DNA of 59,563 nucleotides from Rhizaria sp. SCN 62-66 (taxonomy: Eukaryota), in the NCBI GenBank assembly GCA_001724265.1, contig MEDY01000159.1:1-59563 (forward strand), in the 5' to 3' direction. Both the position numbers and the translations under genes were made by a program. Of the stretch, positions 1-59,563 are shown piece by piece (positions within the stretch are counted from its first letter, which is position 1; the number at the start of each line of letters is the position of its first letter). The notes under the pieces were generated by a model. It ran no database searches. It was not told the DNA's origin and saw only the letters and a program-made list of their open reading frames with translations.

Positions 1-195
1 ATTTAACGGATGTTTGGCAAAGTTGTATGGATATTTAAAACCGCCCCTTCCAGGCGCGTTTTTGCGTTTTTCATAAACCTCTACATCAGGGGTACGTAAT
101 ATCTTTCTTTGAGGGTTTCGCATGCTTCGCCTCAGTGCCCACAGTCGCCAGGTCGTCACCTGGTTAGTGCAATTTCTGCCTCCTCCAAGCTGACG

Positions 196-1275
196 ATGGG
201 GTCGAAGCGTGCTGTGAGTGCACGCAATGAAATCTGGGTCAGTAGCATGACTAAAAAATTTACCCGCTTCCTCAAATTCACTGATGAGGAAATGCCCAAG
301 AGTCTGACCAAGAACGGCGAGACACCTGTGACTCTCGCCGCTGAAGAAGCCCGGGCGTGCCGGTGGCTGATGTCCCATTTCAGCCCTGACCTTAGCAGCG
401 AGATCACGAGGACTTTCGCTGCGGCCAATAAGACAACAACATCTAAAAAGTTTTCGACGAAGGAGGCCTGGATCTGCTACCACATCGTGTTCTAGACGCA
501 GTTTACCAAGGAAGTGTCGGAAGCGAATGAGAAACTTCTCAATTTCACCTCCAACGGCCTGAGAACCGTCGAGCAGCACTTCCGCGACTTCGAAGACCTG
601 GTCCAGATGGTCCAGATTACCAACCCGGCCACACTGAACAAAATGTATCTTGACTCGCTTCCCGACGACATCGCAGTCACCCTCCCGCTCTACATTTCGT
701 CCCTTCTTGATGTGGTCGTCGCGCCCGATCACGCGACGGTCAACGGCCACAACAGCACGATCAACCGCAGCAGTGTCACTGTTCCTTTTCCGCCAGCGAA
801 CACCGCTGTCTCCGGCACCAGCGCTCCGCAAGATACTCCAGCTTCTTCTAAGTCCTCCTCGTCTTCTTCTTCTCGCTCTTCCTCCTCTGTTTCCAGCTCA
901 TCTATTTCTTCTTCGTGTGATGCCGACTCAGTCGACACCGACTGGGAGTCGTTCCCGATGTGCCCTTACCGCCGCCACAAGCATGTCACCGCCGCGCTTG
1001 AGCAGTCTGACATCTTCAAGATGAACCGCTTCATCAAGGTATTGCTGGCCGCTTCGAAGCAGATCTACCTTCCGGCTAAGAAGCAGGTGAATCAGGCCTT
1101 CTACACGGCTTCGCCAAGCAACTCTGACGAGAACGCCAACCAGCAGCGCTCCAGTGCTCACACTGGCAATTCGTCCGGAGCGGTTATTGCTTTGTCTGCG
1201 GCAAGCGTGGTCATCGTGCCCCAGCCTGCCCAAACAAAGCCAAGCCCCAGAATGAGATGTATACGAAGGCCATAA
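196..1275 (+). CDS. Hypothetical protein (~359 aa) with one in-frame TAG at 493-495 read as sense
   Basis: Track ORFs 109..495 and 514..1275 share a frame and are separated only by TAG (TTC TAG ACG CAG TTT). First ATG at 196, ends TAA. Contains a Ser-rich tract; no family recognised. Confidence 0.6.
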
Positions 1276-1326
1276 TATGAAGCAGCCTCGCAACGCGATA
1301 GAACCGTCGTAAACTTAATCAGAGCT

Positions 1327-3765
1327 TTAATCGTGAGGCGCAAAACCTTGATATGAAGCCGTCACCTTCGCCGAGCAGTGCCCAACATGACACGACTAAG
1401 CCTTGCAGCGCGTCACAAAGCACTTGAGCAGAGCTGCATCAAACGGCTCCTCTCCCGCATCGTGATTTGCCGACGCTCTGTCAACGACCGACGACGTCAC
1501 GCGGCCGACGGGCACTGCGCCGCGCAGCAGGCTCGCACGGCACGGCTTGAAGACGATGAACCATGGCGTTGAGCATCGAACAGTTTTGGTCACTGTCCAG
1601 TCAGGAACAACGGTGTCGGGGTACATCAGCACCGTTCCTACAGGGTGCACTGCAGTTTCATCGATAGCGGCGGCAGTGTACTCGCCGTAAAGGAGGTCGC
1701 AGTCTGGCAGCGCCAGAGGCGCAGTGGCGCACGAGAGATTAAAGCTCTTCGATTTGATATGAAAGAACGTGACAAACGACAGCGGTGCGTCTGAATCCTG
1801 TTCCGGGGGCAGGAAACACGTGTGAAGCTGCATACCAAGCTCTAACCTCGCCGAAGCGCGAAAGTGTGCAGCGTTGCAGGGAAACTTATCATCGTTAAGA
1901 CGAATTTTCATGGTATACTCAGCTTGCAGCGCCGGGCCATTGTATACACGCAGCCCAATTAGAGCGTCTGACTTCGTGTGCGCACCCGCCAGTTTCTCTG
2001 GAGCGCAGATCAGGATGCGTTCGCGTGCCCTAGCCTGCAATAGAGCCACAGTGGCAGGCGAAGGCGCATCGTAAGACTGCGGAGAACCAGCATTTCGCAT
2101 CCCCACACGATTGAGTGCAAGTCGCGTCGCGTAGCAGCTGTGTTCTAAACTCTTTTCCAGATGAACATTCAATGCAGTCTGCCAGTCTTTGTGCGCCTGT
2201 AGAAACGCACGTGAGTCTGCGATCGTCAATTGAAGCAACTCTTCGGTTGGAGCCGAGCCAGACCTCATGACGCCCATGTTTTCAAGCAATTGATACAGCT
2301 GTGTAAGTTCAAACATTGATGATTCCTTGTCATTCTTCTGCATGCAGTCATCGTACCAGAGCAGCTCGAGTGCTTGCGGCCCGCGACAAGCAACAAACTC
2401 GGTCGCGAATTGGCCCGGTGGCGCTGCGTTAATGCCTCCAACTGCAGCGTCTGCTGAGCTGTTGCTGGCTAGCGCGCGGAACACACGTAACAGACGCGCC
2501 GTGTGGTATGGGATTATCGCCTTGCCACTTGAATAAGCAGTCAGGAAGAACCGCAAGAATGTACAACAAGTCCTGACCGCGCCACTCAAGAGCATATGTT
2601 GCGCAGCGCGTGTCACGTCAGAGGCTGTGCATAACACTTTTTCAAGTAGAATTACTGTGTTGAAGATCAAGTTGTGAGCGGTCATCAGGACACGCTCGAT
2701 GAAGTGATCCTTGATGTACCTTATAATACGCGCAAATGCACCGATGAGTAAGTCATGTTGGACAAGTCCGGGCATATTTTTAGTGAACGCAACAAAAAGA
2801 GACAAATAATTGCCCAGTTTTCCCATGTTATACGCTTCATCAGCCTGAATATCAGCGAGAATGCGCTCAACACGAGGGGTTGTGATCGCACCGGACGATG
2901 CTGCATCGTCGAGTATCAACAGAAACTAATACAACTGCATGATGCCGGAGGCACCCTGAATATCAAACAAGATATCAAAATCAGAACTTGAAGCAAACTC
3001 AGCAAGATCACTCTTGCGCCGGGCCTTATCCGCGTTCTGTGCATCAGCGGCGTCGCTGTCACTCCGAGAATTGCAAAACATGGTTAGTAAACGAGCATAG
3101 ACCGCCGTTCGAATAGTTTGGGCGTCACGACTGAGTCCCGGGAAGCGCCGGAGGACGCTGCGCAGCAACGGCACAGCGGCGGCCATGGTCGAGTACGGTA
3201 ACATGGGCTTCGTGTCGTCGCCCGCGCACAGTGCATCCACAGCCTGGATAAGAACGTTGTAGTAATGAAAGCCATCGCCGGTTGCCAATGGCGGTACTGG
3301 CTCCTGCTGATCCTGTTCTGCCTCATGCTAACGCATATGCGACAGCAGGAGCGCAAAGGCAGTACGCCTATCGTGCTCTGATGGAAGCGACGAGTTGCGA
3401 GAAACGGTCGTCACGAGCTCGAGAGCAGCTGTAGTCAACATGAGCGGTAAGGAAGGAAGTAACAACAGACTGACCAGCTTGTTAACTGCGCCGTATGTAG
3501 CAAGCAAATTGCTGCCCCCAGTATAGGTGGCAATCTGCCTGAAGATTGAGACAATGAGCCTGAGCTCGGTTGCATCAACACCGGCGAATGTAGGTCGCAC
3601 AAGCAATTGCATAAGCAATTCTACAACCCCACTGTCATTGAGCAAGTCAATCCTTGGTTGAAAGACAAAGTTGTCGTTTAGTTCGACCAAGGCGGAATGA
3701 TTAGGCGACAGGTCTTTGATGGAACTCAACACTGCGTGCAGGTCTGCGATCGTGCGGATCGGCAT
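1327..3765 (-). CDS. Hypothetical armadillo/HEAT-like helical protein (~812 aa) with a C-terminal Cys/His cluster and three in-frame TAGs
   Basis: Track ORFs 3328..3777, 2926..3288 and 1396..2919 are all one frame, each ending in TAG (3330-3328, 2928-2926, 1398-1396). Reading through gives ATG 3765 to TAA 1329-1327. ARM-like segments: GVVELLMQLLV, GAVNKLVSLLL, GAVRTCCTFL. Confidence 0.65.
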
Positions 3766-4513
3766 TGCGTCTAGCAAGACACAACAAAGGTCAAAGCAAG
3801 AACGGATAACACAAGCGCAACTCTTGTTCTTACATGTGGGGGGCGTAACTTCGCTTCCACAAACTCTTTGCGAGCTGATATTCAGAAAATCATTGACGAA
3901 AGGTAAAGGAGGGGTGAGCGACGTAGTCCCTTCTTTTCAAATAGATATATGAGGCATCTAGGAATATACATCTGAAATACGATACTCTTTGTTCTGTCAT
4001 GTGAACAGAATATTCATGGCAAAAACAACGGAGCCCGAATATCCTTCATTTCGAAGTTCGAAGGAGAGTCAAGAGCGCTTCGACCACAAAAACTTTTCGC
4101 GCACCATGGTTACAGTTATTCATCATCAAGTACAGCATGTGACACACAAACCTTCTTCAAAACACTGCACATGCTGTCTGCAAATGCATGTTTATGGTAT
4201 ACATGTAGGGTTCTCATCGAAACCGCGTTATCCCTTGTTGATCTTTAAGTTGTAACTCTACAGTAAGACGCTCAACCAACAAGTCCGCAGCTTTGACAAC
4301 GTCAATTACCAATTATAGGCATCAATCCACGAACAAAACTATGTATGTACTTGTTATTATATATACTAGATACACCAGCTATATATTAGATTTGAAAATG
4401 GATGTTGTCAAACGACTCTGTAAGCTCAAATAAACGCACTTCCAATTGATACGAGCTGGACCTGCGTGGTATGCACTTAATCGCAGTGTGTTGACGACTT
4501 TTTCCATGTTTTG

Positions 4514-7500
4514 TCACTGCAGCAGCGCGGCGTATGCGTCCGCCGCAGCGCGGCACGTCTCAATCGCCTCGACGATGTCGCCTTGTTCGCAGCCGTAGCG
4601 CTGGTACCAGTGCATGTAGGCGCCGCGCTGCAGCATCGCCTCAGCCTTGTGCGCCGAGTGCAGCAGCGCCAGCGCCGCGCGCCCGCGGTTGATGCCCACG
4701 GTGACCGAGCGGCCGATGTCCGGCGCCACGGCCGCAGATATCACACCCGCCTCGCCACCGCCGCCGCCGCCGCCGCCGCCGCTACTACTGATGCTGACTG
4801 CGCCGCCGCGCCTGCCCTTGACGCCGCCGCTGCTATTGAGCGACACGGCGGGCCCGCGCATCAACCGGCTGCCCGTAACGCCGCTGCCGCCATACCCTAG
4901 CCCCGCGCCCGCGCCCGCGCCTGCGCCCGAGCCGGAGCTCGAGCTGGAGGGGTTCGGGGTGGGGTCCACCCGGAGCCGGTAAGCGCTGAGCGAAGGGCCC
5001 GGCGCGCCCAGCAGCAGCAGCGGCGCCGGGTGCCAGCCGGGCAGCAGCCCCCCAGCCGCGCCGCCCGCGCCCACGCTCGCATTCGCAGCAGCAGCAACGG
5101 CGCCGGCGCCGGCGCCAGCGGCAGCGGCGGAGGGTGCGTAGCCGCAGAAGCGCGAGAGGGCGGCCTGCAGCGTGGCGGCGTCGGGCGGCGATAGGAACGC
5201 GTTGCGGCCTGACGCGAGCTGGCCGTAAGCAACGGAGAACCCGCGGGCCGCAGCGGAGTGACCGTGAACGGGGCGGCCGGGGGTGGGCTGGAGCTGCGGC
5301 AGCGGCCAGTGCGCGGGCAGAGGGACGGGGATAGGCGCGCCAGGGTCGGACGGGTGCCAACGCATCGCGAACGCCAGCCCAGCCGCCGCCGCAGCAGCAG
5401 CATGCACGCTCGCACTTGCACTGCTGGTGCGGCCCCTGCCTGTGCTCACGCTTGCGTTCACGTCGGGCATAGAGAGGCCGTGGCAGATGGCGGCGACGGC
5501 GAGCGTTTTGGCGTAGATGTTCCCCGCGTCGGGGTTGACCGCGCTGCCGGCGCCCACGCTCACCCACGACGACCCGCTGAGGACCCCCTTAGAGACTTGC
5601 GGCGTGGAGCCTGTGTTGTAGTACGGGGTGATGGATGCGAGGCCGTCGTCGGCATACCCGTAGTTGCTGTAGTAACGCCCCCGGTTCCGGCCGCCTCCCA
5701 TCCCAACAGCAACGCCGCGACTGAAACCGCTGCCGGCGCCCGTGTTTGCGCCCGTATTGGTGAGACGAGAAGGGGCAGCGAACGCGGAGCTCCCGTAAGC
5801 GTCGCGCAACCGCCAAGGATCCCCCGCCTCGTCCATAGTAGCGCTCGCGGGGTGCGCCGTCATGGCGTTGTAGCTGTCGAGGGCAGAGTTCCACAGGCCT
5901 CCCGCCCCCGAGGCGCGCGCGACAGCCTGCGCCGCCAGCAACGACGTCTTCTGCTCTTGCTGCTGCTGCTGCTGCTGCTGTTGATGGTCTTGGGACGAGC
6001 CGAGGCGGGCTAAGTTGTACACAGAAGGAGCAGACGTGACGAGGTCGCCGCGGCGCGTCATGAATAGCCCTTTACCCACCTGCTTGAGCCCCTTAGACGA
6101 CGACGACGACGACGAAGAGGAGAAGGAAGACAGCGACGCGGAGTCGCCGGACAGGGGTGGCATGTCAGCGCTCACGGCCGTGTAGGCGGGCAGCGTCCGG
6201 GGCAGCAGGCGTGACATTGCGTCACAGTGGCCGCTCCACTCGCCGTTAAGCACGCGGCCTAGCGTGCCGCTCACACCGCCCTGCTGCGATGTAAGGGCCT
6301 GCGACGTAAGGGCCGCGAGCCCGGCCGTGGACCAGATCTCGAACAACGGCGCGGCCGGGCTGGGGATCAAGTGGCTCAGCATGGCGTCTAAGTGGGACTT
6401 GAACGAGGTACTTACATGCCCCGCGGCCGACACGATGCCCGCCAGCGCCGCGCTGTTGTTGTTCTGCACGTTGAAGACCGAGGACCAGTGGTCGAGCTGC
6501 GCGTTCGGCGTCACGACCGGCGACCGCGACGCGAGTTGGGCTGCGAGCGACTGCAGCGACGCAACCGCCACGGAGCCGCCACCACCAGTGTTGCTAGCAA
6601 AGTTGCTGTAGGCTGCAGACGACGTAGTGGTTGCAGGTAAGATGAAATCGATGAACGATGTCGCAAAGTAGCGGTTCACAGCCCCCCACGCACCCAAACT
6701 ACTGTGACTGTTCGTACTCATGCTCGCAGCGTTCGCAGCCGAGACGTTAGCGTTGGCGTTGTTGCTATTGTTCGCGGAGAGCGCGAGCGTCATGGCGTCG
6801 TGGTTCGAGCACTGCCACACCGCGTCAGAGCTGCCCAGCACGGCCTGCATGCTTAGCACTGTGTTGTAGTACTGCAGAATGACCTCCCCGCCGAGCCCGA
6901 AGCCCAGCCCCGTGTTGCCGGCCTCGCCGCCCTCGCCGGCGCCGGTGCCCATGATCGGCGTCACTGCGCCGGTCACAATGCGCAGCTTCGAGCCGAAGTG
7001 GTCGCGGCACGCCTCGTGCAGGCGCGAGCCGAGTCCGGACCCCGTGCCGCCACCGGTCGAGTGCAGCAGCAGCAGCGAGCTCACGCGCGCGTCCCCCGCC
7101 GCGTCACTATACGGGGACGCCGGGTCTGCGCGCTCGAGCTGCAGCCGGATCGCGTTGAGCGCGCGGCGCGACAGGGGCCCGGAGTCAGAGTCTGGACCGT
7201 CGCCAGCGTTGTTGCTGTTAAACACGGAGCCGGTGGCGCGGCTGCGAGTCCGCGTCCGCGCGACCCGCGGGTTCCCGCCGCCGTAACTGTTGCGGGGGCG
7301 CGCATTCAGCGCTGCGTGCACAATGTCATCTCCCCACAACGCCGCGCCGTCGCCGCTCACCAGCGCGGCCGCTGCGGCCGCGGTCGCCGCAGCCGCGCCG
7401 CTGCCCTCAGCGGTCACGGCCGCTGTGGCGGCGGCAGAGGCCGCGAGTGCGAGCGCAACGAAGTCAGCGTCGGGGTTGATCGGGTCCACAGCGTCGCTGT

Positions 7501-9658
7501 ACAGCGAGTCCAGGGATGTTTCGGTGGGCAGCGAGTAGCTTCCGAACCGGGGCTGCGCAGCGACAGGTGCATTATGAAACGCAGCCGGAGCGGCGACGTA
7601 CGCACTGGAACGCTTAGCCTGGTCTTTGCGGGCAGCTCGCGTCGCCCGATACCGGTCGTAGCTGCTGCGGCCATGGCTGTCATAGCTCGCACTCGCGCCT
7701 GTATTCGAGCTGGGGCCGAAGACGGCAGAGGTCGCGCCAGCAGCGGCTGCGGCGACGAGGCTCGCACTACGCACGGGCGCTCCGCGCTCTCCGCCGCCGC
7801 GCTTGCCGGGGTGTTGCTGCAGCAGCTCGTCACCACAGTTACTGTCGCCGCCGTCGCCGTCGCCGCCGTCCTCGCGGAGGCCGCCGACCGCGCCGCGGCC
7901 CGTGGGCCCCGTCTCAGTCGAGAACGCCTCCGTGTGGGCGACGGCGGCGCTGCCATCACCGGCGCCGGCCTGGTGACCGTGGGCAGCGGCCGAGGGGCGG
8001 GGCAGCGCGCGGCCGCGGGACGTCGCGGGGTAGTACACGTTGAGGTACTGCTCGTTGGGCTGCGGCGTGTGGCCGCGCACGCCATATCGATGACCGGCTA
8101 AGGGGGCGCCTGGACCGCCGCAGGTGCATTTGGCCGGCCCATCTTTGCCTGGTCTCGCGTTGGGCTGATTCGTGTTGGTTGCAATGAGTTGCTGCTGCAG
8201 AAGACGGTTTTCACCGCGCTTCGCCGTCCCAACCCTCTTGATGCCACCGGAGCTCACCGCGGCTATCGCGTCCGCGTCACCAGCGGAGCGAGCACACTCG
8301 GGATTCTCGTCGTTGGCTTCGCTGGCAAGCATGCTGCGGAACGCGCTGTGGTCGTGAGCAGCCGCAGGGGCGGCCTGGTTTGCCGTGCGACTGAGACCGT
8401 GGTCGTGGCTGTGGCTGTAACCTTGACGCGCACCCGCAGTTGCAGGGGAGGCGGCAGCAGCTGCGGCTGCAGCCAATGCAGCCGTTGTCGCTGAATCTGG
8501 CAGCAAATACAAAGGCTCGCCTCGGGAGTTCAGCACAACAGAGCCAGACACAATGGGCCTGGCGGTGATTGCCCCGCGCGCGAACTTTGCGTTGACACTG
8601 TAAAACGGGTCATCATCGACGGCTGCAGCAGTCGTGTTGTTCGAAACAGCGACCGCAAGCGCAGTGACGAAGCTGGCGGGGGCAAGCACGGGCGGCTCCA
8701 AGTCTAAACAGTAGCCAACAGTCGCGTTCGCAGGAGAGATGCCGTTACCCTTGCTTTTTTTAAGCTTGTCTGCAGTCACGGTTGTGTCGTAGGTGATGAG
8801 AGAAGTTTGCGACGCCAATGGGCACCCATTCCTATGCTGTACTTGCTCCCCTTGCCCGTCCAGATCTAAGCGTGAAGCCGGTCGATCAGAGTCCCCCGCG
8901 TTCTTGTTTATGTTTGTGTTGCTCCTGCTGCCGCCGCCTTGGTTGCGCAACCGCGCGGCGCCGCCGTAGTACCCCATGGCCCAGTTGTTGCCGCGCCCGC
9001 ACTGCTCAAACACCACGTTCGCGAACGGGCTCCTGCTGTGGCCCATCGCGCTCGCGCTCGCGCTCTTACCGAGCCCGCCGATACCCGCGCCGCTGCCGCC
9101 GCTGCCGCCGCCGAAGCCGTACGTGTCGGCCGGCATCAGCAGGTGGCCACCGGGCTTGTAGAGGATAGTGTAGGCGGCAGCAGCGGCAGCAGCAGCAGCA
9201 GCAGCAGGGGGGTTGTTGCTAAGACTGCTATTCGCACCAGATTTACTGCTGCTTGCGGTGTTGTCGCCGTCGCCGTGCTCGCGGTTGCCGTCATGGTCGT
9301 ACTCTGAGTTGGCATCGCCCGCAGCGCCCCCGCGGCCGGCGGTGCCCGGACGCTGCGGGCGGACGAAGCCCCGCTCCGGGCCGGGTCGCGGGCGCGAGCG
9401 GAGCACGGCGGGGCGCGCGAACCGGCCGAACGTGGCCGCGACGGCCGCCACAACCTTGGGCTCGCTGTCCACAACAACCACGCGCGCGGTGCCGTCGTCG
9501 TTGAAGAAGGCGTCGCGCGCGGCGGCCCAGTGGGCCACGCTGGAGAATGCTGGCCGTAGCGCGGGCGGCAGCAGCGACGGGTCGGAGAGGGAGAGCAGCT
9601 GCGTCCAGAGCTCGAGGCCCAGCTGGTTGCCGCACTGGCCAATCTGGACAGTAATCAT
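4514..9658 (-). CDS. Zeta(eta)-tubulin (delta/zeta group), 1714 aa with very large low-complexity insertions
   Basis: Tubulin motifs in order: MITVQIGQCGNQLG, VVDSEPKVV, GRGNNWAMGY, HSTGGGTGSGLGS, EVILQYYNTVL, AYMHWYQRYGCE. DSEPK, GRGNNW and HWY fit zeta better than delta (DMEPK, GSGNNW, HQY) as I recall the families. Single open frame ending TGA. Confidence 0.8.
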   Translation of the reverse strand: MITVQIGQCGNQLGLELWTQLLSLSDPSLLPPALRPAFSSVAHWAAARDAFFNDDGTARVVVVDSEPKVVAAVAATFGRFARPAVLRSRPRPGPERGFVRPQRPGTAGRGGAAGDANSEYDHDGNREHGDGDNTASSSKSGANSSLSNNPPAAAAAAAAAAAYTILYKPGGHLLMPADTYGFGGGSGGSGAGIGGLGKSASASAMGHSRSPFANVVFEQCGRGNNWAMGYYGGAARLRNQGGGSRSNTNINKNAGDSDRPASRLDLDGQGEQVQHRNGCPLASQTSLITYDTTVTADKLKKSKGNGISPANATVGYCLDLEPPVLAPASFVTALAVAVSNNTTAAAVDDDPFYSVNAKFARGAITARPIVSGSVVLNSRGEPLYLLPDSATTAALAAAAAAAASPATAGARQGYSHSHDHGLSRTANQAAPAAAHDHSAFRSMLASEANDENPECARSAGDADAIAAVSSGGIKRVGTAKRGENRLLQQQLIATNTNQPNARPGKDGPAKCTCGGPGAPLAGHRYGVRGHTPQPNEQYLNVYYPATSRGRALPRPSAAAHGHQAGAGDGSAAVAHTEAFSTETGPTGRGAVGGLREDGGDGDGGDSNCGDELLQQHPGKRGGGERGAPVRSASLVAAAAAGATSAVFGPSSNTGASASYDSHGRSSYDRYRATRAARKDQAKRSSAYVAAPAAFHNAPVAAQPRFGSYSLPTETSLDSLYSDAVDPINPDADFVALALAASAAATAAVTAEGSGAAAATAAAAAALVSGDGAALWGDDIVHAALNARPRNSYGGGNPRVARTRTRSRATGSVFNSNNAGDGPDSDSGPLSRRALNAIRLQLERADPASPYSDAAGDARVSSLLLLHSTGGGTGSGLGSRLHEACRDHFGSKLRIVTGAVTPIMGTGAGEGGEAGNTGLGFGLGGEVILQYYNTVLSMQAVLGSSDAVWQCSNHDAMTLALSANNSNNANANVSAANAASMSTNSHSSLGAWGAVNRYFATSFIDFILPATTTSSAAYSNFASNTGGGGSVAVASLQSLAAQLASRSPVVTPNAQLDHWSSVFNVQNNNSAALAGIVSAAGHVSTSFKSHLDAMLSHLIPSPAAPLFEIWSTAGLAALTSQALTSQQGGVSGTLGRVLNGEWSGHCDAMSRLLPRTLPAYTAVSADMPPLSGDSASLSSFSSSSSSSSSKGLKQVGKGLFMTRRGDLVTSAPSVYNLARLGSSQDHQQQQQQQQQEQKTSLLAAQAVARASGAGGLWNSALDSYNAMTAHPASATMDEAGDPWRLRDAYGSSAFAAPSRLTNTGANTGAGSGFSRGVAVGMGGGRNRGRYYSNYGYADDGLASITPYYNTGSTPQVSKGVLSGSSWVSVGAGSAVNPDAGNIYAKTLAVAAICHGLSMPDVNASVSTGRGRTSSASASVHAAAAAAAGLAFAMRWHPSDPGAPIPVPLPAHWPLPQLQPTPGRPVHGHSAAARGFSVAYGQLASGRNAFLSPPDAATLQAALSRFCGYAPSAAAAGAGAGAVAAAANASVGAGGAAGGLLPGWHPAPLLLLGAPGPSLSAYRLRVDPTPNPSSSSSGSGAGAGAGAGLGYGGSGVTGSRLMRGPAVSLNSSGGVKGRRGGAVSISSSGGGGGGGGGEAGVISAAVAPDIGRSVTVGINRGRAALALLHSAHKAEAMLQRGAYMHWYQRYGCEQGDIVEAIETCRAAADAYAALLQ

Positions 9659-10223
9659 GGGCCCGGGCGGCGCTGCGGAGACCGGTGCGGAGCGTCCCTG
9701 GGGACCAGGATGCTGGCTTGGCGAAAGGAGAGGAGCGAAGTTAAGAAGAGCTGTGGGGAAGGAGTGGAGACAGACGTGAGGATATGAACAGGTTTCGAGT
9801 TAAGGTTGCAAATTTCCAAATAGTGATCAATGCACGCAATACACCATACCTCGGATCCAACATTGATAATCCAGCTGACGGATGTCTGAAAGTGTGGTGT
9901 ATCATGTTCGAATGTCGTTAAAGCACCGACTGTGGGGCACCACCAGCCGCAGGCCATCTGGTCCGACAAGTTGGTCTCACAAAACACAAAACAGGGGCAC
10001 ACACGAACGTCAAATTCAATTTCTATAGCGCATCCTGGACTGAAGATGGAGTTTGCAGTGTTATATTTTAACAGCACTTTGAAAAACTACTATATTCAAG
10101 CTCATATTCTCACTGATTCATCTCACCCCTTTCGCGCAGCCCCACAGCCCTCTAGCTCTCTCCCCAAGCACTCCACCGAGTCAGCATCTAAGTTTCTCAG
10201 CCACTCTCTTTATCCGCGCGCCA

Positions 10224-13200
10224 ATGTCGCAGCGCCGCAGCACGTCGGTGTACTCCCGGCGTCACGTGGGCAGCGCGGCCGCCGCGGCCGACTCTGGCGG
10301 CGCCGACTCCGGCGGCGCCGATTCTCCCGCTGCCCCGCTGGCCCCGCCCACGCCCGCCGCCTCTGGCTCGACCTCCGCCGGCGCGCTGCCCGCGGGAATC
10401 GTGATTCCGCCCGCGCTCTCGCGGCGCGGCACCGCGGCTGCGGCGACCCCGCTGGCGGACGGCATGCTCCCTACTCCGCTGCCCTCATCCTCTTTTTCCT
10501 CGTCCTCGCTCTCCGCCAACGCTCTCGCCGCGTCGTCGTCGTCGTCGCTGTCCTCGATCGTCTCGGGCGCGGTTTTCCGCGGCGGCAGCGACGCCGACGG
10601 CGCCGGCGGCCTCACCCCGTCGGCCGCGGGCGACTACAGCGGTAGCGGCATCGGCTACGACGACGATGTCGACGCGGGTCCCAGTCACCGCCCGCCGCGC
10701 GCCTCGGCCTCCGCGTCGGCCTCTGCCTCCGGCGCCGGCGCGGGCGGCCCCGGCCGCGGGCGCAAGCGCGGCGCCCCCGTTTCCGCCGCGGCCTCGGCTG
10801 ACGGCAGCGACGGCGCGGGCGCGGGCGCCGACAGCGGCGTGCTTGGGGGTGGTGGTGCCACGCCCGGCCTCGGCGGCCGCCGCGCCAGCAGCAGCGCGCG
10901 CGGCGGCGGCGGCGGCGGCGGCGCGCTTGGGCTGACGGTGCTGACGGCGAGCAGCAGCAACAGCGGCGGCGGCGCCATGGACGACGGCGACGGCGGCATC
11001 GACTCACGGTCTCTCTCACGGTCCCAGTCGCGGTCCCAGTCGCGCTCGCGCTCGCGGGCCGCGGGCAGCCGGTCCCAGTCGCGATCGCGCTCGCGGCTGC
11101 CCACGGGCGCGGCGACGCCCATGGGCGACGGCGACGGCGACGAGTCGGGCTACTACCGCCAAGCCGGCCAGGGCGGGGGCTACATGTCCGCCCTCAGCGG
11201 CAGTGCGACTCCGATGAACAACAACAGCAACAACGCCGGCGACGGTGACGACGGAGACGGCGACAACGAGGAGGCCGAGGACGGAGACGACCAGGGCGAA
11301 GGCCGCAACAGCTTCAACCGCAGTGGCCTCACCACCGACAACGACAACGACAATGACGATGACGACAACGACGACGGTGAGAGCGGAGAGAACGCGGGCG
11401 CTGCGAGCGACAGTGCTTCGGGCGCCACGCCCACTGCGCAGACGCCCACCGCCGGCGCCGTCACGTCGACCACGGCGGCCACGGCGGCCGCGGCAGCCGC
11501 GGCGCATCGCCGGCGCGCTGGCGGCGGCAACAGCAACAGTAACAACAACAACGCGGACGCGTCGGCGACCGCCGCGGCAGCGGGCGGCAACGCGGGCAAC
11601 CGGCCCAGCGGCGCGGGCTACGGCGGCGGCGGCAACAGCGCGCGCGGCGGTGCGCAGAAAAAGAAGAACGAGAAGAAGACTCCGACGTACGACCTGTCTA
11701 ACCTGAGCGCGGTGATCCCCGACGACTTCGGCGTGTTGTGCTTCGTCAACGGGACGTTCCTGCAGGCCAAGATCGTGCAGTCGCGGCCTTTGGCGGGTAT
11801 CACGCTCGACTCGCAGCAGATCGTGCCGACGCCGTTCCCGCCCGAGACGCTGCCGTACGACTACGAGACGCACGAGTTCGTCTACTACGTCCACTTCATC
11901 CGGTGGGACCCGCGCATGGACGAGTGGGTTTCGCGCGACCGCATCCGCTTCCCGCACGAGCTACGCCGCTTCCAGCCGCTGCCGGAGCCGCCGGGGCCAG
12001 CGTCGACGCACACGCCGCTGGCCGTGCTCAAGCGTGCGGGCTTCGACGTCACAACTGAGACGCCCGCGGCCGCGCTGCCGAGCGTCGCCCGCGTCATCAA
12101 CGGCCGCCTGGGCAGTACCATCGTCCTCTCGACGCCCGTCGCGCGGCCACCGGTCCCCACGCAGGGCTTCGGCGCCGCTGGCGCGGGCGCGGGCGCCGCG
12201 GGCGGGGTCCCGGGGGCGCCCGGCGCGCCGGGGGCCAACTCGGGCGCGGGCTTCGGGCCCAACGGGTTCATCATCATCCCCACTGTGCCCGCGCCGACTG
12301 CGCACGGTCACGGGCACGGACACGGGCACGGACACGGACACGGACCCGGCGGCGGCGGCGCGGGGGCCGTGGCGGCCGCAGTGGCGGGCGCGGCGGGCGC
12401 GGGCGCGGCGGGAGCCGCGGGCGGCGGCACAGGCGGCGGCGAGGCGGGCACCATGGGCACGGACGCAGGCATTGTCGTCACGGAGCACTCGGAGGGCGTT
12501 CTCCAGGGCCCGATCCTCGCCGACGAGCTGGAGGCTGCCAAGAAGCTCCGCAACAGCTCCGCCGCGGGCTCGGGCGACGACAGCAACAGCAACAGCAATA
12601 GCAACAGCGCCGATGCCGGTGCCGGCGGTGGCGGTGCGGCTGCGGAGGCTGGCGTCAAGACTGAACCAGGGACTGAAGCTGCTCCTGTCAAGAAAGAGGT
12701 ACGCTTTCGCTGTGAACAAAACCACTAGCTTTACTTATTTATGCTCCATTATTTCCATTGTATTTTGCCACTTTTGAAATCGAGCTGGAGATGTTCAACC
12801 TTATATCCATGGTTTTCTGTTTTCTATCTTGTTCTCTTTTTTTTTTTTTCTCTTGTTTTCGTTTGCTTTGTACAGGAGGGCGCTGCGAACAAGAGCGACG
12901 TGGCGATTGCCAAAGCGATGGAGGCTGCCAAGGCCGCCGCGCGCGTCAACGCCGCCAGAGCCGAGCCCCTGGAAGCCGCGTTCCAGCTGCTGTATTATCC
13001 GCTTCCGGAGCCTGGGGCGTCGTTCCCGCACATCCGCGTGGAGTCGCTGTCGGAGGCGCTGACTTTGCAGGTCGAGGACGACGACGACCACCACGACCAC
13101 GCGACGCGCGTCAAGAACCTCAACGACATCGTCATCGGGCAGTACATTATGCCCACGTGGTACTATTCCCCGTTCCCCGAGCAGTACCGCTCCACCAAGC

Positions 13201-14703
13201 GGCTTTACTTCTGCGACACGTGTCTGGCGTACTTTGCGCACAGCAGCGAGGTGGATCGGCACCGGCGCAAGTGCACGGTCAAGCACCCGCCCGGGAACGA
13301 GATCTACCGCTCGCAGGAGACCAACGTGATGATCGCGATGTTCGAGGTCGACGGGCTCAAGGAGCGCGTCTTCTGCGAGTCGCTGTGCTACATCGCGAAG
13401 CTGTTTCTCGACCACAAGACGCTGCACGAGGACTGCTCCATCTTCCTCTACTACGTGCTGTGCGAGGTCACGCCGCGCGGCTGCGCCGTGGTGGGCTACT
13501 TCTCCAAGGAAAAGGTCTGGACGCTGAACAATCTCGCGTGTATCCTTACGCTGCCGTGCCATCAGCGTAAGGGATACGGCAAGTTCCTCATCTCGATGTC
13601 CTACGAGCTGGCCAGGATTGAGGGACGCATCGGCGGGCCTGAGCGCCCGCTCTCCGATCTCGTACGTTGTGATCGCAATTCGGCAATGTTATGAACTGAA
13701 ATGAAACGTGCTCGTCTGGACAAAGGTTTTAGCACATCTCGCGCTCCTAATGATGTTCATTTTTTAAATAATTTTTTTAAACTGTGCTTATATGCATTCG
13801 CTCAATTATTTGCATCCCATTGATGTGTATTATTTTCTCCTCTTTGTTCTACAGGGTCGCGTGTCATACATCCACTACTGGCAGGAGCAGATCGCTAACG
13901 TGCTCCAACGCATCCTGACCCAGTACCGCACGCTCGCGGCCGCCGAGGGCAGCTCTGTCGCTCTCCCGGCGGCGCTGACCTCGAAGGACAGCGACGGCGT
14001 CGACGTCACGAAGCCCCTCTCCGGCCCGCCGCCACCGCCCTCGAGCAATTCCAGTTCCAGCGCGGTCAACTCTAGCGGCGCCGCGAGCAGCAGCTCGTCG
14101 AGCGCGATCACGGCGCTGTTGTCGCCGCCCGCGGCGTCGCTGCCTAACTCGCCCGGGCTGGCCATCGCGCTGGGGCAGGAGCCCGAGGTGAGTCTGGACG
14201 AGCTGGCGCGTCTCTGCCACATCCAGATCAACGACATCCAGGTACGCGTTGTCTCACTAAATCACGCTATTTGATACCATATATTGCAATTATAACATAT
14301 AATGCAGCTATGCTGTGGTATATTGTATTTGATATCTGTATTGTTAAAATCATCGCTAAATTTTAACATCTTTGGCTTACATTCTTGTGTTTTTGTCTCC
14401 CTGCTGTCGACTTCTGTGTGTGCACAGGACACGTTGCGCGAGCACAACATCCTGGCCTGGGACAAGGGCTCCTGGGTGCTGTCCTGGTCGCGCCTTGAGG
14501 CCTACTGGCAGGGGCTCCGTGAGCGCGCCAACAAGGTCAAGGAGCGCGAGGAGGCGATGCGCAAGGCCGGCAAGGAGCCGCCGAAGCGCATCAACGTGCG
14601 CGGCGCCATCGCGGAGAAGATTCACTGGACGCCGTGGCAGCCGGCACAGATCACGCAGGTGATCAAGCGGCGCAGGATTGACGACGGCGGCGACGGGCAG
14701 TGA
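10224..14703 (+). CDS. MYST-family histone acetyltransferase (Esa1/Tip60/MOF-like) with chromo/tudor-knot domain; 4 exons, ~1307 aa
   Basis: Exons 10224-12698, 12876-13661, 13855-14241, 14428-14703, all GT-AG phase 0. Motifs: YYVHFIRWDPRMDEWV, C2HC finger LYFCDTC...HRRKC, HPPGNEIYR, KLFLDHKTL, LACILTLPCHQRKGYG. PERPLSDL|GRVSY is restored across intron 2. Stop TGA. Confidence 0.93.
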
Positions 14704-15112
14704 GTGTGGCAGGGTGTGGCAGACAGTGTTGTGTGACGCGGCATGCATCAAGCCACATTGCGTTGATGACTCGCGCATCCTTGGAATTGAATGATGGCCG
14801 AATCTGGATATCCAGGAAGATATATATATACTGTGACTTAAATAAACAACTGCTAGTTGATTATTATTCTCATGTTTGTGCATCAGAATCATGTTGTCTT
14901 TCATCACAAGTGCTGAATTGGACCAGCAAACTCAGCAATGAACGACTATTGTTCGTATGTCGAGCTACCCCAGTGAGAACGTGTTGTTATTTGCCGGTAC
15001 AGCACAAAATATAAACTATGTATTAATGGATTGCAAATGCGAAAATAAAGTTGCTGGCTTGGTGCCACTAACGACTCTGTCAACGTGAAAAAGGCCGTCG
15101 AGGATGTTTGCG

Positions 15113-17384
15113 TCACTCGATGTTATTGTCCGCAAGTAGTTTCATCTTCATCATCTTCTTCTTTTTCTTCGCCGCCAACAGCGCAGCCTCCGCCGCCGCA
15201 ACACTACTCGCACTTGCACCTGTGTTCGAGGCCGACGAGTCGGACTGATCGGACTGCGAGCCCTTCTGCTGGTGCTGCATCTGCATCGCCGAGATTGCCA
15301 CGGCGCCGCGCACGGAGGTCACGCCCACGCCCACAGCAGCCTTGCCGCGCGCCTCGGCCGCGGCCTCCTTGGCCAGCTTCGCCTTGGCCTTCGCGGCCGC
15401 GGCCGCAGCGTCTAAGGGGGTACTTAGACCGAGACTCGCAGCCTGCGCAGCCTGCACAGCGGCCGCGCGCTTCTGGAGGTTGTTCTTCTCCTTCTTGCTC
15501 ATCGCGACGCCCGCGTGCAGCTCCGGCCGCGGCTGCGGCGCGTCGGCCACCAGCACAGCCGCCTGAGACACCGCGGCCTTCGCGACCTGATCGACCGCAT
15601 CTCCGGTCCTTTTTGTTGCTGCTGAGGTCGAGTCGGGGCGAGGACGCTTCGCGGCAAACGCGACGTCCGCGTCCGCGTCGTCGTCGTCATCATCGCCATC
15701 ACCACCAGCAGCTGCAGAGCCCTGTTTCTGCCTCTGTTGCTGCGTCTGCGCGAGCGAGACGGGCACGGCGGCGCGCGCGCCCTGGAGCCGCCGCAGCCGC
15801 TGCAGCCGCTGCGCCGGGCCCTGGAAGACCGCCGTCGCCAAGAACTCGGGGAACGACTGCGTGAACGCGGCAAGCGCGGCCGACACCGTGGCCGTGGTCC
15901 TGGGCGCCGTGCTGCTCGCTAGAGGCGGCAGAGCACCGTCGCTGCCGCCGCTGTTGTTGTTACCGCGATTGTTCTGGTTGTTGTGCTTATTGTGCTTATT
16001 GTCCCTCGGTCGCTGCTGCTGCTGCTGCTGGTTGGCGTTGCTGCTGCTCGGCGTGGCGGCGGCAGCGACTGGGGCATCGGCGGGCAAGCCCTGCAGCTGG
16101 CGCGAGCCGCCGCCGTGGGGAGTGACCGTGAGCGCCGGCCCACTCACGGTGGGGAACGCGCGGGAACCCGTGGGGTCGCGGGTGGCGGCCGCGGCGGCGT
16201 CTGTGGCCAGGGCGGCGGCCTCGGCGGCGGAGATGTCGAAGCTGACGTCTTTGGGGCCGAAGATGCCGCTCGGGGTGAAGGTGGGAGCGCTCGACTGCAG
16301 TCTGAGTTGCAGTGCAAAAACAGAACGAACACGTATGATATGTGAATATATTGTCATGTTATTTCAATATCTTTGCAAACAAATGTAAATTACACTGCTT
16401 TATAAGCTCATATGCAATTAATGGCAAAACATCAAGTAATATATCGTGCTTTGTTCAGGCTTTGCATCGAACGTACTTGTGGATGGCGGCGGCCAGCGAG
16501 GGGTGGCCCAGCGCAGTCTTCTTGAAGCCCACGGTAACGGCGGTGCGGAGACCGAAGCAGTGGCCAAGCAGCGGGGAGGCGCATGAGAGCCCGATCATCG
16601 GGGTGCGCGCCAGGGCGGCCAGCGGAGGCAGATGCGACAGGAGCGGGTACGAGGCCGCGGACTGGAGACGACATAGCAAGGAATAGCATACAAAAAAAGA
16701 ATAGCAAGAAATTGTAAGACAAAGGTGAAAATACGGCTACAGCGTGTTATATTCTATCATATAACACGTATTCCCTCTTAGATAAAGCTGCGACTCCTGA
16801 TGAGAGCACGTACGGGAATGCAGAGGAGGACCAGGCAGAGCTCCTTGCTCTCGAGCGCGCGCGCAACGCTGTTGACGCCGACGGCGAGCAGCGTGCACAC
16901 CGCGGGGTACGCCACGCGGCGCAGCGCGCGGCCGCGGTCCGAGTCGGCGAGGAAGTCCTCGCCTGCGGCGGCCGCGGCGGCCAGAGCGGCGGGCGCGAGC
17001 ACGGCGTCGGCGGGGGCGTCGAGGGGAAAAGTCTCGCTGAGCAGGGCCAGCACGGCGTCTGTCACGGGCTGCGAAACGGGCGGCCTGAAGGGAATTGCAA
17101 CAGTAACGGCACCATGAGCGGTTTGACATGTGAAGTATGTCGAAGTTAGAATGTGAGTGGATTCGTTGCCATTGTGATGAGATTGAAAGGGAATAGCTCA
17201 AGTAAGACAAGATGGGTGGTGGGATCGCGCGCAGGAGGTGATGACAATGCGACAAGCTCATAGCGCAGGCTACAACGTACCAGTTGGTTGTGATGCCACT
17301 GAGAAGAGTCGGGCGGTAGATGGGGCGACGCGATTGCTGGTTGTGGTGGTGGTTGTGGTGGCCACCGCCCTTGCTCGCACTCAT
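15113..17384 (-). CDS. RPP38: RNase P/MRP subunit RPP38/POP3-like (L7Ae fold) with long low-complexity C-terminal extension; 4 exons, ~582 aa
   Basis: Exons 17384-17281, 17084-16814, 16661-16477, 16301-15113 with consistent phases. Motifs LAVGVNSVARALESKELCLVLLC, PLLSHLPPLA and FGLRTAVTVGFKK resemble Rpp38 (LAIGVNEVTRALE...SHL...GLK..LALAFKK). Stop TGA. Confidence 0.75.
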
Positions 17385-17779
17385 CTGGGCACTAGGGTCA
17401 CGGAGATAGTCGCTTGAAAGGGGTGCTGCTACAGAAGCGAATTGACAAATAAAAAGAAGTTATAATCCATCAAAATTTTGCGTGGGGTAGAGCTAGATGC
17501 GTATTGACGATCAGAATCTCGAACTCTGATCATTGGCAAATCGTTGAGTGGTCAGGTTGCGCCACTCTGCCGAAGCAAGCCCAGACAGAAACAAGGCGCA
17601 AACTTACATAATCACGAAGCACATCTGTATATGAGTAATGTCAATCACGGTCAAACTCCAATATATCGTTAAATTTTGTAGTTTGTATTTAATAGTAGTA
17701 GAGATTCGTCGCGGTGGCCTAATCTATGCCAACATAATGTTATTTGAAATAAGAACTTGTCAGGATATGTGCCACAACT

Positions 17780-20212
17780 TCACTTCTTAACATTGCCGAA
17801 CGTGCCCTTGGACCCCGCCAGCAGCTTCTTCAGGTCGCCCACAGTCACCTGCACGACTTCCTCACCGTCGCCTGCCACCACCTTGCCGTCCGGCCCCACC
17901 ACAATCACCTCCTGGTCCCCGCTCCCGCTATCCTTGCTGTCGCCCTCGCCCTCTCTCTGGTCGTGGCCGTGGTCGTGGTTGTGGCCGTGGCTGCGGCGCT
18001 CCTTCTGCTCCTTGAGCGCCTTGATCAGCTCCGCGTAGAGGAACTTGACGTCGTACTGCATGCCGTACCAGTAGTTGACCGCGATCGTCACGCCCTCCTG
18101 CTTCACCGCGTGGAACCACAGTCCCGGCAGGTACAGCGCCTGCCCCGCGCCCACAGTCACCTGGTACTTGGACAGCGCGCCGAAGTCGACCCGCAGCCCG
18201 TCGCCCTTGCGCGGCCGGTCCACGTCGACGTCCAGCCACGGCACCAGCTGCAGCTCGCCCGCCCCCGCCCCCGCCTCGTCACTAGGGCCGCCTCCCGTCA
18301 GATCGAGCACGGTGTGGAAGCGGCCGCAGACGGCGGGCACGATCGGCGGCACCTCCTCCAGGTCCAGCACGGGCTTGCCCTGCCCCGCGGCCTCCGCGGC
18401 GGCCACCTTGGCCTTACGGGCGGCGATCTTGCGCAACACGGCCTCGGCCGCGGCCGTGGCCTCGGCGCCGGCCTCCGCGGCCTCAGCGGCGTCCGCGGCG
18501 GCCGCGGCGATCGCGGCGGAGCTACTGCCCGCAGCCTCGGCGGCCTCGGCGGCGGCGGCGGCGGCGGTCGCGGCGGAGGCCTGCGCGCGCGCGATGGCCG
18601 CGTCGATCGTGGCCTGGTCCGGCATCGGCGCAACCAAATCGTCGTCATCCTCGCTCTCGTCGTCGTCGTGAGCGCCAGCAGCACTGCCGCTCGCGCCGTC
18701 CTCGCTCTTGCCCTTGCCCTTGCTGGCCCTGAGGGAGGAGTGCTTGTAGAGCGGGTGGGCAGGCGCCGAGGTCGGGGGCGCGCCGCGGACCCAATGCGCC
18801 TTGGGCAGCGCCTTGCGGCTCAGCCAATACTCGTCCGCGGGCGGCAGCAGCGTGAAGTGCTTCTTGCCGCGCACCACGCAGTAGATGTTCTCGTACGGGT
18901 CGCTGTGCATCGACGACGTCGCGCGACCGTCGCCCTACACGGGGTGCGGAGGAGCAAGATAGAGAGACAAACAAGGAGTACAGATAGCAACTTGAAGTTG
19001 AGGAATTGCAAAAGAATTTGGAAATGATACAAATGTGTGATTCTTCTATACTGATGGTAGAAAGCGGTGCATTTAAGGAATGATGACGTACCATCCAGAA
19101 GTTGACCGCCTCGGGCGCCTCCCCGAAGGCGTCATCCGCAAAGGGCAGCGCCAGCGCCGCGTCAGCGTGCAGGGCGGCGAACTCGCCCGAAAAAGACGAG
19201 TTCTGGTGCTGGCAGTACGGCACGCCGTCGGGCTTTTGCTTGGGCCCCACCACCGCTCCGCTCGCGCTATTGCTGTTGCTGTTGCTGCTGCTGTTGCTGC
19301 TGTTGTTGCTGTTGTTGTCAACGGAGTCGGCCACGGTGGCGCTCTTGGCCGCATTGCTTTCAGTGCCCTGCGGCTCAGGCTCAGACCCAGCCGTCGCGGC
19401 CGCAGCGGCGGCCTGCGCCTGCGCCCGGACGTACGGCAGCTCGTCCCTGGCGGCAACGCTCTCCCCCTTAGCGGCCCTGAGCGCGCCCTCCTCGCTTCCG
19501 CCCTCCTCCAACAGGTCGATGAAGTCGCGGAAGGTCATGCGCTCCTCCACGGGCGTCACAAACAGACGGTCCTCGACAATGCAATCGCCGCGCCCGTCGG
19601 GTGTGAAGTCTACCGTGATTTTTTCGGAGCCGGCGGCGCGCTTGAGGTAGTCGTTGCTGCCCCATTTCGCGAAGGCGGCCCACCCCCAGTGCGCGAGCGC
19701 GCCGTCGATCAGCACAGGCTTGTTCTTGGCCACGTACTCGCGCAGAAACAGCAGCGGGGTCAGCTCCGAGGCGGGCACCACGTCGATGCTGGCCGCGCCC
19801 AAGAGGGGGAAGTCGCGCGCGAAAGCGCGCATCGGGAAGTCGGGGTCTGAGGTAGATTATCAAGGCACAAACAACAGCGAATATGAATATCATACAGATG
19901 AGTACATATGATAAAAGCAAGAGAGGGATGCGCGGAATATAACGTATTATATAGCATGTTGTTGTTATGTCAATATGTGGCTCGGTCTTGGTCGTCAAAG
20001 GCGAGTTGGTATCGTGAGTCTTGCAAGGAAGGTGACTTACCGGTGTAGTCAGTGGGGGGCTCGTCAAGCAGCGACGAGGAGGACGACGAAGACGCCGCGG
20101 CATCGTTATCTGCAGCTTGCGACGTGGTAGCTGTCTTGCCAGTCGCGGCGGCAACGGCGGCAGCGAGTTGCTCGATCACAGCGGCCTGTTCCTGCGGAGT
20201 GCGGGCAGACAT
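17780..20212 (-). CDS. JMJD7: JmjC 2-oxoglutarate/Fe(II) oxygenase, JMJD7-like; 3 exons, ~693 aa
   Basis: Exons 20212-20041, 19846-19092, 18934-17780. Motifs FLREYVAKNKPVLI, VDFTPDGRGD, YCQHQNS, AVNFWM|GDGRATSSMHSDPYENIYCVVRGKKHF, LYLPGLWFHAVKQ, IAVNYWYGM. The HxD...H iron triad is intact. Stop TGA. Confidence 0.88.
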
Positions 20213-20446
20213 CCGTGCGGGGGTACTCTCTGCGCAGGGGGCGAAGAAATGAATCGTGTTGCATAACGTGAGAAGAAGCGGTGTAAATGTGACTCAAATA
20301 TATAATTGTTAAATTCGTATTCTGTGCTTGCCTCTATTATATAATCGCCACTGACGGACTCCTCATCACACACACTATCTTTTCGTATCCTTGTCTTAGT
20401 CGACCAACTCGGCCGCGCCCACCATAGCTACATCAAAGATACGACG
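20213..20446. promoter_or_regulatory. Probable compact bidirectional promoter between JMJD7 and the 1893-aa gene
   Basis: 234-bp AT-rich spacer between divergent ATGs, with TATA-like AAATATATAA and TATTATATAA. Positional inference only. Confidence 0.4.
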
Positions 20447-23400
20447 ATGGAGACCTGCCAGCATCAACTTGCGGACCTCCTCGACCAGTGCACAGATAAG
20501 GATGTGCCACATCCCTTTGGCCGCACGTTATTCCACCTCTCATCACCCCGGCTCACTGCCCTGGTAGCCAACCTCGTGTCTGGCCCGCTCCCAGCCTCGT
20601 CCACCGACAGTAGTCCTTCCATCTCTGACTCAAACTCTAGCTCCGATGTTGCTTCTGACATGGTTTTGAATAGCTTTTCAGAGCCTGGTTTGCTGCAACT
20701 TGAGCCCCGGTGCTCCCCGTACGAGCTGGCGTGGCTCATCAACGCTGTCAACGCTGGCCTGACTAGGCAGCAACAGTACAAACAGCAACGGACATAGCAG
20801 CGCAAACAGGCTCAACAAGCCGAATAGCAAGAGCATGGTTTAGGGGCAGTACATGCTCTGCTGCTTTCGATATTTCCTCCCGAAGCCTCTGCAGAGTCGC
20901 CTCCCCACAGCAGCAACGGCTCTGCCCACGGTCGCCCTGACTCGTCTGCTCTGTTCCCTTCGTCACTCCTAGCTTCCGCCATGCTCGCTCCCGCGCTCCT
21001 GCGCGACATCTCGGCCGCCGTGGCCGTCGCTGTTGACGGCGCGGACCCGCTGTCCCCGCCGTTTATTAACTGGGTTGCTGGAGAGCTTGCCCCGCCCACC
21101 GCTGCCGCGCTCGCCGTGGTGCTCTTCCTCGTCGTCGCCGCCAACCCCGCCGCGGAGCTCGCGGGCGGCCTAACTTCCTCCGGAGGCAGCGGCGGGCTGT
21201 TTCCGACCGCCGGGCTGCTGGCGGCGCTGGGGGACATCGCCAGGATTGTGCGCGCGTGCTACGACAACGCTCTGGCCAACGCGAACGCTGGAGATCACAA
21301 CGACGCTAGCTCAGAGGGAAGCATTGCGCGCTGTGACGAGACGACTAGTGTGAGCAGCACGTGTGCCAGCGGCGGTGTCGCACTGGCGCGGAACGAAGTC
21401 GTGTTGTTAAGGGGACTTACAACACTCTGTGAAGCTCTGCACACGTCACTGTGTGACTGCGGCAGCAACAATAATGACATGGACAATAGTGAAACTGTTT
21501 GGAGGCATAGCAAGTGCCGCTTGCGTGAGTCAGTGCTGACTGACTTTGCAAAACAACTACTTGCGGTCACCAACGGATCTCGAACACATCCACAGCAACG
21601 GGTCGTTCATCGTGCTGAGCTGAGTCTTTACGCCAATATCGCTGGTGCGCTCACGGTGGGATCTGATGATATAACGCCAGACGCAATCAATATCTCTGTC
21701 GCTGTTGCTGGTGAGGCCGCGTGCGCCTTTGCAATGAACGCCTCGTTGAGTACTGTGGCGGCAACACGGTCACACTTGTGCTTATAGTCTCCAACACACT
21801 CACGGTCGTCTCGGGCGCAGCCTCAGTCTCTGTCGCAGTTCAGGGGCGCCTTCGCGCTGCGGCCCCGTGCGTTGCTCGTGCGCACCCTTGTCGCGCCGGC
21901 GATGGCAGCCGCGGCGGGTTTGCTGTGTCCCGAGGCAGTGGCGTCGGGCGGGTTCCGGGACTACTCGCGGGGCAACCTGAGCGCGCTGTCGCAGAGGACT
22001 GCAGCGGAGACGGGGAAATTAGCCGCGCTCGATAGCGTTGGCAGCAACGAGGATGTCAATGCAAGCGGCAGTGGCAATGTTAGTCGCAAGGCGGGACAAA
22101 CGTCGCAGTCGTATCGCGCGACGACAACGCTGCTCGTCACCGGCGCGGCTCCACATTCCTCCCTTGCAACAGCCTTGACGTTTGCAGATGAGGATAAGAA
22201 CTCGTCGTCGTTTGTTGGCTTGCGACCCGGCCTGACTTCGGCAGATGCTGATGGCCCGGCTTCTGAGAACGGGTATGCCTCGAACTCGAGTTTTGCGTCG
22301 AGTGCAAGTTCTAACTCTAGCGCCAGTGCAAGTGCGAATGACAGCCGTAATGACTCGAGCGGCTTTAGCGATGGGAAGCTTGCCGGCAGCACTAGTGATA
22401 AAGATGAGCCCGTGACTGCAAGTACGCTACATGAGTGGTTTACTGCACTGACAGAGCACGAAATCTTGGCGAACGACAACGTTGACTGCCAAAGCTGTTC
22501 CAACGAGAAGTCTCATGGGTCAATTTGCAAATCACCCAGCCAGTGCCTCTCGCAGCTGCTGTGGGCAGTCAGCCGCGCTCTGCAGACGCCGATGGCGCTA
22601 CCCGCGCCGTTCGACCCTCTGGCTCACATTACCGCGGCGGGTGGCGCCACGACGCTTGGGTTCGGCGCGGGCTCTGGCCGCGGCAGCGCAAGCCCGCGTG
22701 TTGACGTAGGGAAAGCGACGACTGTGGTCGCGCCGTGGCAAGTGCTGCCGTTCCACCTCTTGGCCAAGATCGCCACTGCCGCTGCTGCCACGGCGGCTGG
22801 CATTGCCGCGGCCTTGACGGATACAACAGCTACTGCAGTATCTTCGGCGAGTTCTAGTGCTGCCTGTGATCACGCGCGGAGCGACTGCGAGCGCAAGAGT
22901 GACTGTGGGTCAGACAATCAGGGTGGGCATATTGACAGTTCGCTGCTATCATGCCCTACGGCCACAACTTCCCCGCTCGCTCCGTTTGTTGCCTCCCTGC
23001 TCAAACCATTGGAGTTGAAGACAATGTGCGTCACTGCGCTGCACGACCGGTACGAATCCGCCCTGGTCACTGTCGCCGCGCGCCGCCGCGCACTCGCTTT
23101 CTCTGCGCCCACCGCGGCCACTGGTGACGCGGCGGGCTATACGAGCAGCGTGAACAGTGCGAAAGAAGCGGGGGCGAAGGCAGTGCTGAGTTTGCCGTCG
23201 CCGCTGCGGTGTCTGAATGAGCTGCTGTTAGTTGAGGACGAAGACAACACGATCCTCTGTTCTAGCAATATCAACAGAAACAGCGCGAAAGGTGGCAGTC
23301 ATAACAAGACCGCTCGCGTCAGCGCAAGTGGAGACGCTCCCGCCACAAGTGCCAGCGAGCATGTCCTCGCCCCGCTGTCCGCGCTGCTCTCACGGTCGCT

Positions 23401-26128
23401 CTGGCGCCCCGCCGCGCGCGCCGCTCCCGCCGCCGCGGCAGCAGCGCTGGCGGCGGTGCCTGCGGCCGCGCTCCCGTGGGCTCTCACGGTCACGGGTCTG
23501 GCGCCGGGCGCCGCGCTCGCCCACGCAGGCTACAGCAAAGCGGGCCACGGCAGTGCTCGTGGCGCTGATGCCGACTCTGACTGCGACCGTGGCCGTGGCG
23601 GGGAAGGCGGGAGTAGCGCTGGGTTGTGGTTGCCGCTCGTGTCGCTGGTACTCGCGCGTGCAGTTATGGGTTCCCCCGTTGTGAGGGCCAAGGCAGGGCT
23701 TGTGTTGCTTGCGGCGCTTGCCCCCGCCTCGACCGCGGTATCTAATAAGCTCGACACGACAGAGAACTGCGACGCGAGCGCTGAGAACGGCAGTCTAACG
23801 TCAAGCAATGTGTCATTATCTGGCTCTTACGCGGGTGATACTGTGAGTGAGATTAACGCAGACAATGGTGAGATTACGGATATCAACATAGCTGTTGCTG
23901 ATGCTCTTGGTCGGATCTTATCGCGGTGTGATTCAACGTCGTCGCATACGCTGTCACTGTCACGAGTGCCGATTATGCCGCCGTTGCCGCAAGCACTTGC
24001 GCATTACTGGCATTACCCTTCGGTCGGTCGCGACTTAACTTCGAACATGCATGGCTTAAGTTATGAGCAGCGTCTAGCTCTTTTGTCCCGTTTTGCCTCC
24101 ATGCGTGTCCAGTCATCGCTTTGGCTTAGCACAGCTCCCTTATATCAAGCGGCACTCCAAGAAAGCCAAGCGACAGCGGCTGGAAGCAGTGTGTTGCCGC
24201 TAGCAACGCTGCAGTTATCTTTGGCTCTTACACTCACAGTGACTCCTCTGCTGCATTCACTACCAATCATCACAGACGCAACGACGCGCGCGCTCAGTGC
24301 CGCAGCTAGCTCTGGATTTGCCTCAGTCTCCCGCTCCGTTGGTTCAAGCTCGTTATCCCGCTCGAGTGTCAACAATAACTTCAGTGGTTCTGCACTATCT
24401 TCTCTCTCGTTGCTCATGACAACGTTGGTCGCGGCAGCGCCGTCGACAGGCGCGGTGGAGGAGGCAGCAGCCGCGACAGCGTCTGCCGCTTCGGCACTAG
24501 CACCGCTGCTGCAGTCGCTTGCGATCTCGCTCGAATCAGAGCCGCAGCGTTTGTCTCGCGTGTGTCCGCGCGCGTTTCTGCTTGGCACCGTGCTTCCCAT
24601 GCTTGCGGGGCGCTCATCGGATTTCAGCATCTCCGTAGACGGGGCAAGTGCCGAGTCCGCGAGTGTAAGTACGATGGCGTACGAGTGGCACCGCCACACC
24701 GTTGCCCCGCGCACGCGCGCGCACTCCCGTACTCGCGCCCGCGCTCCGATGGGCGCGCCGGGCACCGGGGGCATCGGCGCTGGTGTTGGTGTGTTTGGCA
24801 ATGTCGGTGACTCTGTTGTGAACTCGTTATTCTCCGCTGTGCAAACAGCAGTCACCAGTCTACAGCACCAACAACAACAACAGCAACAGCACGGGCAGCT
24901 TGATATAGACTTTGGCTACTTCCACCAAACGCGCCTGCAAGCCCTATATAAACCAACACAGCCATCGGATATCAGTAATGTGAATGCGGGGGAGACAATG
25001 GGAACGGCAATTGCAACAGAGACAAAGGCAAACGCCTTGTCTCAAAACGGCTTATACGAGAACTACGCTCGGCGCTCTCTCTGGTCATTGTTGCGCTTGC
25101 CACTGTGGTTACGGCAACAGCAGCCTCCATGTCGCGACGCCCACACTCAAGCTCGTGCGTGTGTGGGTCCAAGCCCGTCTGCTCTGACGTATGGCCCCTC
25201 GAACGGCACTGAAAGCGCCACAGGCACTCGTGCAGCAGCGACCGTGACCGTGAGCCTACTCCGAGTTGTTACTCTCTGCGCGCTGCGCCTTGTACGGTCG
25301 CCGGTCAACTCGCTGTTGGCGCTCTCTGACACTAGCATGCAGCACCTGCACGCTCATACGCACACGGGGACGGAGGCCAATGCCGACTCGTGTGCGTGGG
25401 CGCATCGTCTCGTGTGGGGGCAGTTCGGCGTCGGCTTCACTGAACCAGTATCCTCCATGTTACCTGTGCCACTGTGTCCTCGTGTGCATGCTCAGCAGCG
25501 TGCTAGCAAGCAGCTTGGTCAGACGCAGCCACGTGCTGAGTTAGTATTCGACAGTGGTCAGTGCTCGTTGCTGTTGCATCTGCTCCCAATCGCGCTCGCT
25601 GACAGCAACAACATCAGCTCACGCGAGCTGTCGCGTCTCCTGCATCTGCCTCTAGCTCCAACAAACTCAACGGCAGGAGCAGGTGCGCTTGCTGACCCAG
25701 GGTCAGAGAACACTGCTCTCGCCCGGGCTCTACTCGCTCACCTGACAGCGACCGCTGCTCACTATTCACAGTCAGAATCACAACCGCAAGTGTCACTATC
25801 TGGAGTACCCATCACGTCAAGGACTCCGACAAATGACACTGGCAGTGTTGTTACTGTTCCTGTGACGGCCGCAGGTGCGATGCGCGTGGGAAAGCTTACG
25901 CAGCTGCTCTGCACGCGCGCTGCCAACACCGTTGTCCTCGCCGCGATCTCCACCAGCGTGAACATCGCCTCGGGTGCTAATGCCAGCGCGGCAAGGAAAG
26001 ATAGCGAAGCGGGAGCGAGTCTGTCGCAGTGGCTGCAGTTGGCAGAACTGCTGACACCGCCTTACGGGGATATCGTAGCGCAGGTGCTGGGGAAGATTGA
26101 GAGGGGTTTGCGCCGTCGTAAGGCATAA
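20447..26128 (+). CDS. Large hypothetical protein (~1893 aa) with three in-frame TAGs
   Basis: Track ORFs 20447..20797, 20981..21787 and 21872..26128 share a frame. The only interruptions are TAG at 20795, 20825 and 21785, and the gaps are stop-free and coding-like. Ends TAA followed by AT-rich sequence. No family recognised. Confidence 0.7.
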
Positions 26129-27179
26129 AAGTCAACTGGTCATTAAGCTTATGACGAAATAATATATTGTGGCGAATCACCGACTCATAACTAGAGTCAC
26201 CATGTGTACGCTTACAGTACTTCGAATATCATTTTTGCGTTGAATAAAGGTATGCATCATTGTCATCCCATCTGGTTAGATAAACTTCTGTAATCTGTCG
26301 GACTTGCTGCCAATGGGCTCGGCGGTGACAGAAAAAGAAGACACGAAAGCATGTAAACGGAAACAGATAAATACAATCAACGGAAGTTCCGTGCGTGATT
26401 TCATGTCATGTAGGCACATCTCTTCGCGATATCCGTTGACGAAAACAATATCACAAATTGAGCGTTCAAATCGTCCGGCGGTCTCCACCCTCACTTGGGT
26501 TTAAAGACTACGTACGGACCGATCTCGCTGGATACCGTTACGAGCAGCTTCGCCAGTCCATCATGACTTGCGGACTGTCGCCAGCAACAGCAAAGTAGCC
26601 CACTATTAGCCCAGTGGGCACGCTCTGCCGCCCTGTTCTTGCGCTCAGCGCGTCTTCTTGACCCAGCTTGTGTGCTCAGTCGCGGCGCTCTCTTACAGCT
26701 TCTCCTGCTATGCCCCGGCCTTAGGTGTCGCAGCGAAGAGACTCATGTGCTCATTGAGGCCGTGAATAGGAACAGTAACATCGCTGAAAGAATGTACAAG
26801 ATGTCACATCTTGGACTTCGATTGGTATGAACAAGATGGTTCATGTTGTTGGTCTGTTCAAGTCATAAGAACACTTGCTTCTCTCCGTTACACTTGACAC
26901 ATTTTCGGAACCACCCATCACGTCACGCCAATCTTTAAGCGGTTGTTTAACTGTTCAATCGGTATCTCAGTGGTTTCATCGTCAATATGTCTGTATAATC
27001 CGTATATGAATATTTATTGTTTTCTGTCTTTGAAAATTTAATTAAACTTCTCGTTGGCGCGATTGCGCCTCACACTCGGAGCGTTCGATCTCACCTTCTG
27101 ATCCTCCTCTCTCAAATCCCAACGCGACCTAAAACTCCCCACGCGTCTCAGCAGCAGTAACCTAGGGTCTGTAACGATC

Positions 27180-29105
27180 ATGCGTCCTAGTGCGAGCCCT
27201 CCCGTATACGGCCCCCGCGTTCCATCGCATCCTGACGCCCAATCACAAAGCTACAACAACACGAGCAGCAGCAGCTCAAACAGCAGCGCCGCGATGAACA
27301 TCAATTCCTCATCATCAGCATCGACCGCGTCTCGCCCGTCAAGCTCAAGCGCACCCGTATATAACAACGGCAGTGGAAGCAGTAGTGGCGGCGCGCGCCA
27401 GTGCCCTATTCTCCCTCCGCAGCCCGCACTTGGCCCGAACCTCGGTGCGCCCAACAACGGCATCCATCACAGCAACCTCAGCTCGAGCGCGAACGGTGCC
27501 AGCAGCGCTGGCGGTGGTGGTGGCGGTGGCCTGCTGAGCGGGATCCCGCCCCCGCACATCCTGCGGCAGCAGGTCAAGACGGCGCTGCTCGACTTCGAGG
27601 CGCTGTCGCAGGCCTTCTCGGCCCGCTCACAGGCGCAGCAAGGGGGGGTGCAGTCGCGGCCCGGCTCCGCTGCTCACGGTCACCTCGACGGACAGGCACA
27701 GGGGGCGCCGAGGCTGCCGTCGAGGGCGGGTACGCGCGGCATGTCGCCCGCTAACGGCGGCGGCAGCAACGATGCGGGGCGGGGGTCGTTCTCTGGCTTT
27801 CCCGCCCAATCCGCAAACGGCGGCAACGGCAGCTTGAACGCGACTGGTGGCGGCGGCCTCGCCCGCTCTCACACCGCACGGCTTGCCTCGGCCAACGGCT
27901 TTACCGCCACTGCGACTGGCAGCGTGTCTGGCATCGGCAGCGGCGGCGGCGGCGGCGACAGCGCGGCGCTGGCGCAGGCGCACCGGATGATCATGCTGCT
28001 GTACCGCAGCAACAACGCGCAGCGGCGCAAACTCGCTTCTCTCTTGTCTGCGAACAGTGGCAGCAACAGTGCGGGCAGCGGCAGCGGCAACGCGGACCCC
28101 AGTGACGACAAGTCCCCGAACACTCCTGCTAGTTCTGGCGGCGAAAACGAGGGAGCGGAGAGCGAACTGGCTGAGATTCGCCACTACATGCACGCCAACC
28201 GGCTCGACCGCAGCGCCAGCTCGCTCTCCAGCGCGAATATACACGCTAATGCAGCGAACGGCGCCGACGAGGATGATGCGAGCGGCGCTGCTGCCGGGGC
28301 CGACGCGGCGGATGCCAGCATCGACGGGCTGTACCGCAACAGCCGCGACCCGACGTTCATCAAGGCGCACCTCACGTTTCTGCTCACGCAGCGCGACAAG
28401 CACATCGCGCGGCTCGAGGCCGAGCTGGCGCAGGCACGCGCCGCCGCCGCCGCCGCGGGCGAGCGCGCGCTGGCCCGCAAGCACGGCGTGCTCGGCGCGG
28501 GCGCGGGCGCCCCACTCTCTTCTCTGAACAGCAACAGCAGCGGCGGCGGCGGCGGCAATGGCGGCGGCGGCGGCAATGGCGCCGACGGCGGCGATGCTGC
28601 TGAAGTTGACGATACAGAGGCCGCGGAGGGCCGCTGGGGCGTCGGCAACGCGGTGTTGTCGAGCTACCACGAGAAGTTCCATCTGCTGCGCGCCTGCTAC
28701 CAGCGGCTGCTCAGCGATCGACTGGCGCAGCTGCAGCTGTCGTCGCGGCTGCCCAAGAACGCGCTCTTCTACATCAACCAGCTCCACTCGGCGCTCATCT
28801 CGGAGACCGTGGGCCGCCGCCTGGACCACCTCACGCTCAACGCGCGGCTGTTCCAGGTCGAGCGCGCCGCGAACGACCGCATTGTCGAGGCGCAGCTCGC
28901 GCGGCGCGGCGAGGCGGCCGCGGCGGCGCGCGCGCGGGCCGGTGAAAGCAAGATGCGGCAGGCTGAAGGACGTATGTTCGAGCTGGGGGAGCGCTGCCGC
29001 GTGCTGGAAAAGGCCAACAAAACGCTCATCGCAGCGGCCACGGCCAACGCGAATGCGGGCGTGCACGCGAGTGCGAACAATGCCGGTGGTAATGGGTACA
29101 TGTAA
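27180..29105 (+). CDS. Hypothetical protein, 641 aa; low-complexity N-terminus and coiled-coil-like C-terminus
   Basis: ATG-initiated ORF with strong GC3 bias, flanked by AT-rich DNA. Heptad-like segments RDKHIARLEAELAQ and MFELGERCRVLEKANKTL. Stop TAA. Confidence 0.75.
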   Translation: MRPSASPPVYGPRVPSHPDAQSQSYNNTSSSSSNSSAAMNINSSSSASTASRPSSSSAPVYNNGSGSSSGGARQCPILPPQPALGPNLGAPNNGIHHSNLSSSANGASSAGGGGGGGLLSGIPPPHILRQQVKTALLDFEALSQAFSARSQAQQGGVQSRPGSAAHGHLDGQAQGAPRLPSRAGTRGMSPANGGGSNDAGRGSFSGFPAQSANGGNGSLNATGGGGLARSHTARLASANGFTATATGSVSGIGSGGGGGDSAALAQAHRMIMLLYRSNNAQRRKLASLLSANSGSNSAGSGSGNADPSDDKSPNTPASSGGENEGAESELAEIRHYMHANRLDRSASSLSSANIHANAANGADEDDASGAAAGADAADASIDGLYRNSRDPTFIKAHLTFLLTQRDKHIARLEAELAQARAAAAAAGERALARKHGVLGAGAGAPLSSLNSNSSGGGGGNGGGGGNGADGGDAAEVDDTEAAEGRWGVGNAVLSSYHEKFHLLRACYQRLLSDRLAQLQLSSRLPKNALFYINQLHSALISETVGRRLDHLTLNARLFQVERAANDRIVEAQLARRGEAAAAARARAGESKMRQAEGRMFELGERCRVLEKANKTLIAAATANANAGVHASANNAGGNGYM

Positions 29106-29249
29106 TTATTTCCAACAGTGAACGGCTTAGTTATCGGCCGTGAGTTGTGGCTCCATGCCGAATGATTTCGCCATAGAATAGATTTGAGTACGTCTTTGAG
29201 TTAAGATAAGAAACTACTGTATTACATGTGTGTTGCTTTCGTCTTGAAC

Positions 29250-29283
29250 TTCAGGTGAAGGGAATGTTCAGGTGAAGGGAATG
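29250..29283. repeat. Perfect 17-bp tandem duplication (TTCAGGTGAAGGGAATG x2)
   Basis: Read directly in intergenic/3'UTR sequence. Confidence 0.85.
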
Positions 29284-30134
29284 TGAACAGCAAATGTGTC
29301 GGAATTGTTGGACAACAACGCGTAAACACATGGCAGACAACATGAGACAAGAAAAAGACGACGTATTGATAAAAAACAAGACTATGACTCAGTTTGATGG
29401 TTATATGAAACTATGAGAACAAAGATATATAAAGACGACAACAGAAGAAAAGTAACATGTCACGCGTGATAAGCTTTGGAACGTTACTGTACAGTTAAGC
29501 GACGTGGACTTGTTGCTGGCGATATTATGTGTGTAAATAAACCAAGCTATTGAATGAATGATTGCTTGAGAAAGCTCTTGTTGCTTCGTGTTGACTTGCT
29601 TTGCCACCCACATGAAGGATACCCACAAAGCTATATAGAAGACAGTTGCAGTACGACACTGCTATGTGCTCAAAGTGAAAGTTTGTGTGAGTGAATCCCG
29701 GCGTTATGTGAAGATGACAAAATACACAAATCAAGCAAAAATCAAAAAGGAACTTCAACAGAACAAAACCAACGCAAGATATACCTTTCGTGTTCAGACC
29801 ATTTCTGTGGGCTGTGATTGGAATACGACTCCAGAGTTACTCAAATAAACGTGAATATTACTCAGAGATCGTTACTGTACTCACAGCATCCACAGAAGCA
29901 ATAAAACACTCCTGATAGACACGTGCACTTGCAGTTATACTTACACAGTCATGCAAAAACGATCCAAAGCCAAAGGCCGTGTTTGCATAAGACTAGCATA
30001 GCAGCCACGAACAGCACATACTTTAACGCAAAACGTACGTAGTGCATTTCTGCGTCACAAACATAGTTGTAATGCATCGACTTCAATCGACCCCAACGCG
30101 AGCGTCCAAGTGCGAATCTAAGTACCACTGGCCC

Positions 30135-30702
30135 TTAGATGTTGGAAAGGCGATATGCCGCGTCTCCGGTGGACCAGATGAGCGAGCCGAAGATTACGGC
30201 AAGGAACATGCCTCCGCCGTACTTGCTGGTGGGCTGCACCATGTCCTGCGCCTTCTGCCGCGCCGTCTCGAGGTCGCGCTCCATGCGCGCCTCCTGCGCG
30301 GCCCACGCGCTGTCAGTCACGGTTGTCTCGTCGATCTCGCCCTCGTCGTCCTCGAGCGGGTCGCAGCACGAGCACGCCGAGCAGCACCGGCCCTTGCGCG
30401 CGGGCGCCGCGTCGCCGTCGTGCTCAGTGTTGGGCGTCGCCTCGGGCGCGTCGGAGTCGCGCGACATGGCGCCCGTCAGCGGCGCCGCCTCGCCCGCGCC
30501 GCGCGCGTCCGCATCGTCGTCGTCGCCGTGGCTCGCGGAACTCAGGATCGCGGCCGCCGCGTCGCTGTCGGCGCTCTCGGCGTCGCCGCGGCGCCGGCGG
30601 ATGCCGCCGTTGCTGCCGCTGAGCGCAGCGTTCTCGTCCTCCTCGCTGCCCTCCTCGGCGTTCGTCGCACTCGCGCTCGAAGTCGCATTGCTACTGTCAG
30701 CG

Positions 30703-30740
<38 letters not shown>

Positions 30741-33289
30741 GCGGGCCTCGGCGGCCGCGAGCACGGAGAGCGACGAAGATACACCGGCGGCGGCGGCGTC
30801 CTCGGCGGTCAGCACCGCACCCGTCGCCGTCGCCGTGCCGTCGCCAGAGGCGGCAGAGGCGGAGGAGAGCTTGAGGGCCTGGCGCTTGGCGCGGCGCGCG
30901 GTGAGCTTGTTCTCCATGCGCGTGACGGTGCGGCGCAGCTCGTCGGGGTTGCCGTCGCCGGGCCGGTTGGGCGTCAGCGGCACGAAAATGAGCGGGATGA
31001 ACATGAAGAGCACGACGACCAGGTGCAGCTGCCACAGGTTGTCGTAGTTCTCCAGTGTGATGCCGAACTCGGTGGTCAGCAGGGAAGAGAAGTTCATCGC
31101 GATCTGGTTGCCGATGTTGTTGACGACGCACGTGAGCGCGTAGACGGAGCCTTCGACCTGGTCCGGGCACAGCTTCGAGCACATGATTAGCACCGGCATA
31201 TACCTGGAGACGCGTAGGGGTCAGAAACAAAAGTTCGGTGAATGTGAGATTAAGAGAGAACAAAGTCAAAGAAATCGTTGAAAGTTGAACTTAGATACTC
31301 GGAATACATTTAACTTGTTTTAAACTAGCTTTGTGCCATGTTTGTGTGTTGACGTACATGATAAAGCCGGCGACGTCGTTGATGACCTCATTGCCCATGG
31401 CGAAGGCAAAGTCAGGCAGCCCCCACTTCTTGTTGACGCGGAAGATGAGCAGGAACGGGATGCACGACAGCACGGCCGAGACGATAATGGTGGTGTAGAA
31501 GATCGGGTGCAGCGGCGTGTTACGCAGGCAGGTGCGGTACAGAAACGCGCCCAGCGCGCCCGACACGGTGCCGATGGCGAGGATGTAGCTGTACTCGTCG
31601 TCAGAGAACCGCAGCTTCTTGAGGAGGAAGTTGACCCATGCGTCGCCGTCGTTGGGCAGGATGTTCCAGATGTAGACGAAAATCATGGGCATCCAGATCG
31701 AGTTAAGCTGCACGGCCTGCCAGATGCGCTCGATGTTCTCCATGAACGTCGGCGGCTCCTGGACACTGCCGTCGGCGTTGCGCATGCCCTCGTCCGCCAG
31801 TGGGATCATGCTGGGGATCAGCACGGCAAAGATAACGCAGCCCAGTGACAGGAAGATGTGCGCGGGGGGCACCTGGCCGTAGCGGAGAAGCCAGCCGCCG
31901 AGCAAGATACCCACGAACCTGAAGAGAAACAACAAGAATAAGCATACATATCAAGCCCAATATAACATATGTTGTTAGAAGAAGAACAAAATCATGCATG
32001 TAAAACTTCATAAAATACAATTTAATTGATGGCTAACGTAAAAGTTAAAATATGCGTGATACATCTTTTGTTTTGCGTTTTGCGTATTGCGTATTGCGTA
32101 CATTCCGGCGTAGCGGAGCATCCAGCAGAGCGTCTGCATCTTGCCGACCTGCGAGCCGTGCTCATGGCGCATGCGCTCGACGACGAGTGTGTCGACCATG
32201 GTGTCAGTCCACACGATGCCGAGCGTGGCGACGAAGAGCAGCATCGCCGTTGTGTCGACCGAGGGCGCGTCGAGGGCACCGAGAGTGATCCAGGCCGCGG
32301 CCGCCATGATGACGCCGCCGATCATGTAGGGCTTGCGGCGCTGGCCCAGAATCGGGACGCCGTCGGACAGGAACGCAAAGAAGATCTTCATGGAGAACGG
32401 GAGGTACATGACGACGCCGACGACGAGCGACTGCATCGCGGGCGAGACCTTGAGGTAGGCGATCATGAAGCGCCGCAGCGCGACAGTGGGGTAGCGGAGC
32501 GCGAAGCCGAGGATGAAGTAGAAGACCGGGATAGAGAAGTTGCGCAGGCGCCAGAAGTTGGTCTCCTGGTCGACAAGGTCGTCCTCCTCCTGCTGCAGCC
32601 GCTGCGCCGCGATGGCCTCGGGGGAAAGCCCGTCGAGGCTCACCCCGTGCTCGCCGCGACTGCCACTGGCGCTGCCATCGCCCGCGGTGGGCGCGCCGTC
32701 GCTGCCGCCCGTGGTGGTGTTGGCGCGGCCGAGCAGCGAGCCAAAGGTGGTCGAGTCGGGCAGCGACGGCGCGTCTGGACCGCCCGCGCCGGGCGCCGGG
32801 GTCGCGGAGCGAGAGCTCGCGCGGGAGCCGGAGCGGGAGTTGGCCAGGGACGGGGGACGGATCAGCGCGTAGCCGTCCACGTGCGGGTTCTGGTCGGGCG
32901 TGCTGCTGGGGGGACCGCCCTTGCCGCCGCCGGGAAGCGGGGAGAAGCCGAGCGGCTCTGTACGCACGCGGGGTCGGGCGAGGACGCGGAGGATAGATCA
33001 GGGAAGATAGCAATACCAACGTGGGGCAGGTTTAGAAGTAGAATAGAGGAGAAATATGCGTGAGTCGCAATGCAAAGTTGAAATATTTGGTATTATACGT
33101 AAATTAATTCGTCGTGCTAAAGATGCCGTTGAAAACAACTTTGTTGTCATGTAGCATGGAAGAGAAAGGAAGGATGGCCAGGGGGGATGACGAACCTTCC
33201 GTGAACGCGAGCTGAGACGAATCCCGCTCGGCGGTTCGCTGTGATGACGACAGAGACGCCGAGGAGTGGCGGCCACTGAACTCCATCAT
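30135..33289 (-). CDS. BT1/FBT folate-biopterin transporter (MFS); 4 exons, ~859 aa
   Basis: Exons 33289-33196, 32957-32102, 31918-31358, 31203-30135 with consistent phases. Motifs PFSMKIFFAFLSDGVPILGQRRKPY, DTMVDTLVVER, MPVLIMCSKLCPDQVEGSVYA, FGITLENYDNLW. Multiple hydrophobic helices. Stop TAA. Confidence 0.9.
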
Positions 33290-33918
33290 CGCAGAGTCAC
33301 TGCGCAAAGAGGCGAACCAGAAAGACACGAAGGGTGTGACAATAGAAGAGGGCAGAGTGAGCGGCCAAGGACAGGGCATAAGGAGACTTCGGAGCGACCA
33401 GTTTCGGCACGCATTACAAGCCAAGAAAAGGCTTTCAGAATATCTAATTGGAGAACATAAGCTAAAGCAGCGTGAACTATCGCAATAACGACAGCAAACC
33501 CTTATTGATGGTTCTAGGCCGCACCTAGCGGATATCTCGGCTCGCTCGTCTCTGACTGTAACAGCTCGCCGCCGCCAAAGGTGTGGGCTGCTTTGCTTTG
33601 GTCGAGTCGAGTCAGCCGAATTCGGTCCCCCGATATCTCCACAGTTTTGTCGTCAACAACGACATGGGTGCACCTACGGGGATTTTTCTGTTGATTAACT
33701 ATGTATTGGTTTTCCACATCTCACCACAATGTGTTTTTTCTTGACTAACCACTCCATTATTCATCATCGCAACCACAGCAACAAAGCACCTTTCTCTGAA
33801 CCTCACCTTCCACAGTCTCGGAGAGACTTAACCTTTGTAACAAGCGCTCTCCCGGCGCCGCCGCTTTGACACCGCCGCGTTTAGCCGCGTGGGTGCGTTG
33901 GACTTTCTCCAGCAAGCA

Positions 33919-34092
33919 ATGCGTTCAAGCAAGAACAACAAATCTCAAGCAAGCTCGAGCAAGCAGCAGGCCTCTGACTCCGTTGCGAGTTGCAACGCAG
34001 CGGCTGTCGTTGTCCCCGGCGGCTGTATCCCTGCGTCCCACTCGGAGCCCGAGCAGGAAGCACAACAAGAGCAGCACGCAGAGCTACCCGCA

Positions 34093-34125
<33 letters not shown>

Positions 34126-36825
34126 AATATGGACAGCAACTCTGGTGCTCCGGCCAAAAGCACGTCTGTCCTCTCTCAGTCGCGTCTGCTCGTGCTGAAC
34201 CAAGTTATCGTGCGCCTGTTTACCTTCATCACGAACATCTTCGTGGTCCGCCGCGTCGGCGCCGCCGTCTTCGGGCTCGCGTCGGTCAACCTGTTCCTGC
34301 TATACACATCGGTCATCATCATCAGCCAGGAGGGCATCCGCAAGGCCGCCAACGCCGCCGGCTACGGCATCGGCTCAACAGTGCTGCAGTCGCAGCTCGC
34401 GCAACAGAGCGCGCAGCCCGGGGGGCCGCAGTCACTGCGTGCGCGCTCACGGTCGATCAGGGCCGCTGTGCTGGCCTCGTCGCACAACGTCGCCTGGCTG
34501 GTCCTCCCACTCGCGGTCGCGGTCGCGGGCATCGCGGTGTACCTCTACCTCAACGTCCTCCCGATGCCCTCGTTCGCGTCAAGCAGCCAGGCTCTTGAGT
34601 CCGCCGCGGCCGCCACCGCGGCCGAGTCTGCGGCTGAGGCCGAGTACCGGCTCTCGGTCTGGGCCCACGGCGCGGCCGCCGTCGTTGAGGCCGCCGCCGC
34701 GCCGCTGTACGTCTTCGCGCAGCGCCGGGGCGACTTCCGCGCGCGGCTTGTGACTGAGGCGCCCGGAAACGTGCTGCGGTGCGTCGTCACGCTCGTGCTC
34801 GCGCTGGCCGCCGCCGGCCAGAGCGGCGGCGGCCTAAACAGTGGCAGCGCGACCGGCGCCGCCGCCGTCACTGCGGCCGCGGCTGCCAGCGCGAGCGCCA
34901 GCGCTGGCGTCGGCCTCCGCGGTGGCGTTGTCCGCGCTCTGTGGTCCTGGCTCGGGGCGCTTGGCGGCAGCGGGCTGATGGCCTTCACGCTGGGGCAGCT
35001 CGCGTACTCGTGCTACTTCTGCGCCGCGTACTTCTGGATCTTCGCGCAGGCCGTGTTGCGGAACCAAAAGAAAACCGCCAAGGGTTCCGTGGGGGCAGGT
35101 GGCCGTGAGCAGCTGGAGCTGAGTGGCGACGCTAGCGACTCTGAGCTCGAGTTCATGTCCCTGCCATCGTTATTCCCCCTGCCTCCACGCATTGCTGCCG
35201 CATATGCTAACAGCAACAACAGCAACAAGCCTCGGTCTCAGTCTCAGCCGCAGTCTCAGTCGGGCAAGAGCAGCAGCAGCGGCGGTGTTGGCGCAGAGTG
35301 CAGTCTGCCGTTCTTTGACCCCAGTCTGCTGCGCGTGTGGCTCTCATTCGCCTCCCACAGCCTCGGCAAGCTCGCCGTGCAGGAGGGCGGCAACCTGCTG
35401 CTGGTCTCGTCCTCCGCGCTCTCGCCGGAGTCGATGGGGGCGATGGCGCTGGTGTCGAACCTGGGCTCCATCCCCGTGCGCATGCTCTTCCTGCCGCTCG
35501 AGGAGGCCGCGGCCGTGGGCTTCGCGCAGGCGGTGCGCGGCTACCGGGTCGCCATGGAGGGCGTCGCGCTGGCGCAGGAGCAGGAGCAGCATACGCTCGC
35601 TCTGCAACAGCAACAGCAGCAGCAGCGCGCAAAGGGCAAGGGCGGCAATAGGGGTGTTATTGTCGAGGCGGATGCTGCTGATCACGATGACATTGTTGAT
35701 CACAACAACGCGGAGAATGCTGATGACGACAATGATGATGAGAATAGCACTCTCGTCGACCGCCGCCCTGGCGCCAAGAAGTCAAGCCGCCCTTTTCCCA
35801 ACAACTCTGGCTCTGCGATCGCGAGCGCTAGTGTCATTGCGAGCGTCCCCAGTGCCGTCCCTGCGTCCGTGCTCTCAGCGGCTGCGGCGGCCTCCGAGTC
35901 CCTCTCGGCGGTGGTGTCCTCCCTGTGCACAGTCACGCGCACCGTCACGACCGTTGGAGGCGTCTTCGCGGCCTTCGGGCCCCCGCTCTCGCTGCTCGCC
36001 ATCGACCTGCTCTACGGCGCCAACTGGAGCCGGGGTGAGGCGCCCGCGTCTCTGGCGTGCTACTCGCTGCTCATTCCTGTGCTTGCGCTCAACGGCGTCG
36101 GCGAGGCCTTCGTCAACGCCGCGGCGTCGTCGCAGACCGACCTCAACCGCATCGGGACAAACATGGTTCTCTTCTCCATCGCCTACATCGCGCTCTCCGC
36201 GATGGCCATGCGGCTTGACTTCGGCGCGCGCGGTGAGATCGGCGCGAACGCGGCCAGCATGGCGCTCCGGGCCGCGGTGGCGTTCAAGTGGACGCATAGA
36301 GCGCTGATGCAGAGGCAGCGTGACATCGTCAAAGTCACGACGTACCCCGACAATGGCAAGAGCTCTAGCGTCTCTGTATCGGATGGCGACGCCAAGTCGA
36401 GTGCTACGGCGAGTGCCTCGGCTGCTCCATTGGCTGTGAGCGGCTCGTGGTGGCACAAGGCGCTGCCCAGCCGCCGCACGCTCACCTTGCTGTGCGTAGC
36501 GAGCGTCGTCCTGTGGACGCTTACGCTGACGCTGGTGATGCCGATGTGCGCCGCGCCCGTGTTCACCGCCGCCCACGGCCACTCCGGCGCTAGCCTGAAC
36601 GCTGCTGCTGGCAGCGGCGACAGCGGCAGCGGCAGTGGCAGTGACGACTGGTGGCTGTGCGACCTCTCGCAGGCCACGGCCCGAGAGAAGCTTTGGCCCT
36701 ATGCCGCCTCCGCCGCGGCGGCCGCCGTGCTGGCGCTGGCCGTGGGCTGGTCGGCCGCGCTGGACGCCGGGATGGGGCTGGGCCAGTTCGTGCGCAACCG
36801 CGGTCGAGTGGACAAGAACAAGTGA
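33919..36825 (+). CDS. RFT1: RFT1 (Man5GlcNAc2-PP-dolichol translocation protein, MOP superfamily), ~968 aa
   Basis: Motifs QVIVRLFTFITN, LLYTSVIIISQEGIRKA, SNLGSIPVRMLFLPLEE, LALNGVGEAFV, ANAASMALR. First ATG at 33919 (the track starts at an upstream GTG). Stop TGA. Confidence 0.88.
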
Positions 36826-37419
36826 GAGGCGGATTTGCGCTAAGCGGTTCGCGTTTATTATGATGTTTTAATGCAGATCTAGCCTGAGCAATGGCCACAA
36901 CAAGATGTATACATAGCGTTTAACTACTTTGTGGCAATGATCGGTGATATAGTTGATAATAGCAGTGTTGTAATGTGTATTTGTTTTCTCTTTTGCAGTG
37001 TCGTATTGCGTTTTAGTGAGTGTGTGCGTTATCATATGGCTTCTTGCTCATAGCAGAGAGCTCTTGTGCGATAACAAAGACAAGATATATAAAACTCCGA
37101 GAACAGGAATACGTGACAAGAAGAGCCAGTAGTTTACAACATGAATATTCTATTTGTTGTTTGAGAGACTGTTTTACTTACTGACAAAAGCTAGATTTTG
37201 TTGCTGTTGTTGTTGTTTTGTTCGTATTATTATGTAAAAAAGAAAAGAATGTGAAGGTTCTTTTGTTTAAATATTCGAAGAAATACCGGCCCTCTAAACC
37301 CGACACAGATACACATCGTAACGTTTTACTATTATGAAGCTTGTTGTTAGTCATAGTGTGTCTGCCAAAGGTCGAGAGCGAAGCACTACTTACACGGTTG
37401 AATAATGTAAGAGGGGTAC

Positions 37420-38877
37420 TTAGTTCTTCTTGGTCTCGTACTCGGCGTCGACGACGTTCTCCTTCTCCTTGCCCGCATCAGAGCTGGAGGAGGAGGAGGA
37501 GCTGGAGCTCGAGTTGCCCTTGTTCTTGTACACGGCCTCGCCGATCTTGGTGGCGGCCTTGTTGAGGGCCTCAAGGGCGGGCTTGAGCGCGTCCATGTCC
37601 TCGTTATTGACGGCAGCGCGGGCCTTCTCGATGGCCTCGTTGACGTGGGTGACGGTGGCCTCGTCGCAGGCAGCCTTGTGCTCGTTGAGCGACTTCTCAG
37701 TGTTGAAGATGAGCGTCTCGGCCTGGTTCTTGTTCTCGGCGAACTCCTTGCGCTTGATGTCGTCGTCCTGGAAACGCTCGGCGTCCTGCACCATGCGCTC
37801 CATGTCCTCCTTGCTCAGGCCGCCGGACGAGGCGATCGTGATGGCCTGCTCCTTGCCGGTCGCCTTGTCGCGCGCGGAGACGTTGACGATGCCGGAGGCG
37901 TCGATGTCGAAGGTGACCTCGATCTGGGGGGTGCCGCGGGCCGCGGGGGGGATGCCGACGAGGTCGAACTCGCCGAGCATCTTGTTGTCGCCGGCCATGG
38001 GGCGCTCACCCTGGAGGACCTTAATGCCGACCTGCGTCTGGTTGTCGGACGCCGTAGAGAAGACCTGGGACTTCTTGGTGGGGATCGTGGTGTTGCGGTT
38101 GATGAGCTTGGTGAAGACGCCGCCGAGGGTCTCGATACCGAGCGAGAGCGGGGTGACGTCGAGCAGCAGCACGTCGGACACGTTGCCACGGATGACACCG
38201 CCCTGGATGGCGGCGCCGGCGGCGACGACCTCGTCGGGGTTGACGCTCTTGTTGGGGGCCTTGCCGAAGAACTTCTCGACCTGGGCGTGGAGCTTGGGCC
38301 AGCGGGTCATGCCGCCGACAAGCACGACCTCGTCGATGTCCTTCTTGCCGATGCCGGAGTCCTTGATGCAGTTCTCGCAGGGAGGGAACGTCTTCTGGAG
38401 CAGGGCGTCAGTGAGGTTGTCGTGCTGCGCGCGGGTAAGCTTGATGAGCATGTGCTTGGGGCCGTTGGCGTCGGCGGTGATGAAGGGAAGGTTGATCTCG
38501 GTCGCCGTGGAGTGGGCAAGCTCGATCTTGGCCTTCTCGGCGGCCTCGCGGATGCGCTGGAGCGCGAGCGTGTCCTTGCTAAGGTCGATGCCGTCGGACT
38601 TCTTGTACTCCTTGAGGAGGAAGTCGACGAGCAGAGCATCGAAGTCCTCGCCACCGAGGTGGGTGTCACCGTTGGTGGCCTTGACCTCGAACACACCGGA
38701 CTGGATCTCGAGGATCGACACGTCGAAAGTGCCGCCGCCGAGGTCGTAGACAGCGATGACCTGGCCGTCCTTGCGGTCGAGGCCGTAGGCGAGAGCGGCG
38801 GCGGTGGGCTCGTTGAGGATGCGGCGCACATTCAGGCCGGCGATCTTACCGGCGTCCTTGGTGGCCTGACGCTGGGC

Positions 38878-38910
<33 letters not shown>

Positions 38911-39675
38911 CTCGGTGACCTTGCGCGAGAGGTAGTCCTCGGCGGTGGACTTCATCTTCATCAGAACGAAAGCGCCGACCTGCGAGGGGGAGTACTTCTT
39001 GCCGTGCGCCTCGACCCAGGCGTCGCCGTTGCCCGCGGCAACGATCTTGTAGGGGGAGGTCTTGATGTCCTTCTGGGTCGCGGGGTCGTCGTAGCGGCGG
39101 CCGATGAGGCGCTTGACGGCAAAGAAGGTGCCGGCAGGGTTCTGGACGGCCTGGCGACGCGCGGGGGCGCCGACGAGCATCTCGCCGGACTCGGTGAAAG
39201 CCACGGTCGAAGGGGTCGTGCGGGCACCCTCGGAGTTCTCGATGATGCGGTAGTTCTTGCCTTCCATGATGGCGACGCACGAGTTGGTGGTGCCGAGGTC
39301 GACGCCGATGATGTCGCCCTGCGAGGGCGCGGTGACGGAAGAGGCGCGGAGGGGGATCGACACCGCAGCCTGCGAAAACAAAACAAATCATCAAACAACG
39401 AAAAGAAGAAGAAAGAGAATGGTCGAAGAAGGTGAGATTATATGTTCGGATGATATAATGGAGCTGATGATAGAGAGCAATTGAGGCGAGAATGTGCGAG
39501 TCTTGGACTCCGCACCTGGAGAGGGGCAGGGCCGGCGCAATGCACAAATTTGGAGACGCAAATGCGCAGCATAAGGCGTGATACATAGATAGGGATGGAG
39601 ATCTAGAAGTGGGGAAAGACATACCTTAAGGCCGGGCGCAACCTTCGTGGCCTTGGAAGCGAAACGAGAGAGCAT
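37420..39675 (-). CDS. HSPA9: Mitochondrial Hsp70 (DnaK-type, SSC1/mortalin ortholog); 2 exons, ~666 aa
   Basis: Exons 39675-39625 and 39369-37420. Basic, acid-free presequence [25 protein letters not shown]. Motifs [78 protein letters not shown]. No EEVD or KDEL terminus. Stop TAA. Confidence 0.96.
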
Positions 39676-40669
39676 CTACTCAAGTCGGGGATTGGGTGAA
39701 ACACGGCAGGTGCAGAGTGGTGAACAAGACGAAATGTGCGACGCAGCGAATCGCGCAGGGAAACAGAAAATAATAGACGGGAAGATGCGCTATAGAATTA
39801 CCAAGTAATGAGCACTGATCGGGGCAGTACGTCCTTCTTGCATCAAGACGGCCATAAGTCCGAGGCTGCCCGACCGAGTTTGCGGAGGTTCTCGAAACCA
39901 ACCTGCGGCTTGACTTAACCCATATGAGCACAGAACAGCACTTTGCGCTAAACACGTAACTGATATCCGCAGAACCAAAGTGAAAACTTATTTTATGCTA
40001 CATTATCTAGTATGTACACTTGGTTGCAAAGCATTAGACAAGTCATGGCATGCGCAGATCGAGGAGGAAGTGGAAACCTTTTCGTTTAGTGGTGGAATCT
40101 TTTTTGCGAACTGGTGACTGGCCAACCAATCCACCACCAACCACCACAACAACGAAATCTTCTGCCAGTTTGCCACTGCAGACACTAGTTCGACAGCTCT
40201 ATCCCCGATGATGCATGTATAATTACGCCAATAAGTTAAACTTGGAGCATTGTATGACTCAGTATGGCTGATGTGTTTACTGTCGGAGAAACCAGACTGT
40301 ATTTTTGCACTTTAGAGGCATCTCTCTTGCGGTTCTCTGGTGTGATCTGTCAGTCTCACATTGTTCTCGATAGAACCATAACAACGGCCCTGAATACCCC
40401 CATGACACTACCAGCGCATCACCACACTTTTTTGTACTGAACACCGTACTCTTACTCCGATTTTGACTTGCTCTGTCTCCCAACCGCATTTCCTGGAACA
40501 CATAGAGTAACTTAACTCTCTGTCTCTCTCAAGCCCCTCTCAGCCCTCTCGTTTCATCCCGCGCAGCCGCAGCCGCTCTCGTGCTGCCCCCCATGCCGTA
40601 CTAAACAGGGCGCTGCCCCAACTCTCTGACTCACAAACAAGTCGGCTTGCAAGTTCGACACATCACACC

Positions 40670-43571
40670 ATGAGCAACCTCAACAACAGTCACAGCTCGC
40701 ATCAGCAGCAGCAGCAGCAACGCCAGCATGTCCACCGACACAGCGTCAGCAGCGGCAGCGGCGGTGGCGGCGGCCTGCCCCCGCAGCCGCTGTCACCGAC
40801 CAGCTCCGACTCCGGCGACGGCGACGGCGACAGCGATGACTGCGGCACCTTCACTCCCCTGCCGCTGCCGCTGCTGCTGGCCACCTCCCCTATCGCCGGC
40901 AACAGCGCGGGCCACGACCTCGCCAGCGGTGGCAGTGGCTTCAAGGGCGCTACTGGTGGCGCCGCGGCGGGTAGGGGCGCCGGCGGTGTCAGTACCTCGG
41001 GTGTAAGTACCTCAGGTCTCAGCACACGCTTGCACTACACTTCGTCGCCCTTAGCACTGCCGCTGCCGCTGCCGCTGCCTTCACACGGTCACTCTGCTGC
41101 CCACGGCCACGGCCTCGGCCACAGTGGCAGCAGCCACACGAACAGCACGGGCGACAGCAATGCGCCGCCAGGGTACTTACACGCGGGGTACTTACATCGG
41201 GCCGCAGCCTCGCCAGCAGGTTCAGCGATCTCAGTCACGTCGTCCTCATCGTTCCACTCTGCAATTGGTCCCAGTCCCGCACTCCACGCAACGCCGGTCG
41301 ACATCGCCGCTAGCACCAGCAGCAGTAGCAGCAGCTCCGCAGCAGCAGCAGCAGTGGCGGCGGCGGCGGCGGCAGCGGCAGTCAGTGGGTCATCGTCGCA
41401 TTTGCACTCTTATCTGTACACGAAGCCTCAGCAGCCGACCCACTTCGGGCCTGGCTTCAGCCCCCATCTGACTCCGGCGCTGGCCCCGCTGCACTCAGTG
41501 GCGCCCCTCAGCCTCAGTCTCGGGCAAGCTCAGTCGCACTCCCAGCCGCATATCCGCACGCACTCGCCTCTCATGCATGCCTCGCAGTCCCAGTCCCTGT
41601 TGCAGTCCCAGCCGCAGCTGCAATCGCATTCATTGTCGTCGCACGCACAGAGTATCCACGGCGCCATCACAGTCAATAGCCCGAGTCCGAGCTCCCTTGG
41701 CCACACTGGCACTTCAGGCACCGCGTTGTTCAACCGGTTTGGCCCCATCAGCAACACGAGCAACCCGAACAAGACGGTTGTATCGTGTTCTAGCCTGTTC
41801 AGCAACAATAACAATAACAATAACAATAACAACAACAACAGTGCTAATGCGAGTAGTGACATGTGTGTGCCGCTGCCGCTGCCGCAGTCGCTGTTGACTG
41901 AGCAGGAGTCGCACAACACCAATAGCAGCCAGAACAACACGGCCGCGGCGACGACAATGGTGAGCGCCGCCCACAGCGCGCAAAGCGTCGTGATGAGTGT
42001 CAACAATACGCAGAATATCAACCTCGGTGCTGGTGGTGGTGGAACGGCATTCACGAGGACGCACACTCCTGAGTCAAGTGTTACCGGTGCACACGACCCG
42101 GACGATCGCAATAACAACAACAATAACACTATCAACAACATGACTGCAAATAATGACGCGAATCATGCCGACGTGAACACAGGTGACACGGCTGCTGCTG
42201 CTGCTGCTGCGGCTAATACTGCTGCTGCTGCTGGGGTAACACGTGGCAATGCGAGCGGCCTTGCTCCCGGCTATCTAAGTACCCGCAGCGCGTCATCGGT
42301 GAATCTAAGTGGCCATGCCAGTACCCAGGCCGCTTTGTCAGTCCCGTGGCGGACCCGCGAGCCTCTCCACCTGCCCTCCGCCTTTTCACTCAACAGCAAC
42401 GTCCACAGCAACTTCACCTTGAACAGCAAAACAAACGCGCTTCTGTCGCCTGCCGGCGTCGGCGTCGGCTTGGCGGCTGCGACCAAGGCCACTGCCCCTG
42501 GTGTTGCTCTGAACAGCAGCAATAGTAACCTGCGCACGCACAGCTTGTCCCGCGCGAGCACGACCGGGTTCGCCGCTGCCCATTCGCTGGAGAGAGTCAA
42601 GCCGGGCCACAGCCTCTCTGCCACCAGCGCCGCGGCCGGTGCGAATGCTCTTGCGAGTGCTTCTCACGGCCACGGCCACGCCCCGAGCCATAGCAACAGC
42701 AGCAACAACCTCGCCGGCATCCTGAGCGCCGACGGTCTCGGCGGGCTCGCGGCCGGCACGCCCCCCGGCCCTAGCCCCAGCCCGAGTCCCCTGTCGCCGG
42801 TGTCGGAGCCCCAAACGCAGTCAGACGCGCTGTCCGTATCGCGCTCGCAGCTGCAGAGCTCGCCGCAGAAACAGCACCTGCAGCTGACTCAGCAGCAGCT
42901 TCAGCAGTCGCCGTCGAGGGGCAGCCTGAGCCACGGGCACAACGGCAATCTGATCGACAGTTTGAGTGGCGTCACGCTGCCGCTGCTGCTGCGGCCCTCC
43001 TCGGTCGCGAGCAGCACCACCAGCGCAAGCACCAACGTGACCAGCGCCAACGCAAACGCACACGTGAATGCGAACATGTGCAATAGCGCTGCGACGAATG
43101 CGGCGGCGACTGCTCCGAACACTGGGAACGTGTTGATGGTGGAGTCTGCTTTAGTCTCCACGGTGAACCCGGCGCTTTCCAGTCTAAGTACCTTCGGAAC
43201 GCGCGCCCGCTCACAGTCACTGAGCAGCGGCAGTGCGTATGTAAGTACCCCAGTCGGCCTCGTCCCCTTACCTTCGCCTTTTTCCGTACCACCGACCTCT
43301 CAGGGGCACTTACCCCCCGTGAGGCCCTTACATGGTCTAAGTATCACGAGCAGCCATGCGTTGAGTTCACAGTCCTTCAACCACGAACAACAACAGCAGC
43401 AGCGGCAACAACAGCAGGAGCAAGAGCAGCTCGATGGCGAGCAGCAGCAACAGCTGCAGTCGCTGACAGTATCGCAGTCAGTACCGCATTCACAGTCGAT
43501 GGTGCAGTCGTTTGTGTTGCCCGCACCGACGTTCACGCAATCGCACAGCAACACCACGAACAACAGCAGCC

Positions 43572-43602
<31 letters not shown>

Positions 43603-44680
43603 TACCCACGCTGACAACGACAACGACAATGCTAATGACGCCAACAAGCTCTTGTCTGACTCGCAATCCCAGTCACAGTTTGCGCAGGTACAGGTACGGC
43701 CACGGTTGACGCCGACGACAGTGGAAGACGTCGTGTACAGCATGGGCATCGCCGACTCCGCCGCCGCCGCGGTGGCCGACTATAAGGCGATGGCCGGGGG
43801 GTACTTAGTCGGTGACAGCGCTCTCTTCGCCCCTTACATCGACGTCGAGGGCCCTTACACCACAGGCCATCAACAAGGCGGTAGTTTGCTCATGGATAAG
43901 AATAGGAAAACACAGCTCTATTTCTACGACCCGACTCTGAAGACGGCTCACGCAAACTCTAGGAGTGTCACGACGACGAATGCCGACTCGAAGCCTGACT
44001 CTGACCTTAAGTCGGAGGCAGAGAGTGACACAGAGTCCGACACAACGGCCGCGGTCAGCAGCACCGACAACGACACCGGCGATGACATTCACGGCCATGT
44101 GTGCTTGTGCGAGAACGACACCGGCGTCGACGACGACGTCGTCCTCGTCCTCGCCCGACTCGCAGCCGCCGCGGGGCTCCTCACCCTCACCGCGTCCAAG
44201 CAGGCGCCCGGGCCGTCGCAGGCGTCTAAGGGGGTACTTACCAGATTTGCGACGGCGCGCGACGTGCTGGCGCTGGTGCGCGGCATCATGTGCGGCGATT
44301 GCGAGCAGTTCGGCGCCCTCATCCTGGACCACTGCAGCGGCGGAGCGGGCGCGCCGCCAGTGCTGCTGCTGGACGAGCGGGTGACTGTGATCGCGCAGAG
44401 CGGCACCAACGCGGACAACGGCAACGGCGACGGCGACGGAGATAGTAACAGCAATGATGTGAACGACAACGCTGATGCTGCTGGCTCCGACAAAGTCCGT
44501 GTTCAATCGGATATTAGCCGTGGTGATCGAATTAACGATGCCCACGTGGGCACAGCGCCTCATACGGACCACTCAAGTGGCGACGGCGACAACGACGGCG
44601 AGACTGATACGGTCCCCATCCTCGTCGCTGGCCCCACTGCAAAACCCACGGTGACTGCTGCTGCTAGCTATAACAACAGC

Positions 44681-44717
<37 letters not shown>

Positions 44718-47700
44718 GAAACACGATTGCGGCTAGCAATCTTAGCTCGAGTTCAAGCTCGAGCAGCAGCAGCAGCGCTTTAGGACTCAGCCTCAGCCTC
44801 AGCATCGACACTGAAGCAGACAACCCGCCTAGCAGCAACAGCAACAACAACACCACGAACAGAGCCAATGCCAACCCCAGCGCCACTGCCAACCCGCATG
44901 CAACTGCTCCTGCGAACGCGAGTGCAAGTGCAACCTCCAGCGCAAACGGCGGTAGCGGTGGCTTCAACAGCGGCGCATACCTGATCCTGTCCCCGACTGC
45001 GGTCACTGCGGCCACCGCTGGCACCTCGTTTAGCTTCGGCGTATCCCCAGTCTCCGCTTCGGTCCCCGCGTCCGCGCCCGTCCCCGCGAAGTTGTCCTCC
45101 ACTGGCGCCGCCGGGTCTGGCTGCAACAGCCCCAGTAGCAACGCCAGTGCGAATGCTAGTGTTGGCGCAAACTCTCGCACCAAATCGAATGCGAGCGTGA
45201 ATGTGAGGGGTTTCTCTACGTTTGCTACTGCGGGCCCGCCTGGCTCTGCCGGCGCCGGGGGCAGTCTAAGTACCCCGGGACAGTTTGTAAGTACCCCCGC
45301 GCCGTATCTAAGTGGGCACAGTGGGTTTCTCTCCCCGGTCGCAATTGCGGCTGCCGCCGCCGTCAACAACAGTAATGCCGCCAACTCCAGCGCGGGCAGT
45401 GGCTGCAGCGGTCTGAGCAACAGCAATGTACCGAGCGCGGCGCTCTGCAGCAGCAACATGTCCCTCAGCCGCACCGCGACAGCCGCGAGCCTGTTCGCAT
45501 CGCTCGTCGCCGCAGGCACCAACATCGCCAACACGCAGTCAGCCACGGGCGTCACGGCAGCCGCTGCTGCCGCTGCTGCCGCCGCCGCGAACGCGAGCGC
45601 GAGCGCCAACGGCGGCGTCATCGATGGCGTGAGCGCGACTGGCTTCGGCCCCGGCTTTGCGCCCACTAGCAGCGCGAGCGCCAGTGCCAGCGCCAGCGCC
45701 AGTGCGCTGTACAGCTCCAGTCCGATGTCCAATGCCAGCAGCGTTCACAACGCCAACGCTCCTGTCAACTCGAGTGCAAATGCGAGCGCGAGTGGCAATA
45801 CTCTGAATGCGCTTGTGAGTACGAGTGGCATGAGTCTGAGTGTAAGTGGTCCCGGGCTGAATCTAAGTACCCCCTGTCTAAGTACCCCGTCTCTAAGTAC
45901 CCCGGCCCTCGGTGGTCCTGCGCCGCCCGCGCGCGCTCGCGTGCAAGCCTCGCCGACAGCAAGCTCGCACAACAGCACCTTGAACAGCAGCGACGCCGCC
46001 AGAGCGAACACTGGCGCAAACGCGGCTGTACACGGCGACGGGGGTCGCGTTGCCAGTGGCAGTGACAACATCGGCGGTGTCCGCGCGAGCAGAAGCTCGA
46101 TTCAGTTGTCTGCTGTAAGCCCGCAAACAGTGACCACGTCATCGTTGGCTCAGTCGGGCGGTGGCAAAGCTAAGCCGAACTTACCCTGCCCCGCGCCGCT
46201 GCCTCCAAGTGCTAAGAGCAAGACTCCTGCCAGTGCCGCAACGACTACCACTGGCGCTTTCCCTGTCAGCCTCGATGCCCCTGCACCGATCGCGATTCCC
46301 GGGGCCTCGCTTAACGGCAACGGCAACGGCAACGACAGCAATGACAGCAACAGCAGCAACGATACTGTCAATGCGAATGCAATCGCGAATGTCAGTGTCA
46401 ACGACGACGACAACCGTCACACGGCAAGTATCGGCGATAGCAATACGAGCCATGACGCGGACACACTGTCTCCTCTCGGCGGCGGCCTAACTTCACCGCG
46501 CGGCTTAACTTCGCAGCCGCAGGACCTCACTTACCTCATCGCTCGCGCGATCGCAGCCATCCCCCCTATCAACCCCACCGTCAGCAACACCAACGCCACG
46601 AACGTGAACTGCGTTTCCAACGGCAATACCGCTTGCCTGAGTCCCCCCGCCTCCGCCGACGCCGACGCCACCGCCGCCCCCTCGGCCGTCAGTCTAAGTA
46701 CCCCCTTAGCGCACACGCCCTCGGTGCTGGACTGTCTGCTCTGCGGCGCGGCCGAGGCGCAGGGCGGGCGGCCGCAGCTTGAGGACGAGCACAGCGTGAT
46801 CCTGCCCTTCCGCTCGCTCACGCACCTGGTCTTCGCGCTGTCGCCCGCGGAGGCGCTCGGCCATGGGGGGCTGCTGCGCGGCGGGGTCGTGCCCAGCATG
46901 GAGCCGGAGACGTGGCTCATTACCAGCGGTCAAAGTAACAGCAATAGCAGTGCGTTTATGAGCGCAAACACCTTGTCTAGTAGCAACAACACAAGCGAAA
47001 CCAAGGAAACCGAGGGCAACGACGAGGATGCGGCTCAAAGCGCCGGCTCTGTGCTGGCGCAAGCAGCTCGCCACCTCAACCTCAACGACACTGAGGGCGA
47101 CGACACGCCCACTGCGACAACTATCACCACAGCATCATATGCGCCCACGATCGCTAGCCCTGGCAACGCTAGCCCTATCAACGCTAGCTCGAGCAACGCT
47201 AGCGCAACTCTCGTGTCGTCACCGCCAATTCCCCCTGTTGCGGCCTCGCCTGCTGCGGCCTTGCCTGTAGCGGCGAACGCCCTCGTGGCGGCTCTCGCCG
47301 ACCCCGCCTACGCGCTCGTGCTCGGCGCGTCCTCTCTGTTTGCCGTCTACGACGGCCACTGCGGTCGGTCCGCGGCCAGCTTCCTCAAGTCGCTGCTGCC
47401 GCTGCACATCGCGCTGCACCTGCGGCACGCGCCGCGCAACGTGCCCGCCGCGCTGCGCAGGGCCTTCCTGCAGGTTGACGCGCTCTGGCTGGCTGCGCAG
47501 ACGATGCTGGCCACGAAGCAGGAGCGCGACAGGCAAATCGAGCTTTTTTTGGAGCATGAGCAGCAGAAGCACGTTGCACGGACGCTCCTCCAAGAGGAGC
47601 AAGAGCGAAACCAGTCGAACTCTGTGAACGCGAAGACTCATGCCGCGGCGGCAGCGGGCTCACAGGCCAACATCGCGGCGCTGCGGCTGTCGCGCTCGCA

Positions 47701-49308
47701 TCCGAGCCAGTGGCTGCCGGCGCCCGCCCTCGCTATACTGGAGCAGCTGCAGCAGACGCCCGTGCGCTCCTTCGCGGGCGCCGTCGCCGTCGTCGTGCTG
47801 TGTCTGGGCGGCACGGCCTACGTCGCGCACGCCGGCGACGCGCGCGCCGTGCTGTCGCGCTCCGGCGCCGTGGTCGAGCTCACCCGGGACCACACCGCGC
47901 ACCGGGGCTCAGAGCGGCGCAGGCTCGCGCGCGCGGGCGTGGGCGTCGACCGCGAGGGCCGCGTTAACGGCGAGGTCGAGGTCTCGCGCTCGCTGGGCGA
48001 CCTGGACAGCGGCAGCCTGCGCAAGACGGCCGGGCTTGCCGCCGAGCCCGAAGTGCGAGTCGAGGCCATCACGGACCGCGACGAGTTCTTCATCCTGGCC
48101 TGCGACGGGCTCTGGGACGTGCTGCCGCCCGCGGTCGCCGTCGGCATCGCGCGCCGCGAGCTGCATCTGACCGGAAATCCGCAGAGCGCGGCGCGCGCGC
48201 TGGCCGCCACCGCGCTGGAGCTCGGCTCCAGCGACAACGTGACCGTCGTCGTCGTGGGCTTCGAGCGGTGGTGTCACCGCCACTGTCCGCCCGTGGTCAT
48301 GGCGCGCGACCAGTCTACATGCCAGGCGGCGACTGAGTCTGAGGAGGTACTTAGATTCGGCGAAGGGGAAGTGCGCAGTGGTGAATGCAGCGTTGGCCAA
48401 GTCAAGCGCGAGAAAGAATCCGCCCTCTCCAACTGCAATGCCAACGACGACTCCTTATGTCGTCGCCGCACAAGTGACTGTGAGCCCGCAAGTGACTGTG
48501 AGCGCGGGTGGGCAGCGTTCCAGCTCGTCCGCAGCGCCCGCGCCCGCGCTCGGGCCCTGGGCCTCAGCGAGCTCGAGTACGCTCTCGCGCATCCACACAC
48601 CAGCTCTCTCAGCCTCACCCACGGTTACACTGACGACCCCAGTGGCTCTATGAATGCGCGCAGCTGCACTGGGGGCGACGGCTCGCTGCAGCAGTGTCTC
48701 GGCGCGGGCGCGAGCGTTGTAGCCTCTCCCGTGACCCAGGAGGAGGTGTCGCACCTGCTCAGCGGCGGCGCGGCCACCGACGTCGCCACTTTGCGACAAC
48801 AACAACAACAACAGCAACAGCAACAGCTGTATCAGTCGAGCAACAGCAATGGCAACAGTAATCTCCATGGCGATTATGGCACCTGCGGTAGCTGCGACTG
48901 CAATTGCCACAGCAGTCGCCTCGCGAGTGACAGTGAGCCCCGCAGTCTAGGTGACCGTGAGCCCCGCCACAGTCTAAGTGACTGTGAGCACCATCACAGT
49001 CTAAGTGACTGCGGGCCGCCGCGCAAGGACAACGTGGACTGGGGCGCCGTGTGCTGCGCTGTGGGCCCCCGGATCGTGTGCGCGTGCGCCGGCGCCTACG
49101 CCAGCGCAAACAACAACAGCTCCAACACGAACGCGAATATGAATCCAAGCGATGGCAATGAAGCCTCCAAGAGCGACGCGAGTTTGAACGACCACGGCCA
49201 CGGCCACTACCACTGCTCGGCGTGCTTCTGCTTCCGCCAGCACAGCGGCTGCAGGTGGGTCCGGCAGCAACAACAACAAGGCTACTCCGACAGCAGCACC
49301 AGCAGCAC

Positions 49309-49345
<37 letters not shown>

Positions 49346-50116
49346 GCTGATGCTGATGCTGATGCTGAGGTGACCGTGAGCACCGTCGGCAACGTCGTCG
49401 TTCGCGGCGATATAGGCTTGTGGTGGAACCAGCAGAACCGCGTCGTGATCAATGTTAAGCCGCTTTCTAAGGACGACTTGCTCAACGCGACCGCGATCTC
49501 CACCGCGCAGCAGCGGCTGAGTCAGCAAACGCAGTAGTCTCCGGCGGCGGCCACCTACCCGCTCACGCCGACCAGCAACAGCAGCTACTTTGGTCACACC
49601 AGCAGCAGCACCAACAACACCCCGTTCGGCGACGGCGTGGCCACACCGGCCGCCTCTGCCGCGCCCGCTGTGACCGCCTCTGCGAACTCGACCGCCGCGA
49701 GCGCGCGCATGTCGCCCATCGTCAGCACGCCGACCGGCAGCAACAGCGTTGCGACTGTTGTTGCTTCGGAAGCGTCCGGTACTCCTGCTGCCACCGCTGG
49801 TGACAGCCGCGCAGGCGCGGGCACCCCCACGGCGACCGACGCAAGCCCCTCCTCGGCCGCCGCCGGACCGTGCCAAGGCTGTTCGCTCGAGCCCCACGCC
49901 GAGACCGGCCAGCTCTACTGCTCCGGCCGCTGCGCCGCGCCGCTCGTGGCCACCGCCAAGGCCTGGAAGCCGCCCTTCAAGCGGCTGCAGCAGAAGGCGG
50001 CGGCGGCAGCAGCGGTGGCGGCAGCGGCAGCATCGCCTGTGGCCGCAGAGACGGCGCCAGGAACTGCGGTTGCCGATACTGCCACGGTTGCTGCGACTGA
50101 AGATTTGAAGCTATGA
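40670..50116 (+). CDS. Giant PP2C/PPM-family protein phosphatase (~3148 aa) with one in-frame TAG at 49535-49537
   Basis: PPM motifs QGGRPQLEDEH, FAVYDGHCG, YVAHAGDARAVL, LTRDH, GRVNGEVEVSRSLGD, FFILACDGLWDV, GSSDNVTVVVV (~46750-48265). Track ORFs 40670..49537 and 49637..50116 are one frame joined by CAG TAG TCT. GC-rich coding composition ends at TGA 50114-50116. Confidence 0.85.
44681..44713 (+). repeat. (AAC)11 coding microsatellite (poly-Asn) in the PP2C gene
   Basis: Read directly. Similar AAC/AAT, CAG, GCG and GGC runs occur throughout the exons, e.g. 41804-41840 and 34098-34125. Confidence 0.9.
45863..45903 (+). repeat. Three copies of CTAAGTACCCC at 15-bp period
   Basis: Copies start at 45863, 45878 and 45893 and encode LSTPC-LSTPS-LSTPA. 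Part of a dispersed motif family described in the findings. Confidence 0.9.
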
Positions 50117-50451
50117 TTTATTTAGAAATGATACAATTTTGATATAGTAGAATAATCCAATACCCATACATAGAATGTGTATTTTTAATCCCAACGCTGT
50201 TCCTCTCGTATCTTGAAAAGATCGATGAAGTTTTCCACCACAAACCACTTCTCAAGCCTCGTCGCTGTCGGTCCAAGATCGGTGAGTGAGACATGCATTG
50301 AGGGGACAAGTGAGACAACTTGCTCAATCTCGTGTGCTGAATTCCCATCGACAGGAAACATCGCAACCGAGTATACGGAATTAATTGACGCGTACGTGTC
50401 TATTTGTAGTATCGCGCTGGAAGTCCTTGCTGTTCTTAGTGCTGTATCCCA

Positions 50452-53400
50452 ATGGCCGACCACTCGTCGCTGGAGCCCATGGCGCCAGCCTCCATCAACT
50501 CTCCGTTCCCCTCCCCGCCCCCCGCGGACGGGCCCTATGCCTCCGCACCGCTCCTAACGGGTGCGTATGAGTACGTTCAATGCTGCTGCACGACACAATA
50601 ACGCATACCACCTTCTCATTGTCCTTGGCCGTCTCTGTCCTAACAACTAACCAACTTATTCCCCACTCCGTCACTTCAACTTGACTTGTCTCATTCTTTG
50701 CTCTCTTATTCATTTCGCCTGCATTACCCACACCCTTGCAGCAAAGCGTCCCTTGCGGCGAGCGAGGACTCGTCGTGCTCCGCCTACGTGGCGGCCCGCT
50801 GGACGCGGTTCAAGTACTACTCCGCCCACGCCTGGCGCGAGTGCGTCAAGCGCAAGTTCCAATACTGTCTGGGCTTCTCCTCCATCCTCATTGTCGTCAT
50901 CGTTGCCGCCGTGTGCTTCACCATGGTTTCCAAGGCGCCTGCCATCTTCCTCCAGCAGGCCGAGGGCTCCGGCGGCCAGATCGACATGCTCGTGACCCCC
51001 GGCAGTGCCTCGGGCGCTGCGTACCTCAACTACCCCGCGTTCGCTGCGCTGACCGCGCCCTACGACGTGTCTGCCTACTCCGCCCCGCGGCTCCGGCTCG
51101 GCGCCGTGGCCTTTGGCCCCCCGTGCACCGCCGCCGTTGCCGCGCTGGGCATCACGGCCGGCCTGGTCAACGTCTCGGAGCCGGCCCCGTGGATGTACAC
51201 CGGCGATCCTCTCCTGCCCGGTACGCCATGATGAAGACTATCAAAACACGCTATGCAAAACACGCTACGATATGTTCACACAAATATCGTCTCGACTTTG
51301 ATCGATGAAATTTTGCCCCGTTGTATTGAAATGATGGACTTATATTCGTCTATTTGAATAATATTTGAGTTTCGTTGATAAATACCCTCGTCTGTGCACT
51401 CTGTACTCTGTATCTCTAACAATCGCCACCGTCTCTTGGTTTTCCTTGTTGTTTCCTCACACGATCATAACAGGCACCAACGGCACGTGCGGCAGCGCCT
51501 TCTACACCTGCTTGCCGACGATCTGCACCAACGTCGGCGCCGAGTCCTCCATCGCCGCGCTCAAAGTGCTCGCCATCGACACTGCCGCCGAGGCTCGCAT
51601 GGGTCTGGGCCGCGACTGGCCGTACGCCGCGGCGGGCGCGGTGCCGCCCGGGCAGCTGCTGCTGGGGGCCGACGCCGCTGACACGCTCGGCGCGCGCGCG
51701 GGCGATACGGTGATGCTCGAGCTCAACGACGTCGCCGCCTCGCCGCTGCTGCGCCAGTACCTCACGTTGGCGCTCATGCGGCGAACGGACCAAACCGACA
51801 TCAATAAATACCTGCCCAGCAACGCGTCGCTTGTCTGGGACGCCGCCATCACCTCCCGCGGCGCCGCGCTCGCCGTCCCGTTCAAGGTGGCGGCCGTGGT
51901 GGACTCGTTCAAGAACAAGTTCGCGTCGGGCGACAAGAGCAACCTCGCCGTGGTCGAGCTGACGGGGCTACTGGGTCACATCGCCACGCACCTGCACCCC
52001 GCGCTGAGTCTGCGCGACATCGAGGAGCTCGCGCTGGCGAGCGTGCCGGTGTACGACACGGACGACCTCCCGTACAAGGTGTTGCCGTGGTCGCCGGCGG
52101 AGGTCATCCTCAACGCAGCCACTGACGCGGCGGCTGTGGACCCGGCCGCCGTGCGGCTTGGCATCGAGGAGTTCGCGACCGAGATCCCGGTGAACTTGGC
52201 GCCCGAGCGTGTGGTCGAGTACCTGACGGACAACTACGACCTGCTGCAACAGCGCGTGATCACATTCGCGACGCAGACGCTCTTCATCGCCGGCTTCACC
52301 GAGGTCGAGGTCGAGACGCCCATCCTGGACGAGTTGCGGCCACTGCGCTTCTTCTCGCTCTTCCTCGGCCTCATCCTGTCCATCATCCTCACGATCCTCT
52401 TCGTGCTGTCGTTCATGCTCATCTACTCGCTCCTCATGATCTCGGTCGAGACGCGCACCTTCGAGCTGGGCGTGCACCGCATGACCGGGCTCACGCGCGT
52501 CGGCGTCATCAACATGCTCCTCGTTCAGGCGTTATCCTACGCGATCCCGTCTTGGGCCGTGGGTCTACTGCTGTCACAGATCCTCACTGTCGTCGTGGTC
52601 AACATGCTCTCGACCTCGGTCGAGGTACCGATGGCCAACACGCTCACGCCGCTGTCGATCGGCATCGCCACGGTGCTGGGCATCTGCATCCCGCTCGTCG
52701 CCGCAATCCTGCCCATCCGCGACGCTCTGTCCAAGAACCTGCACGACACGCTTGACACGCGCCACTCCAAGACGCTGGGCGTGAGCTTCAACATCGAGCG
52801 CTCGGACGATGGGTCCATTTCGGCCACGGCGCTCGTCGTCGGCGTCGGACTCGTCGTCTTCGGCTTCCTCATCTACTACCTGCTCCCCTTGTCGCTGCTG
52901 TCTCTCAACCTGACGCTCTTCTTCAACATCTTCTTCGGCATCCTCGTCGGCCTGCTCTTCGGACTCATCATGCTCTCGCTCAACTTCGAGCACCTGGTCG
53001 AGCGCCTCGTTGTGTCACTCTTCTTCTTCTGGGAGCTGCGCTCGATCCCGCAGATGGTGCTCAAGAACCTCGTCGCGCATCGGCTGCGCAACCGCAAAAC
53101 GACCATCATGTACGCGCTGTCACTGGGCTTCGTCATCTTCGTCACCGTCGCCTACACCACCGAGCTCGAGTCCGCTAAGGCAACCTCGATCAAGTCCGAG
53201 GGCGCACCGCTGACGCTCTCGGCGCGCGGCAGCGGCTCCATAAGCTACGGTAGCGCTGGGCGCGTCGAAGCGCTGCTGACCGCGCACACCGAGACCGTGG
53301 TCGCGGACTGGGCATGGGTGAGCCGCGACATCAACTTCGCGAACCAGTTTTCCGACGTGGCGACTTCTAACCTGGGCCACTACTACGAGCACGGCGTGAG

Positions 53401-54343
53401 CGTGCACGCCGTGTCGCCTTCCTTTTTCAACATCGGCTACAGCGCATACCTGGTCGCCCCGATGGAGGACCGCTCGACCTCGCTGTCAATCTCGGAGCAG
53501 CTCTACACCGTGCGCGGCGGCCAGAGCCTCGGGCTTTCACAGGGCATTGCGTACCAGCTCAACCTGCGCTCGCTGCGCAGCGACTCGACCTTTCTGCTCA
53601 ACTTTCAGAACACAGACACGAGCTCGCTTGCGCAGCAGAAAGTCAAGCCGCTGGCCACCATGAGCTCGGGTTCCGGTCTCGAGTTCAAGGGCGGGACGCA
53701 GTCGGCCAACTTTCCCATCGTCATGTCTGTGCCGGCCTACTTGGAGGCCTCCAACGGCGCCTTCAGTACCATCGAGGACATCCCCTGGGAGAAAGTCATG
53801 ATCACGCTGCGTGGCTCGGCCAGCGCCAGTGAAGTGGCGCAGTTTAAGCGGCTGCTGAAGAGGGAGGCGTCGTCGATCAACGCGGCTTACTTCGACGCGA
53901 GCGATATCAGCGAGACGCTCGACTCGACGCGCGCGATGCTGGACCTCATCTTCAGTATCGCCACCTACATCGCCATGTTCCTCTGCCTTTTTTCACTCAT
54001 CGCGAGCATGTACAGCAACATCTACGAGTCCGCGAAGGAGATCGGCGTCATGCGTGCCATCGGACTCACCACGTTCCAGGTCACGCGCATCTTCGTCTAC
54101 GAGGCCTTCACGCTAGTGCTAGCGTCGTCGTTGCTCGGTATCATCATCGGTTTCATCATGGGCTGGACCATGCTGTTGCAGCGCGTCCTCTTCGTCAACC
54201 TCCCTATTCCGTTCATTTTCCCGTGGAGCAACCTCATCCTCGTCTTCGTCGCCGCCATCCTCTGCTCGTTCCTCGCCTCTTGGGGCCCCATCAAGGCCAT
54301 CACGCGCAAGACCATCTCGGCCGCCTTCCGCACCATCATGTAA
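50452..54343 (+). CDS. FtsX/MacB-like ABC-3 permease-domain membrane protein with two FtsX modules; 3 exons, ~1155 aa
   Basis: Exons 50452-50570, 50742-51220, 51474-54343. The exon 1 donor could alternatively be 50565. FtsX signatures SLLMISVETRTFELGVHRMTGL and SMYSNIYESAKEIGVMRAIGLT are each followed by TM helices; also KNLVAHRLRNRKT. Stop TAA. Confidence 0.85.
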
Positions 54344-55089
54344 GTGTCCCCTTAGACGCAACGTGTGTGTGCGGCCGCCTTCTAAGGTCAAGTGTGTGAT
54401 TGCTTCCATCAATTTTGTTGTTATATAGTCGTTCTGTTATTGATAATATTGGATTTTCTCTTTTTTTGTTTCTCGTCTAGTTTCGCTTTCGTTTGAGATT
54501 AGCTTTGATACTTTACGTTCGTCATAATTTCCTTGGCTGCTGGTGATCGTGGCAGACTATCTTTGAGTGTGAATATTTGCCAATTTTGTGAGTATACGAT
54601 GTGGTCGTTGTCCTTTCGTCATCATCAATACATTTATCAATCTTTTCATCTCGAACCACTGTTATATAACCCAGATCGTCTCAGCGCACTATGCTAGTCA
54701 TGTGTAAACTCGCTGGGTGTATTATGAATTGCTCTGTTCGTGCTACGTACGACTGATCAAGCAAGAAATATCGGAAGATGCGTTTCAATGCACAGTGCAT
54801 GCCAAGTTTTCAGGGAAGAATCGACAGATTGGCCCTCTGTCCCATGTGTTAGGATGACAATACAACTGACATTGAACAAACAACAGCAATCCAGCAAGCG
54901 GCAACAGTGCGAAGAAAGCATGCTGTGCGCATCGCACGAACTGCCAATAGTACTGTACCGACAAAATTAAAAACTAAGTACATATTTTAAAAAAGCGTCA
55001 TTCTGTCATACAAACAAAGACAGCATTCACCGTCCGATCGATCCAGCGTGTAGTTTTATAGACTTGACTGCGAAAGAGCGTTGTGTCGC

Positions 55090-56218
55090 TCACACAAGCG
55101 AGCGGCGCTCCTCGTCGTCGCCCTTCTCGCCCTTGCCGGTGTGTTTCGCGCCCACGTTGGCGGCGACGAAGTCGACAAAGCCCAGCCCCGAGGCGCGGAG
55201 GCGGTTCTCAGCCACGGCGAAGACAGAGCCCGCGGCGGCGCCCATGGCCATGTACATCCACGAGATGGGGTCCGCGCCCGGCGTCAGCGCCGCGTAGCTC
55301 GACATCGCGGGGCCCATCGCCTGCGCGAGACAAAAGAAGAGCGAGCACGAAACAAGAGTTCGGCCGAGGCAAGGAGTTAAGTCGACAAGAGAAAAATAAA
55401 GTGAAATCGTGCTTTACAATGCATGATTAGAAACAAAATGCTCGCAAAATACTAAAGGAGAGTAAATATCATGGGTCATGTTCCACGGCGCCGTACCTGC
55501 GTAAACATGGAGATGAGCGTGGTGCCGTAAATGACGAAGACGACGACTGCAGTGACCGTGGAGCGCCAGTCGAGCGCGATGGCGCCCATGACGAGCAGGT
55601 AGCCGAAGAAGCCGAAGACGAGAACGGAGGAGCCGGTGTGGAGGTGCTCCTCGCCGAACGCCCAAACGCCAATGCCGCCGAGGACGGCGATGGTGGCGAC
55701 GAGGTATGAGAAGATAGCGACGCCGCGCGCGCGCATCAGCACAAAGGCGCCCAGGATGAGCAGCGGGAGCGCGTTGATGACCAGGTGCGACAGCGAAACG
55801 TGCAGGAACGGCGCGACGGGAATGCCCCAAAGCCCGACAAGCGAGCGCGGGTAGATGCCGAACTTGTGCAGCTGGCCGGACATGCCCATGTCGACGCCGG
55901 CGCAGATGAGCATCACGGCCAGCATCGACAAGAGCACGCCGATCTTGAGACGCCAGTTCTCGACGTTATTCTGCAGAAAAGAAAACAAAAACAAAACAAG
56001 GGGATATGTTGGTCATATTATAATGTTTGTGTAAAAATGTGCGCGTTGGAGTGGTTTTTGTGAAGCGCGAGAGAGTGATAGTGTGATGTTAGGGCTGGTT
56101 ATCGTACCTTTCCGAAGACGACAGCGAGAATGGACTCGATGGAGCTGGTCTCGCGCTCGATGGCCTTCGTGGCCTCGCGCTTCACGGCGTCAGACACTGC
56201 GTCCTCGACAAAACCCAT
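55090..56218 (-). CDS. Rhomboid-family membrane protein of bacterial type, probably catalytically inactive; 3 exons, ~271 aa
   Basis: Exons 56218-56108, 55970-55497, 55320-55090, all phase 0. Motifs FGIYPRSLVGLWGIPVAPFLHVSLSHLVINALPL, HTGSSVLVFGFFGYLL, ISWMYMAMGAAAG. Stop TGA. Confidence 0.8.
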
Positions 56219-56785
56219 GGTTAAGGAAGGGAAATGTTGAGGGAAACACCCTGTGTGTCAGTGAGTGGCAGCCAGAGAGGAAGTGAGAGCAAGGGGGGAG
56301 CAGAGCAGAGGATGAGAAGATAACTTTCGAGGGTGGTTTGGTGAATTCATCATGTAGCTGCAGTGCTCTGGCAAATAAGTTATGCAGAAATAATCGTTGA
56401 AAACATCATAGTTCTATTACAATGCTCCATACGGAAAAGAGTCTTGAAACCAGCACTGGCAATTCTCCTTTGGTCGACCGCCAGCCCAGCAGCCAGAAAC
56501 ATGATTTGCTCGCGGCTGGTTCCGAAAAAATCTGAGCGGGCAGCCTCTAAAATTTTGAAATAGAGAACATGTCTAGCTCGTTAAATCCTCCGATGTCGCT
56601 TTTGCGATTGAAATCTGGATGTGTTTGTGTGGTGATATTTGTGAAGTTTCTTTTATTTTTTAAATGCACTCACTCCCCATCTCCCCATCTCGTTTGGCGC
56701 CCTACTCTCTCTTCCCCTTCACAACTCCCAGCTCGCGCCCTTTCACTTCCTCCGCTACACCGCCATTGCGTCCACTTGCAGTCGC

Positions 56786-59563
56786 ATGAGCTCCCCCGGG
56801 GTTTTTATGTCCTCTTCCCTAGGGGTCTTTACCGACCCCATCTGCGACGACCGCAGCCTCGACACTCTGCTGCAGCAACACGGCATCGGCTCCTCTGCCG
56901 CTGCCGCTGCCCCAGCCTTTGGCTCTTGCTCTAGCGCAGGTCTCCTCCCTGCTGAGTGCTACACCGCTAACCTAGCTGGCGCTTGCTGCTCCTCCTGCTC
57001 AGACTCCAGCTCTAGCTCCCCTTGCAGCAGCAGTCACGGGCATGGGCACGGCAACAACAGCAGCAACTGCTCTGGGTCGAGCTCCAGCTCCGGCTCTCTG
57101 TCGTCGCTTCTCAGCGCTGCCAGCGCCCACGGACCCAGCGCCCTCTTCCCCGGCGCATCGGCTCACCCGCCCTCGGCCTCCACGGCGGGCGCCGTGAACG
57201 TCAACGACCTTTTTTCGGTCCTGCGGAACGCCTCGCAGGCCATGAGCCTGGTGCCACCCACCACCACGGCCGCGCTCTCCAACGTCGCGGCCACGCACGG
57301 CAACGGCCACAACGCGCGCGGACAGCAACAGCAGCAGTACGGGCCGTTCCCGTCGCCCGCCGCCTCGACCGCGGGCGTCGGCAGCGCCTACGCGTCGACC
57401 ATGATGATGACTACGACAGCGACTCCCCCTCGCTTCACTGCAACCACTTCGTCGTCATCGTCCTCGTCCAGCATGTCCCCGGTGAGCTACCTAGCCAACA
57501 CCACGGACCCCGGCAGCTGCTCCTTAGACGACAGCGGCGACAGCACATGCGCCGTCATCGCAGCCCCTTACATGACGGCGGCCGCGTCCTTCGGATCCCC
57601 CACCTCGGCCCCAGCCCACGGACACGGCCATGGCCACCCGCTAAACCCCAGCCTGTTTGCGAGCGAGCTCTCCGGCGCCGGGCTGTCCCCGCTGCCGCCG
57701 CCGGACGCGCTGTCCTGGGCCGCGGCCTCGGCCGACCGCCGCGCCCTCCGCTCCCAGTCCTCCTCTCTCGCCGCCGCGCTCGCGCAGCGCGACTCCGAGG
57801 CGTCCACACTCGTGCGCGAGCTCAAGGCGGCGCGCGCGGGGCAGGAGCGCGCGCTGGCTGAGCTGGCGGCGGCGCGGCGCGGCGAGCGCAAGAGCGAACG
57901 CGACTGGGCGCGCCAGCTCGACGCCGAGCGCGAGCGGGCCGCGGCCGCGTGCGGGGAGCGGGACCGTGTCGCCGCCGAGAACGCGCGGTTGGTGCGCGAC
58001 TGGGACGAGGTGCGGCTCGACTTGCTGCGCTGCCCGCAGGTGCTGCGCGCGGTGCGGGAGTCGGGTACTGAGGCAGTGCTCAAGGCGTGTCAGCGCAACA
58101 ACATGAACACGCACTTCACCAACGCCGCGAAGGCAGCGAGGCCGAGCTCTAGCTCGAGTAAGGCGAGTGTCGTTGATCATGACAACGACGATGATGATGA
58201 CAGCGACGATTCTAGCAATAACGACAACAACGGATATGATAGCGACTGCGAGTGCGCGTGCCGCGGTAGCCACGGGCACGGTGACCGCAACGAGGGCGCT
58301 GGGTACGACAACACGGAGTGTATTAGCGAGCAGTGCCCCTGTGTGTGCATACGCTGCGACCCCCACAGCACCAAGGACGCTTTCCAGAGCAATACTGCGA
58401 ACGCTGACGACGCCAGTTTGGGCAAGACGCGCGCCCGCATCCGCGCCAAGGCCGCCAAGGCCGCGAAGGCTGCCGCCGCCGCCGCCAAGGCGTGCGAGCC
58501 GGTGTTCTCGCAGCACCCGCGGCGGCTGATCGCGATCCTGCAGCAGCATTGCGCGGCGCAGACGGCGGCGACGGCGGCCGCGACCGCGCGCGCCACCGCC
58601 GCCGCGCGCGCCTTCGCAGCGGAGAAGGCGACTCTGCTGGCCGCGGTGACGGCGGCGCAGGCCGAGACCGCGGCCGTGGGCCGCCGGACTCGGGCCCTTG
58701 CGGCGGCCGCGGCGCGCTCGCACGCCCTCACCAAGCGCCTGCTCACGACGTCCGGCTCCGCGCACGGCGCCGCCGGCAGCTGTCCGAATGACGACGATGC
58801 CTGCGAGAACGCTGAGCAGCAGCAGCAGCCTGGTGACTGCGAGCAGTGGGGGCTCGACGACCTGGAGGCGCTCGCGCGCGAGCTGGACGCCGCGCAGCGC
58901 GCCGCGGCCGCGGAGCGCGCGCGCCTGACCAGCGAGCTGGCCACGCTGGCCGAGGCCCATGACGCCGCGTTGAAGCGCCACGCGGCCGAGGTGGCGGCGC
59001 TGAAGCAGCAGCTCGAGGGCGTACTGGCGGCCGCCGAGGCCGGCGCGGCGGCGCTCGTTACAGCCCGCGGCGAAGGCGGGCAGCAGCTGACGCGCGCGGA
59101 GGTCGCCGAGGCCGCGGCAGTCGCCGCCGAGGCCGACGCCGCCGCCGCGCGAGCCGACGCCGAGGCCGCCGCCGCAAATGTCGCCGAGCTGACCGCGCGT
59201 GTCGCCGAGCTGCAGCTGGCGCTGCTGGCCAAGGACGAGGATCTTCACGGCCACGACGCGCGCGCCGCCGCCGCCGCCGAGACCGCGGCGACCGCCAGCG
59301 CGGCCTCGGCCTCGCACCGGGACCTGGCGCTCGCTGCGTTGGCCCGCGCGCGCGCGCGCCGCACGCTGGCCTCGGCCTTCACGGGCTGGGTCCGCGCCGC
59401 AGCCCGCCGCCGCGCCGCCGCCGCGGTCTCCACGAGCGACACGGCGGTCGCCAAGGCGCGCGAGACGGCGCTGCGCGCGTTCGCGGCGGCGCGCGCGGCG
59501 CGGGCGCGGGAGCTGGCTCGCTCGCACCTGCTGCAGTGGCGCGCGCGCGCCGCGGCGCGCCTG
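56786..59563 (+). CDS. Partial (3'-truncated) Ala/Glu/Arg-rich coiled-coil protein, at least 926 aa
   Basis: ATG at 56786 follows a pyrimidine-rich leader. The frame stays open to the window end, so it is absent from the ORF track. Strong GC3 bias and long heptad-like stretches such as LEALARELDAAQRAAAAERARLTSELATL. Confidence 0.8.
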   Translation, partial: MSSPGVFMSSSLGVFTDPICDDRSLDTLLQQHGIGSSAAAAAPAFGSCSSAGLLPAECYTANLAGACCSSCSDSSSSSPCSSSHGHGHGNNSSNCSGSSSSSGSLSSLLSAASAHGPSALFPGASAHPPSASTAGAVNVNDLFSVLRNASQAMSLVPPTTTAALSNVAATHGNGHNARGQQQQQYGPFPSPAASTAGVGSAYASTMMMTTTATPPRFTATTSSSSSSSSMSPVSYLANTTDPGSCSLDDSGDSTCAVIAAPYMTAAASFGSPTSAPAHGHGHGHPLNPSLFASELSGAGLSPLPPPDALSWAAASADRRALRSQSSSLAAALAQRDSEASTLVRELKAARAGQERALAELAAARRGERKSERDWARQLDAERERAAAACGERDRVAAENARLVRDWDEVRLDLLRCPQVLRAVRESGTEAVLKACQRNNMNTHFTNAAKAARPSSSSSKASVVDHDNDDDDDSDDSSNNDNNGYDSDCECACRGSHGHGDRNEGAGYDNTECISEQCPCVCIRCDPHSTKDAFQSNTANADDASLGKTRARIRAKAAKAAKAAAAAAKACEPVFSQHPRRLIAILQQHCAAQTAATAAATARATAAARAFAAEKATLLAAVTAAQAETAAVGRRTRALAAAAARSHALTKRLLTTSGSAHGAAGSCPNDDDACENAEQQQQPGDCEQWGLDDLEALARELDAAQRAAAAERARLTSELATLAEAHDAALKRHAAEVAALKQQLEGVLAAAEAGAAALVTARGEGGQQLTRAEVAEAAAVAAEADAAAARADAEAAAANVAELTARVAELQLALLAKDEDLHGHDARAAAAAETAATASAASASHRDLALAALARARARRTLASAFTGWVRAAARRRAAAAVSTSDTAVAKARETALRAFAAARAARARELARSHLLQWRARAAARL

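Follow-up and report, generated by a model that had tools for sequence, protein, structure and literature searches.

The codon UAG is very probably translated as an amino acid in the organism whose DNA is described here, and UAA and UGA remain its terminators. Such a reassignment of UAG alone is a rare kind of genetic-code change. The 59,563 nucleotides analysed (the window) come from the nuclear genome of an uncultured eukaryote, GC-rich (about 60% GC) and intron-bearing, that occurs in wastewater and bioreactor metagenomes. This reading of the three stop codons had been proposed in an earlier note, and it is borne out by homologues that run across the TAGs, by a TAG inside a ubiquitin domain, by a ratio of 18:1:0 for in-frame TAG, TAA and TGA in a family of paralogues, and by the finding that no gene examined uses TAG as its terminator. 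UAG is rare, at about 1-2 per 1000 codons in weakly biased genes and none in the strongly biased conserved genes of the window, and its sites are mostly variable, polar positions.

In-frame TAGs and the genes that carry them

All eight in-frame TAGs listed in the earlier note are present where it had placed them, in four genes named here A to D. Sites on the minus strand are numbered by their first base as read, and the residue numbers of gene B (203, 337, 847 and 849) refer to its stop-to-stop frame (3936 down to 1330).

196..1275, plus strand: gene A, whose orphan product contains a Ser-rich tract; TAA end; GC3 0.66
493..495, plus strand: TAG in gene A, as its codon 100 (ATG at 196)
1327..3765, minus strand: gene B, with three in-frame TAGs; TAA end
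3328..3330, minus strand: TAG at gene B residue 203, aligned to a variable polar column
2926..2928, minus strand: TAG at gene B residue 337, in an ungapped alignment
1396..1398, minus strand: TAG at gene B residue 847, followed by 22 codons and then TAA
12726..12728, plus strand: TAG that is not a sense codon; it is intronic, in a MYST acetyltransferase gene (intron of 177 nt, AT-rich, GT..AG, 12699-12875)
20447..26128, plus strand: gene C, whose long product is of low complexity; three TAGs in frame; TAA end; GC3 0.62
20795..20797, plus strand: TAG in the Gln-rich tract of gene C, bridged by record 8 of run X3
20825..20827, plus strand: TAG in the Gln-rich tract of gene C, bridged by the same record
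21785..21787, plus strand: in-frame TAG in gene C
40670..50116, plus strand: gene D, very long, encoding a PP2C phosphatase (Pfam domain at frame residues 2405-2577), with one TAG; TGA end
49535..49537, plus strand: TAG in gene D, 193 codons upstream of the TGA

The intronic TAG at 12726 is a ninth in-frame TAG, absent from the earlier list. The stop-to-stop frames hold one TAG in 392 codons (A), three in 870 (B), three in 1928 (C) and one in 3202 (D), and none of them contains an internal TAA or TGA, so that all eight internal stops are TAG, as had been claimed. The remaining five frames carry 30-45 stops for gene B and 33-89 for gene C. No Pfam domain surrounds any of the eight TAGs.

Openness as such is a poor guide. 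Pairs of same-frame ORFs (at least 100 codons each, one stop between them, all six frames) are separated by TAA in nine cases, by TAG in 11 and by TGA in 19; GC-rich DNA gives many open pairs around any stop, and openness alone is therefore no evidence. What carries the case is consequently homology together with codon usage and stop usage, and all three favour it. The earlier observation that the frame resumes after a TAG gains support from codon usage in genes A and D: the frame with the best codon-usage score does not change across the TAG at 493, and in gene D the coding frame keeps the best score for about 140 codons beyond the TAG at 49535. A homologue search with gene A matched only its own downstream piece (P0230). 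The tail of gene D has 71% GC and is nearly open in all six frames, and judged by openness alone the TAG at 49535 makes a weak case; the flanks of gene D differ in GC, at 0.35 after the TGA against 0.70 after the TAG, and the AT-rich flank, typical of real gene ends, begins only past the TGA.

Homology across the TAGs and the terminators in use

The family of gene B is lineage-specific and combines an ARM-like helical solenoid with a conserved beta domain at the C-terminus; the homologues of the gene form 99 protein clusters, 82 of them at E<=1e-10. The alignment with full-length homologues (700-880 aa) is ungapped across residues 203, 337 and 847 and extends to the C-terminus. Opposite the TAG at residue 337, the 18 rows with a residue show K in five, R in four, Q and S in two each, and G, N, F, P and E in one each; opposite the TAG at residue 847 (L001:785), E occurs four times, K, R, N, A and G once each, and there is one gap. 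Two residues past the latter TAG, C849 is an invariant Cys (10/10 rows), and the short tail aligns to the C-termini of the family. The gene calls in the database split gene B exactly at its TAGs (P0134, residues 58-202; P0156, 251-336; P0125, 371-846). Of the 96 library proteins in the family, moreover, 21 match the paralogous loci described below at 80% identity or more, most of them at 99-100%, and several of these close proteins are fragments whose start or end coincides with a TAG. The alignments show that ribosomes would have to pass through TAG for the conserved downstream sequence to be made.

The family is represented by 30 loci from one metagenome, not necessarily from one genome, including a contig (L001) that is 100% identical to the window. 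The 29 paralogous loci beyond the window copy add 17 further TAGs with homology on both sides. Over the best HSPs of the 30 loci, which comprise 10,223 homologous codons, 18 TAG, one TAA and no TGA lie in frame; in-frame TAG thus occurs at 1.76 per 1000 codons, and the off-frame rates per 1000 are 6.1 for TAG, 7.75 for TAA and 19.1 for TGA.

Two of the loci, L018 and L030, have long overruns that turned out to be a fused ubiquitin domain. L018 ends in TAA directly after the ubiquitin C-terminus, and in L030 a complete Pfam ubiquitin match (residues 76-147, profile 1-72/72, E=2e-26) encloses a TAG, at residue 101. The ubiquitin domains of the two copies differ after the TAG by 3.5 synonymous and 14.5 non-synonymous changes; the lack of a synonymous excess, in counts this small, is a point against the sense reading.

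The terminators themselves are TAA and TGA. The terminal codons agree with the tally given earlier, the four genes with internal TAGs ending in TAA, TAA, TAA and TGA and the ten other ORFs in TGA (six) or TAA (four); the window thus has seven TAA, seven TGA and no TAG among 14 ORF ends, a small sample and not a conserved single-copy marker set. Two of the ten, at 30135 and 55476 on the minus strand, are possibly exon ends and not gene ends. Beyond 11 of 12 real ends the DNA turns AT-rich (GC 0.33-0.43), which it does after none of the eight TAGs (GC 0.45-0.70). A TAA follows the FtsX domain, whose profile stops at residue 984/993, and another closes gene B at the C-terminus of its family. Among the 30 loci, the first TAA or TGA past the homologous part was reached in 29 (TGA in 21, TAA in eight), mostly near the expected C-terminal end, and one contig ends earlier; in five loci a TAG precedes the closing TAA or TGA, and in none of the 30 is TAG needed as a terminator. 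It is thereby shown that TAA and TGA serve as terminators, and that TAG does so in no gene examined.

The residue encoded by UAG and competing explanations

The residue was addressed by a profile likelihood over 23 TAG sites, with 300 resamples of control codons, in which the true residue was recovered in at least 235/300 resamples and, for most codons, in at least 295. The TAG sites score 8.4 for K, 7.6 for E, 4.0 for Q and -17.7 for L. These scores do not establish the earlier suggestion that UAG is probably Gln. In its favour, the TAG of L030 stands opposite a CAG of L018, its paralogue at about 80% identity (by eye), with nine of ten flanking codons identical and the tenth synonymous; against it, Gln comes third in the profile, behind K and E, and its 4.0 lies below 5.2, the minimum among 300 resamples of true CAG sites. 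One TAG column has Q in 20/59 rows. Further paralogue pairs place GAA and AAG opposite TAG, and the residues found opposite TAG in close paralogues are S, R, L, Y, A, E and K. From the profile scores, together with CAG, GAA and AAG opposite TAG, it follows that Gln, Glu and Lys all remain candidates. As an estimate from these alignments, the residue would be polar, with Gln as the leading candidate at somewhat under an even chance, Glu a real possibility and Lys a less likely one.

Leucine, the meaning of UAG in the rhizarian exLh, was also considered and is strongly disfavoured: its score of -17.7 over all 23 sites becomes -13.3 once the suspect copies are left out, and a Leu column occurs at only one of the 23 sites, in one such copy (L027). 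True CTG and TTG control sites returned Leu in 300/300 resamples.

Translation of UAG would call for a tRNA with anticodon CUA, or for efficient near-cognate decoding, and for an eRF1 that no longer recognises UAG. ARAGORN found no tRNA genes of any kind in the window and the 30 loci (about 157 kb in all), the same sequences hold no eRF1 gene, and an Rfam search of the window gave no match.

It could be argued, though we think it improbable, that UAG no longer terminates efficiently but has no dedicated tRNA, and that near-cognate tRNAs (for Gln, Lys, Tyr or Glu, for example) decode it in a slow and ambiguous way; as a leaky or unassigned codon it would be tolerated only at unconstrained sites in weakly expressed genes. 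Yeast near-cognate tRNAs place Gln, Tyr and Lys at a UAG that is read through. The rarity of TAG and its confinement to low-GC3 genes would fit such leakiness, as would the mostly variable polar columns with no favoured residue, K, E and Q being close, and the lack of a tRNA(CUA) within the sequence searched. However, up to four TAGs in one 845-codon family gene (L006, the most per gene) would compound the inefficiency, and the TAG of L030 sits in a well-conserved domain. Dedicated CUA tRNAs, moreover, accompany known UAG-only reassignments in the available portion of PMC11687900.

Some copies of the family do look like decaying genes. L005 has an in-frame TAA as well, L020, L022 and L026 have changes of frame, and within 120 codons of L027 there are three TAGs, two of which stand at columns otherwise dominated by K (55/75 rows) and L (66/77 rows). 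Part of the TAG count may therefore consist of true nonsense mutations. To extend this to all TAG-bearing genes, as pseudogenes or recently inactivated copies under the standard code, is in our judgement very unlikely, even though the residues opposite TAG (E, K, Q, S, L, Y) are one codon step away and codon usage is atypical in genes A and B. If these codons had mutated to stops at random, the expected TAG share would be 0.48-0.56, about one half, against the 18 of 19 observed; the probability of at least 18/19 TAG is 4e-5 to 2e-4 at shares of 0.50-0.55, or about 1e-4. A single frame, free of frameshifts, is kept in 27/30 loci, and conservation continues past the TAGs, including the invariant Cys and the complete ubiquitin domain. 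Further, the exclusive use of TAG among the internal stops of the four window genes and its absence from the 14 window ends, with none of the loci needing it, speak against ordinary inactivation, which would demand four pseudogenes among the roughly 15 window ORFs or genes examined.

Less probable still is a standard message in which the TAGs have been spliced out, as parts of very short in-frame introns, or altered through U-to-C editing. The 36-nt GT..TAG stretch around 21785 would be in frame, and none of the contigs listed from the poly-A RNA run X6 covers a TAG. Against this, each TAG in the family alignments corresponds to exactly one residue column between conserved neighbours, which leaves nothing to splice; the only verified intron is 177 nt long, AT-rich and T-rich, far longer than the 36-nt stretch, and the surroundings of the TAGs differ from it, no AT-rich GT..AG intron being found around the TAG at 20795. 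As for editing, we know of no precedent in nuclear genes for the editing of one specific codon class.

The TAGs are genuine sequence and not sequencing errors. Independent DNA runs from three other studies (X3, X4, X5) bridge four of them without a difference: those at 2928 and 3330 through record 9 of X4 and records 18 and 19 of X5, and those at 20795 and 20825 through the X3 record, with no other letter in any case. Run X5 is probably DNA. Differences from these runs fall at no TAG, the sites at 493, 1398 and 49535 lying outside the compared stretch, and among the pieces listed none bridges 21785; the contig of L001 repeats the TAG at 1398. Errors of sequencing or assembly, in favour of which no point was found, have a negligible chance of explaining the TAGs.

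The host lineage and known UAG codes

Placement of the organism, one of the checks proposed earlier, was carried out with an Hsp70 phylogeny.

37420..39387, minus strand: main exon of a mitochondrial-type Hsp70, TAG-free; TAA end; GC3 0.93; used for organism placement

Its best named match, at 74%, is Guttulinopsis vulgaris (Sainouroidea, Rhizaria). In a quick IQ-TREE run it falls in a clade of 13 rows with SH-aLRT 100 in which Guttulinopsis vulgaris is the sole named member, in a tree of one gene with thin taxon sampling and with rhizarians outside that clade absent from the rows. Judged from this protein, the host is probably a rhizarian related to Sainouroidea. The gene had been described as a presequence-bearing mitochondrial Hsp70; the mitochondrial type holds, but within the ORF there is no Met upstream of the conserved start motif, and a presequence, if any, should therefore lie in an upstream exon. 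Sainouroids occur in wastewater plants, according to the available part of PMC8827150. The source is an uncultured wastewater protist whose relatives are probably dung-dwelling rhizarian amoebae.

A contig of about 60% GC with a long T-rich intron would be unusual for ciliate macronuclear DNA. Among the more familiar codes, UAA and UAG both encode Gln in Amoeboaphelidium protococcarum, many ciliates and some green algae, in the available passage of PMC5304391 (see also PMC2984419). The likeness lies in a stop turned sense codon, possibly Gln; the difference is that TAA works as a terminator here, after FtsX, after the ubiquitin of L018 and at the C-terminus of gene B, and that in-frame TAA is outnumbered by TAG, one to 18.

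Closer in pattern are the ciliates with UAG-only reassignment, which keep UAA as a stop and were found from metagenome or reassembled data; related lineages among them give UAG different meanings (PMC11687900, in the part available). The present case resembles them in pattern, in its discovery from a metagenome and in the differing meanings of UAG among related lineages. In that account, however, ciliates have suppressor tRNA(CUA) genes, of which none was found here in about 157 kb, and use UAG widely, whereas it is rare here. In Iotanema spirale (Fornicata), UAG encodes Gln and UAA and UGA are stops (PMC5304391, same portion). Should Gln be the residue here, the code pattern would be identical, likewise in a non-ciliate protist, although Iotanema belongs to an unrelated supergroup (Metamonada) and the residue here is one of several candidates.

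Nearest by kinship is probably exLh, a member of Sainouroidea in which UAG encodes Leu. The available text of PMC5304391 reports that all in-frame stops of exLh are UAG (384 in 71 genes), that its true ends are exclusively codons other than UAG, and that UAG is scarce in its highly expressed genes. The two share the reassignment of UAG alone, the avoidance of UAG in highly expressed genes (in exLh) or in strongly biased ones (here), and probably the same broad lineage, Guttulinopsis vulgaris being the sequenced relative of exLh; this kinship is drawn from one protein and thin taxon sampling. They differ in that Leu is disfavoured here (-17.7 against +4 to +8 for Q, E and K) and in that UAG is much rarer here: exLh, on the same account, has about five UAGs per conserved gene, while none occurs here in Hsp70, in the FtsX permease or in the P-type ATPase of L021.

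The independent origin proposed earlier is therefore uncertain, the nearest named relative being a sainouroid, from the group that already holds exLh, but the meaning of UAG seems to differ from that in exLh. With a host probably near Sainouroidea, the event could be related to the exLh reassignment or be a second one beside it. We regard a second reassignment within or next to Sainouroidea, to a polar residue where exLh has Leu, as unlikely. If true, it would mean that a change in eRF1 first released UAG from termination in a common ancestor and that different tRNAs later captured it in different descendants; alternatively, near-cognate tRNAs may still decode it ambiguously in the present lineage. 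Either way, it would represent a living codon-capture intermediate in a non-ciliate eukaryote.

In-frame TAGs and gene ends of the window

The DNA of the window recurs in metagenome runs that several studies made from bioreactors, wastewater and activated sludge; the window is accordingly a contig from an uncultured eukaryote. Over its 59.6 kb (51-71% GC), long genes rich in low-complexity sequence are set among AT-rich intergenic stretches. The features considered here are the following:

196-1275, plus strand: gene A, in-frame TAG at 493
1327-3765, minus strand: gene B, in-frame TAGs at 3330, 2928 and 1398 (residues 203, 337 and 847)
4514-9799, minus strand: tubulin-like gene of about 1700 codons, identified by eye from its tubulin-like start
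12699-12875, plus strand: intron of a MYST acetyltransferase gene (Pfam)
20447-26128, plus strand: gene C, in-frame TAGs at 20795, 20825 and 21785
37420-39387, minus strand: mitochondrial-type Hsp70, an ORF without a Met before the conserved start motif
40670-50116, plus strand: gene D, a PP2C phosphatase (Pfam) about 3150 residues long, in-frame TAG at 49535
50644-54343, plus strand: eukaryotic FtsX/MacB-like permease, its gene including an upstream exon and, near 51250-51400, an AT-rich intron

The MYST intron is classical (GTACG...TACAG, T-rich), and the window holds at least one such intron. For the Hsp70 gene, an upstream exon must supply the start codon, together with a presequence if there is one. 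The tubulin-like gene is broken up by very long low-complexity inserts. Genes lie on the minus strand across 1327-9799 and, from 10083 on, for the most part on the plus strand, which gives 9800-10083 the appearance of a divergent promoter region; genes A and B stand tail to tail, their ends 51 nt apart. Codon bias is heterogeneous, with GC3 of 0.79-0.93 in the Hsp70, FtsX, MYST and tubulin-like genes, among others, and of 0.56-0.66 in A, B and C, and the TAGs of the window are almost restricted to its weakly biased genes.

UAG is very probably a sense codon in this organism, with UAA and UGA as stops, and homology, paralogous loci and stop usage all favour this part of what the earlier note had claimed. 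All eight of its TAGs lie where it placed them, and the four frames are broken by TAG only, with no internal TAA or TGA; across these regions, the remaining frames hold dozens of stops. Its tally of terminal codons was likewise reproduced: the ten other ORFs end in TGA (6) or TAA (4), the read-through genes in TAA, TAA, TAA and TGA, and TAG closes none of the 14. Sequence error finds no support at 2928, 3330, 20795 and 20825, where independent DNA runs match with zero differences. Among the public runs compared, X5 is probably DNA, while the poly-A RNA run X6 is neutral either way, with no TAG-crossing contig among those listed and zero depth in two bins spanning 2000-3327. A ninth in-frame TAG, at 12726, falls within the MYST intron and is irrelevant to the code question.

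Openness alone proves nothing, since long same-frame ORF pairs split by one stop (at least 100 codons on each side) are common in all frames of this GC-rich window and with all three stops (TAA 9, TAG 11, TGA 19); the tail of gene D is nearly open in all six frames. In gene A, the same frame has the highest codon-usage score both 5' and 3' of the TAG, and in gene D the in-frame score is best over about 140 codons past the TAG and falls after the TGA. The DNA right after true gene ends is AT-rich (GC 0.33-0.43 in 11 of 12), and that after the eight TAGs has a GC of 0.45-0.70. Support is weaker in gene C near 20795 and 20825, where a Gln-rich tract scores poorly; the 481 codons 5' of its third TAG hold no TAA or TGA, and the other frames hold 5-19 across that stretch. 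An intron reading of the gene C TAGs was discarded, as no AT-rich GT..AG intron is present and candidates of 68 and 74 nt (counted by eye) are out of frame. None of the eight window TAGs lies in a Pfam domain.

The gene B family and its paralogous loci

Compared with 8000 candidates that share sequence words with it, gene B had no match at E<=1e-3, and an exhaustive profile-free search gave 99 homologous clusters, all of them metagenome proteins without names. Gene B itself is present in the database as three fragments (P0134, P0156 and P0125), divided from one another at the TAGs. Full-length homologues (700-880 residues) align without gaps over residues 203, 337 and 847, and the last 22 codons after residue 847 still align, with a Cys shared by all 10 rows. 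This gap-free homology and conserved tail indicate that each TAG stands for exactly one residue and, judging from the aligned tail, the TAG 22 codons before the end of gene B is not the terminator. For gene A, the only homologue found was its own downstream piece.

The family is large and without a Pfam model, with at least 30 paralogues at 30-55% identity in one metagenome. In the predicted structure of one member, P0127 (pLDDT 81, pTM 0.82), a helical solenoid of ARM/importin-like type precedes a beta-rich domain at the C-terminus; its matches in the PDB (Foldseek) were all ARM/importin-like solenoids, and none reached E<=1e-3. In the C-terminal domain, several Cys are invariant and the motif LRGAVPVGRV is almost so.

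Searching the metagenome collection with a pattern made from a 10-row family alignment yielded 30 paralogous loci (L001-L030), all from one metagenome and possibly from more than one genome. Pseudogenes or errors, as the earlier note had reasoned, should make in-frame TAA and TGA as frequent as TAG; the best alignments of the 30 loci (10,223 codons) hold 18 TAG, 1 TAA and 0 TGA, and 17 of the 18 TAGs are new, L001 being identical to the window and duplicating it. Nonsense mutation would, from the codon make-up, give TAG a share of 0.48-0.56, and the probability of at least 18 TAGs in 19 is 4e-5 to 2e-4 at shares of 0.50-0.55. A single frame is kept in 27 of the 30 loci, and the frames close with TGA (21) or TAA (8), in most cases close to where the C-terminus is expected; one contig ends first. 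Some copies are probably decaying or pseudogene-like: L005 has an in-frame TAA (L005:457), frame changes occur in L020, L022 and L026, and L027, on a contig of 44% GC, has three TAGs in 120 codons (L027:217-282), two of them in columns where K or L is strongly conserved.

Apparent overruns in two loci turned out to be a fused domain:

L018:2-958 and L030:1-810: in-frame fusion of a ubiquitin domain at the C-terminus

In L018, a TAA directly follows the ubiquitin C-terminus. In L030, a TAG at residue 101 lies within a complete Pfam ubiquitin match (E = 2e-26), and the database protein P0141 terminates exactly at this TAG; dN/dS between the two loci 3' of it rests on counts too small for use. 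In L030, the ubiquitin domain is oddly combined with Peptidase_S74 ('chaperone of endosialidase'; E = 9e-9) and a coiled coil, both of which come after it. Seven further ORFs on the loci have no TAG within a Pfam domain.

The residue that UAG would encode

A family profile was built without the 21 of 96 proteins that share 80% identity or more with the loci, and log-odds were summed over 23 TAG sites in match columns. The scores were K 8.4, E 7.6, Q 4.0 and L -17.7; without three doubtful copies, they were K 7.2, Q 4.9 and E 4.7. Real codons put through the same procedure gave the correct residue in 235-300 of 300 resamples. The ranking is driven by few sites: L005, a suspect copy (column E in 49 of 58 rows), L010 (E 30 and D 18 of 59, with Ala in the closest paralogues), L009 (Q in 20 of 59) and L027 (K in 55 of 75). 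Between L012 and L022 (71% identical), TAG stands opposite GAA and opposite AAG; a TAG seemingly shared by these two loci was set aside, as it falls in the same protein-profile column and at different positions in the DNA alignment. The ubiquitin-domain TAG of L030 stands opposite CAG in L018, with nine of ten flanking codons identical and one synonymous. The Gln-rich surroundings of TAGs in C and D agree with Gln and are not proof. No tRNA gene was found in the window or the 30 loci, and Rfam gave no match in the window.

From these alignments, we conclude that UAG would encode a polar residue, with Gln, Glu and Lys inseparable on this material; Leu is very unlikely. The Gln assignment of the earlier note is thus not established, the scores of the three being close.

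Host lineage and comparison with known codes

The closest relatives of the window mtHsp70 are metagenome proteins without names (92%, 83% and 76% identity), and the best named match is Guttulinopsis vulgaris (74%), with red algae and plants at 72% or below. A quick IQ-TREE run places it in a 13-row clade (SH-aLRT 100), of which Guttulinopsis is the sole named member. Guttulinopsis is a sainouroid rhizarian. For the FtsX permease, the nearest protein-atlas clusters are from Euglenozoa, Tubulinea and bacteria, and are no help for placement. Rosculus and other sainouroids are active in wastewater plants (PMC8827150), which agrees with the habitat of the window DNA. Given one gene and thin sampling, the sainouroid placement should be considered a lead and not a result.

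Standard gene callers cut the genes of this organism at TAG, and such fragments are already among public proteins; eukaryotic bins of the lineage will therefore look fragmented and pseudogene-rich unless re-annotated. A further UAG-only case, in an abundant, uncultured wastewater protist, would be a data point on stop-codon capture.

Different meanings for UAA and UAG are rare and break the usual coupling of the two codons (PMC11687900). Known UAG-only reassignments include Iotanema (Gln), the rhizarian exLh (Leu) and phyllopharyngean ciliates (Leu, Gln), and the non-ciliate cases named in these sources are Iotanema and exLh (PMC5304391; PMC11687900). As literature searches found no report of a UAG-only code in a wastewater eukaryote or a second rhizarian, the code described here would be an additional case of a known type. 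The independent origin proposed in the earlier note is not established, since the nearest named mtHsp70 is that of Guttulinopsis, a relative of exLh. The latter is a sainouroid close to G. vulgaris, for which the standard code is probable, and one Rosculus gene terminates in UAG (PMC5304391). The window organism is probably close kin to exLh, but its UAG very probably has a non-Leu meaning and is still rare and limited to weakly biased genes, a pattern that an early stage of codon capture might produce. Its code may stand beside that of exLh, with a different, non-Leu meaning of a sparingly used UAG.
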